Assembly (NCBI RefSeq): GCF_014280195.1 | Contig: NZ_CP047960.1 | Coordinates: forward strand, 2,100,001-2,132,000 | DNA: 32,000 nt | Direction: 5' to 3' | Source of the DNA: Synechococcus sp. A15-24 | GTDB taxonomy: Bacteria; Cyanobacteriota; Cyanobacteriia; PCC-6307; Cyanobiaceae | Shown here: in pieces, positions 1 to 32,000 of the stretch | How the letters are laid out: every line of letters starts with the position of its first letter | Position numbering within the stretch: position 1 is the first letter of the stretch | Made by a program: the position numbers and the translations under genes | Notes under the pieces: generated by a model | Databases searched by the model: none | What the model saw: the letters and a program-made list of their open reading frames with translations, nothing else | Told to the model about the DNA's origin: nothing

Positions 1-91
1 GCTGACCGAGGGCAGGGCCCACCGGCGGCGCGGGGTTGGCTTTGCCGGCCTGGAGGGCCAGCTTGATAACAGCGGTGACTTTCTTGGCCAT
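1..91 (-). CDS. rplK: 50S ribosomal protein L11, N-terminal fragment (gene runs off the window start)
   Basis: The reverse complement of 1-91 starts with ATG (91..89) and reads [30 protein letters not shown], the canonical L11 N-terminus. It lies directly downstream of secE-nusG, as in the conserved secE-nusG-rplK cluster. It is absent from the ORF track because the window edge truncates it. Confidence 0.9.
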
Positions 92-198
92 TGACGAACG
101 GCTTTTGACTTCTGCGGATCACCAGGCCCGTGGGCAGGGTGGGGCAGGGTGAAAATCACCCCTCAGGCCGCCCTCCACAGGGAAGCGGCCGCCCGTAG

Positions 199-867
199 TC
201 AGTTCTGCTTGGAGATCTGAGAGAACTCCAGTTCCACCGGGGTCTCCCGACCAAAGATGGACAACAGGGCCTTGAGCTTGTTGCGTTCGCCGGAGACCTC
301 GATCACCTCACCCTGGAAGTCCTTGAACGGACCAGCGGTCACCAGGATCTGATCGCCTTCGGTGAGATCAACCTTGACGACGGTTTTCTTCTCGGCAGCA
401 CGTTTGAAGATCCGGTCCACCTCGGCGCGGCTGAGGGGGCGTGGCTTGATATGGCCCCGAGCCTTACCGGCGGCGCGCCGGTCTTCCGCCCCAACGAAGT
501 TGATCACGTTCGGTGTGCTGCGGACGGCCATCATCGTGTCCTCATCGAGCACCATCCGCACAAGCACATAGCCGGGGAACACCTTCTCCTCGGTGGACTG
601 ACGGGAACCGTCCTTCTTCACCTTGACCGCAGGGGTCTGCGGAATCTCAATCTCGAGGATGCGCTTGCTCACCCCCAAGGTGATCGCCCGCTGCTCCAGG
701 GTCGCCTTCACCTTTTTCTCGCAGCTGGAGGCCACCTGCACGGCGTACCAACGGGCAATTGCCGTGTTGGCGGACGGCGCATCCGAGAGTGTGCCCTCCT
801 CACCCTCATTCGGGGCCGGCAGGTCGAGCACCTCGGCGGGGTCCGTTGTGGTCAGATCGTCGGGCAC
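199..867 (-). CDS. nusG: Transcription termination/antitermination factor NusG
   Basis: This lies within ORF 199..939. It has the NGN-domain start RWYAVQVASSCEKKVKATLEQR and the KOW motif GDQILVTAGPFKDFQGEVIEV. I place the start at the in-frame GTG 867..865, 19 nt after the secE stop. The ORF-track start at 939 would overlap secE by 53 nt. The start remains uncertain. Confidence 0.88.
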   Translation of the reverse strand: MPDDLTTTDPAEVLDLPAPNEGEEGTLSDAPSANTAIARWYAVQVASSCEKKVKATLEQRAITLGVSKRILEIEIPQTPAVKVKKDGSRQSTEEKVFPGYVLVRMVLDEDTMMAVRSTPNVINFVGAEDRRAAGKARGHIKPRPLSRAEVDRIFKRAAEKKTVVKVDLTEGDQILVTAGPFKDFQGEVIEVSGERNKLKALLSIFGRETPVELEFSQISKQN

Positions 868-886
868 GGCTGAAAAGGGGTGCGGA

Positions 887-1177
887 TCAGCGGAACACCT
901 GGGATGACGCCCATCCGAAGAAGCGACTGACCGCGGCAATGCCGGCGGCCGACAAGCTCACCATCAGAATTACAGCGATCGATTCGCTGAACAGCTGCTG
1001 ACGGCTGGGCCAGACCACAAGCTTGAGTTCGTCGACCGTGGCCGGCAGAAAACCGCGAGGGGCGGCGGGTTCTGCGGGTGTGGCATCAGGACTCTTGGTT
1101 GAGGTGTCCTCGGAAATCGGGCTGGTCACGGAAGGGGGACCGGGTGTTGACAGGGATGCCGGCAGGCACACTGCCAA
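887..1177 (-). CDS. secE: Preprotein translocase subunit SecE
   Basis: The ORF has the C-terminal signature ELKLVVWPSRQQL followed by a single TM segment (IAVILMVSLSAAGIAAV), and it sits immediately upstream of nusG. The start is ambiguous: TTG 1177, GTG 1171 or GTG 1129 are all in frame. Confidence 0.8.
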   Translation of the reverse strand: MAVCLPASLSTPGPPSVTSPISEDTSTKSPDATPAEPAAPRGFLPATVDELKLVVWPSRQQLFSESIAVILMVSLSAAGIAAVSRFFGWASSQVFR

Positions 1178-1203
1178 ACAAACACCTTACTGGATGCCCC
1201 TGC

Positions 1204-3894
1204 TTACTCCAGGGGCTCAAACACCAGCGACGGGCCGTCGTCTGCTCCGCAAATAACACGGATGCCCCGCGCCGAACGGAAACGCTCCTCCAGCAGTTGC
1301 GTCGCCAGTGGGTTTTCCAGCTGACGCCGCAGCACCCGCCGCAACGGTCGGGCGCCGTACTCCGGCTCATGGCCCTGTCGGGCCAGGGAGTCCGCCACCG
1401 CATCGTCCACCTCCAGCGACAGACCTTGTTCAGCCATAAGTGAGGAGAGATCAGCCAACTGCAGGCGCACGATCCGCACCAGATCCTTCACCTCCAAGGG
1501 TCGGAAACGGATCACTTCATCAATGCGATTGAGGAATTCCGGGCGGAACTGACTGGACAAGGCCGCATCCACCTGCTGCTGCAGCTGGGCGTCATCACTG
1601 CAGCCGGAACGGGCGTGTTCAAGGATCACCGGACTGGCCAGGTTGCTAGTCATCACCACCACGGTGTGGCGGAAATCAACGGTCCGTCCCTGGGAATCGG
1701 TGAGGCGTCCATCGTCGAGAACCTGCAACAGCAGATTGAAAACATCCGGGTGAGCCTTTTCCACCTCATCCAGCAGCAGCACGGCATAGGGACGCCTACG
1801 CACCGCCTCGGTGAGCTGTCCCCCCTCCTCGTATCCGACATAGCCCGGTGGTGCACCGATCAGGCGCGCGGAGGCATTGCGCTCCATGAACTCGCTCATA
1901 TCGAGGCGCACCAGCGCCTCCTCCTCATCGAAAAGGGAGGAGGCCAGCGCTTTGGCCAGCTCGGTTTTGCCGACCCCCGTCGGGCCAAGGAACAGGAACG
2001 AACCCACGGGACGGCGGGGATCCTTCATCCCGGCACGCGCCCGCCGGATCGCTGCCGCAACGGCGGCCACCGCTTCCACCTGGCCGATCACCCTCTCGGA
2101 CAGATGACATTCCAGGGCCAGCAGCTTGCGGCGTTCACCCGCCAGCAGACGCTGCACCGGAATACCGGTCCAACGGGCCACCAGATCAGCAATATCTCCC
2201 GCCTCCACCTTTTCCCGCAGCAGCGCTGTACCCGCGGACTGCGCCTCAGCCTGACTGGCTTCCAACGACTCCCGCCGCTGTTGAACGGTGTGCAGCTGGT
2301 CGTACTGCAACCGAGCCGCCTCCTCAAGATCGCCCTCCCGTTCCGCTTCAGCGATGGCGTGACGCAGGTCTTCGTCCTGCTGCAGCAACTCGCCAAGCTC
2401 CTCCAACTGTGTGCGCTCTTCCTGCCAACGGCGGCGCAGGTCATCCAGGCGGGAGGACACCTCCAGACGTTGACGCTGCAGCTGAATCCGCTCCTCTTCC
2501 GGTGCCTGTTCCGCCGCCAGCAGCGCCAGTTCCACCCGCCGCAGATCCGCTTCAGCCTCCTCCACCACCTGAGGTTTGGAGGTGACTTCGATCTTCAGCT
2601 GGGCTGCCGCCTCATCAATCAGATCGATCGCCTTGTCCGGAAGGCAACGGTCGCTGATATAGCGATCCGCAAGCCGATTGGCGGTCTGAATCGCCGCATC
2701 GGTGATCGTGACGCCGTGGTGCAGCTCGTAGCGCTCCCGCAGGCCGCGCAGGATCTCCAGGCTGAGCTCGAGGTCCGGCTCGCGAATCAGCACCTGCTGA
2801 AAGCGCCGGTTGAGGGCGGGATCCTTTTCCACCGTCCGCCGGTATTCCTCCGGCGTCGTCGCCCCGATGCAACGCAGATCCCCCCGCGCCAGGGCAGGTT
2901 TGAGCAGGCTGCCCGCATCGGTGCTGCTGCGGTCACTGCCCACCACGGTGTGGAGCTCGTCGATGAACAGCACCACCCCGGAATCCGAGCGACTCACCTC
3001 CTCCAACACGGAGCGCAGGCGTTCCTCGAACTGACCGCGGAATTTGGCCCCGGCGATCAAGGCACCGAGATCAAGGGCAATCAGTCGCAGCCCCTGCAGC
3101 GAATCCGGTACCTCTCCAGCCACGATCCGCTGGGCCAGGAGCTCGGCGATGGCCGTCTTGCCGACGCCGGGTTCTCCGATCAGCACCGGGTTGTTTTTGC
3201 TGCGGCGGGAGAGCACCTTGATCAGGTTGCGGATCTCGCTGTCGCGACCGATCACAGGATCGAGCGACCCCGCTTCAGCCTCCTCAGTCAGATCCCGGCC
3301 ATAGGCCTCAAGCGCTGACGGCTCCCGCTCCAGTTCAACTGTGGTCTCAGGCTCCGGTGCGATCACGCGGGGGGCCGGAGCTGATCGAGGCGTTGGGGCT
3401 GGGGTCGGGGCTGGGAACGGTGCTGGGGCCGGAGTAACCGACGGCTGACGCAACAGACTCTCCAGCCGATCAACAGCCAGACCCTGGGCTGCAAACAACT
3501 CGGCACCGATACGGGGATCAGCGCCGACGGCAACGATCAGCTGGGGCACATCAATCAAGCGATCGCCCCAGCGACCTCGCGCTTGATCAGCGGTCTCCAA
3601 CAGCTGCTCGAGGTCTTCACCAATGAACAACTGATCACCCCGCGCCGGAGGCTGTTCCGCCAGCACATCCTCCAAGCGATCGAGGAGATCATCGGAGCGC
3701 AACGGCAGCGGATCCACCCAGCGACGGAAGGATGAATCGCTGAACAGCACCTGGATCAGATGCTCCACATCCAGCTGATCGTGGCGCCAGCGACGGGCCA
3801 TGTCCTGACCAGCTAGCAGCAGCTCCCAGGCGGGATCGGAAAAACGGTCAGGCTCGTGGGTGAGGCTGCCGCGGGAGGCGGGGGTGCCGGTCAT
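1204..3894 (-). CDS. clpB: ClpB-family AAA+ chaperone (two nucleotide-binding domains plus coiled-coil middle domain), divergent N-domain paralog
   Basis: 896-aa ORF. NBD1 has Walker [13 protein letters not shown] and Walker [10 protein letters not shown] long charged coiled-coil segment (e.g. [28 protein letters not shown]) sits between the NBDs. NBD2 has Walker [13 protein letters not shown] and Walker [11 protein letters not shown]. The ATG at 3894..3892 overlaps the gloA stop (ATGA). Confidence 0.9.
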
Positions 3895-4289
3895 GCAGCG
3901 GCGCGGGAGGACATCTCGATCAACTCCACCTTGTAGCCGTCAGGGTCCTCCACGAAAGCAATCACCGTGGAACCATGCTTCATCGGGCCCGGCTCACGCA
4001 CCACCCGGCCGCCCTTGCCGCTGATGGCGGCACAGGTGCTGCGAATGTCTTCCACCCCGAGGGCGATGTGGCCGTAGGCATCCCCCAGCTCGTAGGAGCT
4101 GGTGTCCCAGTTGTGGGTGAGCTCCAGCACCGTCTGCTCCGATTCCGGCCCGTAACCCAGGAAGGCCAGGGTGAAGCGGCCACTGGGGTACTCCTTGCGC
4201 CGCAACAGCTGCATGCCGAGCACATCGGTGTAGAAGGCAATGGACCGGTCCAGATCCCCGACCCGGAGCATGGTGTGGAGCATCCGCAT
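3891..4289 (-). CDS. gloA: Lactoylglutathione lyase (glyoxalase I)
   Basis: The ORF track extends to 4622, but the glyoxalase I sequence begins at ATG 4289..4287: [26 protein letters not shown]...[10 protein letters not shown]...[13 protein letters not shown] (132 aa). The upstream extension has no homology-like content and runs into the eno promoter region. Confidence 0.9.
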
Positions 4290-4373
4290 GGGGCGCGGTT
4301 TCCTGACGTGAACGTTCAAGCATTCTGGCCGGGTGCCAACGGTCACAATGCGAGAGCAGGGGGCGACCCATAA

Positions 4374-5693
<1,320 letters not shown>

Positions 5694-5708
5694 TCACCAG
5701 GCCTGTCG

Positions 5709-7361
5709 TCAGCGATTGGAGCCGGGCAGTTGCTCCAGTCGCTGATCACGGCGCATGCGCACTTGCATCTGAAACCAACCCATCCCCACCGGGACTGCAG
5801 CGGCTGCAGGAAGCAGAGCCCAGAGGGGTCGCATACTTGCACCAACAATGGCGGCGGAGAGTGCCAAGCAACCCAGCAGTACCGACTGACCGATCGATTG
5901 CTGCGCCAGGGTCATCCGACGGAACTGGCGATCGGATTCACCCAGGCGCACCTGCAGCTGCAGATCACCCTGCTCCAACCTCTCAAGGCTCTCGTCCAGA
6001 CGACGTGGAAGGGCAGCAGCACGACTGCTCAACGCTCCCACCTGGCGTCCAAGTTCATTGAACAGGTCGTTGGAGCCGGATCCGCTCGACGTCATCAGAG
6101 GAAGGAGGTAAGGCTTGGCGATCGCTACCAAGCTAAAAGCCGGATCGAGGCTGCGGCCGACCCCCTCGAAGGTGGACAGTGCCCGCATCACGAAGATCAG
6201 CTCCACCGGCAGGCGAAACGGCTGGCCGTACACCAGGTCGTAGAGGTCACCGGAGAGCTTGTCGATCACATTGCTGCTGAACGGTGGTGTGAGGGCTTCC
6301 TTAAGCATCAGACGTACCAACCGGCGCACCGGGCCCACATCAATTCCTTTGGAGATCACACCTGCCGCCTGCATCTCATCCACCAGCGCGGCTGAATCGC
6401 GTGCCGCAGCCGCCCTCACCATCGACCCGAGACGACGGCTCAGACCATCCGATAACAACCCCATCATCCCGAAGTCGTAGTAGATGAGAGCGCCATCGCT
6501 GGCCACCGCCAGGTTGCCGGGATGGGGATCAGCGTGAAAGAAACCAAAGCGCACAAGCTGCTTGAGGTAACTGGCAGCCCCGATTTCCGCCACGGCGGAA
6601 GGGTCGACGCCGGCCTCCAGCAGCGCCTCCCGGTCGTTGACCTTGATCCCCGGTAAATAATCCAGACAAAGCACTCGGCGGGTGCTCTGTTCCCAGATCA
6701 CGGCAGGGATGCGAATGCGCTCGTCATCAAGAAACTGCTGACGGAACCGAGCGGCGTATTGCGCTTCGACCCTGAAATCCAGTTCCCGCAACAGCACCCG
6801 GCGGCATTCACGAGCCATCGCAGGCCAGTCCCGTCCTCGCCCCCAGCTGGGGTGGCGCTGAAACACCGCAGCCACCTCCTGCATCACCTCAAGGTCCAGG
6901 CGGAAGAGGGTGTCGAGCCCGGGGCGCTGGATTTTCAGCACCACCTGACGGCCACTGCGCAGGCTGGCGCGGTGCACCTGGGCCAGGGACGCGGCTCCCA
7001 GAGGCACGGGATCGAGGTCGATCACCTCAGCGCAACGGGGGCCGAGCTCCTCCTCCAGCACGGTCTGGACCTGCTCAAACGGGAAAGCGGGCACGCTGTC
7101 CTGCAGGGATGCAAGCTCCGTCACCCAACCGGCGGGAAGAATGTCGGGCCGCGCTGAGAGCAACTGGCCCAACTTGATGAAAGCTGAGCCCAGTTGAAGC
7201 AACTCGGCTGTTAACCAGCGGGCCCGCCGTTGCTGCCGGGCAGAACGGCCTTCCGGGGTGGGTCCACCTCGATAGGTCCAGGCCTGGCTATCCCACCAAA
7301 GGAACAGCAGCAGTGTGAGGACAGCCCGCCAGATGCGCAGCCCCCGCAGCATGCGGCCCAT
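5709..7361 (-). CDS. ABC1/UbiB-family atypical protein kinase
   Basis: 550 aa with FIKLGQLLSARPDILP, LGAASLAQVHRA and the catalytic-loop-like FFHADPHPGNLAV. Hydrophobic segments lie at the C-terminus. The ATG at 7361..7359 shares 1 nt with the stop of the upstream 112-aa gene. Confidence 0.85.
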   Translation of the reverse strand: MGRMLRGLRIWRAVLTLLLFLWWDSQAWTYRGGPTPEGRSARQQRRARWLTAELLQLGSAFIKLGQLLSARPDILPAGWVTELASLQDSVPAFPFEQVQTVLEEELGPRCAEVIDLDPVPLGAASLAQVHRASLRSGRQVVLKIQRPGLDTLFRLDLEVMQEVAAVFQRHPSWGRGRDWPAMARECRRVLLRELDFRVEAQYAARFRQQFLDDERIRIPAVIWEQSTRRVLCLDYLPGIKVNDREALLEAGVDPSAVAEIGAASYLKQLVRFGFFHADPHPGNLAVASDGALIYYDFGMMGLLSDGLSRRLGSMVRAAAARDSAALVDEMQAAGVISKGIDVGPVRRLVRLMLKEALTPPFSSNVIDKLSGDLYDLVYGQPFRLPVELIFVMRALSTFEGVGRSLDPAFSLVAIAKPYLLPLMTSSGSGSNDLFNELGRQVGALSSRAAALPRRLDESLERLEQGDLQLQVRLGESDRQFRRMTLAQQSIGQSVLLGCLALSAAIVGASMRPLWALLPAAAAVPVGMGWFQMQVRMRRDQRLEQLPGSNR

Positions 7362-7699
7362 CAGGAGCGGGCCTCAAGGACGCTGTTGATCTCGGCCACC
7401 GAGGCGCGCAGGCGATCAACCAGGTGCTGAGGAGAGCTCGGCTGGGAATCGGTGGTGATATCAGCGGTCTCGATGCCGGCGCCTGGTGATCGTGGGGCAG
7501 GAGCAGGGGCATCGCCATGTTCCAACCGCTCGGCCTCCGCCTGAACCTCTTCCTGGAATAACTCCCATTCCTGACGGAACCGTTCTGGCGCATCCTGCGC
7601 CAGGACAGCAATCTCTGCTGCCGCATCCGCCAAGCCATGACCCAGGCGGGCGCTGATCCGGTTGACGGTGGCACGGATGAACGCTTCCGAAGACCCCAT
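7361..7699 (-). CDS. Hypothetical protein, 112 aa, acidic/helical
   Basis: The ORF is bracketed tightly by neighbours on the same strand: TGATG overlap with the ABC1 kinase gene, and 50 nt downstream of the 185-aa gene. I recognise no motif. The coding call rests on its position in an operon-like string. Confidence 0.5.
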   Translation of the reverse strand: MGSSEAFIRATVNRISARLGHGLADAAAEIAVLAQDAPERFRQEWELFQEEVQAEAERLEHGDAPAPAPRSPGAGIETADITTDSQPSSPQHLVDRLRASVAEINSVLEARS

Positions 7700-7749
7700 G
7701 AGCGCCTCGAGTACGACGAAACTCTGGCAGATCCGTTGGGTGAACCGAG

Positions 7750-8307
7750 CTACAGAGCAGGTGACGGCAACGGGTCAAGTGGAACGAAGAAATCGTTCTG
7801 ATCAATGGGATTGAACGGGTCAACCGATGGATCCACGATTGGATCGATTAACGCGGCTGGCTCAGACTGAAACTCCTGCGGCCATGGTTGCTCAGGTTCC
7901 GTCCATTTCGGTGCAGTCCAACTGGATTCAGGCAGTGGTGCCTGCAAGGCCAGTTCCTCCTTACGAGCAAGCTCCGCCTGTAGACGTACCTGCTCTTCAA
8001 CCTTGGCTTTGGCCTGACGCTCTGCCTCTACCTTGGCTTCGATTGCGGCAACGTCCACCACCAAGGGTCCTGTTGTGCCCTTCGAGCTGCGCATCGACGC
8101 CAGTGATTCTCCAGGGAACTCGCGGCTAGCGAAGGGTTCCGGCTGGCTTGGAGGTGCGGGGTTGGTCTGCAGGGTGACTAGCCGATGGGTGATGCCGTAG
8201 CCCAGGGAAAAACAACAACCCGCCAACAGAGGCCCAACCCAAAAGCGAGGTCGGCGGGTCTGAGGCGCTGCGACCTTGGCTTCGCTTTGCTCGGATGTGT
8301 GAATCAT
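7750..8307 (-). CDS. Hypothetical membrane-anchored protein, 185 aa (one TM, coiled-coil, Pro/Asp-rich tail)
   Basis: ATG at 8307..8305. It has an N-terminal TM segment FWVGPLLAGCCFSLGYGI, a charged helix AIEAKVEAERQAKAKVEEQVRLQAELARKEELA, and the tail PIVDPSVDPFNPID. It lies 38 nt downstream of argJ on the same strand. Confidence 0.5.
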   Translation of the reverse strand: MIHTSEQSEAKVAAPQTRRPRFWVGPLLAGCCFSLGYGITHRLVTLQTNPAPPSQPEPFASREFPGESLASMRSSKGTTGPLVVDVAAIEAKVEAERQAKAKVEEQVRLQAELARKEELALQAPLPESSWTAPKWTEPEQPWPQEFQSEPAALIDPIVDPSVDPFNPIDQNDFFVPLDPLPSPAL

Positions 8308-8345
8308 GGATCAATTTTTGCAGTCTTCTGCTGTCAGGCCAAGGT

Positions 8346-9548
8346 TCAGGTTGTGTAGTCGGCGTTGATGCGCACGTATTGATCCGACAGGTCGCAGCCC
8401 CAGGCACGGCCTTGACTGGGGCCAGCCCCCAGCCGCAGCCGGATCTGCACGGTGGGCTCACGCAACACGGCACTTGCACCGTCCCGATCAAACGGCAAGG
8501 GCTGACCGCCTTGCACCAATTGATGCGACCCGATCCAAAGTGCAACCTGCTCCGGATCGAACGGAACACCGGAACGCCCAGCGGCAGCGACGATCCGACC
8601 CCAGTTGGGATCACGACCGTGGACTGCTGTTTTCACCAGCGATGACCCGCAGATGGTGCGCGCAACTTTGAGCGCCGACGATTCATCATCTGCACCCACC
8701 ACCTGCACCTCGATCAGACACGTAGCCCCCTCACCATCGCGGGCGATGGACTGGGCCAAGTGCTGCATCGCCTCGGTCAATCCTTGCTCCAAGGCCTCAT
8801 GGTGGGCAGAATCCAAGACGTCTCCTGCGGCAAAGGCCAGCACGGTGTCGTTGGTGCTGGTGTCGCCATCCACGGTGATCGCATTGAAGGAGCGCTGCAC
8901 CGCCCGGCCCACCATCGTCTTCCAAGTCGACAGCTCAACGCCTGCGTCGCAGCTGAAGAAGGCCAGCATCGTGGCCAGATCCGGATGAATCATTCCTGAC
9001 CCTTTGGCCATACCCCCAATGCGGATGCGGCGCCCCCCCAGCTCGGCCTCAAGCGCCACCTGCTTGTCGACGAGATCGGTGGTGAGAATCGCCGTCGCTG
9101 CAGCATCTCCGCCAGTAGCCGACAACGAGGAGACAAGGGGATCCAACCCCGACAACAGCGTCGGCATGGGGATCGGCACGCCTATCACACCGGTGGAGCA
9201 GATCAACACGGCGTCCGCTTCCACCCCCAATTGATCGGCCAGGGCCTGGGTGGCGCGCTGGCTGTCGATCAGGCCGCGATCGCCGGTGCAGGCATTGGCC
9301 TGCCCGGAATTGATCAGCACCGTTCGGGCCCGGCCACCCGTGGATTCCAACCGCTCTTGGCAGAGGTCCACACAGGCTGCCCGCACCACAGAGGTGGTGA
9401 ACGCACCGGCGCAGACCGCAGCCTCAGGCGCCAGCAACAGCGCCAGATCCGGCTTGCCGGACGGTTTCAGGCCCGCAGCGATGCCGGATGCGGCAAACCC
9501 CTGGGGGGTTGTGACACCTCCGGACACCAACCGCCAAGGGGATTGCAT
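8346..9548 (-). CDS. argJ: Bifunctional ornithine acetyltransferase / N-acetylglutamate synthase ArgJ
   Basis: The ORF track extends to 9758, but ArgJ-like sequence starts at ATG 9548..9546 (MQSPWRLVSGGVTTPQGFAASGIAAGLK). The autoprocessing motif ATMLAF is present and the C-terminus is VRINADYTT. The longer form would overlap coaE. Confidence 0.93.
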   Translation of the reverse strand: MQSPWRLVSGGVTTPQGFAASGIAAGLKPSGKPDLALLLAPEAAVCAGAFTTSVVRAACVDLCQERLESTGGRARTVLINSGQANACTGDRGLIDSQRATQALADQLGVEADAVLICSTGVIGVPIPMPTLLSGLDPLVSSLSATGGDAAATAILTTDLVDKQVALEAELGGRRIRIGGMAKGSGMIHPDLATMLAFFSCDAGVELSTWKTMVGRAVQRSFNAITVDGDTSTNDTVLAFAAGDVLDSAHHEALEQGLTEAMQHLAQSIARDGEGATCLIEVQVVGADDESSALKVARTICGSSLVKTAVHGRDPNWGRIVAAAGRSGVPFDPEQVALWIGSHQLVQGGQPLPFDRDGASAVLREPTVQIRLRLGAGPSQGRAWGCDLSDQYVRINADYTT

Positions 9549-9589
9549 GGCACAGCCAAGGGAGACTGGGACCATCCTCCTTCGGCAGC

Positions 9590-10174
9590 ATGCAGCGCCG
9601 CATCGGCCTGACCGGCGGCATCGCCAGTGGTAAAAGCAGCGTTGGCCGTTTGCTCGAGGCGCGGGGCTGGCCCGTGCTCGATGCCGATCAATACGCACGC
9701 GAGGCTTTAGCGCCAAACACTGCGGCAGCGAAGGCGGTGGCGGAGCGCTTTGGCGCAACGGTCGGTAATGCTGCCGATTTGGACCGCAAAGCCCTTGGCC
9801 GGATCGTGTTCAGCGATGCCGAGGAGCGCCGCTGGCTGGAAATGTTGGTCCATCCCGTCGTGCGGAATCGCTTCCAGCAGGAGCTGGTGCGGCACAGCCA
9901 GGCGCCGGTGGTGGTGCTGATGATTCCGCTGCTGTTTGAGACCGGTCTGGAAGCGCTTTGCAGCGAGGTATGGCTGGTGGACTGCGAGCCGCATCAACAG
10001 CTGGACCGCTTGATGCGGCGCAGTGGCCTGAACGAGGCGGACGCCCAAGCCCGCCTTGCCGCCCAGTGGCCCCTTGCGCGCAAGCGGCCTTTGGCCGATC
10101 GGGTGATCGACAACCGCGGCAGTGCGGATGCACTGGAGGTTGCCGTTAACCGTTGCGACCCGCCTTCTCTCTGA
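9590..10174 (+). CDS. coaE: Dephospho-CoA kinase
   Basis: 194 aa, starting MQRRIGLTGGIASGKSSV (P-loop at the extreme N-terminus, as in CoaE). It is divergent from argJ with a 41-nt spacer. Confidence 0.9.
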   Translation: MQRRIGLTGGIASGKSSVGRLLEARGWPVLDADQYAREALAPNTAAAKAVAERFGATVGNAADLDRKALGRIVFSDAEERRWLEMLVHPVVRNRFQQELVRHSQAPVVVLMIPLLFETGLEALCSEVWLVDCEPHQQLDRLMRRSGLNEADAQARLAAQWPLARKRPLADRVIDNRGSADALEVAVNRCDPPSL

Positions 10175-10991
10175 ACCACTTGGTGATCACCCATTTGTTG
10201 CCGGCTTCCACCGGCATCGCTTCATGCAGGGTGAACGGGTTGGGCGTGCCGTCGGCCTGAAGGTTGTTCCAGGCCAGTCCGAGGCCTGGCACCGGCGTGA
10301 AACAGCGGCCGAGGCGCTTGAAGCAGGTTTCGCCGCCGCGCTCAACAGCATTCAGGTAGATCATCACCGTCCAGGTGCGTTGCCCGCCATTGGTGGTGTG
10401 TGTGGTGAATTCTTTGGTGCCCGGGGAGAACCAATCGGTGTGCTCCTTGAAATACTCGCCAGGGTCATAACGCTGCCCCTGGATTGGTTCCGACAGCCGC
10501 GGATCAACGCCCAGCAACTCCGCAAAGCGCTGGTCCAACCGGGCAGCCAGCTCCGGATGGTTCTGCCGCAGATGGCAGGTGCGGCTGGTGCGGTAATCGC
10601 TGCTGCCGCGTGTGACAGTGGACGGTTTAAGAGCACTGTTGATCGCTTCAATCACCTCTTGGCACTCGTCCCTGCCCAGGAGACCGGGCAGCTTGTAGAC
10701 CTGGGCCAGGGGTGTGTCCAGACGCCAGGCTCTGGACTGGTGATCCGAGCGCGTCAGAGGTGGTTCAGACCAGCGCAACCAGTTCAACGGTTTGACCCCT
10801 GGTTGCGACTCAATCGGTAGTGCAGGCGTTGCGTCGGGGCCTGATCCCGCATCGAGAACAGCTTCGATTGCATCGCGATCAAAGCCCTGGGCCATGGCCC
10901 GCTCGATCAATCCCTCCCGAGTACAGCCCCGGTCCAGGTTGTGCTGGAGCCACTCCGTCCAGGTGTCCGGAATGGCTCGCGGTGACGTCAT
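10146..10991 (-). CDS. 2-oxoglutarate/Fe(II)-dependent oxygenase, prolyl 4-hydroxylase-like
   Basis: 281 aa. It has the HxD...H facial triad in FKEHTDWF and FTLHEAMPV, a basic 2OG-binding residue in NKWVITKW, and IYLNAVERGGETCF, which is typical of P4H-type double-stranded beta-helix proteins. No signal peptide is visible. Its 3' end overlaps the coaE 3' end by 29 nt. Confidence 0.8.
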   Translation of the reverse strand: MTSPRAIPDTWTEWLQHNLDRGCTREGLIERAMAQGFDRDAIEAVLDAGSGPDATPALPIESQPGVKPLNWLRWSEPPLTRSDHQSRAWRLDTPLAQVYKLPGLLGRDECQEVIEAINSALKPSTVTRGSSDYRTSRTCHLRQNHPELAARLDQRFAELLGVDPRLSEPIQGQRYDPGEYFKEHTDWFSPGTKEFTTHTTNGGQRTWTVMIYLNAVERGGETCFKRLGRCFTPVPGLGLAWNNLQADGTPNPFTLHEAMPVEAGNKWVITKWFREKAGRNG

Positions 10992-12469
10992 CCGCCCTTG
11001 AGTTTCTGGCTCAGAATCTGATTGGCCAGCTTCGGATCGGCCTTGCCACCGGTCTTCTTCATCAGCTGACCCACAAAGAAGCCCTGCAATTTGTTTTTGC
11101 CGCCGCGGAAGGCCTCCACTTCCTCGGGGTGGGCCGCGAGCAATTCATCGACGATGGCTTCAATCGCTGCAGAGTCACTGATCATCCCTAAGCCGCGATC
11201 ATCAACGATCGCTTTGGGCGAGCCGCCCTTCTCCAGCAATTCGGGAAGGATCTCCTTGGCAATCTTGCCGCTGATCTTGCCGCCATCGATCAACTTGACC
11301 ATTTCGGCCAATTGATCAGGCCTGAACGGCAGCTCGGCGTAACTGAGTCGGTTGCTGTTCACGTAGGCGGCGATATCACCGGTGACCCAATTGGCGGAGA
11401 GTTTGGCGTCACCTCCGGCAGCCACCACTGCCTCGTAGTAGTCCGCCATCGGCCGTTCATCGGTGAGAACCCGAGCGTCGTACTGCGACAGGCCCAGGTC
11501 GTCGGCGTAGCGATGGCGCTTGGCCGCCGGCAGTTCCGGCAGCTCCGAGCGCCAGGCCTCGCGCTGATCGGCGCTCACCTCAATCGGGCCGAGGTCGGGA
11601 TCGGGGAAGTAGCGGTAATCGCTGGCACCCTCCTTACTGCGCATGCTCTTGGTGAGCTGCTTGCCCTCATCCCAGAGGCGGGTCTCCTGAAAAATCGTCT
11701 CGCCCGCCTCAATCGCCTTCACCTGACGTTTGATCTCGTAATCGCAGGCCTTCTGAATGGCCGAGAACGAGTTCATGTTCTTGATTTCCACCTTCGTGCC
11801 GAAGGGGGCATCCGGCCCTCGCCGCACCGAGATGTTGACGTCGCAGCGCAGGGATCCCTCCTGCATGTTGCCGTCACTCACACCCAGATAACGCATGATC
11901 CGACGGATTTCCGAGGCGTATTCAGCGGCCTCTCGACCGGTGCGGAGATCTGGCTTGCTGACTATCTCCGCTAGAGCCACACCAGCGCGGTTGTAGTCCA
12001 CCAGGGAATGAGTGGAGCCAGCCAATCGATCGCTGCCGGCATGGACCAACTTGCCGGCGTCTTCCTCCATGTGAAGCCGCTCGATGCCGATGGTCTTGAG
12101 ATAGGTGTCCTTGCCTTTTTCCGCGACTTCCACCTCGATCCAGCCCTCCTCTGCGATCGGCTCGTCGTACTGGGAGATCTGATAGTTCTTCGGCAAGTCA
12201 GGATAGAAGTACTGCTTGCGGTCGAACTTGCTGTGCTCAGCAATGTTGAGATTCAGAGCCATCGCCGCTTTCACGGCGTATTCGAGCACCTTCTGATTGA
12301 GCACTGGCAGCGTCCCGGGCAGACCACACACCACCGGATCGATGTGGGTGTTGGGGTCATCACCGAAAGCCGTGGAAGCAGCCGCGAAAATCTTGCTGTC
12401 TGTCCCCAGCTGCACGTGGGTTTCCAGGCCAATCACGGCTTCCCAAGCGGGTTCTGCTGCGGCCATCAC
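10988..12469 (-). CDS. gatB: Asp-tRNA(Asn)/Glu-tRNA(Gln) amidotransferase subunit B
   Basis: 493 aa with WEAVIGLETHVQL, LRCDVNISV and a C-terminal YqeY-like helical domain. The start is GTG 12469 or ATG 12466. The stop overlaps the P4H-like gene start (ATGA). Confidence 0.95.
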   Translation of the reverse strand: MMAAAEPAWEAVIGLETHVQLGTDSKIFAAASTAFGDDPNTHIDPVVCGLPGTLPVLNQKVLEYAVKAAMALNLNIAEHSKFDRKQYFYPDLPKNYQISQYDEPIAEEGWIEVEVAEKGKDTYLKTIGIERLHMEEDAGKLVHAGSDRLAGSTHSLVDYNRAGVALAEIVSKPDLRTGREAAEYASEIRRIMRYLGVSDGNMQEGSLRCDVNISVRRGPDAPFGTKVEIKNMNSFSAIQKACDYEIKRQVKAIEAGETIFQETRLWDEGKQLTKSMRSKEGASDYRYFPDPDLGPIEVSADQREAWRSELPELPAAKRHRYADDLGLSQYDARVLTDERPMADYYEAVVAAGGDAKLSANWVTGDIAAYVNSNRLSYAELPFRPDQLAEMVKLIDGGKISGKIAKEILPELLEKGGSPKAIVDDRGLGMISDSAAIEAIVDELLAAHPEEVEAFRGGKNKLQGFFVGQLMKKTGGKADPKLANQILSQKLKGG

Positions 12470-12546
12470 GGCAATACGTCGATCTTGGTGATCCTATGGA
12501 AGGGTGGGGGTTCTGAAACGCCTTTGTCGAGGCCATCAGCTCAGCC

Positions 12547-13668
12547 GTGAATGCCGTGAGTCAGACCGACCAGAAGCCAACTCTCATCATTGGTGGCGGC
12601 CTGATGGGATTGGCAGTAGCCCACCAGCTGGCCAGGCGCGGAACATCTGTTCGAGTGATCAGCCGCAAGCGCAGTGAGGCGGCCGGTTTTGTAGCGGCTG
12701 GGATGCTCGCTCCCCATGCGGAAGGGCTATCTGGAGCACTGCTGCAACTTGGCCAGGCCAGTCTGGAGCTGATCCCACGTTGGGTGGCCCAGATCGAAGT
12801 GGACAGCGGCCTGAGCTGTGGTCTCAGGGCCTGCGGCATCGTGGTCCCGTTCCGAAGCGTTGATCAACGGGACCAATACCCCACGTCCGGTTATGGAGTG
12901 GCCCTTGACCGCGACGAGCTGGAGCACGAACTACCCGGCATCGGCTCTAGCTGGACCTGCGGTCTGTTGTTCGAGCAAGACGGACAGATCGACAACCGCC
13001 GTCAGCTCATGCGCGCCCTTGAACGTGCCTGCGTCTCTCTAGATGTTCAATTTCTGGAGGGAAGCGATGTCAAAGAGATCCAAAGGGATACGTCTGGATT
13101 TCTGAAGGGCGTCGTGATGGAAAGCGCCGAAGGTGAGAGATGCCAGCTCTCTTGCCATCAAGCAGTGCTGGCCTGCGGCGCCTGGAGTCAGAAGTTGATG
13201 CCTGAATTACCCGTGTTCCCGATCAAAGGGCAGATGCTGTCGCTTCAAGGTCCACGGGAAGCGCTCAAGCGGGTGATCTTTGGCCCAGGCACCTATTTGG
13301 TACCGAGGGAGGATGGACTAGTGGTTGTTGGAGCCACGAGCGAACGAGATGCAGGTTTTCAAGAGGGGCTGACCCCCAATGGCCAGAAGCAGTTACAAGC
13401 TGGCCTTGAGTCGCTGTTGCCAGCAGCAGCCAGCTGGCCGCCAATGGAACGGTGGTGGGGATTCCGGCCCTGCACGCCTGATGAAGCCCCCCTGCTGGGC
13501 GAAAGCTCCATTCCAGGACTTTGGTTGACCTGCGGCCATCACCGCAATGGAGTGTTGCTTGCCGCAATCACAGCCCAGAAAATTGCCGAAGTCCTTTTTA
13601 GTGGCCAGAAAAGCTCAAAACTTCTGCACGATTTCCACTGGGATCGCTTTACCAAGGGGCGCCCATGA
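12547..13668 (+). CDS. thiO: FAD-dependent glycine oxidase (ThiO/DadA-type oxidoreductase)
   Basis: 373 aa with the N-terminal dinucleotide-binding fold LIIGGGLMGLAVAHQLARRG and a late GHHRNGVLLA motif typical of DAO-family/ThiO enzymes. GTG start at 12547 (alternative GTG at 12556). Confidence 0.8.
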   Translation: MNAVSQTDQKPTLIIGGGLMGLAVAHQLARRGTSVRVISRKRSEAAGFVAAGMLAPHAEGLSGALLQLGQASLELIPRWVAQIEVDSGLSCGLRACGIVVPFRSVDQRDQYPTSGYGVALDRDELEHELPGIGSSWTCGLLFEQDGQIDNRRQLMRALERACVSLDVQFLEGSDVKEIQRDTSGFLKGVVMESAEGERCQLSCHQAVLACGAWSQKLMPELPVFPIKGQMLSLQGPREALKRVIFGPGTYLVPREDGLVVVGATSERDAGFQEGLTPNGQKQLQAGLESLLPAAASWPPMERWWGFRPCTPDEAPLLGESSIPGLWLTCGHHRNGVLLAAITAQKIAEVLFSGQKSSKLLHDFHWDRFTKGRP

Positions 13669-14986
13669 GCTCAATGCCGGCCCAGAAGAAAGGGTTGGAC
13701 ACCCCATTACTGACGCGTCTTTGTTGAGACGACGTGAGTTGCGTCAACAGAGGCAGGCCTCCAACATCGAGGAGCTCATCACCGGAAAGCTTGATCAAAT
13801 TTCGTATAAACGCTTGGCGGGTCATCTGCATTGCCTCCGCCTTAGGAACTCCTTGTTCCAGAAACCGATACATTTGCACAAAATAAGCTGATGTCACCAC
13901 ATCATCGACATACCAGAGCGTGCCAATGGCGCTGCGCGCTCCAGCCTGAAGGGCCAAGCCGCTAAAACCCAATTCAGCGTCTGCGTCACCCAAGGCGGTT
14001 CGGCAAGCAGAGAACACAACCAGATCGAATGGAGCTCCCTTCCTCGTCTTTCTCAATGTTGAAAGCTGCTTCATTGACAGAGGCCCTGAGCCTGAATGCA
14101 ACTGGGATGCTTCGGGCCCACCCGGCTTGAATTCAGCATGGGTCGCAATATGCAACAGCCCATATTGAGATTCAGACGCCTTGGTCAGAAGAGTGTCTGG
14201 AGTAAAATCCTTGTTTAGAAACTGATCTTTTTTGTCGTCAACGGCAATACGACTGATCTCCTGCGGAACCAGCGGGAGTGATGCAAGACCTTCGAACTGA
14301 GAGGCACCCAAGGCCAAAATCTTACCCTGGGATTGAGACTTAGCCTCAAAATCAGTCAACGCTAGCGATGGAGTAATCGCAAATGCATAACGATCTCCGA
14401 GGAATTGCTCCCCGTCATGGAGCGCCGCGAATGGTACTGCCTGAAGTCCACGATCAGCAGCAATGAGCAATGTCGTGACCTTCTTGGCTTCAAGGACTGG
14501 CTTCAATTCACCAAAAATGAGGGAGTGAATCTGTCGAGAGGGCGACTCGGGTTTGTCCTCATTCAAAGACTCAAGCCTCGAAAGCTGCATGTACAACTGA
14601 CGCAACTGATCTCGAAAAACACTGGATGAAAGCTCGACGCGAAATCCCTCAACATCCCCACTAGAAGGAATCAATGTTATGTCGAGAAATGCATCAGAAT
14701 TAGCAGAAGACGTCCTGCCTTCCGCCTGAGTGAAACGCAAGTGGATCACCGCAGGATTGTATTTTTGAGGATCAAACCCAGGCAGCACTGACACTGACTG
14801 CGTCGACTCTGGATCAGGATTTGGATTAGCAAGGCCGTAAACAGATGTGAACAGCTCTGCTCCGAGAGCGCAGCATGCAAAGCCAAGGCACCCAATCCGG
14901 ATCAAATCAGATCTCAAAGTCGTGAATCTCCGCGGGTATACCAAACAGCCAGACAACTTTTGCAGGAGTCGGAATTGATCAATCAC
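13649..14986 (-). CDS. CHAT-domain (caspase-fold, clan CD) protease with N-terminal signal/anchor segment
   Basis: 445 aa. CHAT hallmarks are the His in LLHIATHAEF (His283, nt 14140..14138), the Cys in LVVFSACRTA (Cys328, TGC at 14005..14003), and the C-terminal NPFFWAGIELMG. A hydrophobic segment IGCLGFACCALGAELF covers aa 31-46. GTG at 14986..14984 is preceded by a perfect AGGAGG 6 nt upstream and shares 1 nt with the tpsA stop. Confidence 0.85.
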   Translation of the reverse strand: MIDQFRLLQKLSGCLVYPRRFTTLRSDLIRIGCLGFACCALGAELFTSVYGLANPNPDPESTQSVSVLPGFDPQKYNPAVIHLRFTQAEGRTSSANSDAFLDITLIPSSGDVEGFRVELSSSVFRDQLRQLYMQLSRLESLNEDKPESPSRQIHSLIFGELKPVLEAKKVTTLLIAADRGLQAVPFAALHDGEQFLGDRYAFAITPSLALTDFEAKSQSQGKILALGASQFEGLASLPLVPQEISRIAVDDKKDQFLNKDFTPDTLLTKASESQYGLLHIATHAEFKPGGPEASQLHSGSGPLSMKQLSTLRKTRKGAPFDLVVFSACRTALGDADAELGFSGLALQAGARSAIGTLWYVDDVVTSAYFVQMYRFLEQGVPKAEAMQMTRQAFIRNLIKLSGDELLDVGGLPLLTQLTSSQQRRVSNGVSNPFFWAGIELMGAPW

Positions 14987-17900
14987 TATTGACCTCCTGC
15001 GATTTGTTGTTGCAACTGTTGCAGAAAATTACTGATCTGCCCAGCCGATGGCGTACGGCGACCTGAAAGTTCAGGCAAGTTCAACGCACCTACAGCTCGA
15101 TCAGTCGCCGCACTGTCTCCTTCAGAAACGGCTGCCAAAGCCTGTGAGGAATCCACTCGTTTGACGTCTACAGCTGCGGATGGTGCCGATTCCTGGTCTC
15201 CAGATCCTCCCTGGTCACCGTCAGAGGTGCCTTCTCCATCTGCGTCAGATTCTGCCTCTGCTTCTCCTTCTCCTTCTCCTTCTCCTTCTGCTTCTCCTTC
15301 GGCTTCTCCTTCTCCTTCTCCTTCGGCTCCACCCTCTCCCTCCCCTTCAGCATCTGCTTCTGTATCAGCCTCGGCGTCTGCTTCATCGGCGCTGTCGTCG
15401 GTTCCACTTTCCTCAGTTGATGTGTCCTCCGAGGAATCAGTGGCAGCTGAGTCATCCGATGGATCAGCTGAGTCTGTTGTCTCGCCCGAAGCTTCTCCAC
15501 TTTCACCTGCAGCTGAGGTTTCGGATCCGGCTGCTGTATCGGCGCCAGAGGAGGCCTCTGAATTGGAAACATCAGGTGTAGAACTAGCAACTGTTGACTC
15601 TGACGTTGCACTAGCCACACCAACGGCGGAAGTCGCACTCGATGTTGTGCCAGAACCCTCAGAGCTCACTGCAGCGACCTGAAACGAGTCACCCAGAGAA
15701 AGATCCACTGACGTTCCCTCTGCAGAAAGACTGGGCGGAACAAGGGATGCTGCGACTGATTCAACTGTGTCACTCACATTCGACGAATCAGTCGAAGAAC
15801 TTGTTTCGGTCGTTGCGGCCACCACTGAAACCACCTCCGACGTTGCGGCGGTGGAAACAGAAGCATTAGGCGACGGAGTTGCAGCTGACGTTGACGTTTC
15901 AGGAGCTGCAGCAACATCCACGGGGGAAGTGGAAGCCGTGGACACAGTCGCTGCTGTTTCAACCACAGCAATCGCAGCCGTAATGGTTTCGACACTGCTT
16001 TCGGCTACCAAATCAGAAATGACCGCATCAGGCGTTACTTCACGCGGCGGCTCAGGCGTTAGTCCACCCAACAGCTCAGGCGTTAGTTCACGCGGCGGCT
16101 CAGGCGTTAGTTCACCCAACAGCTCAGGCGTTAGTTCACCCAACAGCTCAGGCGTTAGTTCACCCAACAGCTCAGGCGTTAGTTCACCCATCGGCTCAGG
16201 CGTTAGTTCACCCAACAGCTCAGGCGTTAGTTCACCCATCGGCTCAGGCGTTAGTTCACCCAACAGCTCAGGCGTTAGTTCACCCAACGGCTCAGGCGTT
16301 AGTTCACGCGGCGGCTCAGGCGTTAGTTCACGCGGCGGCTCAGGCGTCGGCTCAGGCGTCGGCTCAGGCTCAGGCTCAGGCTCCGGCTCAGGTTCCGGTT
16401 CCGGTTCCGGTTCCGGTTCAGGCTCAGGCTCAGGCTCAGGCTCCGGCTCTGGCTCAGGCTCCGGCTCCGGCTCTGGAGTGACCTCACAAACATTCGACGT
16501 GGCGCCATCAGCACAATTGGCTGACGTCGGTCCGGAGCCCTGGACGGCCAGTTCCCCTTCGTTAACGACGGTTGAACCGGTGTAAGTGTTGTCACCCGTA
16601 AACGTGAGTACACCGGAGCCAACCTTTGTGAAACCACCTTCGCCAGACATCACCCCTGAAAATGTTGTGTCGAGCTCATTGCCAGCGGTTAGCTGAAAAG
16701 TATTTAGAACAATCGATCCACCACCGGCGATGGAACCTACACGATCACTTGATCCCAGCTCATAAACAGAGCCTTCGCCAATCAAAACGTCCGTCTCATC
16801 ACTCAAACTTCCGCTCACAGACAGCAATCCGCCACTCACATTGCTCGCACCCGTGTACGTGTTCGCACCACTAAGCGTCAGCGTCCCGCTGCCGGTCTTC
16901 GTTAATCCACCTGTTCCCGAAATCACACCGCCAAATGTTGTATCCGTTCCCGATCCGCCAGCCGTCAGCTGATTTGCTCCCAAACTGATCGATCCACTCC
17001 CTGTAATCGATCCCACTTCTTCATCAGCACCAACCTCATAAGTTGCACCACTGGCAACAGATATGGCCGTCGCGCTACTTAAGCTACCACTGCTGGTTGT
17101 AGTCAACCTTCCACCGCTAATATTTGTGGCACCTGTGTATATATTTGCACCACTAAGCTTCAGCGTCCCGCTGCCGGTCTTCGTTAATCCACCTGTTCCC
17201 GAAATCACACCGCCAAATGTTGTATCCGTTCCCGATCCGCCAGCCGTCAGCTGATGTGCTCCCAAACTGATCGATCCACTCCCTGCAATCGATCCCACTT
17301 CTTCATCAGCACCAACCTCATAAGTCGCCCCTTCACTCACAGACACCGCGGTTCCATCACTCAAACTTCCGCTCACAGACAGCAATCCGCCACTCACATT
17401 GCTCGCACCCGTGTACGTGTTCGCACCACTAAGCTTCAGCGTCCCGCTGCCGGTCTTCGTTAATCCACCTGTTCCCGAAATCACACCGCCAAATGTTGTA
17501 TCCGTTCCCGATCCGCCAGCCGTCAGCTGATTTGCTCCCAAACTGATCGATCCACTCCCTGCAATCGATCCCACTTCTTCATCAGCACCAACCTCATAAG
17601 TCGCCCCTTCACTCACAGACACCGCGGTTCCATCACTCAAACTTCCGCTCACAGACAGCAATCCGCCACTCACATTGCTCGCACCCGTGTACGTGTTCGC
17701 ACCACTAAGCGTCAGCGTCCCGCTGCCGGTCTTCGTTAATCCACCTGTTCCCGAAATCACACCGCCAAATGTTGTATCCGTTCCCGATCCGCCAGCCGTC
17801 AGCTGATGTGCTCCCAAACTGATCGATCCACTCCCTGCAATCGATCCCACTTCTTCATCAGCACCAACCTCATAAGTCGCACCACTGGCAACAGATAGTG

Positions 17901-20277
17901 CCGTAGAGCTGCCAAGGCTTCCACTGCCACTTGTCTTCAACGTCCCGCCACTGATACTTGTAGATCCGGTGTAGGTGTGCACTTGATCAAAAGTCAGATC
18001 CCCTGCCCCAGACTTCACAAAAGATCCTTCTCCACTGATGATCTTCGAGTAAATGGCAGTGTCAGAGGCAGATACCAAATCAATTTCATAAGTTGCACCA
18101 GCAGCAACAGCTACAGCTGAAGACATGGCTGTGCCTACAGACTCCAACGTGCCTGCATTAACAGTGGTATCGCCTGTAAAACTTTTAACTCCAGTCAGGG
18201 AAAGCTTGCCAGTACCATTCTTCCTGAGTATGCCAGTGCCTGAAATTTGTCCAGAATATGTCGTGTTACTGGCCTGGAGAGCCTCTAGGCTGCTAGTCGT
18301 TGATATATTTCCTGAACCACTTAAGCCTCCACTTGAGTTTGCTCTAATATCAATAGTATTCGCGCTTAATTCTGCGTTGACTGCTACTCCACCATCTGAA
18401 TGAAGATTCAGAGCATTGCCGCCTGTAATTGCTTGGTCGACAACAATCGAATCTCCCGAATTAAGAGTTAAGGTATTAGAGCTTGGACTCAAAGTGATAG
18501 ACTGTTGAACTTTAATATCCCTAGACGCAGTCAACGAGACATTCGCGCTGCTTAAAGCCGATTCAATAGTTGAGGGTGTAATAACTGCATCTGTACTTGA
18601 ACCAGTAGCGTTTACTGTAGATACATCCAATCCGCTGGTGTTTGTTCGAGAGAAATACACTCCGGTCCCATCATCCGTTTCGGTTCCGCCTGGAGGTGTA
18701 TAACTCACTGTGATCTGATCGCGGCCACCGTTTTCCCCGAAATAAACTACTAAAGGGTAATACGAGTCTTGTGAAAGGCTAAATGTTGTCGTCGCCGATC
18801 TGTCTCGCGCACCATGAGTCCCACCATTGCTGACAAGTGCGTTAGATGTTGTGATGGTTGATTCGAATGAATCAACAGATTCTGTACTATCGGATCCTAT
18901 CCAAAGGTATGAAGCGTCATCACTTCTTGTTTTGAACGTGAATTGACCACTGGCTGGAGCCTTAAAGTAACCGACAAACCGAACGCTATAGGTATTATCA
19001 AAGTTGGCCCCAGGCGTAATGGTATTAATACTTGTAAACGGTGAAGCAAATCGTGAATCAGATTCAGTGGCAGCCGTGTCGAAGAATGATAAATCATCGG
19101 CAAAATATCCATCGTATTTTGTTCCAGTAAGGCCCGACGAAAACTCATATATATCAATTATAATATCCCTTGGATCTAAGAGCCACAAACCATTAATCCC
19201 TTTCTCAGCTATAGCGTCAATCTGAATACCATAGACGTCGAGCATAAAGCCCGATGTCTCTATGCGACCGCCATCACCTTGATCCCTTCCGCCTCTTGCC
19301 CTAAGCTCACCTGAGATCAGGGTTTGCGATTCGGAGTCAATGATATTACTCCACACCACAATTTCACCGCCATCGCCAACATCGCCAGCAGATGCATCCA
19401 GCACTGCGCCAGCTTCAATAACAGCGCGTTTGGCCTGCCGCACTGTTTCATCACTGTTCTGCCAACTGCCTCCCACTTCAATCGTTCCACCGCCACTGGC
19501 TTGCTCCGCCTTCAAGTGCGTGCCTTCGCCAACAACAACCTCGTCTCCGGTCAACGTCAGCCGTGATGTACTGGCGTCCCCATCACCAACATGGATCGTG
19601 CTTTCACGAACCTCCACCACACCTCCAGGTGCATCGGCGAACAGTTCACGGTCCATGCGGATGTCAATCCCATCCATCTGAATCACAGGAACCGAGCCAT
19701 CAGCTGCCAGGGCATCCAGTATTTCGATCCCACCGAACCCAAGCGAGCCAGGCAGCGGATCTCCCTTGAGCGCCGTTAGTTCAGAAGCCCGGGTCTTGAA
19801 CACATCAAACGTTCCCTCACCGAAACGCAACGATCGCGAGGTGCTCAGATTCAGCTTGGGAACATTGACGAATCCTGCACCTGCGCCGAGATGAATACCG
19901 CCTGGTGACAGCCAGAACAGATTTGCCTTTGAGGAAAGCTCAATCGATTTGTTGATAAAGGAACCCAGCGGTGAGGTCACACCCACCACCAGATTGCGCT
20001 TGCCACCGGTATCAATCTCAACCCCCTTGATCTTGCCGCGCGTGTCGAAATCCTTGAATCGCAGAAATTTGTTGCGTCCCGCCTTATTGCCACCGCTGAT
20101 TTTGCAGATCCCTTCGCTGCAGCTGCCGCCCTTCTTTCCGTTCACCTTGGTCGACAGACCCTTGCCACGACCAGCGCGAATCTCAGCCAGCGCCGATGTT
20201 TGATGCACGACGCCACTCATCCCCAGCAAGACACCGAGGGTGAAGCGAATCACCTTCTCAGGACCTGTATGTGCCAT
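14986..20277 (-). CDS. Two-partner-secretion (type Vb) exoprotein, TpsA / filamentous-haemagglutinin-like, ~1763 aa
   Basis: The ORF runs 14986..20352 from a TTG. The first ATG (20277) gives a Sec signal peptide, [34 protein letters not shown]-domain motifs are [18 protein letters not shown] (compare GxNLFHSFxxF) and [14 protein letters not shown] (compare NPNGI). These are followed by a PA14-like domain, autotransporter-type beta-strand repeats, (PE)19, 13 octapeptide repeats, and an S/T-rich and acidic tail. Confidence 0.9.
14993..14998 (-). promoter_or_regulatory. Shine-Dalgarno AGGAGG for the CHAT gene, embedded in the last codons of tpsA
   Basis: The minus strand reads ...ATC GCA GGA GGT CAA TAG TG ATT.... 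That is AGGAGG, a 6-nt spacer (TCAATA), then GTG (14986..14984), which shares its G with the tpsA TAG stop. Confidence 0.6.
15187..16026 (-). repeat. Low-complexity Ser/Thr/Ala/Val-rich segment merging into an acidic Asp/Glu/Gly/Ala tract ([13 protein letters not shown]...)
   Basis: This covers aa 1443-1722 of the TpsA ORF. It has no hydrophobic core pattern. The acidic (G/A)E repeats lie at roughly 15229-15390. Confidence 0.85.
16027..16338 (-). repeat. 13 tandem 24-nt repeats encoding the octapeptide [PPR/LLG/PMG/PLG]ELTPE
   Basis: The plus-strand unit is caggcgttagttcac(cc/gc)(aac/atc/ggc)(a/g)gct. The minus-strand protein reads PPRELTPE x2, [48 protein letters not shown] x3, [24 protein letters not shown]. 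Confidence 0.92.
16339..16476 (-). repeat. (Pro-Glu)19 dipeptide microsatellite followed by PTPEPTPE
   Basis: On the plus strand this is ggctc(a/c)gg(c/t)tc(a/c)gg... hexamers. It translates on the minus strand as PEPEPE... (aa 1293-1338). I verified the frame at 16474-16482 (VTP). Confidence 0.92.
16534..18255 (-). repeat. Array of ~7 autotransporter-associated beta-strand repeat (PATR-type) units in TpsA
   Basis: The unit recurs as [32 protein letters not shown] plus a spacer with ATYEVG...[18 protein letters not shown]...TTFGGVISG. It spans aa ~700-1273. The outer copies are degenerate. Confidence 0.8.
16726..17880 (-). repeat. Four near-identical tandem coding repeats, period 276 nt (92 aa), with one 282-nt unit (94 aa)
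   Basis: The marker string ctaagc(g/t)tcagcgtcccgctgccggtcttcgttaatccacc recurs at 16871, 17153, 17429 and 17705. The aligned units differ by only a few bases over most of their length. Confidence 0.9.
18649..19140 (-). other. PA14/GLEYA-like (carbohydrate-binding type) domain inside TpsA
   Basis: This covers aa ~405-568: YDGYFADD...[32 protein letters not shown]...[26 protein letters not shown]. It follows the PA14 pattern (G-Y-F...tG.YtF...sDDg..L.i.g...Yp..v.y.e.gG.a...l.w). Confidence 0.7.
19420..20184 (-). other. TPS (haemagglutination-activity) secretion domain of TpsA
   Basis: This covers aa ~57-310 in ORF numbering. It contains [16 protein letters not shown] and [22 protein letters not shown], followed by beta-helix-like Gly/Asp-rich turns. 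The boundaries are approximate. Confidence 0.75.
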
Positions 20278-20342
20278 AGCTACTGCACTGCAACGGGGGT
20301 GGGCATGAGCAGCCCTATGGGGCGCTGAAAGGAAGGTCACGC

Positions 20343-20370
20343 AAATGCGCAACCCCCCACAGGCGCATTT
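20343..20370. promoter_or_regulatory. Perfect 8-bp inverted repeat AAATGCGC-N12-GCGCATTT in the tpsA/tpsB divergent region
   Basis: The arms are at 20343-20350 and 20363-20370, with the loop aaccccccacag. It lies 66-93 nt upstream of the tpsA ATG. It could be an operator or a 5'-UTR hairpin. Function unknown. Confidence 0.3.
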
Positions 20371-20494
20371 TGGGGCGTCTGTACATTTTTCTCCTTAGAT
20401 AGACTAGAGAGGAGTGTGGTTAACGGTCTGCTGATCAACGCAATGGCCGTCGGGTTTTTCGCGCTGGATCCCTGATGGATTCAGCGCGTTTTAC

Positions 20495-20509
20495 TTTTTT
20501 CGGAAAAAA
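20495..20509. promoter_or_regulatory. AT palindrome TTTTTTC-G-GAAAAAA upstream of tpsB
   Basis: The 7-bp arms surround a single central base, 30-44 nt upstream of GTG 20539. It is the most AT-rich element in the intergenic region. It could be a protein-binding site or a curved-DNA element. Function unknown. Confidence 0.25.
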
Positions 20510-20538
20510 TAGTCGATTGACTTATCGCCTTCATCGCC

Positions 20539-22215
20539 GTGTTGCTACTGGCCCAGCTGGTCGCCCCGCCCATCCAGCCGGGTCCCGTGCGCCTGCCCAA
20601 TACCGCACCACAACAGCGGCCCGAAGATGATGGATCCCTTTTTGATGAGCCCGCTGAAGCCGCGCCGCAGCCGTCAACCGCTCCCGCAACATCGGATCGA
20701 GAGCAGTCCGGTGAGCAGGCGCTCGACTGGCGTCCCACCATCATTGGCAAGACACCCTATGACGACGCTCAACTCCAGGCGATCCTCAAGGACTGTGGCA
20801 AAGCCAGCACTAACGCCACACTCAACGCCTGTGCTGCAGCACTCACGGCTCAGTTGATCAAGGACGGTTACGTCAACAGTCGTGTCTACAGCCTGAAGAC
20901 CCCAGAACCCGGCGCCCTGGAAGTGGTGCTCGGGACCATTGCGGAATTGCGCATCACCAGCGAGGACGAAGCCCTGCAGAAACAGGTGCAGCAACAGCTC
21001 ACCCCCCTGATCGGCAGCGTGCTCCATATCCCCACACTGGAAGAGGAGCTGGTTCAGGTGCGGCGGCGCGGCGTCGGAGACATCAAGGGTGGGATGGGCC
21101 GCCTGGGAAGCGACCCCACCAAGGCCGTGGTGAACCTGGCTGTTTCACCTGCCGAACCAGAACCGTTGCGAGGTGACTTCTCACTCGGCAACAATGGAAA
21201 TGTTGGAAGTGGTGAATGGCGTGGTGTTGCCACGCTTCTTCAGAAAGGTCTGATTGAACGAGGGGACACAGCTCTGCTGTTTCTGGAGTTGAACAGCGAT
21301 GGTGATCTGGAGTTGGGCAGCAAGGTGGCCTCTCTTACCTACACCTACCCCCTCCGGGACAATTGGTCGATCACAGGGTCGTTTGGCGTCAGCTACAGCC
21401 GCTTTGTGGAATTCCAAAAGCCGGCTTACAACTTCAGTTTCCGTACCCTGCAAGGGCTGCTGCAATTGGAAACAACTCTGCAGGAGTCCGAAAACCTCAC
21501 ATGGACCGCTGCGACAGCATTCAGCACCAATCGCAGTGACAGCTTCAAATCAGGACGCAGTTTTCCCCTCGTCAGCGGCGGTGGGAACGATGGCTGGTCT
21601 CACAGTGGTTTTCTGAAACTCAGCACCAACGTTGGTGGATTTACCGGACCCCTGTTCTGGAATACCAATGCTTATTTCAGCCAGGGTATTGCCGGAGTGA
21701 CCCTCGATGAACACCTGCACAACTTGGATGTTGCAGGAATAGAACCAGGCGAGGCCCGTGCTGTCGGAGCGCTGACTGACATCGGTTTGAGCCTGTCTCC
21801 ATCGACCACCATGAATCTCAGATTCGCTGGTCAGCTTGCCTTCAATCGCCTTCCAGGAAGCATGAGTTTCGGCCTCGGTAGTGGTATTGGCCTGCGGGGA
21901 CTTCCAGGAAGTCTGATCGCTGGGGATAGTGGTTATCTGGCCACAGGGGAAGTTGTTTGGACTCCGTGGCAGAAGGATCAACAACGGATTTCACTGATTC
22001 CCTACCTGGGTATCGGTGGTGTTCACACCAAATTTCCAGACAGGACCTTGGAAGACAGCATCGGTGTGGGTGGGCTGGTCGGCCGCTATCAAAACGGCCG
22101 ATGGGAAGCGGAACTCGGCTGGGTCGACACGTTCAACTCAAACGACAATCCCGGGCTCTGGAACGACTGGATCCTGGGCCACGGGATGTACACCAAGGTC
22201 CGCTACAGCTTCTGA
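20539..22215 (+). CDS. ShlB/FhaC/HecB-family TpsB outer-membrane transporter (POTRA plus 16-strand barrel type)
   Basis: 558 aa. It has a POTRA-like region (YDDAQLQAILKD...GYVNSRVY...LEVVLGTIAELRI), the family motifs SLGNNGNVGSGEWRG (DNxGxxxTGxxR-like) and GIGLRGLPGSLIAGDSGY (L6 VRGY-like), and a terminal aromatic residue (...KVRYSF). The start is problematic: GTG 20539 leaves only MLLLAQLVAPP as a signal peptide (see findings). Confidence 0.85.
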   Translation: MLLLAQLVAPPIQPGPVRLPNTAPQQRPEDDGSLFDEPAEAAPQPSTAPATSDREQSGEQALDWRPTIIGKTPYDDAQLQAILKDCGKASTNATLNACAAALTAQLIKDGYVNSRVYSLKTPEPGALEVVLGTIAELRITSEDEALQKQVQQQLTPLIGSVLHIPTLEEELVQVRRRGVGDIKGGMGRLGSDPTKAVVNLAVSPAEPEPLRGDFSLGNNGNVGSGEWRGVATLLQKGLIERGDTALLFLELNSDGDLELGSKVASLTYTYPLRDNWSITGSFGVSYSRFVEFQKPAYNFSFRTLQGLLQLETTLQESENLTWTAATAFSTNRSDSFKSGRSFPLVSGGGNDGWSHSGFLKLSTNVGGFTGPLFWNTNAYFSQGIAGVTLDEHLHNLDVAGIEPGEARAVGALTDIGLSLSPSTTMNLRFAGQLAFNRLPGSMSFGLGSGIGLRGLPGSLIAGDSGYLATGEVVWTPWQKDQQRISLIPYLGIGGVHTKFPDRTLEDSIGVGGLVGRYQNGRWEAELGWVDTFNSNDNPGLWNDWILGHGMYTKVRYSF

Positions 22216-22216
22216 A

Positions 22217-22675
22217 TCAACCCTCGACGCGCCAGCTCTGATCAGATGGGACCCAGTCATTGAGTTCGGTCGCACCAAACCAGAGACCAATTTCAAATTC
22301 AGCGGTTTCCGGCGCATCCGATCCATGGATCACATTTCGCCCGATGTTGACGGCAAGATCTCCACGGATGGTGCCTGGCTCAGCCTCGAGGGGTTTGGTC
22401 GCACCGATCAGCTTGCGGGCACTAGCGATCACCCCATCGCCTTCCCAAACCATCGCCACCACAGGGCCAGAGGTGATGAAGTCCACCAAGCCGGCAAAGA
22501 ACGGTCGCTCTTTGTGAACTCCGTAGTGCTGCTCAGCCAGCTCGCGGGTGGGGGTTAGCTGCTTCAGACCCACGAGCTTGAAGCCCTTGTGCTCGAAGCG
22601 ACCGAGAATTTCACCCACCAATCCACGCTGGACGCCGTCGGGCTTGATGGCGATGAAGGTACGTTCGGCGGCCAT
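22217..22675 (-). CDS. ndk: Nucleoside diphosphate kinase
   Basis: The ORF track extends to 22768, but NDK begins at ATG 22675..22673: [23 protein letters not shown]. The active-site motif NVIHGSDA is present. 152 aa. Its stop is 1 nt from the tpsB stop (convergent). Confidence 0.95.
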
Positions 22676-22681
22676 AAAAAA

Positions 22682-22737
22682 CATCTGTGTGCCGCGCCAT
22701 CGTCCGTGGCCGCCCCTCCGCTTGGCAAGCACAGATG
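22682..22737. promoter_or_regulatory. Inverted repeat CATCTGTG...CACAGATG in the ndk/speA divergent intergenic region
   Basis: The arms are at 22682-22689 and 22730-22737, flanked by GCC/GGC with a bulge. The left arm begins 7 nt upstream of the ndk ATG and the right arm ends 46 nt upstream of the speA GTG. Confidence 0.25.
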
Positions 22738-22782
22738 CAGTGACTGCTCTTATCTTGCAGTGATTCACTCCTGAGCAGCGTT

Positions 22783-24720
22783 GTGCTGAGCGGAACCGAG
22801 CAGGCCTGGTCCGTTGCGCAAAGCGCTGACCTTTACGGGCTCGAACGCTGGGGAGATCCCTATTTTTCCATCAACGCCAAAGGCCATGTGGTGGTGCAGC
22901 CCCGCGGCGATCGGGGTGGATCGCTTGATCTGGTGGAGTTGCTCCAAGGACTGAAGGCGCGCGACCTCAGCACCCCAATCCTGATCCGTTTCGACGACAT
23001 CCTCGAAGACCGGCTGGAACGGTTGCATGCGGCCTTCGACCGTGCCATCGCCCACTACGCCTACGACGCCAGCTACCAGGGAGTGTTTCCGATCAAATGC
23101 AACCAACAGCGGCATGTGGTGGAACATTTGGTGGACCGTGGCAACCGCTGGAATTTCGGGCTGGAGGCGGGGAGCAAGGCGGAGCTGTTGATCGCGCTTT
23201 CCCTCACCAAGAATCCTGATGCCCTGCTGATCTGCAACGGTTACAAGGACCGCCGCTACATCGAAACGGCGATCCTGGCCAGGCGGCTTGGACACCAACC
23301 CATGGTGGTGATCGAACAGGCCGATGAAGTGGAGCGCATCATCCAGGCCAGCGACGCCCTGGGTGCATCCCCATTCCTCGGAATCCGCGCCAAGTTATCC
23401 AGCCGCAGCACAGGGCGCTGGGGTAGCTCCGTCGGCGAGCGGGCCAAATTCGGCCTGGATCTCACCGAAATGCTGCAGACCGTGCACGCCCTGGAACGCG
23501 CCGGATTGCTCAAGGATCTGCGGCTGCTCCACTTCCACATCGGCAGCCAAATCAACGACATTGCCGTGCTCAAAGACGCTCTCCAGGAAGCCGGCCAGAT
23601 CTATGTGGAGCTAACCCGGCTGGGGGCACCGATGGGACATCTCGACGTGGGCGGCGGGCTTGGCATTGATTACGACGGCAGCCACACGGCAACGGCAGCC
23701 TCGACCAACTACACGCTGCAGAACTACGCCAATGACGTGGTGGCCACAGTTCGGGAATGCTGTGAACCCCACAACGTTCCTGTTCCTGTCCTAGTGAGCG
23801 AAAGCGGTCGGGCCATCGCCAGCCACTTCTCCGTTCTCGTGTTCGACGTGATGGGTTGTGGTCGAACCCCCGACGACGAACCGCCCAGCCAAGACAACGA
23901 ACCCTTGCCCGTGCGCAATCTGCGCGTCACGCTGACCCACATCCGCAGCGTGGAGAAGGAAACAGACCCCGAGTTGCGGCTGCTCCAGGAAGCGTGGAAC
24001 GATGCGATCAAATTCAGGGATGACGCGCTGGCTGCCTTCCGGCTCGGGTACATCCGCCTGGAGGAACGGGCCATGGCTGAGCAGCTCACCTGGAGCTGCG
24101 CCCGCGCCATCAACGAACGTTTGCCAACCAACACCCCCATCCATGACGACCTGAAGGGACTACGGCGTGCCCTGGCCTGCACGTATTACGTGAACCTCTC
24201 CGTGTTCCGCTCAGCGCCTGACACATGGGCCATCGACCAGCTGTTCCCACTGATGCCGATTCATCGCCTGGATCAACAACCAACCGAACTGGGCGACTTT
24301 GCAGATCTCACCTGTGACTCCGATGGAAAGCTTGCGCGATTCATCCACTCAGGACAAAGCAAATCCCTGCTGGAACTCCACCCGCTTGTAGATGGTGAGC
24401 CCTATTGGATCGGCATGTTCCTCGGCGGTGCCTATCAGGAAGTGATGGGCAACCTGCACAACCTGTTCGGCAGCACCAGCGCCGTGCATGTGAGGCTCAA
24501 CCCCAAAGGCAGTGGCTACCTGCTGGATCATGTGGTGAAGGGAGACACCAACGCTGACGTTCTCGAGGAAATGCAACACAACCCAGACCTGATGCTGGAG
24601 CGGCTGCGCCAGGCTTCAGAGGCTGCCATTCAACGGGGAACGTTGAAGATTGAGGACGCCAGGCTGTTAATGAGTCATCTTAAAGCCAGCCTGGATCAGA
24701 CCACCTACCTGCAGGGATGA
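22783..24720 (+). CDS. speA: Biosynthetic arginine decarboxylase
   Basis: 645 aa. It has [23 protein letters not shown], the PLP-lysine context [10 protein letters not shown], and [11 protein letters not shown] start at 22783. Confidence 0.95.
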
Positions 24721-26609
24721 AACGCTTCCGGGAGTTGCTGCAACGCATCGGGCCATACACCGCAGCTGTGTTGGTGCTTGTACTGCTGCGCAGCACAGGA
24801 CTATCCCAAACCATCGATCTGCTGGTCTATGACCTGATCACGACGCAGCGACCTGCACCCTCGGGCAGCGACACACCCATCACACTGATCGGTATTGAAG
24901 AAAGTGACATCCAGCGCTTTGGCTGGCCGATTGACGACGGACTGTTCTGCGAAGCCTTTGACAGGCTTAATGCAAGCGGTGTCGACGTCATCGGTTTTGA
25001 CATCTACCGGGACAAAGGCGTCGGACCAGATCAACAGTGCCTGCGCGATCGCTTTCAAAACGAACCAACGCTGGTGTCGATCTTCAACGTTGCTTCTGGC
25101 ATTGGACCAGTCCCTGGGACGCCGGCGGAACGGCAGTCGTACAACGATCTAAGCCTGGATGCCGACGGAATTCTTCGGCGTGATCTCGTCCATGTCACTG
25201 GACAAGATGAAGCCACGGTGTCCTTCGCTCTACGGGTGATGGAGATCGCGACCACTGACCGCAGTCTGCGACAGGCAATGGACGATGGCACTCACAAGGA
25301 TGCATGGCTGAGCGCCAATGGAGGGGGGTATTACAACGAAGTGGATGCAGGCCTGGGGCTGCAACGGCTGCTTCGCTTTCGGGATCCCTGGAGCTATCCG
25401 CTTTATTCCCTTGCTCAGGTTCTGGACGGCGAGATACCAGAGGAGGCGATTCGCGACAAGATCGTTTTAATCGGCAGTACTGCTCCCTCTCTGAGAGACC
25501 TTTTCAACGTGCCTCACACCCGCTTCCGCAGAAGCGATGAGGTGTTTCAAGTGTCAGGTGTCGAGATCCATGCCAACCGTGTTGCAACACTGCTCGAACA
25601 CCACGTCGGGAGCATCCAGATCGGCTGGATCATGCCTGGCTGGGGCAACCAGATGCTGCTGGTCCTTTGCATCGGCCTGGGCGTACTCCTCGGGGAAGCG
25701 GTGCCCAAACTTCGTCGCAGCGTCCTCCTGGTGCTGACACTTGGGGTCGGTCTCACCGGCGGTCTTGGCTGGCTTCTCTTGCAACAGCATGTCTGGGTGG
25801 GAATGGCGATGCCACTCACGGGCCTACTCAGCATGGGCGGGGCCGGCTGGCTGCGTCGAGGGGCCATGAGCCAGCAACATTCACAACAAATCAAGCAACT
25901 GCTTGGACAAACAACGTCCCCTGCCGTGGCGGAGCAGCTGTGGGATCAGCGTGATGAATTGCTCAGCAACGGACGCTTTGATGGGCGGCAGCTTCCAATC
26001 ACCGTGCTGTTCACAGATACGGCCAACTTCACCAGCGTCTCTGAGGGGCTCAGTCCCCGCGAACTGATGGACTGGCTTAATCGAGGCATGGAAGTATGCG
26101 TTCCCGCCGTAACCCGACGCGGGGGCATGGTGAATAAGTTCACCGGTGACGGAATGCTTGCCGTGTTTGGTGTTCCAATCGAACAGGACGTCAGGGCTGA
26201 AGCCAAGGCCGCTATCGAGGCAGCGCAAGAAATCAAGGTCGGACTAGAGCAGTTGAATCAACAACTTCAAATCGATGGCGAGCCAGCCATGCGGATCAGA
26301 ATGGGCATTCACTCCGGTGATGCGCTCGTGGGCTCAATGGGGAGCGCCGAACGCATTGAATATGCTGTCATCGGCGACACCGTGAATTGCGCCTCACGGT
26401 TGGAAAGTCTGGAAAAGACGCGCCACACAGGAGTTCTGCGGGTGTTGATGTCCAACAACACCCTAGAACTCCTAGATCCGGACTTTCGCAAGCAATTAGA
26501 CCTGCATGGCTGGGGGCCGATGCACGTCAAGGGTCGAGACGAACCGCTTGATGTTTATGAACTCAAGATGGACAACGCACTGGAAGATTCTGAGGCCACT
26601 CAGCAGTGA
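24717..26609 (+). CDS. CHASE2 extracytoplasmic sensor fused to a class III adenylate/guanylate cyclase
   Basis: 630 aa. It has an N-terminal TM (YTAAVLVLVLL), a ~280-aa periplasmic CHASE2-like region (ITLIGIEESDIQRFGWP...VIGFDIYRD...IVLIGSTAPSLRD...GVEIHAN), three TM segments (aa ~305-380), and then a cyclase domain. The cyclase has metal Asp residues in VLFTDTANFT and FTGDGMLAVFG, and Asn/Arg in GDTVNCASRLES. The ATG at 24717 overlaps the speA TGA (ATGA). Confidence 0.88.
   Translation: MKRFRELLQRIGPYTAAVLVLVLLRSTGLSQTIDLLVYDLITTQRPAPSGSDTPITLIGIEESDIQRFGWPIDDGLFCEAFDRLNASGVDVIGFDIYRDKGVGPDQQCLRDRFQNEPTLVSIFNVASGIGPVPGTPAERQSYNDLSLDADGILRRDLVHVTGQDEATVSFALRVMEIATTDRSLRQAMDDGTHKDAWLSANGGGYYNEVDAGLGLQRLLRFRDPWSYPLYSLAQVLDGEIPEEAIRDKIVLIGSTAPSLRDLFNVPHTRFRRSDEVFQVSGVEIHANRVATLLEHHVGSIQIGWIMPGWGNQMLLVLCIGLGVLLGEAVPKLRRSVLLVLTLGVGLTGGLGWLLLQQHVWVGMAMPLTGLLSMGGAGWLRRGAMSQQHSQQIKQLLGQTTSPAVAEQLWDQRDELLSNGRFDGRQLPITVLFTDTANFTSVSEGLSPRELMDWLNRGMEVCVPAVTRRGGMVNKFTGDGMLAVFGVPIEQDVRAEAKAAIEAAQEIKVGLEQLNQQLQIDGEPAMRIRMGIHSGDALVGSMGSAERIEYAVIGDTVNCASRLESLEKTRHTGVLRVLMSNNTLELLDPDFRKQLDLHGWGPMHVKGRDEPLDVYELKMDNALEDSEATQQ
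24789..25616 (+). other. CHASE2 periplasmic sensor domain
   Basis: This covers aa ~25-300, between the N-terminal TM and the triple-TM block. The boundaries are approximate. Confidence 0.7.
25989..26561 (+). other. Class III nucleotide cyclase catalytic domain
   Basis: This covers aa ~425-615. It contains Asp434 and Asp478 (metal), Lys474 (purine-specifying position), and Asn557 and Arg561 (transition state). The second specificity position appears to be Ala550 (EYAVIGD) by pattern alignment. Confidence 0.8.
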
Positions 26610-27183
26610 CGATATCTGCGAGTCCGAACTGACCCAGGGTTGCCTTTGCCGGGACGGTGGCACCACAGCTGTTTCTGAGCTTCGTCAGAGCGGCCTGAAC
26701 AGGAGCATCACTGGCATCTGGCTCTGGAACCAGGAGGCTGACGGCAGGGGGTGATGCTGTTTCAACAAAAGCCAGAGGGTCATCACTCGCCGAACCGTCC
26801 GCCGAGGCGCAATCAAACTCTGATTCCCAAACGGTGGGGGCGCTGATGCTGGAACCACTGATCAAAATCAGTGCAGCTGGCGCGGCCGGGAGTGTCTGGG
26901 TGATCGACGCTCCACCAGATTCTGGTTTAAAGCTGATGTTGAGACTCACAGGGTTGGCGGTAGGCCCCTGAACCAACCCCAGCCCCGATGTCGCTCCAGG
27001 AGCAAACACACTGCTGTCGGGAACCAAATGAGCCAGGATCCGGGCACTGCATTCCCCTCTGGTACCACCACCGACCCTCCGGCCAGGGAAACTACTCCGC
27101 AGATTGGCCTGAGCCAGCGCTGTCATCGGCATGAAGCCATGCAAGGCGCTTAAACCTGCGCCCATTAGGAGGAAAGCCTTCAT
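26563..27183 (-). CDS. Secreted DUF928-like protein
   Basis: The ORF track runs 26563..27285. ATG 27183 gives a signal peptide, MKAFLLMGAGLSALHGFMPMTALA/QA. Just after it comes PGRRVGGGTRGEC, which I recall as the hallmark motif of the cyanobacterial DUF928 family (from memory, not searched). Four Cys are present. The alternative ATG at 27285 directly abuts the stop of the upstream channel gene (TGAATG). Confidence 0.65.
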   Translation of the reverse strand: MKAFLLMGAGLSALHGFMPMTALAQANLRSSFPGRRVGGGTRGECSARILAHLVPDSSVFAPGATSGLGLVQGPTANPVSLNISFKPESGGASITQTLPAAPAALILISGSSISAPTVWESEFDCASADGSASDDPLAFVETASPPAVSLLVPEPDASDAPVQAALTKLRNSCGATVPAKATLGQFGLADIVTAEWPQNLPVRCPS

Positions 27184-27285
27184 GGCGGTGGAATGCATGT
27201 CCATCAAGGGAACTCCAACCCAGCCTGACAACGAATAAGACTCCTGTCCAAACAAACCAGGTATGGGGAGGCCTTGAGAGGCCAT

Positions 27286-28779
27286 TCAGGAGTTCATCAA
27301 CCTGCTGAACGTCTGAGTCATGCGTTCGACCAGACCCAGCTCGAAGGTTTTCTTCTCCTCGAGCGTAAAAGTCTTCAAACCAGCTTCCCGTGTTGCCATG
27401 ACCTTGGCAAATTCTGCCATCGCAGTCTGATTGTTGAGAAAGACGGCTTCAATCTGACTCTGACTGATTTCCTGGAGCAGCACATGACCAGTCGCTTGGA
27501 TCCAAGCCGTACGAGGAGCATCAGTGAGCGCAGAGATTTCTCCAAAAATGGATCCAGACTTAAGCTGTGCAACTTCCATCATTGAAGTCTCATCAGACGG
27601 ATCCGGGATGAGTACAGAGCAGATCCCTTCCATGATCACAAACATCGAGCCACCAATCTCTCCCTTGTTCACCACCATCTCACCAGGGCCAAAAGCCAAT
27701 ATGTTGTCATTACAGACAATGCCTTGAATCTCATCATCCGTTAAGGACGAAAAGAGCTCGATCTTTCTTAGTAAATTAAAACATTTTTCCTGCGCTTCGC
27801 TACTCCGCCGCTCACGCAATTGACGACGAGTTTGCTCGGTACGTAGATCGACAATCGAATGGGGCAGCGAATATCCATGACGCTCAATAGCATACCAAAC
27901 ACTTGAAAAAACCTGGGTTCGGATCCTATTACGAACAGCAAAGTCTGGCACAAAAAATTTCAGCGCATAATTAATTGAGTCGTTACCAATTGATCTGATC
28001 ACAACTGAGCTTCGATCCTTGTTAACGATTTCAACATTCGAGTCCAACACACTCTTCAAAACTCGCATCGCCTGACCAGGTGGCATATTCAGAGGAACGC
28101 CCACTTCGACCTCCAACCGATACTCGGCACGCGAGGGGCGTGAATAATTAATCGTTTTACTATGATCAATGAGCGAGTTAGGAACAACAATATAGCGATC
28201 ATCAGTGTCGTCATAAAGGTAAGTGCTATTCCAAGAAATATTATCGACACGGCCCATCTGGCCAGCAATTTCAACCCAATCACCAACCACATATTGACGC
28301 TCTACCTGAACAGCGAGAGCTGCTGAAATGTTGCTGATCTGCGTGGCAGAGCCTGGACCGACAATGAAGGCAAGACCACCCAGAACAGCCGCAGAACCCA
28401 CCGTTGTCAGCAGACCCTGGCTGTTAAGCTCAGCCGCCACAACAACGAAAGCTGCTGCCACAAGTGCCAAATCCTTGAGGATCCGCGGCGGGGCCACCCC
28501 TCGAGAACTCAAACGGATGACCAAAGCCCAAATCACATCGAGGGCCAGCTCCACGAAGGCGACATAGAGGCCGGTTTTGGCAACGACAGCGATCCAGTCG
28601 ACAATGTCTCCCTCGAGCCCAGCACCCTGCAGCCCATTACTCAGAAGAGCCGCCGCGAGTGATACGCGGAAAAACACCATGCTTGGGATGAGGCGACTCA
28701 ATCGACTTGACCCCAACTGACGAATTCTCCCAAGCAGGAATGTCAGCAGAAAAGGGATAATTAGCAGCAAACTTCCCAT
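27286..28779 (-). CDS. MscS-family mechanosensitive channel with C-terminal cyclic-nucleotide-binding domain (bCNG-type)
   Basis: 497 aa. It has N-terminal TM helices, an MscS pore/beta domain (GGLAFIVGPGSATQISNISAALAVQVERQYVVGDWVEIAGQMGRVDNISWNSTYL) and a cNMP-binding domain with the phosphate-binding cassette FGEISALTDAPRTAWIQA (Glu414, Arg423). Confidence 0.88.
   Translation of the reverse strand: MGSLLLIIPFLLTFLLGRIRQLGSSRLSRLIPSMVFFRVSLAAALLSNGLQGAGLEGDIVDWIAVVAKTGLYVAFVELALDVIWALVIRLSSRGVAPPRILKDLALVAAAFVVVAAELNSQGLLTTVGSAAVLGGLAFIVGPGSATQISNISAALAVQVERQYVVGDWVEIAGQMGRVDNISWNSTYLYDDTDDRYIVVPNSLIDHSKTINYSRPSRAEYRLEVEVGVPLNMPPGQAMRVLKSVLDSNVEIVNKDRSSVVIRSIGNDSINYALKFFVPDFAVRNRIRTQVFSSVWYAIERHGYSLPHSIVDLRTEQTRRQLRERRSSEAQEKCFNLLRKIELFSSLTDDEIQGIVCNDNILAFGPGEMVVNKGEIGGSMFVIMEGICSVLIPDPSDETSMMEVAQLKSGSIFGEISALTDAPRTAWIQATGHVLLQEISQSQIEAVFLNNQTAMAEFAKVMATREAGLKTFTLEEKKTFELGLVERMTQTFSRLMNS
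27415..27777 (-). other. Cyclic-nucleotide-binding domain of the MscS-type channel
   Basis: This covers aa ~335-455: LLRKIELFSSLTDDEIQGIV...GEMVVNKGEIGGSMFVIMEG...GSIFGEISALTDAPRTAWIQATGHVLLQEI. Confidence 0.85.
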
Positions 28780-28810
28780 CGCTCTTTATCGGTGACAGGT
28801 CAGAACGCAA

Positions 28811-29170
28811 TCATTTGATGATCATCACGCAAAGCACCCACAACAACTTGCAACCCAAGTGAAGAGCCTGGTCAACGATGAGCCTGTAACCAAGTCGACA
28901 TTTTCCGAAGTCGATCAGAAAATGACAGGCCATCTCTGCCAACCCTAGGACTGGAATGCCAGTCAAGATTGCGACAAAAAAGCCATGGGTTCCCGCATGA
29001 GCTGAGAGCCACCACCGCCAACTCAGAGTCACGTCCTTGCCAGGACATTTCTCAACCGCCATTTTGTCACCCTGCAGAGGGTAATCAGCGACAAAGTGAC
29101 CAAGCAGTAAAAGGATGAGGAGGTCCAACGGTTGAACTGCTGTATTTAGAAAAAGAGTCATGGCTGCCAT
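28811..29170 (-). CDS. Small polytopic membrane protein, DUF3307-like
   Basis: 119 aa (or 116 aa from ATG 29161). GHFVADYPLQ resembles the HxxxDxxLQ motif I associate with DUF3307. Further His residues sit in hydrophobic helices (SAHAGTHGFF, ACHFLIDF). It is co-directional with alaS (51 nt upstream) and the channel gene (31 nt downstream). Confidence 0.6.
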   Translation of the reverse strand: MAAMTLFLNTAVQPLDLLILLLLGHFVADYPLQGDKMAVEKCPGKDVTLSWRWWLSAHAGTHGFFVAILTGIPVLGLAEMACHFLIDFGKCRLGYRLIVDQALHLGCKLLWVLCVMIIK

Positions 29171-29221
29171 CCGTCATTACTCACCATCGTGACTGGTTGC
29201 TCGGTGAATTCAACCAGTGAG

Positions 29222-31918
29222 TCAAGCCTTGACCAAGACTGACCTGAGCTGATCACCCGCAGCGTCCAAGGCCGTCTGAAGACCAGCACCATCGCGACCA
29301 CCGGCCTGGGCCAGGTTCGGGCGGCCGCCGCCGCCGCCGCCACAGAGCTTGGCAATGCCGCCGATGAACTTTCCGGCCTGGAGCTTGGCGGCGATCACCT
29401 GCTTGCCGAAGGCCGCCACCAGGATCACCTTGCCCAGGTCGCCGGGATCCGGCAGACCGCCGATCACCACGGCCGCACCATCCCCCAGCTGATCCGCAAG
29501 GCTCTGGGCTGCCCCCTGCAAACCGGCACCATCCACGCCGTCGAGGCGTCCCACCAGCAGCTGGAACTCACCCACGGCCTCGGCCTTGGCAGCCAGAGCT
29601 CCGGCCTTGGCCACCGCCAGCTCCGCCTGCGCCGCTGCCAGCGCCTTGCCGGTGGCCTTGAGCTCCTCCTGCAGGGACGTCACCCGGTCAACGATCTCGG
29701 CCGGCTGGGCCTTGAAGCGATCCCCCAGCTGTGTCACCACCGCATCGCGCTCGTTCAGATAAGCGAGAACGGCCGGGCCAGCGACAGCTTCAATCCGGCG
29801 GATGCCGGCAGCTACGCCACTTTCCGCCACGATTTTGAACAGGCCGATCTCGGCGGTGTTCCCCACATGGGTGCCGCCGCAGAGCTCCATCGTGACACCG
29901 GGCACGTCGACCACACGCACGACATCGGCGTATTTCTCGCCGAACATCGCCACGGCACCAGCCGCCTTGGCCTGATCTATCGCCATCTCCTGCACCTCGA
30001 GGCTGTGGGCCTCAGCGATCCAGCCGTTGATCAACGTTTCGATCTGCGCCAATTGCTCAGCGGTGACCGCCGTCGGGCAATGGAAGTCGAAGCGCAGCCG
30101 GTCGAAGTCCACAAGGGAGCCCGCCTGGCCGATCCCCGGATCCACCACCTGCTTGAGCGCAGCCTGCAATAGGTGGGTGGCGGTGTGATTGGCCTGGGCC
30201 CGACGCCGGCAGCTCCGATCCACCTGGGCCTTGACGGTGTCCCCCACAGACAGATGACCGCGTTCCATCCGTCCGGAGTGCACGAACACATCGCGACTGC
30301 GACTCACGGAGTCGATGGCAACGATCGCGTCGACACCACTGAGCGATCCGCGATCGCCGACCTGACCACCGCCTTCGCCATAGAAGGGTGTGCTGTCGAG
30401 CACCACTTGCACGACATCTCCGGCCGACGCCGTTGAGGCCGGCGCCCCATTCACTACCAACGCCTGCACCGTGCTGGGCTGATCCAGGGCGTCGTAACCC
30501 TTGAACGCCGTAGCGGGCTGCTCAGCAGCCACCTGCTCGATCGCATCCTGCAGGGTGAGGTCAATGCTCACAGCCGCGGCCTTGGCCCGCTGACGCTGTT
30601 CCTCCATCGCCTCCTCAAAGCCCTCAAGGTCCACCGTGAGGCCCTGCTCTTCTGCGATTTCCTGGGTGAGCTCCAGGGGGAAGCCGTAGGTGTCGTAGAG
30701 CTCGAAGACCTGAGCGCCGGAGATCTGCTTTGGCTTGCTGGCCAGCACTTCCGCCAGCAGCTTCTCGCCCCGCTCGAGCGTCTCGAGGAAACGCGCCTCC
30801 TCCCGTTGAAGTTCGGCCAGGATCACCTTCTGGCGTTCGATCACGCTCGGGTGAGCCCCCTTCAGCAGGGCAATCGCCGCTTCCCCCATAGTCACCAGGA
30901 AGGGCTTGTCGATGCCCAGGAGGCGGCCATGGCGCACCACCCGGCGCAGCAGCCGCCGCAGGATGTAGCCGCGGCCCAGGTTGCTGGCGGTGACGCCATC
31001 GCAGATCAATTGGGTGACCGCACGGCTGTGGTCACCGATCACTTTCAACGACGTTTTGCCCTTGTCGTCGAGCTGCGCGTAGTCGACACCCGCCAGATCC
31101 GCCGCCGCCTGAATCAGCGGAAAGATCAAATCGGTTTCGTAGTTGTTGGGAACCTTCTGCAGGATCTGTGCCATCCGCTCGAGGCCCATGCCGGTGTCGA
31201 TGTTGCGGTTGGCCAGCGGCGTGAGGTTGCCCTCGGCGTCGCGGTCGTACTGCATGAACACCAGGTTGTAGTACTCGATGAAACGGTTGTCGTCCTCGAG
31301 ATCGATGCCGTCATCGCCGAGCTCCGGCTTGAAGTCGTAGTAGATCTCCGAGCAAGGGCCACAGGGGCCAGTGGGGCCAGAGGCCCAGAAGTTGTCGGCT
31401 TCATCCATGCGGATGATCCGCTTGGGGTTCACCCCCACCACATCCCGCCAGATCTGTTCGGCTTCGTCGTCCTCCTGGAAGACGCTCACCACCAGATTCT
31501 TGGGATCAATGCCGTACACCTGGGTGCTGAGTTCCCAGGCCCATTCGATCGCCTGCTGTTTGAAGTAGTCCCCAAAAGAGAAGTTGCCGAGCATCTCAAA
31601 AAACGTGTGATGCCGCGCTGTGCGGCCCACGTTCTCGATGTCGTTGGTGCGGATGCACTTCTGCGAACTGGTGGCCCTGGGAGCCGGCCGCTGCTGCTGC
31701 CCGAGAAACACCGGCTTGAAGGGCAGCATGCCGGCGATGGTGAGCAACACCGTCGGGTCCTCTGGAATCAACGACTCACTGGGCACGCGTTTGTGGCCGC
31801 GCTCGGCATAGAAGTTCAGGAAAGCCTCACGGATCTCCTCTCCGCTGCGGGGCTCAGACGCTGCAGAAGACGACGATGCGGCGGCGGCCATGGGAGGAAA
31901 TGGGGATCCAGCGGTCAT
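29222..31918 (-). CDS. alaS: Alanine--tRNA ligase
   Basis: 898 aa. It has SGEEIREAFLNFYAERGHKRVPSESLIPEDPTVLLTIAGM, HHTFFEMLGNFSFGDYFK, the editing-domain HTATHLL/CGGTHV, and the C-terminal GGGGGRPNLAQAGG. The start is ATG 31918 or ATG 31891. Confidence 0.97.
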   Translation of the reverse strand: MTAGSPFPPMAAAASSSSAASEPRSGEEIREAFLNFYAERGHKRVPSESLIPEDPTVLLTIAGMLPFKPVFLGQQQRPAPRATSSQKCIRTNDIENVGRTARHHTFFEMLGNFSFGDYFKQQAIEWAWELSTQVYGIDPKNLVVSVFQEDDEAEQIWRDVVGVNPKRIIRMDEADNFWASGPTGPCGPCSEIYYDFKPELGDDGIDLEDDNRFIEYYNLVFMQYDRDAEGNLTPLANRNIDTGMGLERMAQILQKVPNNYETDLIFPLIQAAADLAGVDYAQLDDKGKTSLKVIGDHSRAVTQLICDGVTASNLGRGYILRRLLRRVVRHGRLLGIDKPFLVTMGEAAIALLKGAHPSVIERQKVILAELQREEARFLETLERGEKLLAEVLASKPKQISGAQVFELYDTYGFPLELTQEIAEEQGLTVDLEGFEEAMEEQRQRAKAAAVSIDLTLQDAIEQVAAEQPATAFKGYDALDQPSTVQALVVNGAPASTASAGDVVQVVLDSTPFYGEGGGQVGDRGSLSGVDAIVAIDSVSRSRDVFVHSGRMERGHLSVGDTVKAQVDRSCRRRAQANHTATHLLQAALKQVVDPGIGQAGSLVDFDRLRFDFHCPTAVTAEQLAQIETLINGWIAEAHSLEVQEMAIDQAKAAGAVAMFGEKYADVVRVVDVPGVTMELCGGTHVGNTAEIGLFKIVAESGVAAGIRRIEAVAGPAVLAYLNERDAVVTQLGDRFKAQPAEIVDRVTSLQEELKATGKALAAAQAELAVAKAGALAAKAEAVGEFQLLVGRLDGVDGAGLQGAAQSLADQLGDGAAVVIGGLPDPGDLGKVILVAAFGKQVIAAKLQAGKFIGGIAKLCGGGGGGRPNLAQAGGRDGAGLQTALDAAGDQLRSVLVKA

Positions 31919-32000
31919 GATCGCCCGAGAGCCGCCGGCACCCTTGCCTGCCCAGCCAGATGACGCCGACGTACGCGCCCGACTGCGGCTGCAGTCGATT

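Follow-up and report, generated by a model that had tools for sequence, protein, structure and literature searches.

Do the seven accessory genes that surround ndk and speA in Synechococcus sp. A15-24 form one system, and how tightly do they belong together? A preliminary description had proposed a single seven-gene envelope system. In the window, i.e. the whole stretch of 32,000 nucleotides analysed here, an ORF check confirmed its coordinates, the arrangement in two blocks (A and B) around ndk-speA and the gap of about 2.5 kb between them. Linkage among the genes proved strong but not equally tight: CHASE2 and the DUF928-type partner are an invariant core, TPS and CHAT are a frequent but dispensable arm that can be lost, and the MscS-cNMP channel together with DUF3307 is a looser local output. 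We assign a probability of roughly 55% to the reading that the region is the picocyanobacterial version of a widespread, apparently undescribed envelope-spanning sensory module. A literature search found no paper describing the gene set, which agrees with its earlier presentation as uncharacterised.

The region is bordered by gatB and thiO on the left and by alaS on the right, and its G+C content ranges from 0.45 to 0.59 across 13-29 kb compared to about 0.63 in the flanks. Many genomes have an 'empty' gatB-thiO-ndk-speA-alaS arrangement, ndk included, and in many the slots thiO..ndk and speA..alaS carry other cargo. Since thiO-ndk-speA-alaS is a variable hot spot, co-location in picocyanobacteria is partly expected. 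The intervening housekeeping genes are ndk (minus strand, ORF 22217-22768, likely gene 22217-22675; Pfam NDK, E 3e-56), which is left out of the component count, and the arginine decarboxylase gene speA (plus strand, 22783-24720; three arginine decarboxylase domains in Pfam). The stop codon of speA overlaps the start codon of the cyclase gene (ATGA, 24717-24720), which probably means co-transcription and translational coupling of the two genes; speA is therefore not a neutral spacer. The same abutment is repeated in six other loci (L001, L002, L007, L009, L014 and L046). As for the idea that the housekeeping pair merely separates the blocks, the gap is real, but the split, found likewise in the complete RS9902 genome, is specific to the marine lineage. 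In other genomes the same genes adjoin one another, in differing orders (L013, L046, L063/65/66/73/77, L034/42, and several Cyanobium and Vulcanococcus genomes).

The receptor of the core is encoded on the plus strand (24717-26609, 630 aa) and matches the Pfam families CHASE2 (E 4e-49) and Guanylate_cyc (E 9e-21). A first transmembrane segment is followed by the periplasmic CHASE2 domain, three further transmembrane segments and a class III cyclase. The best solved relative is Synechocystis Cya2 (sll0646; 2W01, E 1.6e-26), a CHASE2-regulated guanylate cyclase with the same CHASE2-TM-cyclase architecture (PMC5995499). Cya2 carries Glu488 and makes cGMP, whereas the window protein has a lysine at this position (VNKFTGDG), like the E488K variant, in which the exchange turns Cya2 into an adenylate cyclase (PMC5995499). 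The catalytic residues of the window protein line up with those of adenylate cyclases of solved structure, and it has the specificity lysine; on this basis the enzyme is predicted to be an adenylate cyclase that makes cAMP.

The DUF928-like gene (minus strand, ORF 26563-27285, likely gene 26563-27207; 214 aa, identical to P0001) converges on the cyclase gene and overlaps its 3' end. Its product comprises a signal peptide, an invariant FPGRRVGGGTRGEC motif predicted to be disordered, an FN3-like beta-sandwich, a small alpha/beta subdomain and four invariant cysteines. The DUF928 label had to be narrowed. The ORF has no Pfam match even at E<=10, whereas the family profile, searched against 1.84 billion sequences, reaches four true DUF928 proteins, and a profile-profile comparison with these gives 98.5% probability (E 3e-15) over only 81 columns, namely the signal peptide, the FPGRRVGGGTRGxC motif and the first strands. 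The predicted relationship is remote, confined to the N-terminus and distinct from Pfam membership. An AF2 model of the protein (pLDDT 70.8) retrieved only generic FN3 matches from the PDB.

Block A encodes the putative surface arm. The giant TpsA-like ORF of 1788 aa (minus strand, 14986-20352, likely start near 20277) begins with a divergent TPS domain, followed by a beta-helix, PA14/GLEYA, seven PATR units, PE and ELTPELLG repeats, an acidic Ser/Thr-rich tail and a conserved C-terminal tail of 65 aa; PATR (seven copies), PA14 and GLEYA are Pfam matches. The TPS domain scores below the curated cut-offs (Pfam, 28.3 against 33.5; TIGR01901, 22 against 29.1) and is recognisable solely by profile-profile comparison, in which a profile of picocyanobacterial TpsA N-termini aligned with bona fide cyanobacterial TPS domains (hhalign, 96.8% probability, E 2.4e-10, 223 columns). 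The gene contains tandem DNA repeats (276 bp x3.9 and 24 bp x13-15), the central region of the protein is variable, and the C-terminal tail is 55% identical to that of the RS9902 homologue. TpsB (plus strand, 20539-22215, 558 aa) matches ShlB (32.3 bits, cut-off 22.7) and POTRA_2 (24.1, cut-off 24) in Pfam. Its gene converges on ndk with a 1-nt gap, its orthologues adjoin TpsA/CHAT genes in other loci, and its sequence identity is 57%, compared with about 90% for ndk. The earlier statement that all products are envelope-located carries one caveat, as TpsB has no classical signal peptide and shows only a short conserved N-terminus, LLLAQLVAPP. The divergent tpsA-tpsB intergenic region (20353-20538) contains a hairpin with a 12-bp stem followed by a T run (20460-20498, plus strand), found in a scan whose overall yield was at chance level.

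The CHAT gene (minus strand, 13649-14986) encodes a 445-aa protein with a Pfam CHAT match (E 4e-49), predicted to be an exported caspase-fold protease with a hydrophobic N-terminal signal or anchor; all CHAT partners have such an N-terminal sequence. Profile HMMs thus bore out both the CHAT and the CHASE2 label. Both catalytic residues, His (HIATHAEF) and Cys (FSACRTALG), are invariant in picocyanobacterial, plasmid and Sphingobium homologues. The start of the gene overlaps the upstream tpsA stop by 1 nt, a stop/start overlap that recurs in L013, and CHAT appears from this arrangement to be translationally coupled to TpsA. In WH7803 a single 2216-aa ORF joins a TPS-like N-terminus to a CHAT C-terminus, a Rosetta-stone fusion.

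On the far side of block B, a minus-strand tandem runs from the DUF3307 gene (28811-29170, encoding a small membrane protein of 119 aa; Pfam 35.4 bits, cut-off 23) through the MscS-cNMP channel gene (27286-28779) to the DUF928-like gene. The channel matches MS_channel_2nd, MS_channel_3rd and cNMP_binding in Pfam and retains an intact phosphate-binding cassette (FGEISAL...PRTA). It shares its architecture with the mostly cyanobacterial bCNG-type MscS+cNMP channels, which have neither an assigned physiological role nor an assigned upstream cyclase (review PMC13591265); the window channel is encoded beside a CHASE2 protein predicted to be an adenylate cyclase, and in tandem with the DUF928-like partner of that protein. 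Genes of bCNG type, in two lineages, lie beside CHASE2 cyclases in 26 of the 29 loci that have one. DUF3307 accompanies the channel in 26 loci, and the channel stands without it in three. The pair also occurs without TPS genes, and in L017-19, L024, L048 and L070 without a DUF928-like gene, sometimes with no cyclase in view.

Linkage was assessed in 80 speA-anchored picocyanobacterial loci. A DUF928-like gene is present in 24, each time with the orthologous CHASE2 cyclase (24/24). TpsB, TpsA or CHAT genes occur in 18 of these 24 loci and in 5 of the 56 others (75% vs 9%; Fisher tests uncorrected for phylogeny), so that the presence of blocks A and B is strongly correlated and their neighbourhood frequency lies far above background. 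The linkage of the module genes is not due to chance. In the closest relative, L001 (speA 89% identical), block A is deleted down to a C-terminal CHAT remnant and block B is intact; WH7803, L038 and L053 have TPS/CHAT genes and no cyclase or DUF928-like gene within the 10 kb seen.

The preliminary description had named DUF928, CHASE2, CHAT and haemagglutinin/ShlB genes as recurrent neighbours, and the analysis did find them together, on annotated plasmids as well as in metagenome loci and picocyanobacterial genomes. CHASE2, DUF928, CHAT, ShlB and TPS genes are clustered on plasmids of Planktothrix, N. flagelliforme, Pseudanabaena and Nostoc C052; in total, five cyanobacterial plasmids show this co-occurrence. 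Gloeothece has CHAT-DUF928-CHASE2, and a Sphingobium plasmid carries Crp/Fnr, CHAT, a CHASE2-cyclase, a secreted 239-aa protein, ShlB and a giant TPS-like protein. Of 18 metagenome loci anchored on DUF928, 15 have CHASE2 at a distance of 0-2 kb and the other three lie on cut contigs; CHAT, TpsB or TPS genes occur in 10, and eight have neither CHAT nor TPS, including L097 with full 10-kb flanks. All 19 DUF928-adjacent receptors contain CHASE2, joined to GGDEF-EAL, cyclase, histidine kinase, Ser/Thr kinase, AAA_35, trypsin-like or PNP_UDP_1 outputs. A constant CHASE2 with diverse outputs is as expected of a shared input module.

In the arrangement that we infer for binding partners, protease substrate, stimulus, signalling direction and channel gating by cAMP, the core would consist of the inner-membrane CHASE2 receptor and the secreted DUF928-type periplasmic partner. 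TpsB would display TpsA as a surface filament, and CHAT would act in the periplasm or at the pore on the C-terminal tail of TpsA, on the disordered peptide of the DUF928-like protein, or on both. The periplasmic CHASE2 domain would read the state of the DUF928-like protein, and the cytoplasmic output, in the picocyanobacterial lineage a class III cyclase, would make cAMP. A likely local target is the bCNG-type channel with DUF3307, resulting in altered ion or osmolyte flux. The putative order suggested earlier, from filament and protease through a signal to CHASE2, cNMP and channel, is compatible with everything seen.

The genes might instead be two or three independent units sharing a variable hot spot, i.e. 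a TPS adhesin with a CHAT protease that matures or releases it, a CHASE2-cyclase and DUF928-like pair sensing an unrelated periplasmic cue, and a bCNG channel with DUF3307, with no information passing between the blocks. Dedicated TpsA maturation proteases exist, such as SphB1 for FHA. Block A is lost and block B kept in L001, TPS/CHAT genes occur with no block B in view in WH7803, L038 and L053, 8/18 metagenome loci have the core without TPS/CHAT, and the low-G+C slots accept other cargo. Such independence is nevertheless rather unlikely, given the 75% against 9% in picocyanobacteria and the linkage of five families through several gene orders, on plasmids and in two phyla where the ndk-speA hot spot has no role. 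Signalling could also run inside-out, CHASE2 and the DUF928-like adaptor sequestering or releasing CHAT, which would cut the periplasmic TpsA tail so that the filament is shed or retained, while the cytoplasmic domains report or set the state. The TpsA adhesin CdrA is released in this manner by the periplasmic cysteine protease LapG under the inner-membrane receptor LapD, and the conserved TpsA tail next to the CHAT gene, the WH7803 fusion and an exported CHAT with an intact dyad would all fit. We consider this direction improbable; the cytoplasmic modules are output-type enzymes (cyclase, GGDEF-EAL, kinases), not ligand-binding receivers, and the core is found in many loci without CHAT or TPS.

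A defence against phages or predators resembling Pycsar, in which sensing of an attack on the envelope leads to cyclic nucleotide synthesis and the cNMP-gated channel permeabilises the membrane, seems very unlikely. PADLOC matched the cyclase to PycC and the cNMP domain of the channel to Pycsar effectors at the domain level, which is generic class III cyclase and cNMP-domain similarity, and none of its models matched the DUF928-like protein, TpsB or DUF3307. The cyclases of Pycsar systems are cytosolic enzymes that produce pyrimidine cNMPs, but the window cyclase has the adenine-type lysine. Some DUF928-linked CHASE2 outputs do look effector-like (trypsin-like, PNP_UDP_1, AAA_35, CHAT), and a metacaspase-CHASE2 fusion is reported in the literature, but ordinary signalling domains are the most common outputs elsewhere. 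The variable low-G+C stretch and the fast-evolving surface protein, as reflected in the TpsB and ndk identities, would also suit defence. That CHAT is a toxin delivered by a contact-dependent inhibition or polymorphic-toxin TPS system, with a neighbouring immunity gene, is hardly credible: CHAT is the C-terminal domain of the WH7803 TpsA and the TpsA centre is variable, but in most genomes CHAT is a separate protein carrying a signal peptide of its own, Pfam shows neither a toxin domain nor a pre-toxin motif, no small cytoplasmic immunity-type gene lies downstream, and DUF928 has its obligate partner in CHASE2 rather than in CHAT.

The sensory module favoured here has several partial counterparts. 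In FhaB/FhaC with SphB1 and in CdrA/CdrB with LapG/LapD, a TpsB pore exports a beta-helical TpsA on which a separate exported protease acts, this protease being controlled in the Cdr/Lap case by an inner-membrane signalling receptor with a periplasmic domain. The window has a caspase-fold CHAT in place of a subtilisin or LapG, and CHASE2 in place of LapD as the receptor; its TPS domain is highly divergent and the DUF928 protein is an additional obligate partner. FecA-FecR-FecI shares the logic of an outer-membrane part, a periplasmic relay, an inner-membrane transducer and a cytoplasmic output, and in the same neighbourhood FecR-like proteins serve instead as partners of CHASE2 cyclase paralogues; the relay proteins of the two systems are unrelated, and the window has no TonB-dependent transducer and no anti-sigma/sigma pair. 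In Sinorhizobium meliloti, the CHASE2 class III cyclases CyaK, CyaD1 and CyaD2 of the inner membrane, with cAMP output, require NsrA, a beta-barrel protein of the outer membrane, for perception of a protein signal (PMC7529298, PMC13001267). The cyclase at the cyaD1 locus has a small secreted partner encoded beside it, but this is of the FecR family, not DUF928, neither CHAT nor TpsA is known there, and the cAMP is read by the Crp-like Clr rather than by a channel. The picocyanobacterial 'type 2' module, a CHASE2 cyclase paralogue with a FecR-like protein, is closer to this pathway than the module studied here.

The locus bears on what CHASE2 receptors sense and on the purpose of cyclic-nucleotide-gated MscS channels; through it, a surface filament and an exported protease are probably connected to a cAMP-making membrane receptor.

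All open reading frames named in the preliminary description were recovered in the window by ORF calling. Its labels for CHAT, ShlB and POTRA_2, NDK, arginine decarboxylase, CHASE2 and Guanylate_cyc, the MscS beta and C-terminal domains with cNMP_binding, and DUF3307 scored at or above the curated Pfam cut-offs. The window has about 63% G+C, with values of 0.45-0.59 between 13 and 29 kb, and clpB, eno, argJ, gatB, thiO and alaS represent the gene content usual for marine picocyanobacteria. The window speA shares 89% identity with its counterpart in a marine cyanobacterial MAG and 72-84% with those of Synechococcus genomes. The accessory genes of block A are CHAT (13649-14986, minus strand), tpsA (14986-20352, minus strand) and tpsB (20539-22215, plus strand). 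Block B holds the CHASE2-cyclase gene (24717-26609, plus strand) and a minus-strand tandem of DUF3307 (28811-29170), the MscS-cNMP channel gene (27286-28779) and the DUF928-like gene (26563-27207).

The genes are tightly packed. One base (14986) is common to the TpsA stop and the CHAT start, tpsA and tpsB are divergent with 186 bp between them, and ndk (22217-22675, minus strand) converges with tpsB across a gap of 1 nt. The DUF928-like gene and the cyclase gene are convergent and overlapping. The stop of speA (22783-24720, plus strand) overlaps the cyclase start in an ATGA at 24717-24720 and overlaps or abuts it also in L001, L002, L007, L009, L014 and L046 of the compared loci, so that the cyclase is probably co-transcribed with arginine decarboxylase. 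This overlap, together with cNMP-signalling genes that recur on both sides of ndk-speA in many picocyanobacteria, speaks against ndk-speA being a neutral spacer in a purely accidental arrangement. In the tpsA/tpsB intergenic region, a hairpin at 20460-20498 (plus strand; 12-bp stem with 8 G-C pairs, then TTTTACTTTT) sits about 40 nt 5' of the tpsB start and could be an attenuator or regulatory element. Promoter and terminator scans stayed at chance level, and Rfam and tRNA scans were empty.

For a survey of the linkage within picocyanobacteria, speA, located between the two blocks, was the anchor of an unbiased sample, and components were mapped by tblastn and local HMMs in the 10-kb flanks from 80 GTDB species genomes. 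Many of these show an 'empty' state, gatB-thiO-ndk-speA-alaS. The DUF928-like gene occurs in 24 of the 80 loci, each time (24/24) with the orthologous CHASE2 cyclase alongside. The suggested co-presence of blocks A and B was borne out, TpsB, TpsA or CHAT being found in 18/24 loci with the DUF928-like gene vs 5/56 without it; the naive Fisher p of about 8e-9 includes no correction for phylogeny, and contig ends truncate several loci. A reading as independent units in a common hot spot was considered, and four loci count against strict coupling of the blocks. The closest relative, L001, has an intact block B and a CHAT gene reduced to its last ~70 codons, so block A was deleted and block B retained; WH7803, L038 and L053 have TPS/CHAT genes, and no cyclase (nor, in WH7803, a DUF928-like gene) was found within the 10 kb examined. 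The CHAT remnant of L001 lies between thiO and ndk beside a phosphofructokinase fragment (437-697, minus strand; 1210-1869, plus strand).

Gene arrangement is more telling than these counts. The components lie side by side, uninterrupted by ndk-speA, in L013 (CHAT, TpsA, TpsB, cyclase, DUF928-like, DUF3307), in L046 (speA, cyclase, DUF928-like, CHAT, TpsA, TpsB), in five Cyanobium-type loci (bCNG, that is an MscS-like channel with a cNMP-binding domain, then cyclase, DUF928-like, DUF3307, CHAT and others) and in L034/L042. The complete genome of Synechococcus RS9902, from another marine clade, repeats the split around ndk-speA. The L013 locus, from Vulcanococcus, also has a GAF + HD-GYP (HD_5) protein (11957-13846, minus strand) between speA and the CHAT-TpsA-TpsB-cyclase cluster, which is a further nucleotide-signalling gene of the same island.

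The recurrent DUF928/CHASE2/CHAT/ShlB-TPS neighbourhood put forward in the preliminary description was also located on annotated plasmids and in metagenomes. Searches by tblastn with the CHAT protein and with the cyclase matched the same annotated cyanobacterial plasmids at neighbouring coordinates, and gene content was taken from the depositors' annotation and Pfam scans. Planktothrix agardhii p1 carries genes for CHASE2, DUF928, TPR-CHAT and ShlB and for a protein with a TPS domain. These five families (CHASE2, DUF928, CHAT, ShlB, TPS) stand in other orders on Nostoc flagelliforme and Pseudanabaena plasmids, four of them are on a Nostoc C052 plasmid (ShlB gene not listed), and Gloeothece PCC 7424 has CHAT-DUF928-CHASE2. 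CHASE2 adjoins DUF928 in 5/5 plasmid loci, and the CHAT proteins of the plasmid modules all start with a signal or anchor sequence. In Nostoc NIES-3756, the best plasmid CHAT match, the CHAT gene is alone and outside any module, and the Ensifer and Azospirillum cyclase loci do not carry the module. A metagenome scan anchored on canonical DUF928 gave 18 loci; CHASE2 lies 0-2 kb from DUF928 in 15 of them, the remaining three contigs ending within 1-2 kb, and 10/18 have CHAT, TpsB or TPS genes within 10 kb.

Pfam confirmed CHASE2 in 19/19 DUF928-adjacent receptors tested. Their cytoplasmic parts are GGDEF-EAL (7), cyclase (3), histidine kinase (2), trypsin-like (2), Ser/Thr kinase (1), AAA_35 (1), PNP_UDP_1 (1) and CHAT (1). 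From the linkage pattern across loci, CHASE2+DUF928 therefore form an invariant core, TPS+CHAT a frequent arm, and the outputs are interchangeable. The trypsin-like peptidase, PNP_UDP_1 phosphorylase, AAA_35 and CHAT modules of these receptors, seen in the metagenome loci L091-L107 and the plasmid loci, are effector-like. An alphaproteobacterial version on the Sphingobium herbicidovorans plasmid pMSHV (L089 2885-16696) comprises Crp/Fnr, CHAT (1028 aa), CHASE2-cyclase, a 239-aa protein, ShlB and a giant protein, and 11 other Sphingobium plasmids carry it with 85-89% identity. The 239-aa protein is secreted, is not DUF928 and has no DUF928 motif; the N-terminus of the giant protein is TPS-like, with no TPS domain detected there by Pfam.

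The DUF928 label of the window protein stood as remote homology and fell as formal membership. Neither the window protein nor two Cyanobium-clade homologues matched Pfam DUF928 (PF06051) at E<=10, NCBIfam gave no match for the ORF, 120 listed homologues had no precomputed Pfam domain, and tblastn with the ORF found nothing in the plasmid collection. The family comprises 661 clusters at 90% identity; in a search of 1.84 billion sequences it had 164 representatives at 50% identity, and its profile reached four Pfam-confirmed DUF928 proteins with E of 1e-6 to 3e-5. A local DUF928 HMM found the DUF928-like protein with E 2e-6, and hhalign of the family against true DUF928 gave 98.5% probability (E 3e-15). 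Because this match spans only the N-terminal 81 columns, the window protein is, as judged from its sequence, DUF928-related rather than a member of the Pfam family. The family is characterized by a signal peptide, four invariant cysteines and an invariant FPGRRVGGGTRGEC motif. This motif, at 27079-27120 of the window (residues 32-45 in the 206-aa form), is the most conserved stretch of the family, invariant in 28 sequences and placed directly after the signal peptide. The AF2 model (pLDDT 70.8) has an FN3-like sandwich and a small alpha/beta subdomain, and the motif falls in its low-confidence N-terminal stretch (residues 1-43, pLDDT <50), which would fit a docking or cleavage peptide. Foldseek of the model against the PDB returned generic FN3-like sandwiches only, none at E<=0.001.

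In block A, TpsB scores 32.3 bits for ShlB (cut-off 22.7) and 24.1 bits for POTRA_2 (cut-off 24) in Pfam, and its orthologues score above that. Its N-terminus is short, with a conserved LLLAQLVAPP and in-frame stops close upstream in most of eight genomes examined. The orthologues begin with a strongly conserved (V/M)LLLAQLVAPPxQPGPVRLP (window 20521-20600), the stops lying few codons upstream, and a classical signal peptide is absent from those of the window, L008, L011, L034, L046, L069 and L090, which is odd for an outer-membrane barrel. TpsA has a predicted signal peptide and a TPS domain that falls below the curated cut-offs, with 28.3 bits in Pfam (cut-off 33.5, E 2e-6) and 22 bits for NCBIfam TIGR01901 (cut-off 29.1; homologues 24.8 and 17.2). 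An hhalign comparison of seven picocyanobacterial TpsA N-termini with four canonical TPS domains from cyanobacteria gave 96.8% probability and E 2.4e-10 over 223 columns; of these four domains, one was scanned with Pfam and scored 5.7e-55. Since GG..G.N.FHRF and a second motif stand in register with the canonical NLFHSF-like and NPNGI-like signatures in the hhalign alignment, the giant protein was accepted as a putative divergent TpsA. It further contains seven PATR units, PA14/GLEYA, extended stretches of PE and ELTPELLG repeats and a tail that is acidic; its last 65 residues are conserved (55% with RS9902) and the tail before them is not. Within 15231-17880 of the window, the gene has tandem DNA repeats of 276 bp x3.9 at 90% identity, encoding near-identical 92-aa PATR units, 24 bp x13-15 repeats for octapeptides of the ELTPELLG type, and repeats of 6-12 bp for PE and GE runs. 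These repeats suggest that the surface protein has recently expanded and varies in length.

The CHAT domain (PF12770) scores 168 bits against a cut-off of 24. The His of H.ATH and the Cys of (S/T)AC do not vary among 10 aligned homologues, and the protein is a predicted protease with intact catalytic residues. Where the two genes are separate (window, L013), the stop of TpsA and the start of CHAT abut or overlap. In Synechococcus WH7803 (CT971583.1; L069 15146-21796, minus strand), one ORF of 2216 aa combines a TPS-like N-terminus and toast-rack (DUF4097) repeats with an acidic tail rich in Ser and an entire CHAT domain (residues 1920-2213), and is a natural TpsA-CHAT fusion. TpsA of RS9902 appears as two abutting ORFs (550 + 359 aa; L090 16842-19584) with overlapping ends (..VWD / VWD..), possibly a frameshift, and further genes of that island encode a cNMP_binding+MGS-domain protein and PFK (8498-9391, 4468-5835). 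Between tpsB and ndk, a second, divergent CHAT gene (28-30% identical, opposite orientation) occurs in the marine genomes L006, L010 and L011, adjoining a second DUF928-like gene in L006 and a CHASE2-cyclase paralogue in L010 and L011; these extra genes (L006 375-2395, L010 4424-6970, L011 5827-8499) are paralogous copies of module parts.

On the output side, Pfam and hydrophobic segments give the receptor the order TM1, CHASE2, a block of three TMs and then a class III cyclase. The FTD, GDG and VNCASR motifs align to the solved Cya2, CyaB and CyaC, including metal-binding and transition-state residues, and the nearest solved relative of the cyclase domain is Synechocystis Cya2. That enzyme is a CHASE2-regulated guanylate cyclase whose E488K variant is an adenylate cyclase (PMC5995499). 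The window cyclase has Lys (VNKFTGDG) at the position of Cya2 Glu488 (IDEFMGDG) and is therefore predicted to make cAMP, with some uncertainty from the second specificity position, which is Ala and not Asp/Thr. The channel contains MS_channel_2nd, MS_channel_3rd and cNMP_binding (Pfam) with an intact phosphate-binding cassette (FGEISAL...PRTA), the architecture of bCNG channels, for which both the physiological role and the role of the nucleotide in gating are reported as not known and to which no upstream cyclase has been assigned (review PMC13591265). Genes of this type, which fall into two lineages (22-37% and 44-72% identity with the window channel), adjoin CHASE2 cyclases in 26 of the 29 loci having one and DUF3307 in 26. 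They are also found without a DUF928-like gene, so channel and DUF3307 are placed outside the conserved module as a looser, lineage-level output.

A second module type was seen in Cyanobium-type genomes, in which CHASE2-cyclase paralogues occupy the thiO..ndk and speA..alaS slots, each paired with a FecR-like secreted protein. This pairing is found in 26/29 loci, often with SIMPL/DUF541, bCNG and DUF3307 alongside; examples are L017, L019, L030, L043, L051, L057, L060, L063, L076, L090 (5930-8472) and L110 (7155-10634). The order Clr, cyaD1, then a FecR family gene at the S. meliloti cyaD1 locus shows the same pairing. As both are paired with CHASE2 cyclases, DUF928 and FecR-like proteins look like alternative periplasmic CHASE2 partners.

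Several known systems were considered as explanations. In a Lap/Cdr-like scheme, filament release would be controlled from inside out, and the shared elements are a surface filament and a protease; Pfam finds CHAT and a CHASE2 cyclase instead of a LapG-type protease and a LapD-type c-di-GMP receptor, leaving an analogy of logic only. Diverse outputs on a constant extracytoplasmic set argue rather for outside-in sensing. A Pycsar-like defence system would pair a cyclase with a cNMP-activated effector, but the Pycsar enzyme is cytosolic and makes pyrimidine cyclic nucleotides, whereas the cyclase of the window belongs to a membrane receptor and has the purine-type Lys. PADLOC gave generic domain-level matches only, and the region was for this reason not filed among the known defence systems. 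An interpretation as CDI or a polymorphic toxin was rejected, CHAT usually having its own signal peptide and no toxin/immunity pair being seen. In S. meliloti, perception of a protein signal by CHASE2 cyclases can require an outer-membrane protein (PMC7529298, PMC13001267). The Sphingobium version has an adjacent Crp/Fnr gene, as in this NsrA-CyaK/CyaD-Clr type, unlike the window, in which the ORFs of 13.6-29.2 kb include no Crp/Fnr-type gene by Pfam and the only cNMP-binding domain among them is on the channel.

The domain identities, the conserved linkage, the TpsA-CHAT fusion and the intact catalytic residues of CHAT and the cyclase are demonstrated, and export signals are predicted on TpsA, CHAT and the DUF928-like protein. 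In the outside-in scheme, TpsA would be exported by TpsB, CHAT may target the TpsA tail and/or the DUF928 N-terminal peptide, the DUF928-like protein would be a CHASE2 co-sensor or ligand, and the channel would be gated by cAMP. The broadest form of this scheme, in which CHASE2+DUF928 with an outward TPS filament and CHAT arm act as a general cell-surface surveillance receptor, is considered unlikely as a whole (a probability of roughly 15%). The surface filament would then sense contact, phage, grazer or envelope damage, and proteolysis by CHAT would turn the DUF928 protein, via its invariant RR-GGG-TRG-C N-terminal peptide, into the long-sought CHASE2 ligand. Outputs would be lineage-specific, ranging from second messengers to cell-death-type effectors, and in marine Synechococcus a cAMP pulse would open the bCNG channel. 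If true, one pathway would account for DUF928, for what CHASE2 binds and for the function of bCNG channels.

No description of the CHASE2/DUF928/CHAT/TPS gene set, and no paper joining CHASE2 to CHAT-domain or TPS terms, was found in the open-access literature; an account in a subscription journal is possible. The one paper found there to mention DUF928 describes a cluster of WD40, CHASE2 and DUF928 genes in Nostoc punctiforme (PMC5587647). Each component comes from a known family, and systems that signal across the envelope are known as well; this particular combination appears undescribed. What CHASE2 sensor domains bind is still given as unknown in the literature, and the conserved linkage provides testable partners for this ligand and for the roles of DUF928 and bCNG channels. 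DUF928 is a candidate periplasmic partner of CHASE2, the TPS filament and CHAT protease are a candidate input, and the CHASE2 adenylate cyclase is a candidate source of the nucleotide read by the bCNG channel. In marine picocyanobacteria, the module lies in a variable, low-G+C region together with a fast-evolving giant surface protein, and loci of this type are linked to how these globally abundant phototrophs interact with phages and grazers.

Follow-up and report, generated by a model that had tools for sequence, protein, structure and literature searches.

Two-partner secretion in a marine Synechococcus-type genome: a predicted CHAT protease appears as the split-off C-terminal domain of TpsA

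The locus described here is confirmed as a two-partner secretion (TPS) locus of a marine Synechococcus-type genome and, as read from its sequence, it is a fission variant: the CHAT gene that follows tpsA is the ancestral C-terminal domain of the TpsA exoprotein, split off with an export signal of its own. The window, that is, the whole stretch of DNA analysed, is 32,000 nucleotides long (Table 1). The explanation that we consider best overall, and hold with moderate confidence, is that of a picocyanobacterial TpsB plus TpsA-CHAT system in its split form, with a periplasmic CHAT protease acting on TpsA. The initial annotation had seen a TPS locus whose third gene is an exported CHAT protease in place of a toxin/immunity pair, an interpretation that is partly supported.

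Table 1. Features of the TPS-CHAT locus and of its conserved neighbours, in window coordinates.
Feature	Position	Strand	Basis or remark
tpsB, Omp85-family transporter; POTRA_2 aa 70-118, ShlB barrel aa 201-496	20539-22215	+	Pfam
tpsA, exoprotein	14986-20352	-	1788-aa ORF; 1763 aa from the probable ATG at 20277
TpsA Sec signal peptide	20185-20277	-	read from sequence
Divergent TPS secretion domain	19807-20115	-	PF05860, TIGR01901, 2ODL profile match
EtpA/HMW1-type beta-helix segment, 3' of the TPS domain	19156-19683	-	phmmer vs EtpA (8vba)
PA14/GLEYA lectin-like insert	18670-19137	-	Pfam GLEYA 6.9e-13, PA14 1e-10
PATR (autotransporter-type beta-strand) repeats, 7 matches	16543-18531	-	Pfam PATR 3e-56, TIGR02601 7e-63
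Low-complexity spacer: (PE)n, TPELLGEL repeats, Ser/Thr/Ala- and acid-rich	15208-16485	-	translation and tandem repeats
Conserved TpsA C-terminal motif, ~50 aa	14989-15213	-	aligned split and fused forms
CHAT gene, detached C-terminal module of TpsA	13649-14986	-	445 aa
CHAT N-terminal export signal, aa 1-52	14831-14986	-	read from sequence
Predicted catalytic dyad, His283 codon (14138-14140) to Cys328 codon (14003-14005)	14003-14140	-	alignments
CHASE2-domain class III nucleotidyl (adenylate) cyclase	24717-26609	+	Pfam CHASE2 4e-49, Guanylate_cyc 9e-21
Small secreted protein "o240" (probable start near 27183-27207)	26563-27285	-	translation
MscS-type channel with C-terminal cyclic-nucleotide-binding domain	27286-28779	-	Pfam MS_channel, cNMP_binding

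The three ORFs lie where they had first been placed, and the recognition of a TPS system was borne out by Pfam matches of TpsB to ShlB (32.3 bits, cut-off 22.7) and POTRA_2 (24.1 bits, cut-off 24), by PF05860 on the isolated secretion domain of TpsA, and by the 2ODL and EtpA matches described below. In about 50 related loci, a tpsB gene adjoins that of TpsA. No classical signal peptide was found in the TpsB sequence, so that export in the TPS-CHAT system may have unusual features. At the other end of tpsA, the junction with the CHAT gene reads ...GGT CAA TAG TGA; the CHAT GTG uses the G of the tpsA TAG, and the 1-nt stop/start overlap of the initial annotation is therefore real. An AGGAGG sequence stands 6 nt upstream of this GTG, and the 3' end of the CHAT gene falls within the convergent DAO gene.

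TpsA is recognizable as an exoprotein part by part. Its homologue in strain CC9616 begins, in the alignment, at the position equivalent to the ATG at 20277. The whole protein gave no Pfam TPS match and scored 19 bits against TIGR01901 (cut-off 29), and the N-terminal 152 aa alone matched PF05860 with an E value of 1e-6 and 29.3 bits, under the gathering score of 33.5. A family profile of TpsA matches the HMW1 secretion (TPS) domain, 2ODL, with an E value of 2e-4, and PF05860 is present in close homologues, some of which are named "filamentous hemagglutinin". Within the domain, the motifs N.F..F and NPNGI are replaced by NKFLRF and LSPGGI, respectively, and the pair Cys53/Cys58 is conserved. 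Further along, aa 224-399 of the ORF (residues 199-374 of the 375-aa query) match the post-TPS region of EtpA (phmmer, 8vba, E 5e-19). The PATR region contains a 276-nt tandem repeat in 3.9 copies (16797-17880; Tandem Repeats Finder score 1811), and the low-complexity tail of ~500 aa, pointed out initially, proved to be underlain by 6-, 12- and 24-nt tandem repeats at 15231-16473 (Tandem Repeats Finder). The tail closes with the C-terminal motif, in which every split TpsA examined ends and which, by alignment, is the same motif that stands directly upstream of CHAT in the fused proteins. It has 39% identity to CC9616, and the rest of the tail is unalignable. When split and fused forms were aligned, the motif showed no obvious conserved Arg or Asp of the kind that would mark a clan-CD cleavage site.

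The CHAT protein matches Pfam CHAT PF12770 with an E value of 4e-49 (168 bits, cut-off 24); its mature domain extends from about aa 66 to 445, and aa 63-445 align with the C-termini of long TpsA-CHAT proteins. The dyad first proposed at His283 and Cys328 held: these residues, together with H279, are invariant in an alignment of 31 sequences and in 35 fused relatives, within the motifs HIATHAEF (aa 279-286) and FSACRTA (aa 325-331), and the dyad motifs were found in 80 of 81 domains from related loci. Cys328 is the sole cysteine of the mature domain, as is the corresponding catalytic cysteine in 47/48 relatives, against 1.2 Cys per 100 aa in the cytoplasmic neighbours. A confident AF2 model built on the 31-sequence alignment (pLDDT 83, pTM 0.81; aa 1-65 unstructured) has a CHAT fold and retrieved with Foldseek the TPR-CHAT protein Csx29 (1e-15), separase, SAVED-CHAT and DdvA (1e-9), a solved transmembrane anti-sigma factor of similar fold.

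The hydrophobic segment after a basic region, from which export had been predicted, is real as well. It covers about aa 28-52, with R19, R20, R25 and R30 N-terminal to it, and the leader runs from the basic stretch through the hydrophobic core IGCLGFACCALGA to ..YGLA|NP. This may act either as a Sec leader that is cleaved off or as a signal anchor. A leader of this kind is kept in 96 of 102 standalone homologues; the assignment rests on a heuristic of hydrophobicity and K/R content and on conservation. From these features of CHAT and from the fission described below, we infer that the predicted protease has its place of action on the periplasmic side and acts jointly with the C-terminus of TpsA.

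In comparison with CC9616, CHAT retains 67% identity, TpsB 58% (to the syntenic gene) and the TpsA N-terminus 55%, and the passenger can be aligned only one repeat at a time; by this measure, no other part of the TPS-CHAT system is as conserved as CHAT. This bears on the proposal that CHAT is an effector or toxin delivered by TpsA, after the manner of CdiA C-terminal toxins and other polymorphic toxins, which we find scarcely credible. CHAT does share with CDI toxins the C-terminal position in a large TpsA, but it is conserved and not a polymorphic tip, there is no immunity-like ORF, the CHAT gene ends inside DAO, and the conserved, secreted o240 is unlike a typical immunity protein. Moreover, the split CHAT cannot use TpsB, because it is without a TPS domain.

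The origin of the CHAT gene was read from its relatives. Among 48 classifiable loci, drawn from 80 genome loci of Prochlorococcus, Synechococcus and Cyanobium, 34 carry TPS at the N-terminus and CHAT at the C-terminus of one ORF, and 14 are split. When 35 fused representatives were scanned by Pfam, CHAT was found in all 35 and TPS in 18. Of the cluster representatives at 50% identity, the nearest are long proteins that end in CHAT, and a homologue of the TpsA N-terminus of the window stands at the N-terminus of 56 of 126 long representatives. In the split forms, TpsA keeps the motif and CHAT has its linker swapped for a leader; every split lineage has a leader of the same type, unrelated in sequence. 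On a rough NJ tree the split forms stand in at least three places, which suggests that fission took place at the linker/CHAT boundary at least three times, each time with an unrelated leader; the direction of change (fission, not fusion) is read from this tree and from outgroups. The association of TpsA and CHAT elsewhere, anticipated in the initial annotation, is thus strongly conserved, and the survey for fused or adjacent CHAT upheld the pairing but found the fusion, and not the separate gene, to be the commoner arrangement.

The same counts go against CHAT as an accessory third gene. As first formulated, CHAT would be an analogue of SphB1, a maturation protease recruited to trim the low-complexity tail of TpsA. 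We regard this as improbable: the predicted export of CHAT, its intact dyad and its apparent translational coupling to tpsA would suit such a protease, but CHAT appears not to have been recruited separately, being the ancestral C-terminal domain of TpsA. The proposal differs from our preferred explanation mainly in this origin, and it leaves the other genes of the module described below out of account. Very unlikely, too, is that CHAT serves as a non-catalytic periplasmic plug or anchor holding TpsA in TpsB, or that the split reflects a pseudogene or an error of assembly. Translocation could conceivably be stalled by a folded domain at the C-terminus, but the dyad and the surrounding motifs are invariant, and the split is met again in numerous independent assemblies and metagenomes, where it comes with conserved leaders, two successive stops and a site resembling a Shine-Dalgarno sequence. 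That CHAT stayed intact after fission speaks against pure self-excision and is compatible with cleavage in trans.

In the fission variant that we favour, TpsA consists, in order, of a Sec leader, the divergent TPS domain, a beta-helical passenger with the PA14/GLEYA insert and PATR repeats, a Pro/Glu/Ser-rich spacer and the C-terminal motif, and the Omp85-type TpsB encoded next door would thread it through the outer membrane. The separate CHAT has its own Sec-type leader and would therefore reach the periplasmic side by itself. In the fused forms it would probably remain periplasmic too, like the C-terminal parts of FhaB and CdiA, although in these forms export of the domain to the cell surface is an alternative. 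CHAT may dock onto the conserved motif of TpsA and, once docked, would behave as a specific cysteine protease, its most likely action being to cut the periplasmically held spacer, such that the surface protein is matured or released. It may also act on a neighbour-encoded partner, o240 or the CHASE2 cyclase. In this picture the domain identities, the fission, the conserved dyad, the leaders and the linkage of the genes are observed in the sequences, and the periplasmic location, the docking, the proteolysis and its substrate are deduced from them.

These neighbours lie outside the coordinates covered by the initial annotation, where they were missed, and from their linkage the TPS genes appear to belong to a larger conserved module of o240, the CHASE2 cyclase and the cNMP-binding MscS channel. 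The same gene set is listed as genomic island Syn_GI122 of marine Synechococcus (Doré et al., 2020; PMC7522525), in a single sentence that does not identify its TPS nature, the fusion and fission of TpsA and CHAT, or a mechanism. This listing in one paper is what we found in the literature, with no functional study of the locus. In the o240 protein, a conserved FPGRRVGGGTRGEC motif and four conserved cysteines come after a leader; the protein had no Pfam or NCBIfam match and is a member of no described family. A homologue of o240 is present in 49 of 82 loci, and in 39 of 73 it is the gene that comes immediately after CHAT in the same orientation; a homologue of the cyclase is present in 48/82 (29 of the 37 loci whose two flanks each reach at least 5 kb) and one of the channel in 33/82. 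The housekeeping flanks are less conserved (NDK in 11 loci, DAO in 10, GatB in 8). In the window, NDK and SpeA separate tpsB from the cyclase gene.

This neighbourhood admits a signalling device, in which TpsA would be a surface sensor spanning the outer membrane and CHAT its periplasmic output, cutting o240 or the CHASE2 domain; the cut would toggle the cyclase on or off, the cyclic nucleotide would gate the MscS-type channel, and maturation of TpsA would be secondary. We rate it as rather unlikely. The counts above are in its favour, the linkage holds through at least four gene orders, the solved CHAT-fold relatives Csx29, SAVED-CHAT, separase and DdvA are regulated, specific switches, and a CHAT that still looks active after fission points to a substrate beyond its own linker. 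However, its support is of one kind, gene neighbourhood, and the linkage may be partly inherited synteny because all sampled loci come from one lineage. The module was not seen beside the more distant cyanobacterial CHAT proteins examined, and the two genes between tpsB and the cyclase also count against it.

The split TpsA-CHAT system with a CHAT protease acting on TpsA, as we prefer to read it, can be compared with FhaB. In Bordetella, FhaB is processed by established periplasmic and surface proteases, and its conserved extreme C-terminus is kept in the periplasm and removed by proteases. FhaB/FhaC (with the C-terminal prodomain of FhaB and the proteases SphB1, CtpA and DegP) shares with the present locus a TpsB-dependent beta-helical exoprotein, a Pro-rich region and a conserved C-terminal end. 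The FhaB proteases are a subtilisin autotransporter or Ctp/Deg serine proteases, whereas the candidate here, whose processing role is predicted, is a clan-CD CHAT domain normally found within TpsA itself. CdiA/CdiB also has a large TpsA with a functional module at its C-terminus, and the C-terminal half of CdiA is held in the periplasm until triggered; in contrast, the module here is conserved and not polymorphic, has no immunity gene and can be a separately exported protein. EtpBAC and HMW1ABC resemble the locus in having a third gene, in the homology of EtpA to the post-TPS segment of TpsA and in the HMW1 secretion-domain match, but their third gene encodes a cytoplasmic glycosyltransferase and not, as predicted here, an exported CHAT protease module.

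Caspase-fold proteases that sit inside very large secreted proteins and serve in their processing are known from the C80 (clan CD) domains of MARTX and large clostridial toxins; these belong to a different family, with no sequence match to the CHAT described here, and differ in secretion route (type I or holin-like) and activator (host InsP6). Closer in fold are separase, Csx29 (Craspase), SAVED-CHAT, Anabaena HetF and Myxococcus DdvA, which share the Pfam CHAT domain, the two-lobed caspase-like fold and the His/Cys dyad. All are cytoplasmic or nuclear save the envelope-associated DdvA, and none is known to be part of a secretion substrate; the CHAT domain of this locus, unlike those, has a single cysteine and either a Sec leader or the context of TpsA.

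The three ORFs of the locus, tpsB, tpsA and a gene for a CHAT protein, are present where the initial annotation placed them (see the table below). They lie among housekeeping genes coding for ClpB, an ABC1 kinase, ArgJ, GatB, a DAO-type oxidase, NDK, an arginine decarboxylase and AlaRS; G+C is about 0.62 in these flanks versus 0.45-0.58 in the studied region, and is low also at 27-29 kb. The nearest relatives of the proteins encoded in the window are found in marine Synechococcus, and the syntenic marine strain CC9616 has the same array of CHASE2 cyclase, SpeA, NDK, TpsB, large protein, CHAT, DAO and GatB. The 3' ends of the CHAT gene and of the convergent DAO-type oxidase gene overlap by 20 nt, likewise in CC9616. 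A hairpin with a 12-bp stem (8 G-C pairs), then TTTTACTTTT, is inscribed between tpsA and tpsB, about 40 nt ahead of the tpsB start, and is not obvious in CC9616; an Rfam search of the window and of this hairpin gave no match, and a promoter and terminator scan gave counts not above those of shuffles.

Features of the window, and loci with a homologue when 82 related loci were searched with every gene of the window
Feature	Positions	Strand	Loci with homologue (of 82)
GatB			8
DAO-type oxidase gene	12547-13668		10
3' overlap of DAO and CHAT genes	13649-13668		
CHAT gene	13649-14986	-	
tpsA	14986-20352	-	
Short repeats in tpsA (24, 12, 6 nt)	15231-15362 and 16028-16473		
Tandem repeat in tpsA (276 nt)	16797-17880		
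Intergenic hairpin	20460-20498	+	
In-frame stop upstream of tpsB	20518-20520		
tpsB	20539-22215	+	
CHASE2-domain cyclase	24717-26609	+	48
o240, small predicted secreted protein	26563-27285	-	49
cNMP-binding MscS channel	27286-28779	-	33
SpeA			27
AlaRS			20
NDK			11

We then asked what kind of system these genes make up. TpsB, of the Omp85 family with POTRA, scored 32.3 bits with the Pfam model ShlB (cut-off 22.7) and 24.1 bits with POTRA_2 (cut-off 24), both above the curated thresholds, and it adjoins TpsA in about 50 related loci. TpsA has an N-terminal Sec signal peptide, judged by inspection, from the ATG at 20277. A scan of the whole protein revealed only PATR repeats, PA14/GLEYA and a sub-threshold TIGR01901 (19.1 against a cut-off of 29.1), and the isolated N-terminus matched PF05860 with an E value of 1e-6 and 29.3 bits, under the gathering score of 33.5. 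The family profile of TpsA matches the TPS secretion domain of HMW1 (E 2e-4), aa 224-399 of the ORF (residues 199-374 of a 375-aa query) resemble the segment that follows the TPS domain in EtpA (E 5e-19), and PF05860 is present in TpsA homologues of 54-74% identity, some of them named filamentous hemagglutinin by NCBI. By sequence comparison, the TPS domain of TpsA is divergent but homologous, with a sub-threshold profile score. Taking together the domain evidence of TpsA, the presence of TpsB and the PF05860 of the homologues, we regard the locus as a two-partner secretion (TPS) system.

Other features of the two partners were observed. In tpsA, the 276-nt tandem repeat, with 3.9 copies and 90% matches, corresponds to the PATR units, and the shorter repeats code for low-complexity and acidic spacers; GC skew goes down to -0.36 at 17-18 kb. 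The tandem repeats suggest a recent expansion, and their length probably varies. TpsA has four cysteines only, arranged in two close pairs that probably form disulfide loops: Cys53/58, inside the TPS domain (GSCSEGIC), and Cys1255/1264, exactly at the end of the beta-helix and ahead of the PE spacer, the latter pair found also in CC9616 (numbering from ATG 20277). TpsB lacks a classical signal peptide. Its ORF begins MLLLAQLVAPPIQPGPVRLP, and the short N-terminus M(L)LLLAQLVAPPLQxGPVRLP, with no basic n-region, is kept across Prochlorococcus, Synechococcus and Cyanobium in about 45 genes (related loci L001-L078). The possibility that TpsB is longer and contains an unrecognised signal peptide was rejected, given an in-frame stop 21 nt upstream and the clade-wide occurrence of the short N-terminus.

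The product of the third gene matches the Pfam family CHAT (PF12770) over model positions 3-288 of 289 with an E value of 4e-49 and 168 bits (cut-off 24), and it is 60-94% identical across the clade. The initial annotation had assigned the dyad to His283 and Cys328; both residues, together with H279, are invariant in two alignments, A2 of 31 and A1 of 35 sequences, and the dyad motifs were found in 80 of the 81 CHAT domains of related loci. An AlphaFold2 model from the single sequence was useless (pLDDT 32), so the model used was built on the 31-sequence alignment; it reached a pLDDT of 83 and a pTM of 0.81, and only aa 1-65 were unstructured. In Foldseek, this model found Csx29 TPR-CHAT (1e-15), the transmembrane anti-sigma factor DdvA (1e-9), separases and SAVED-CHAT, with a probability of 1.00 for Csx29, DdvA, separase and SAVED-CHAT, and more weakly caspases 1, 4 and 11. 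Since sequence and profile searches against PDB sequences gave no match, the protein is linked to solved CHAT proteins only through fold comparison. By profile, dyad and modelled caspase-like fold, it is a member of the CHAT family, and its peptidase activity is predicted.

The end of tpsA reads ...GGT CAA TAG TGA, and the GTG of the CHAT gene shares the G of TAG, the two frames being different, with AGGAGG located 6 nt upstream of the GTG; the 1-nt overlap of stop and start described before is thus real. A CHAT search of a 50%-identity representative library retrieved mostly long proteins (600-3200 aa) in which the match (query aa about 63-445) is at the extreme C-terminus, and 56 of the 126 long representatives begin with a region homologous to the N-terminus of the window's TpsA. 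Pfam scans of 35 fused proteins, in which TpsA and CHAT share one ORF, recognised CHAT in every one and the TPS domain in 18. We fetched 80 loci from species-representative genomes, nearly all of Prochlorococcus, Synechococcus or Cyanobium. The usual layout was a divergent tpsB beside a single tpsA-CHAT ORF: 34 loci were fused, 14 were split as in the window, and the remainder were truncated or ambiguous. The association of CHAT and TPS genes, for which the initial annotation suggested a survey of cyanobacteria, was encountered across these loci, mostly as a fusion, and in the relatives, as their ORFs read, CHAT is normally part of TpsA.

In the fused proteins, a conserved motif, ..ALNL/LGL..(T/S)P.(Q/E)(L/I)Q..L.., is followed by a variable linker and then by the first strand of the CHAT N-lobe (YNPAVLHLRFT). 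The TpsA proteins of the window and CC9616 stop about 10 residues past the motif, and their CHAT ORFs have a basic and then hydrophobic N-terminus in place of the linker. The motif was kept at the C-terminus of every split TpsA examined, and every detached CHAT had a leader-like N-terminus, the sequences being unrelated between lineages. In a rough NJ tree of the CHAT domains, the split forms take at least three positions (a clade of marine subcluster 5.1 that includes the window, a freshwater clade, and locus L052 alone), and the forms on deep branches, like those of relatives outside the picocyanobacteria, are fused. Because the split forms are scattered and the deep branches and outgroups fused, repeated fission at the TpsA/CHAT boundary appears the simpler reading of this crude tree.

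Extra copies occur at the related loci L007 (2135-3601), L014, L025 and L056/L064; L014 and L025 have two CHAT-bearing genes each, a further CHAT ORF stands beside tpsB in Synechococcus MIT S1220, and Synechococcus CS-1328 has adjacent genes for a CHAT protein and a TpsA, which exceed 3700 and 3100 aa, respectively. The picocyanobacterial locus, with 50-66% protein identity and the same neighbours, is also carried by MAG contigs (L004, L011, L020, L030, L045, L048, L058 and L069) labelled Pseudomonadales, Klebsiella, Salipiger, Tabrizicola, Bordetella parapertussis, Acidovorax, Rhizobium and Sulfopaludibacter; these non-cyanobacterial labels are likely due to mis-binning or mislabelling.

As to the location of CHAT, a simple hydrophobicity and K/R test found a leader-like segment in 96 of 102 standalone homologues. 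Of 48 CHAT domains, fused or split, 47 have the catalytic cysteine and no other, while cytoplasmic proteins encoded nearby in the window contain 1.2 Cys per 100 aa; such depletion suits a putative thiol enzyme in an oxidising envelope. A detached folded CHAT with no TPS domain cannot use TpsB. From the leaders, as called by this heuristic, the single cysteine and the lack of a TPS domain, we infer that CHAT would work on the periplasmic side. The C-terminal parts of FhaB and CdiA are on that side, and by analogy we infer the same for the fused CHAT domain. The proposals that the split form is a pseudogene or that CHAT serves as a plug only are in conflict with the conservation of dyad and leaders.

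The genes most often found with the locus are those of the CHASE2 cyclase, o240 and the MscS channel, so that the TPS genes form part of a larger conserved module. Their commonest order is tpsB (divergent), tpsA-CHAT, o240, and then CHASE2 cyclase and MscS, and they stay together through at least four different orders or orientations. Of the 37 loci with 5 kb or more on each side, 29 have a CHASE2 homologue, and in 39 of 73 loci CHAT is followed immediately, on its own strand, by an o240 homologue; in the window, unlike the commonest order, o240 is placed after the MscS gene. The o240 protein is small; its leader is directly followed by a conserved FPGRRVGGGTRGEC motif, and four of its cysteines are conserved. 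As the window protein and five homologues had no Pfam match at E up to 1, and the NCBIfam search found none, o240 by these searches belongs to no described family; DUF928, to which we presumed its GGGTRG-type motif might lead, thus received no support. An extension of the module beyond picocyanobacteria was rejected, for CHASE2, o240 and TpsB are absent from the flanks of five more distant filamentous cyanobacterial CHAT loci (L074, L075, L079, L081 and L082).

With PADLOC, CHAT matched BovA at the domain level (E 1e-8) and the cyclase domain matched PycC (E 1e-28), and no complete known defence system was recognised. The cyclase domain scores higher with the Pycsar cyclase models of PADLOC than with the general Pfam cyclase model. 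A cyclase next to a cNMP-binding membrane protein resembles the Pycsar pair of cyclase and cNMP-binding membrane effector; however, here the cyclase bears an extracytoplasmic CHASE2 sensor, and the context of CHASE2, Sec and TPS is unlike that of known Pycsar systems. In the light of the PADLOC result, a defence function was down-weighted.

We propose that TpsB exports TpsA, whose long Pro/Glu/Ser-rich spacer and C-terminal motif would stay on the periplasmic side, and that CHAT, tethered or docked to this motif, may be a specific protease that either cuts TpsA in trans, at a point upstream of the motif, or targets the product of one of the linked genes. Maturation or release of TpsA by CHAT, with a possible signalling output, is the statement that we favour as a whole, with slightly better than even confidence. 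That an intact CHAT is kept after fission argues that its job exceeds cutting itself off. The main rival, pure signalling from CHAT to the CHASE2 cyclase, seems to us unlikely. A bolder and rather improbable proposal makes TpsA-CHAT an envelope-spanning sensor, in which a lectin-bearing surface filament threaded via TpsB would be coupled, covalently or by the C-terminal motif, to a periplasmic caspase-like protease; CHAT would act on o240 or the CHASE2 domain and so control the cyclase, whose nucleotide would gate the MscS-type channel. If true, Prochlorococcus and Synechococcus would have a response set off by contact, grazers or phages, and the CHASE2 sensor domain, for which we know of no ligand, would gain its first candidate input.

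Marine picocyanobacteria are the most abundant phototrophs, and the variable islands that determine their cell surface are believed to influence how they interact with phages and grazers. One such island is here identified as a TPS system whose exoprotein carries or partners a predicted caspase-fold protease. Its natural fission variants amount to an evolutionary experiment: in them the predicted protease would be periplasmic, and they allow fused strains to be compared with matched split ones. From the lasting association with genes for a CHASE2 cyclase and a cyclic-nucleotide-gated channel comes a testable hypothesis for the envelope function of CHAT and CHASE2. In the searchable literature we found no paper linking CHAT with two-partner secretion, hemagglutinin-type proteins or CHASE2; the only relevant find was Doré et al. 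(2020; PMC7522525), which lists a genomic-island module, Syn_GI122, with the same gene set. Already known, then, are the fused architecture, abundant in sequence databases, and the island as an entry in print; what appears uncharacterised is the joining of TPS to a caspase-fold module, together with the recurrent fission of this module and its link to CHASE2 and a cNMP-gated channel.

Among known systems, the SphB1-type maturation protease is a subtilisin-like autotransporter, whereas domain scans of the CHAT protein found only CHAT, with no subtilase and no autotransporter beta-domain. CDI and polymorphic toxin systems combine a variable C-terminal toxin with an immunity gene, unlike the conserved CHAT, and no ORF lies between the CHAT and convergent DAO genes; that CHAT is itself a toxin is a weak reading because no other part of the system is as conserved and no immunity gene accompanies it. 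In the three-gene TPS loci of HMW1 and EtpA, the third gene codes for the glycosyltransferase HMW1C/EtpC, and here it codes for CHAT. The TpsA beta-helix is related to those of EtpA and HMW1, and in its working we liken the system to the FhaB-type TPS with a C-terminal prodomain.

Follow-up and report, generated by a model that had tools for sequence, protein, structure and literature searches.

The window analysed here is a stretch of 32 kb of DNA from Synechococcus sp. A15-24 (assembly GCF_014280195.1, contig NZ_CP047960.1), to which all positions refer. Three genes adjoin in it: a plus-strand gene for a CHASE2 receptor with a class III nucleotide cyclase domain (24717-26609), a minus-strand gene for a secreted DUF928-like protein (26563-27183), and a minus-strand gene for a MscS-type channel with a cyclic nucleotide-binding (CNB) domain (27286-28779). 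An ORF check found all three where the original prediction had placed them, and the first and last of them hold the only cyclase and the only CNB domain within the window.

The channel and DUF928-like genes share a strand in head-to-tail order and come after the gene for a small membrane protein of 119 aa with a Pfam DUF3307 domain and about three hydrophobic segments (28811-29170, minus strand). This string, which begins with the DUF3307 gene and runs through the channel to the DUF928-like gene, has a layout consistent with co-transcription. At the other end, the ATG of the cyclase overlaps the stop codon of speA, the gene of the biosynthetic arginine decarboxylase (22783-24720, plus strand; Pfam), by 4 nt (ATGA, 24717-24720), a junction that the original prediction had not mentioned. 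Judging by this overlap, the two genes are probably on one transcript; they are also adjacent in subcluster 5.1 loci. Beyond speA lie the genes of an outer-membrane transporter of the ShlB/FhaC type (TpsB, 20539-22215, plus strand), of a giant exoprotein of 1788 aa (14986-20352, minus strand), and of a CHAT (caspase-like) protease of 445 aa (13649-14986, minus strand). An Rfam scan of the whole window gave no matches, and a promoter and terminator scan was at chance level.

The sensor cyclase and the channel

The cyclase has 630 aa, with a CHASE2 domain at approximately 24765-25685 (residues 17-323, Pfam E 4e-49) and a Guanylate_cyc catalytic domain at approximately 25995-26543 (residues 427-609, Pfam E 9e-21). 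Hydrophobic segments are located at residues 314-354, while an N-terminal transmembrane segment and a possible third C-terminal helix were assessed solely by visual inspection. This architecture fits a CHASE2 receptor, i.e., an extracytoplasmic CHASE2 domain, a transmembrane bundle and then the output domain.

In an alignment against solved structures the nearest homologue is Cya2, a guanylate cyclase under CHASE2 control (E 1e-26). Aligning the cyclase to Cya2, CyaB and CyaC identifies D434, D478, N557, R561 and R528 as the metal-binding Asp pair and the transition-state residues, and these five, together with K474, show no variation among 69 relatives whose identity goes down to approximately 36%. 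Hence, the catalytic set that the original prediction had called complete is indeed so, its numbering of D434, K474, D478, A550, N557 and R561 is correct, and the protein retains, going by this alignment, all residues required for activity.

The alignment to characterised cyclases, which had been proposed as the way to fix the specificity residues, settles the first of these positions as the invariant Lys474, whereas the second is Ala550 (Ala in 68 of the 69 relatives, Gly in the other) rather than Asp or Thr. The E488K variant of Cya2, in which the second specificity residue is still Gly, acts specifically as an adenylate cyclase and turns over the other nucleotide to a minor extent only (PMC5995499). 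Given that this replacement turns Cya2 into an adenylate cyclase and that Lys474 is invariant, the product is expected to be cAMP, and since the engineered Lys/Gly enzyme is ATP-specific, Ala at the second position is probably compatible with ATP. The product had earlier been left open between cAMP and cGMP; the protein is now better described as a predicted adenylate cyclase. To our knowledge, no natural class III cyclase with the Lys/Ala combination has been assayed so far.

The channel has 497 aa and matches the Pfam families MS_channel_2nd, MS_channel_3rd and cNMP_binding. Its core (approximately 27832-28455) aligns to residues 78-279 of E. coli MscS with an E-value of 2e-13, with TM3 and the cytoplasmic domains being homologous. 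The CNB domain is at approximately 27433-27693 (residues 363-449, Pfam E 2e-13), and its phosphate-binding cassette FGEISALTDAPRTAWIQA begins at residue 412 (27493-27546), as previously located. Of 52 related channels, nearly all retain the cassette core G-E...R-[ST]-A, and the form found here, FGE...PRTA, is intact and conserved across two channel paralogue types. By these comparisons the channel, too, retains every residue required for activity.

The Arg-Thr-Ala triplet in this cassette had been taken as a sign of a cGMP-type site. The CNB domain matches those of PKA, PKG, HCN and SthK alike, with PKG among the top matches. Cyclic AMP-preferring HCN channels also carry this triplet, and it is thus not diagnostic of cGMP.

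The secreted protein and the convergent overlap

The longest ORF of the middle gene encodes 240 aa from a start at 27285. The real start is probably M35 (27183), which yields a protein of approximately 206 aa with the putative signal peptide MKAFLL...ALAQA. The original prediction identified this gene as DUF928, which stands insofar as the protein is, by profile comparison, a divergent relative of that family, but not as membership of the Pfam model. The sequence has no Pfam DUF928 match even at E<=10, and its Pfam and NCBIfam scans are empty; seven distant relatives have no Pfam match at E<=1, and 120 close relatives have no precomputed Pfam domain. Given this failure of the Pfam model, the kinship is visible solely by profile-profile comparison: hhalign against true DUF928 (PF06051) gives a probability of 98.3% and an E-value of 1.5e-14 over 131 columns. 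A search with the family profile recovers true DUF928 proteins at E 4e-5. The subfamily is narrow, with 163 matches among 1.84 billion representatives.

Both the window protein and DUF928 (PF06051) have a signal peptide followed by FPGRR[VI]GGG[ST]R..C, a beta-rich core and W..S..C, and both are encoded next to a CHASE2 receptor gene. They differ in the C-terminal third, which here reads CG..VP...FGL.D...WP..LPVRCPS. Alignments of the DUF928-like proteins show an invariant motif FPGRRVGGGTRGEC and four invariant cysteines. An AF2 model built from an alignment of 27 sequences, with a pLDDT of 87.6, predicts a beta-sandwich with a helical C-terminal part (an earlier model from 18 close relatives, with a pLDDT of 48.6, was unusable). 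In a Foldseek search of this model against the PDB only weak FN3/Ig-like matches were returned, none at E<=1e-3, and hence the fold gives no functional lead. DUF928 itself is named in a single paper of a literature corpus of 8 million.

The cyclase and DUF928-like genes converge and overlap tail-to-tail by 47 nt (26563-26609, both strands), including both stop codons, exactly as first described. As also described, the overlap starts right after the cyclase domain, at codon 616, just past the last conserved motif (VKGR.EPL.V.EL). The same 47 nt encode a variable cyclase tail (codons 616-630) and the invariant C-terminus of the DUF928-like protein, EWPQNLPVRCPS. Among adjacent convergent pairs in other species, 53 of 54 share such an overlap, and in 29 its length is exactly 47 nt, which indicates the overlap is not due to chance. 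Its near universality and common length would suit a regulatory function, i.e., transcription interference or mutually antisense 3' ends that lead to either/or expression, as would the lack of terminator-like sites in or beside it, although the scan behind the latter was at chance level overall. Mutual antisense regulation is geometrically possible. However, protein-level conservation is found on the DUF928-like side only, so the overlap can persist passively, and an invariant C-terminus opposite a variable tail explains it equally well. Moreover, RS9902 and WH7803 carry the genes without an overlap, and ten loci are co-directional. A regulatory overlap is, in our view, quite unlikely.

Conservation of the gene set

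The co-occurrence of cyclase and channel genes in related genomes, on which the original prediction had made its claim depend, was found across picocyanobacteria. The gene set recurs across approximately 70 species (74 species at the syntenic position, many of which are close relatives), and approximately 45 species have the channel linked to a CHASE2 cyclase and its partner genes. Cyclase-channel loci occur in five distinct arrangements. In one locus (L071) the order is speA, channel, cyclase, and the latter two overlap by 4 nt (ATGA) in an operon-like manner. When two channel relatives (P0358 and P0346) were taken as the starting point, a CHASE2 cyclase was found within 10 kb of each, as was a gene of approximately 215 aa, i.e., of DUF928-like size, without a Pfam match. 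By a rough estimate, even five copies of MscS-CNB genes in 2.4 Mb would give a chance of about 4% that one lies within 10 kb. The linkage between cyclase and channel is real.

The DUF928-like gene had been seen as wedged between two partners. Across loci it is instead the cyclase's most constant neighbour and primary partner, with the two directly side by side in 64 of the 66 loci; the channel gene is more mobile. Among convergent loci with 7 kb or more of flank on each side, the channel gene is present in 24 of 25. No channel was found within 10 kb in the ten loci where the DUF928-like gene precedes the cyclase on the same strand (0 of the 7 with good flanks); the channel is therefore not obligatory. 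The DUF3307 gene adjoins the DUF928-like gene in most loci. Many related loci also encode extra CNB-only proteins and a second cyclase, and cAMP thus probably has further targets.

The circuit is not self-contained, as had been proposed, but embedded in a conserved set that also includes the TpsB, giant exoprotein, CHAT and DUF3307 genes. The TpsB protein exceeds the cut-offs of Pfam ShlB (E 9e-8) and of POTRA_2 (E 3e-5), and its gene is likewise present in 24 of the 25 well-flanked convergent loci. The exoprotein has PATR repeats and PA14/GLEYA profile matches, while its N-terminal TPS domain is sub-threshold (E 5.4e-6; 27 bits, the cut-off being 33.5); it is probably the TpsA cargo. The CHAT protease (Pfam E 4e-49) has both its His (HIATHAEF) and Cys (FSACRTA) motifs, is fused to the exoprotein in two loci (L071 and L075), and in most non-5.1 loci its gene is immediately upstream of the DUF928-like gene.

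The neighbours of canonical DUF928 genes encode CHASE2 receptors with GGDEF-EAL or histidine-kinase output; CHAT and TPS genes lie near, and the giant proteins encoded alongside have clear TPS domains. This suggests the partnership follows the sensor and not the output domain. The basis of the pairing is four loci with both genes (L080/L082, L085, L087 and L088) and one mention in the literature; in a further locus (L086) DUF928 is beside a TPS gene only. A metagenome scan for canonical DUF928 gave four loci, and the contigs of P0498 and P0507 were too short to show a neighbourhood.

Interpretation and comparison with known systems

With a probability of roughly 0.6, we interpret the locus as the form that a conserved cyanobacterial module for envelope sensing takes in picocyanobacteria, with cAMP as its output and a MscS-like channel as the target. 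Given the linkage, the periplasmic CHASE2 domain would work with the secreted beta-sandwich protein, which may be its ligand, co-receptor or inhibitor, and the signal would probably be related to the nearby two-partner-secreted giant adhesin and CHAT protease. Going by the conserved residues, the signal would be relayed across the membrane to a dimeric class III cyclase and lead to cAMP, which, as domains and linkage suggest, would act on the C-terminal CNB domain of the channel and alter its gating. An envelope cue would thereby be converted into ion or osmolyte flux. The product, every contact between proteins and the direction of regulation are in this way proposed from observed domains, residue conservation and gene linkage. 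The original prediction is thus partly supported: its observation holds, and its interpretation is in part right.

A more far-reaching version, which we put forward as speculation and hold to be unlikely, is that TpsB, exoprotein-CHAT, DUF928 and CHASE2 form a widespread new cyanobacterial pathway from the surface to a second messenger. Secreted CHAT would process or release the DUF928 protein, perhaps at the invariant RR...TRG motif, and so create or remove the CHASE2 ligand; in picocyanobacteria, cAMP would open the MscS-type channel on contact with particles, grazers or phages, resulting in rapid ion or osmolyte flux.

The linkage may also be merely historical, the genes sharing a slot between alaS and speA with no dedicated pathway, while the channel answers a general cAMP pool and the DUF928-like protein has an unrelated role in the envelope. 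Nearly all loci are bordered by alaS and speA/ndk, so part of the linkage may be inherited synteny, and both the co-directional loci without a channel and the additional CNB proteins and second cyclase in the same region of relatives agree with such a reading. Yet the set has been retained in streamlined genomes through at least five rearrangements, the channel is in an operon-like string with either the cyclase (the 4-nt overlap) or the DUF928-like gene (the window), and picocyanobacterial synteny cannot explain why in distant cyanobacteria the canonical DUF928 gene accompanies CHASE2 receptors with different outputs. We therefore regard a purely historical linkage as rather doubtful. A cGMP circuit, with a guanylate cyclase like Cya2 and a cassette that binds cGMP through Arg-Thr-Ala, seems very improbable: although the best PDB match is a guanylate cyclase, the second specificity residue is small in both enzymes (Ala here, Gly in Cya2) and PKG domains match well, Cya2 has Glu where all 69 relatives have Lys, that single replacement makes Cya2 ATP-specific, and the triplet occurs in cAMP-preferring domains too.

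It is also highly unlikely that the locus is a Pycsar-like or abortive-infection device, in which damage to the envelope or the adsorption of a phage would be registered outside the cell, a cyclic nucleotide made, and the cell depolarised or killed by the CNB channel. Pycsar systems pair a stand-alone pyrimidine cyclase of the cytosol with a CNB-domain effector, either a membrane or a TIR protein, and occur patchily in defence islands. The PADLOC PycC models do match the cyclase domain (E 1e-28), the Pycsar effector CNB models match the channel weakly, the CHAT protein matches the BovA model, and GC3 is lower in the module genes (0.45-0.63) than in their housekeeping neighbours (0.72-0.81). 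These PADLOC matches, however, reflect generic class III and CNB domain homology, and the locus holds one syntenic position in approximately 70 species instead of a patchy distribution. Described Pycsar cyclases have other base-recognition residues than the purine-type Lys found here behind a periplasmic sensor. Membership of Pycsar was rejected on the CHASE2 membrane sensor, Lys474, the synteny in 74 species and the domain-level nature of the PADLOC matches. What is shared is a class III-type cyclase beside a membrane effector with a CNB domain; the effector in the window is a MscS channel, and the locus is vertically inherited.

The preferred reading, an envelope-sensing module with cAMP output, resembles several other known systems in part. 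As in two-partner secretion (FhaC/FhaB, ShlB/ShlA), a ShlB and POTRA transporter gene is divergent from that of a giant repeat exoprotein, but the TPS domain of the cargo is sub-threshold in the window. As in CHAT proteases such as HetF, the His/Cys dyad is retained; no described system has CHAT fused to, or placed after, a TpsA-like cargo in combination with DUF928 and CHASE2. Cya2 of Synechocystis PCC 6803 (PDB 2w01) shares the CHASE2-cyclase architecture and the small second specificity residue, and differs in Glu488, which corresponds to Lys474 of the window cyclase, whose predicted substrate is ATP. In Sinorhizobium meliloti, CyaD1/CyaD2/CyaK, NsrA and Clr likewise combine CHASE2 adenylate cyclases, an outer-membrane beta-barrel partner and a CNB effector, the cue being proteinaceous and sensed through the beta-barrel protein; there, the effector is a transcription factor of the Crp type instead of a channel, and involvement of DUF928 or CHAT is not reported.

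The module as a whole appears undescribed, and it joins bCNG, CHASE2 and DUF928 in phototrophs that rank among the most abundant on Earth. Concrete candidates can be named, namely a cyclase that may feed a channel, and a secreted protein and a protease that may act on a sensor, CHASE2 being a common sensor domain for which practically no ligand is known. Since cultured strains carry the locus (among them WH7803, RS9902, MIT S9503 and Prochlorococcus MIT 0707), direct experiments are possible.

The closest likeness on the output side is to the bCNG channels (Caldwell et al. 2010 and Malcolm et al. 2012, as cited in PMC13591265), which have been known since 2010, are mostly cyanobacterial and likewise join a MscS pore helix and its cytoplasmic cage through a linker to a CNB domain at the C-terminus. 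According to a 2026 review, their physiological role and the part of cyclic nucleotides in gating are still unknown. The original prediction held that a dedicated sensor cyclase is foreign to the description of these channels, and the bCNG literature searched indeed reports no dedicated cyclase or gene neighbourhood. In contrast, the window channel, with its predicted gating by cAMP, is linked to a CHASE2 cyclase, and a channel family of unexplained purpose is thereby given a testable role.

Cyclase, channel and their surroundings

Re-examination of the open reading frames reproduced the layout of cyclase, middle gene and channel given in the original prediction. The cyclase (24717-26609, plus strand, 630 aa) presents a CHASE2 domain (E = 4e-49) and a class III catalytic domain (E = 9e-21). 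The host belongs to marine Synechococcus subcluster 5.1, and the protein shares 99% identity with metagenomic proteins and 73% with its counterpart in Synechococcus sp. RS9902. Alignment to solved cyclases places the metal sites at D434 and D478, the transition-state sites at N557 and R561, and the base-specifying positions at K474 (first) and A550 (second; Thr in CyaC and CyaB, Gly in Cya2). Among 69 CHASE2 cyclases of related loci, D434, D478, N557, R561 and K474 are invariant, and the A550 position is occupied by Ala in 68 and by Gly in one. The top structural match is Cya2 of Synechocystis, which has Glu where the window protein has Lys. The E488K substitution alone turns Cya2 into an adenylate cyclase, with the other nucleotide turned over only slightly, and this variant retains Gly at the second base-specifying position (PMC5995499). 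Given that the window cyclase carries Lys at this same position, cAMP is its predicted product.

The channel (27286-28779, minus strand, 497 aa) has two MscS domains and a cNMP-binding domain, and its core aligns with E. coli MscS residues 78-279 (E = 2e-13). The phosphate-binding cassette, FGEISALTDAPRTAWIQA, retains the Gly-Glu pair and the Arg-Thr-Ala triplet required for holding ribose and phosphate; of 52 related channels, grouped into two paralogue types, nearly all keep this core. The two proteins are new members of the CHASE2-cyclase and bCNG families, respectively.

The stop codon of speA (arginine decarboxylase) overlaps the cyclase start as ATGA at 24717-24720, and therefore translational coupling to this polyamine-synthesis gene is probable; polyamines, osmotic balance and the channel could conceivably be connected. 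On the minus strand, DUF3307 is succeeded by the channel and then by the DUF928-like gene. Upstream of the cyclase region are ndk, a ShlB/POTRA transporter, a 1788-aa exoprotein (PATR/PA14/GLEYA, with a TPS domain below threshold) and a CHAT protease that retains its His/Cys dyad. Transporter, exoprotein and protease form a two-partner-secretion-like set (13649-22215), in which the stop of the exoprotein gene and the start of CHAT coincide in one base (14986). Since both are a single polypeptide of 1320-1764 aa in two related loci, L071 (MIT S9503) and L075, they may represent a split gene in the window. Third-position GC is 0.51 for CHAT, 0.45 for the exoprotein, 0.51 for the channel and 0.54 for DUF3307 (genes located at 13649-20352 and 27286-29170), and 0.72-0.81 for neighbouring housekeeping genes, which points to lateral exchange or to differing constraints on expression.

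Between alaS and speA lies an interval that behaves like a variable island of cyclic-nucleotide genes. In loci L001 (13150-16611) and L002 (14632-15525) this interval additionally encodes a CNB-MGS-like protein. A second CHASE2 cyclase, beside a FecR-domain gene and a phosphofructokinase, occurs there in L001 alone; none of these is found in the window. A 180-aa ORF (12008-12550, plus strand) upstream of a DAO-family oxidoreductase has no Pfam match, and the RS9902 gene at the equivalent position encodes a cNMP-binding protein.

The middle gene and the convergent overlap

The middle gene (26563-27285, minus strand; longest ORF, maximum 240 aa) had been called a DUF928 gene. Although the members of its family, near and far alike, reach no Pfam model, remote homology is supported: the far end of the profile search includes true DUF928 proteins (e.g., P0510, Pfam DUF928 E = 7e-34), and profile-profile comparison matches the family to DUF928 over 131 columns with 98.3% probability (E = 1.5e-14). 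Hence, the gene is classed, on sequence profiles, as a diverged relative of DUF928 whose C-terminal third differs. The family is narrow: a search of 1.84 billion representative proteins gave 163 matches at E<=1e-3. Its members share a signal peptide, an invariant motif, FPGRRVGGGTRGEC, immediately past the predicted cleavage site, four invariant cysteines, and a C-terminus conserved up to the last residue. The AF2 model (pLDDT 87.6, confident) combines a beta-sandwich with a helical part, and a PDB structure search with it returned only weak FN3/Ig-like matches. A sequence resembling the N-terminal motif, FPGRYIWGGTRDEC, occurs in at least five copies in P0508 (884 aa), a BspA-type leucine-rich-repeat protein, and the giant protein P0465 (2397 aa) has 12 matches to the family's central region.

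Cyclase and middle ORF share 47 nt at their 3' ends, as claimed, when both stop codons are counted. Such an overlap is found in 53 of 54 convergent pairs, being exactly 47 nt in 29. The claim that it starts where the cyclase domain ends also holds, as the variable tail begins directly past the final motif conserved among the cyclases; within the overlap, one strand codes for the invariant DUF928-like C-terminus and the other for this variable tail. Antisense regulation is a possible role of the overlap.

Conservation among picocyanobacteria

A scan with one genome per species yielded 74 picocyanobacterial loci spanning Synechococcus 5.1, 5.2 and 5.3, Cyanobium and Prochlorococcus, which were then searched with the window proteins. 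In 64 of 66 cyclase-bearing loci, the DUF928-like gene directly adjoins a CHASE2 cyclase (54 convergent, 10 co-directional). Considering the 25 convergent-type loci whose flanks reach 7 kb or more on both sides, a full-length MscS-CNB gene is within the flank in 24, CHAT in 23 and a ShlB-type gene in 24, so the co-occurrence of cyclase and channel on which the original prediction depended is found in related genomes. For the co-directional type, seen in some Prochlorococcus and some freshwater Synechococcus, a channel is nearby in 0 of 7 well-flanked loci.

Relative to the cyclase, the channel is found in five different places. MIT S9503 has speA, channel and cyclase in that order, with an ATGA common to channel stop and cyclase start; this gene string is that of the 5.3-type loci. 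Cyanobium-type loci are contiguous: ShlB, then exoprotein-CHAT, DUF3307 and DUF928-like in one direction, then, convergent to these, the cyclase and next to it the channel, with transcription running from channel to cyclase. Look-ups seeded with two more distant channel relatives likewise recovered a CHASE2 cyclase and a gene of DUF928-like size (~215 aa, no Pfam match) within 10 kb. In L055 (10001-11740), the only amply flanked locus without a cyclase, the DUF928-like gene is directly convergent with the MscS-CNB gene, as if the intervening cyclase had been deleted. Contigs with the locus in bins named Rubripirellula, Gammaproteobacteria, Bordetella, Rhizobium, Pimelobacter, Crocinitomicaceae and Salipiger (L005, L014, L037, L041, L048, L056 and L058) are probably mis-binned.

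A candidate envelope signalling chain

Outside picocyanobacteria, canonical DUF928 genes adjoin CHASE2-GGDEF-EAL genes in L080/L082, L085 and L087, and a CHASE2-histidine kinase-receiver gene in L088; L086 is too short for a CHASE2 gene to show. Genes for TPS-domain giants occur in the flanks of L080, L086 and L088, those for CHAT proteins in the flanks of L085 and L088. A CHASE2 and DUF928 cluster of Nostoc punctiforme is mentioned in passing in a paper on WD40 proteins. Given these differing outputs, the DUF928 partnership goes with the CHASE2 sensor and not with the output domain, which is the main reason for assigning the DUF928-like protein to the input.

The locus is most likely a signalling chain from an envelope cue through CHASE2 and cAMP to the channel. 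Handling of the cue would fall to the TPS exoprotein/CHAT together with the DUF928-like protein, CHASE2 would sense it, the cyclase would produce cAMP, and cAMP would gate the MscS-type channel. The chain rests on domains, residues and linkage, from which we infer every contact and which way regulation runs.

The linkage counts are inflated by inherited synteny between alaS and speA, yet synteny hardly accounts for the two operon-like channel placements or for the cross-phylum DUF928-CHASE2 pairing. Product and ligand had been considered open, with Arg-Thr-Ala noted as the form of PKG/CNG-type cGMP sites. This triplet cannot tell cGMP from cAMP, as cAMP-preferring HCN channels carry it too, and a cGMP circuit is unlikely because Lys474 is invariant in the 69 relatives; together with the Cya2 precedent, this argues for cAMP. 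Pycsar-like defence is a further rival, for which the PADLOC matches are at the domain level only; against it, the locus is conserved in synteny and not patchily distributed, and the sensor of the cyclase is periplasmic.

In the papers that a literature search turned up, a DUF928-like protein, CHAT and a TPS system are not described as a conserved set with such a cyclase and channel. The set supplies testable candidates for the role of bCNG channels and for the CHASE2 ligand. For the first steps of the chain, S. meliloti provides a precedent: its CHASE2 adenylate cyclases depend on a beta-barrel protein of the outer membrane for sensing a proteinaceous signal.
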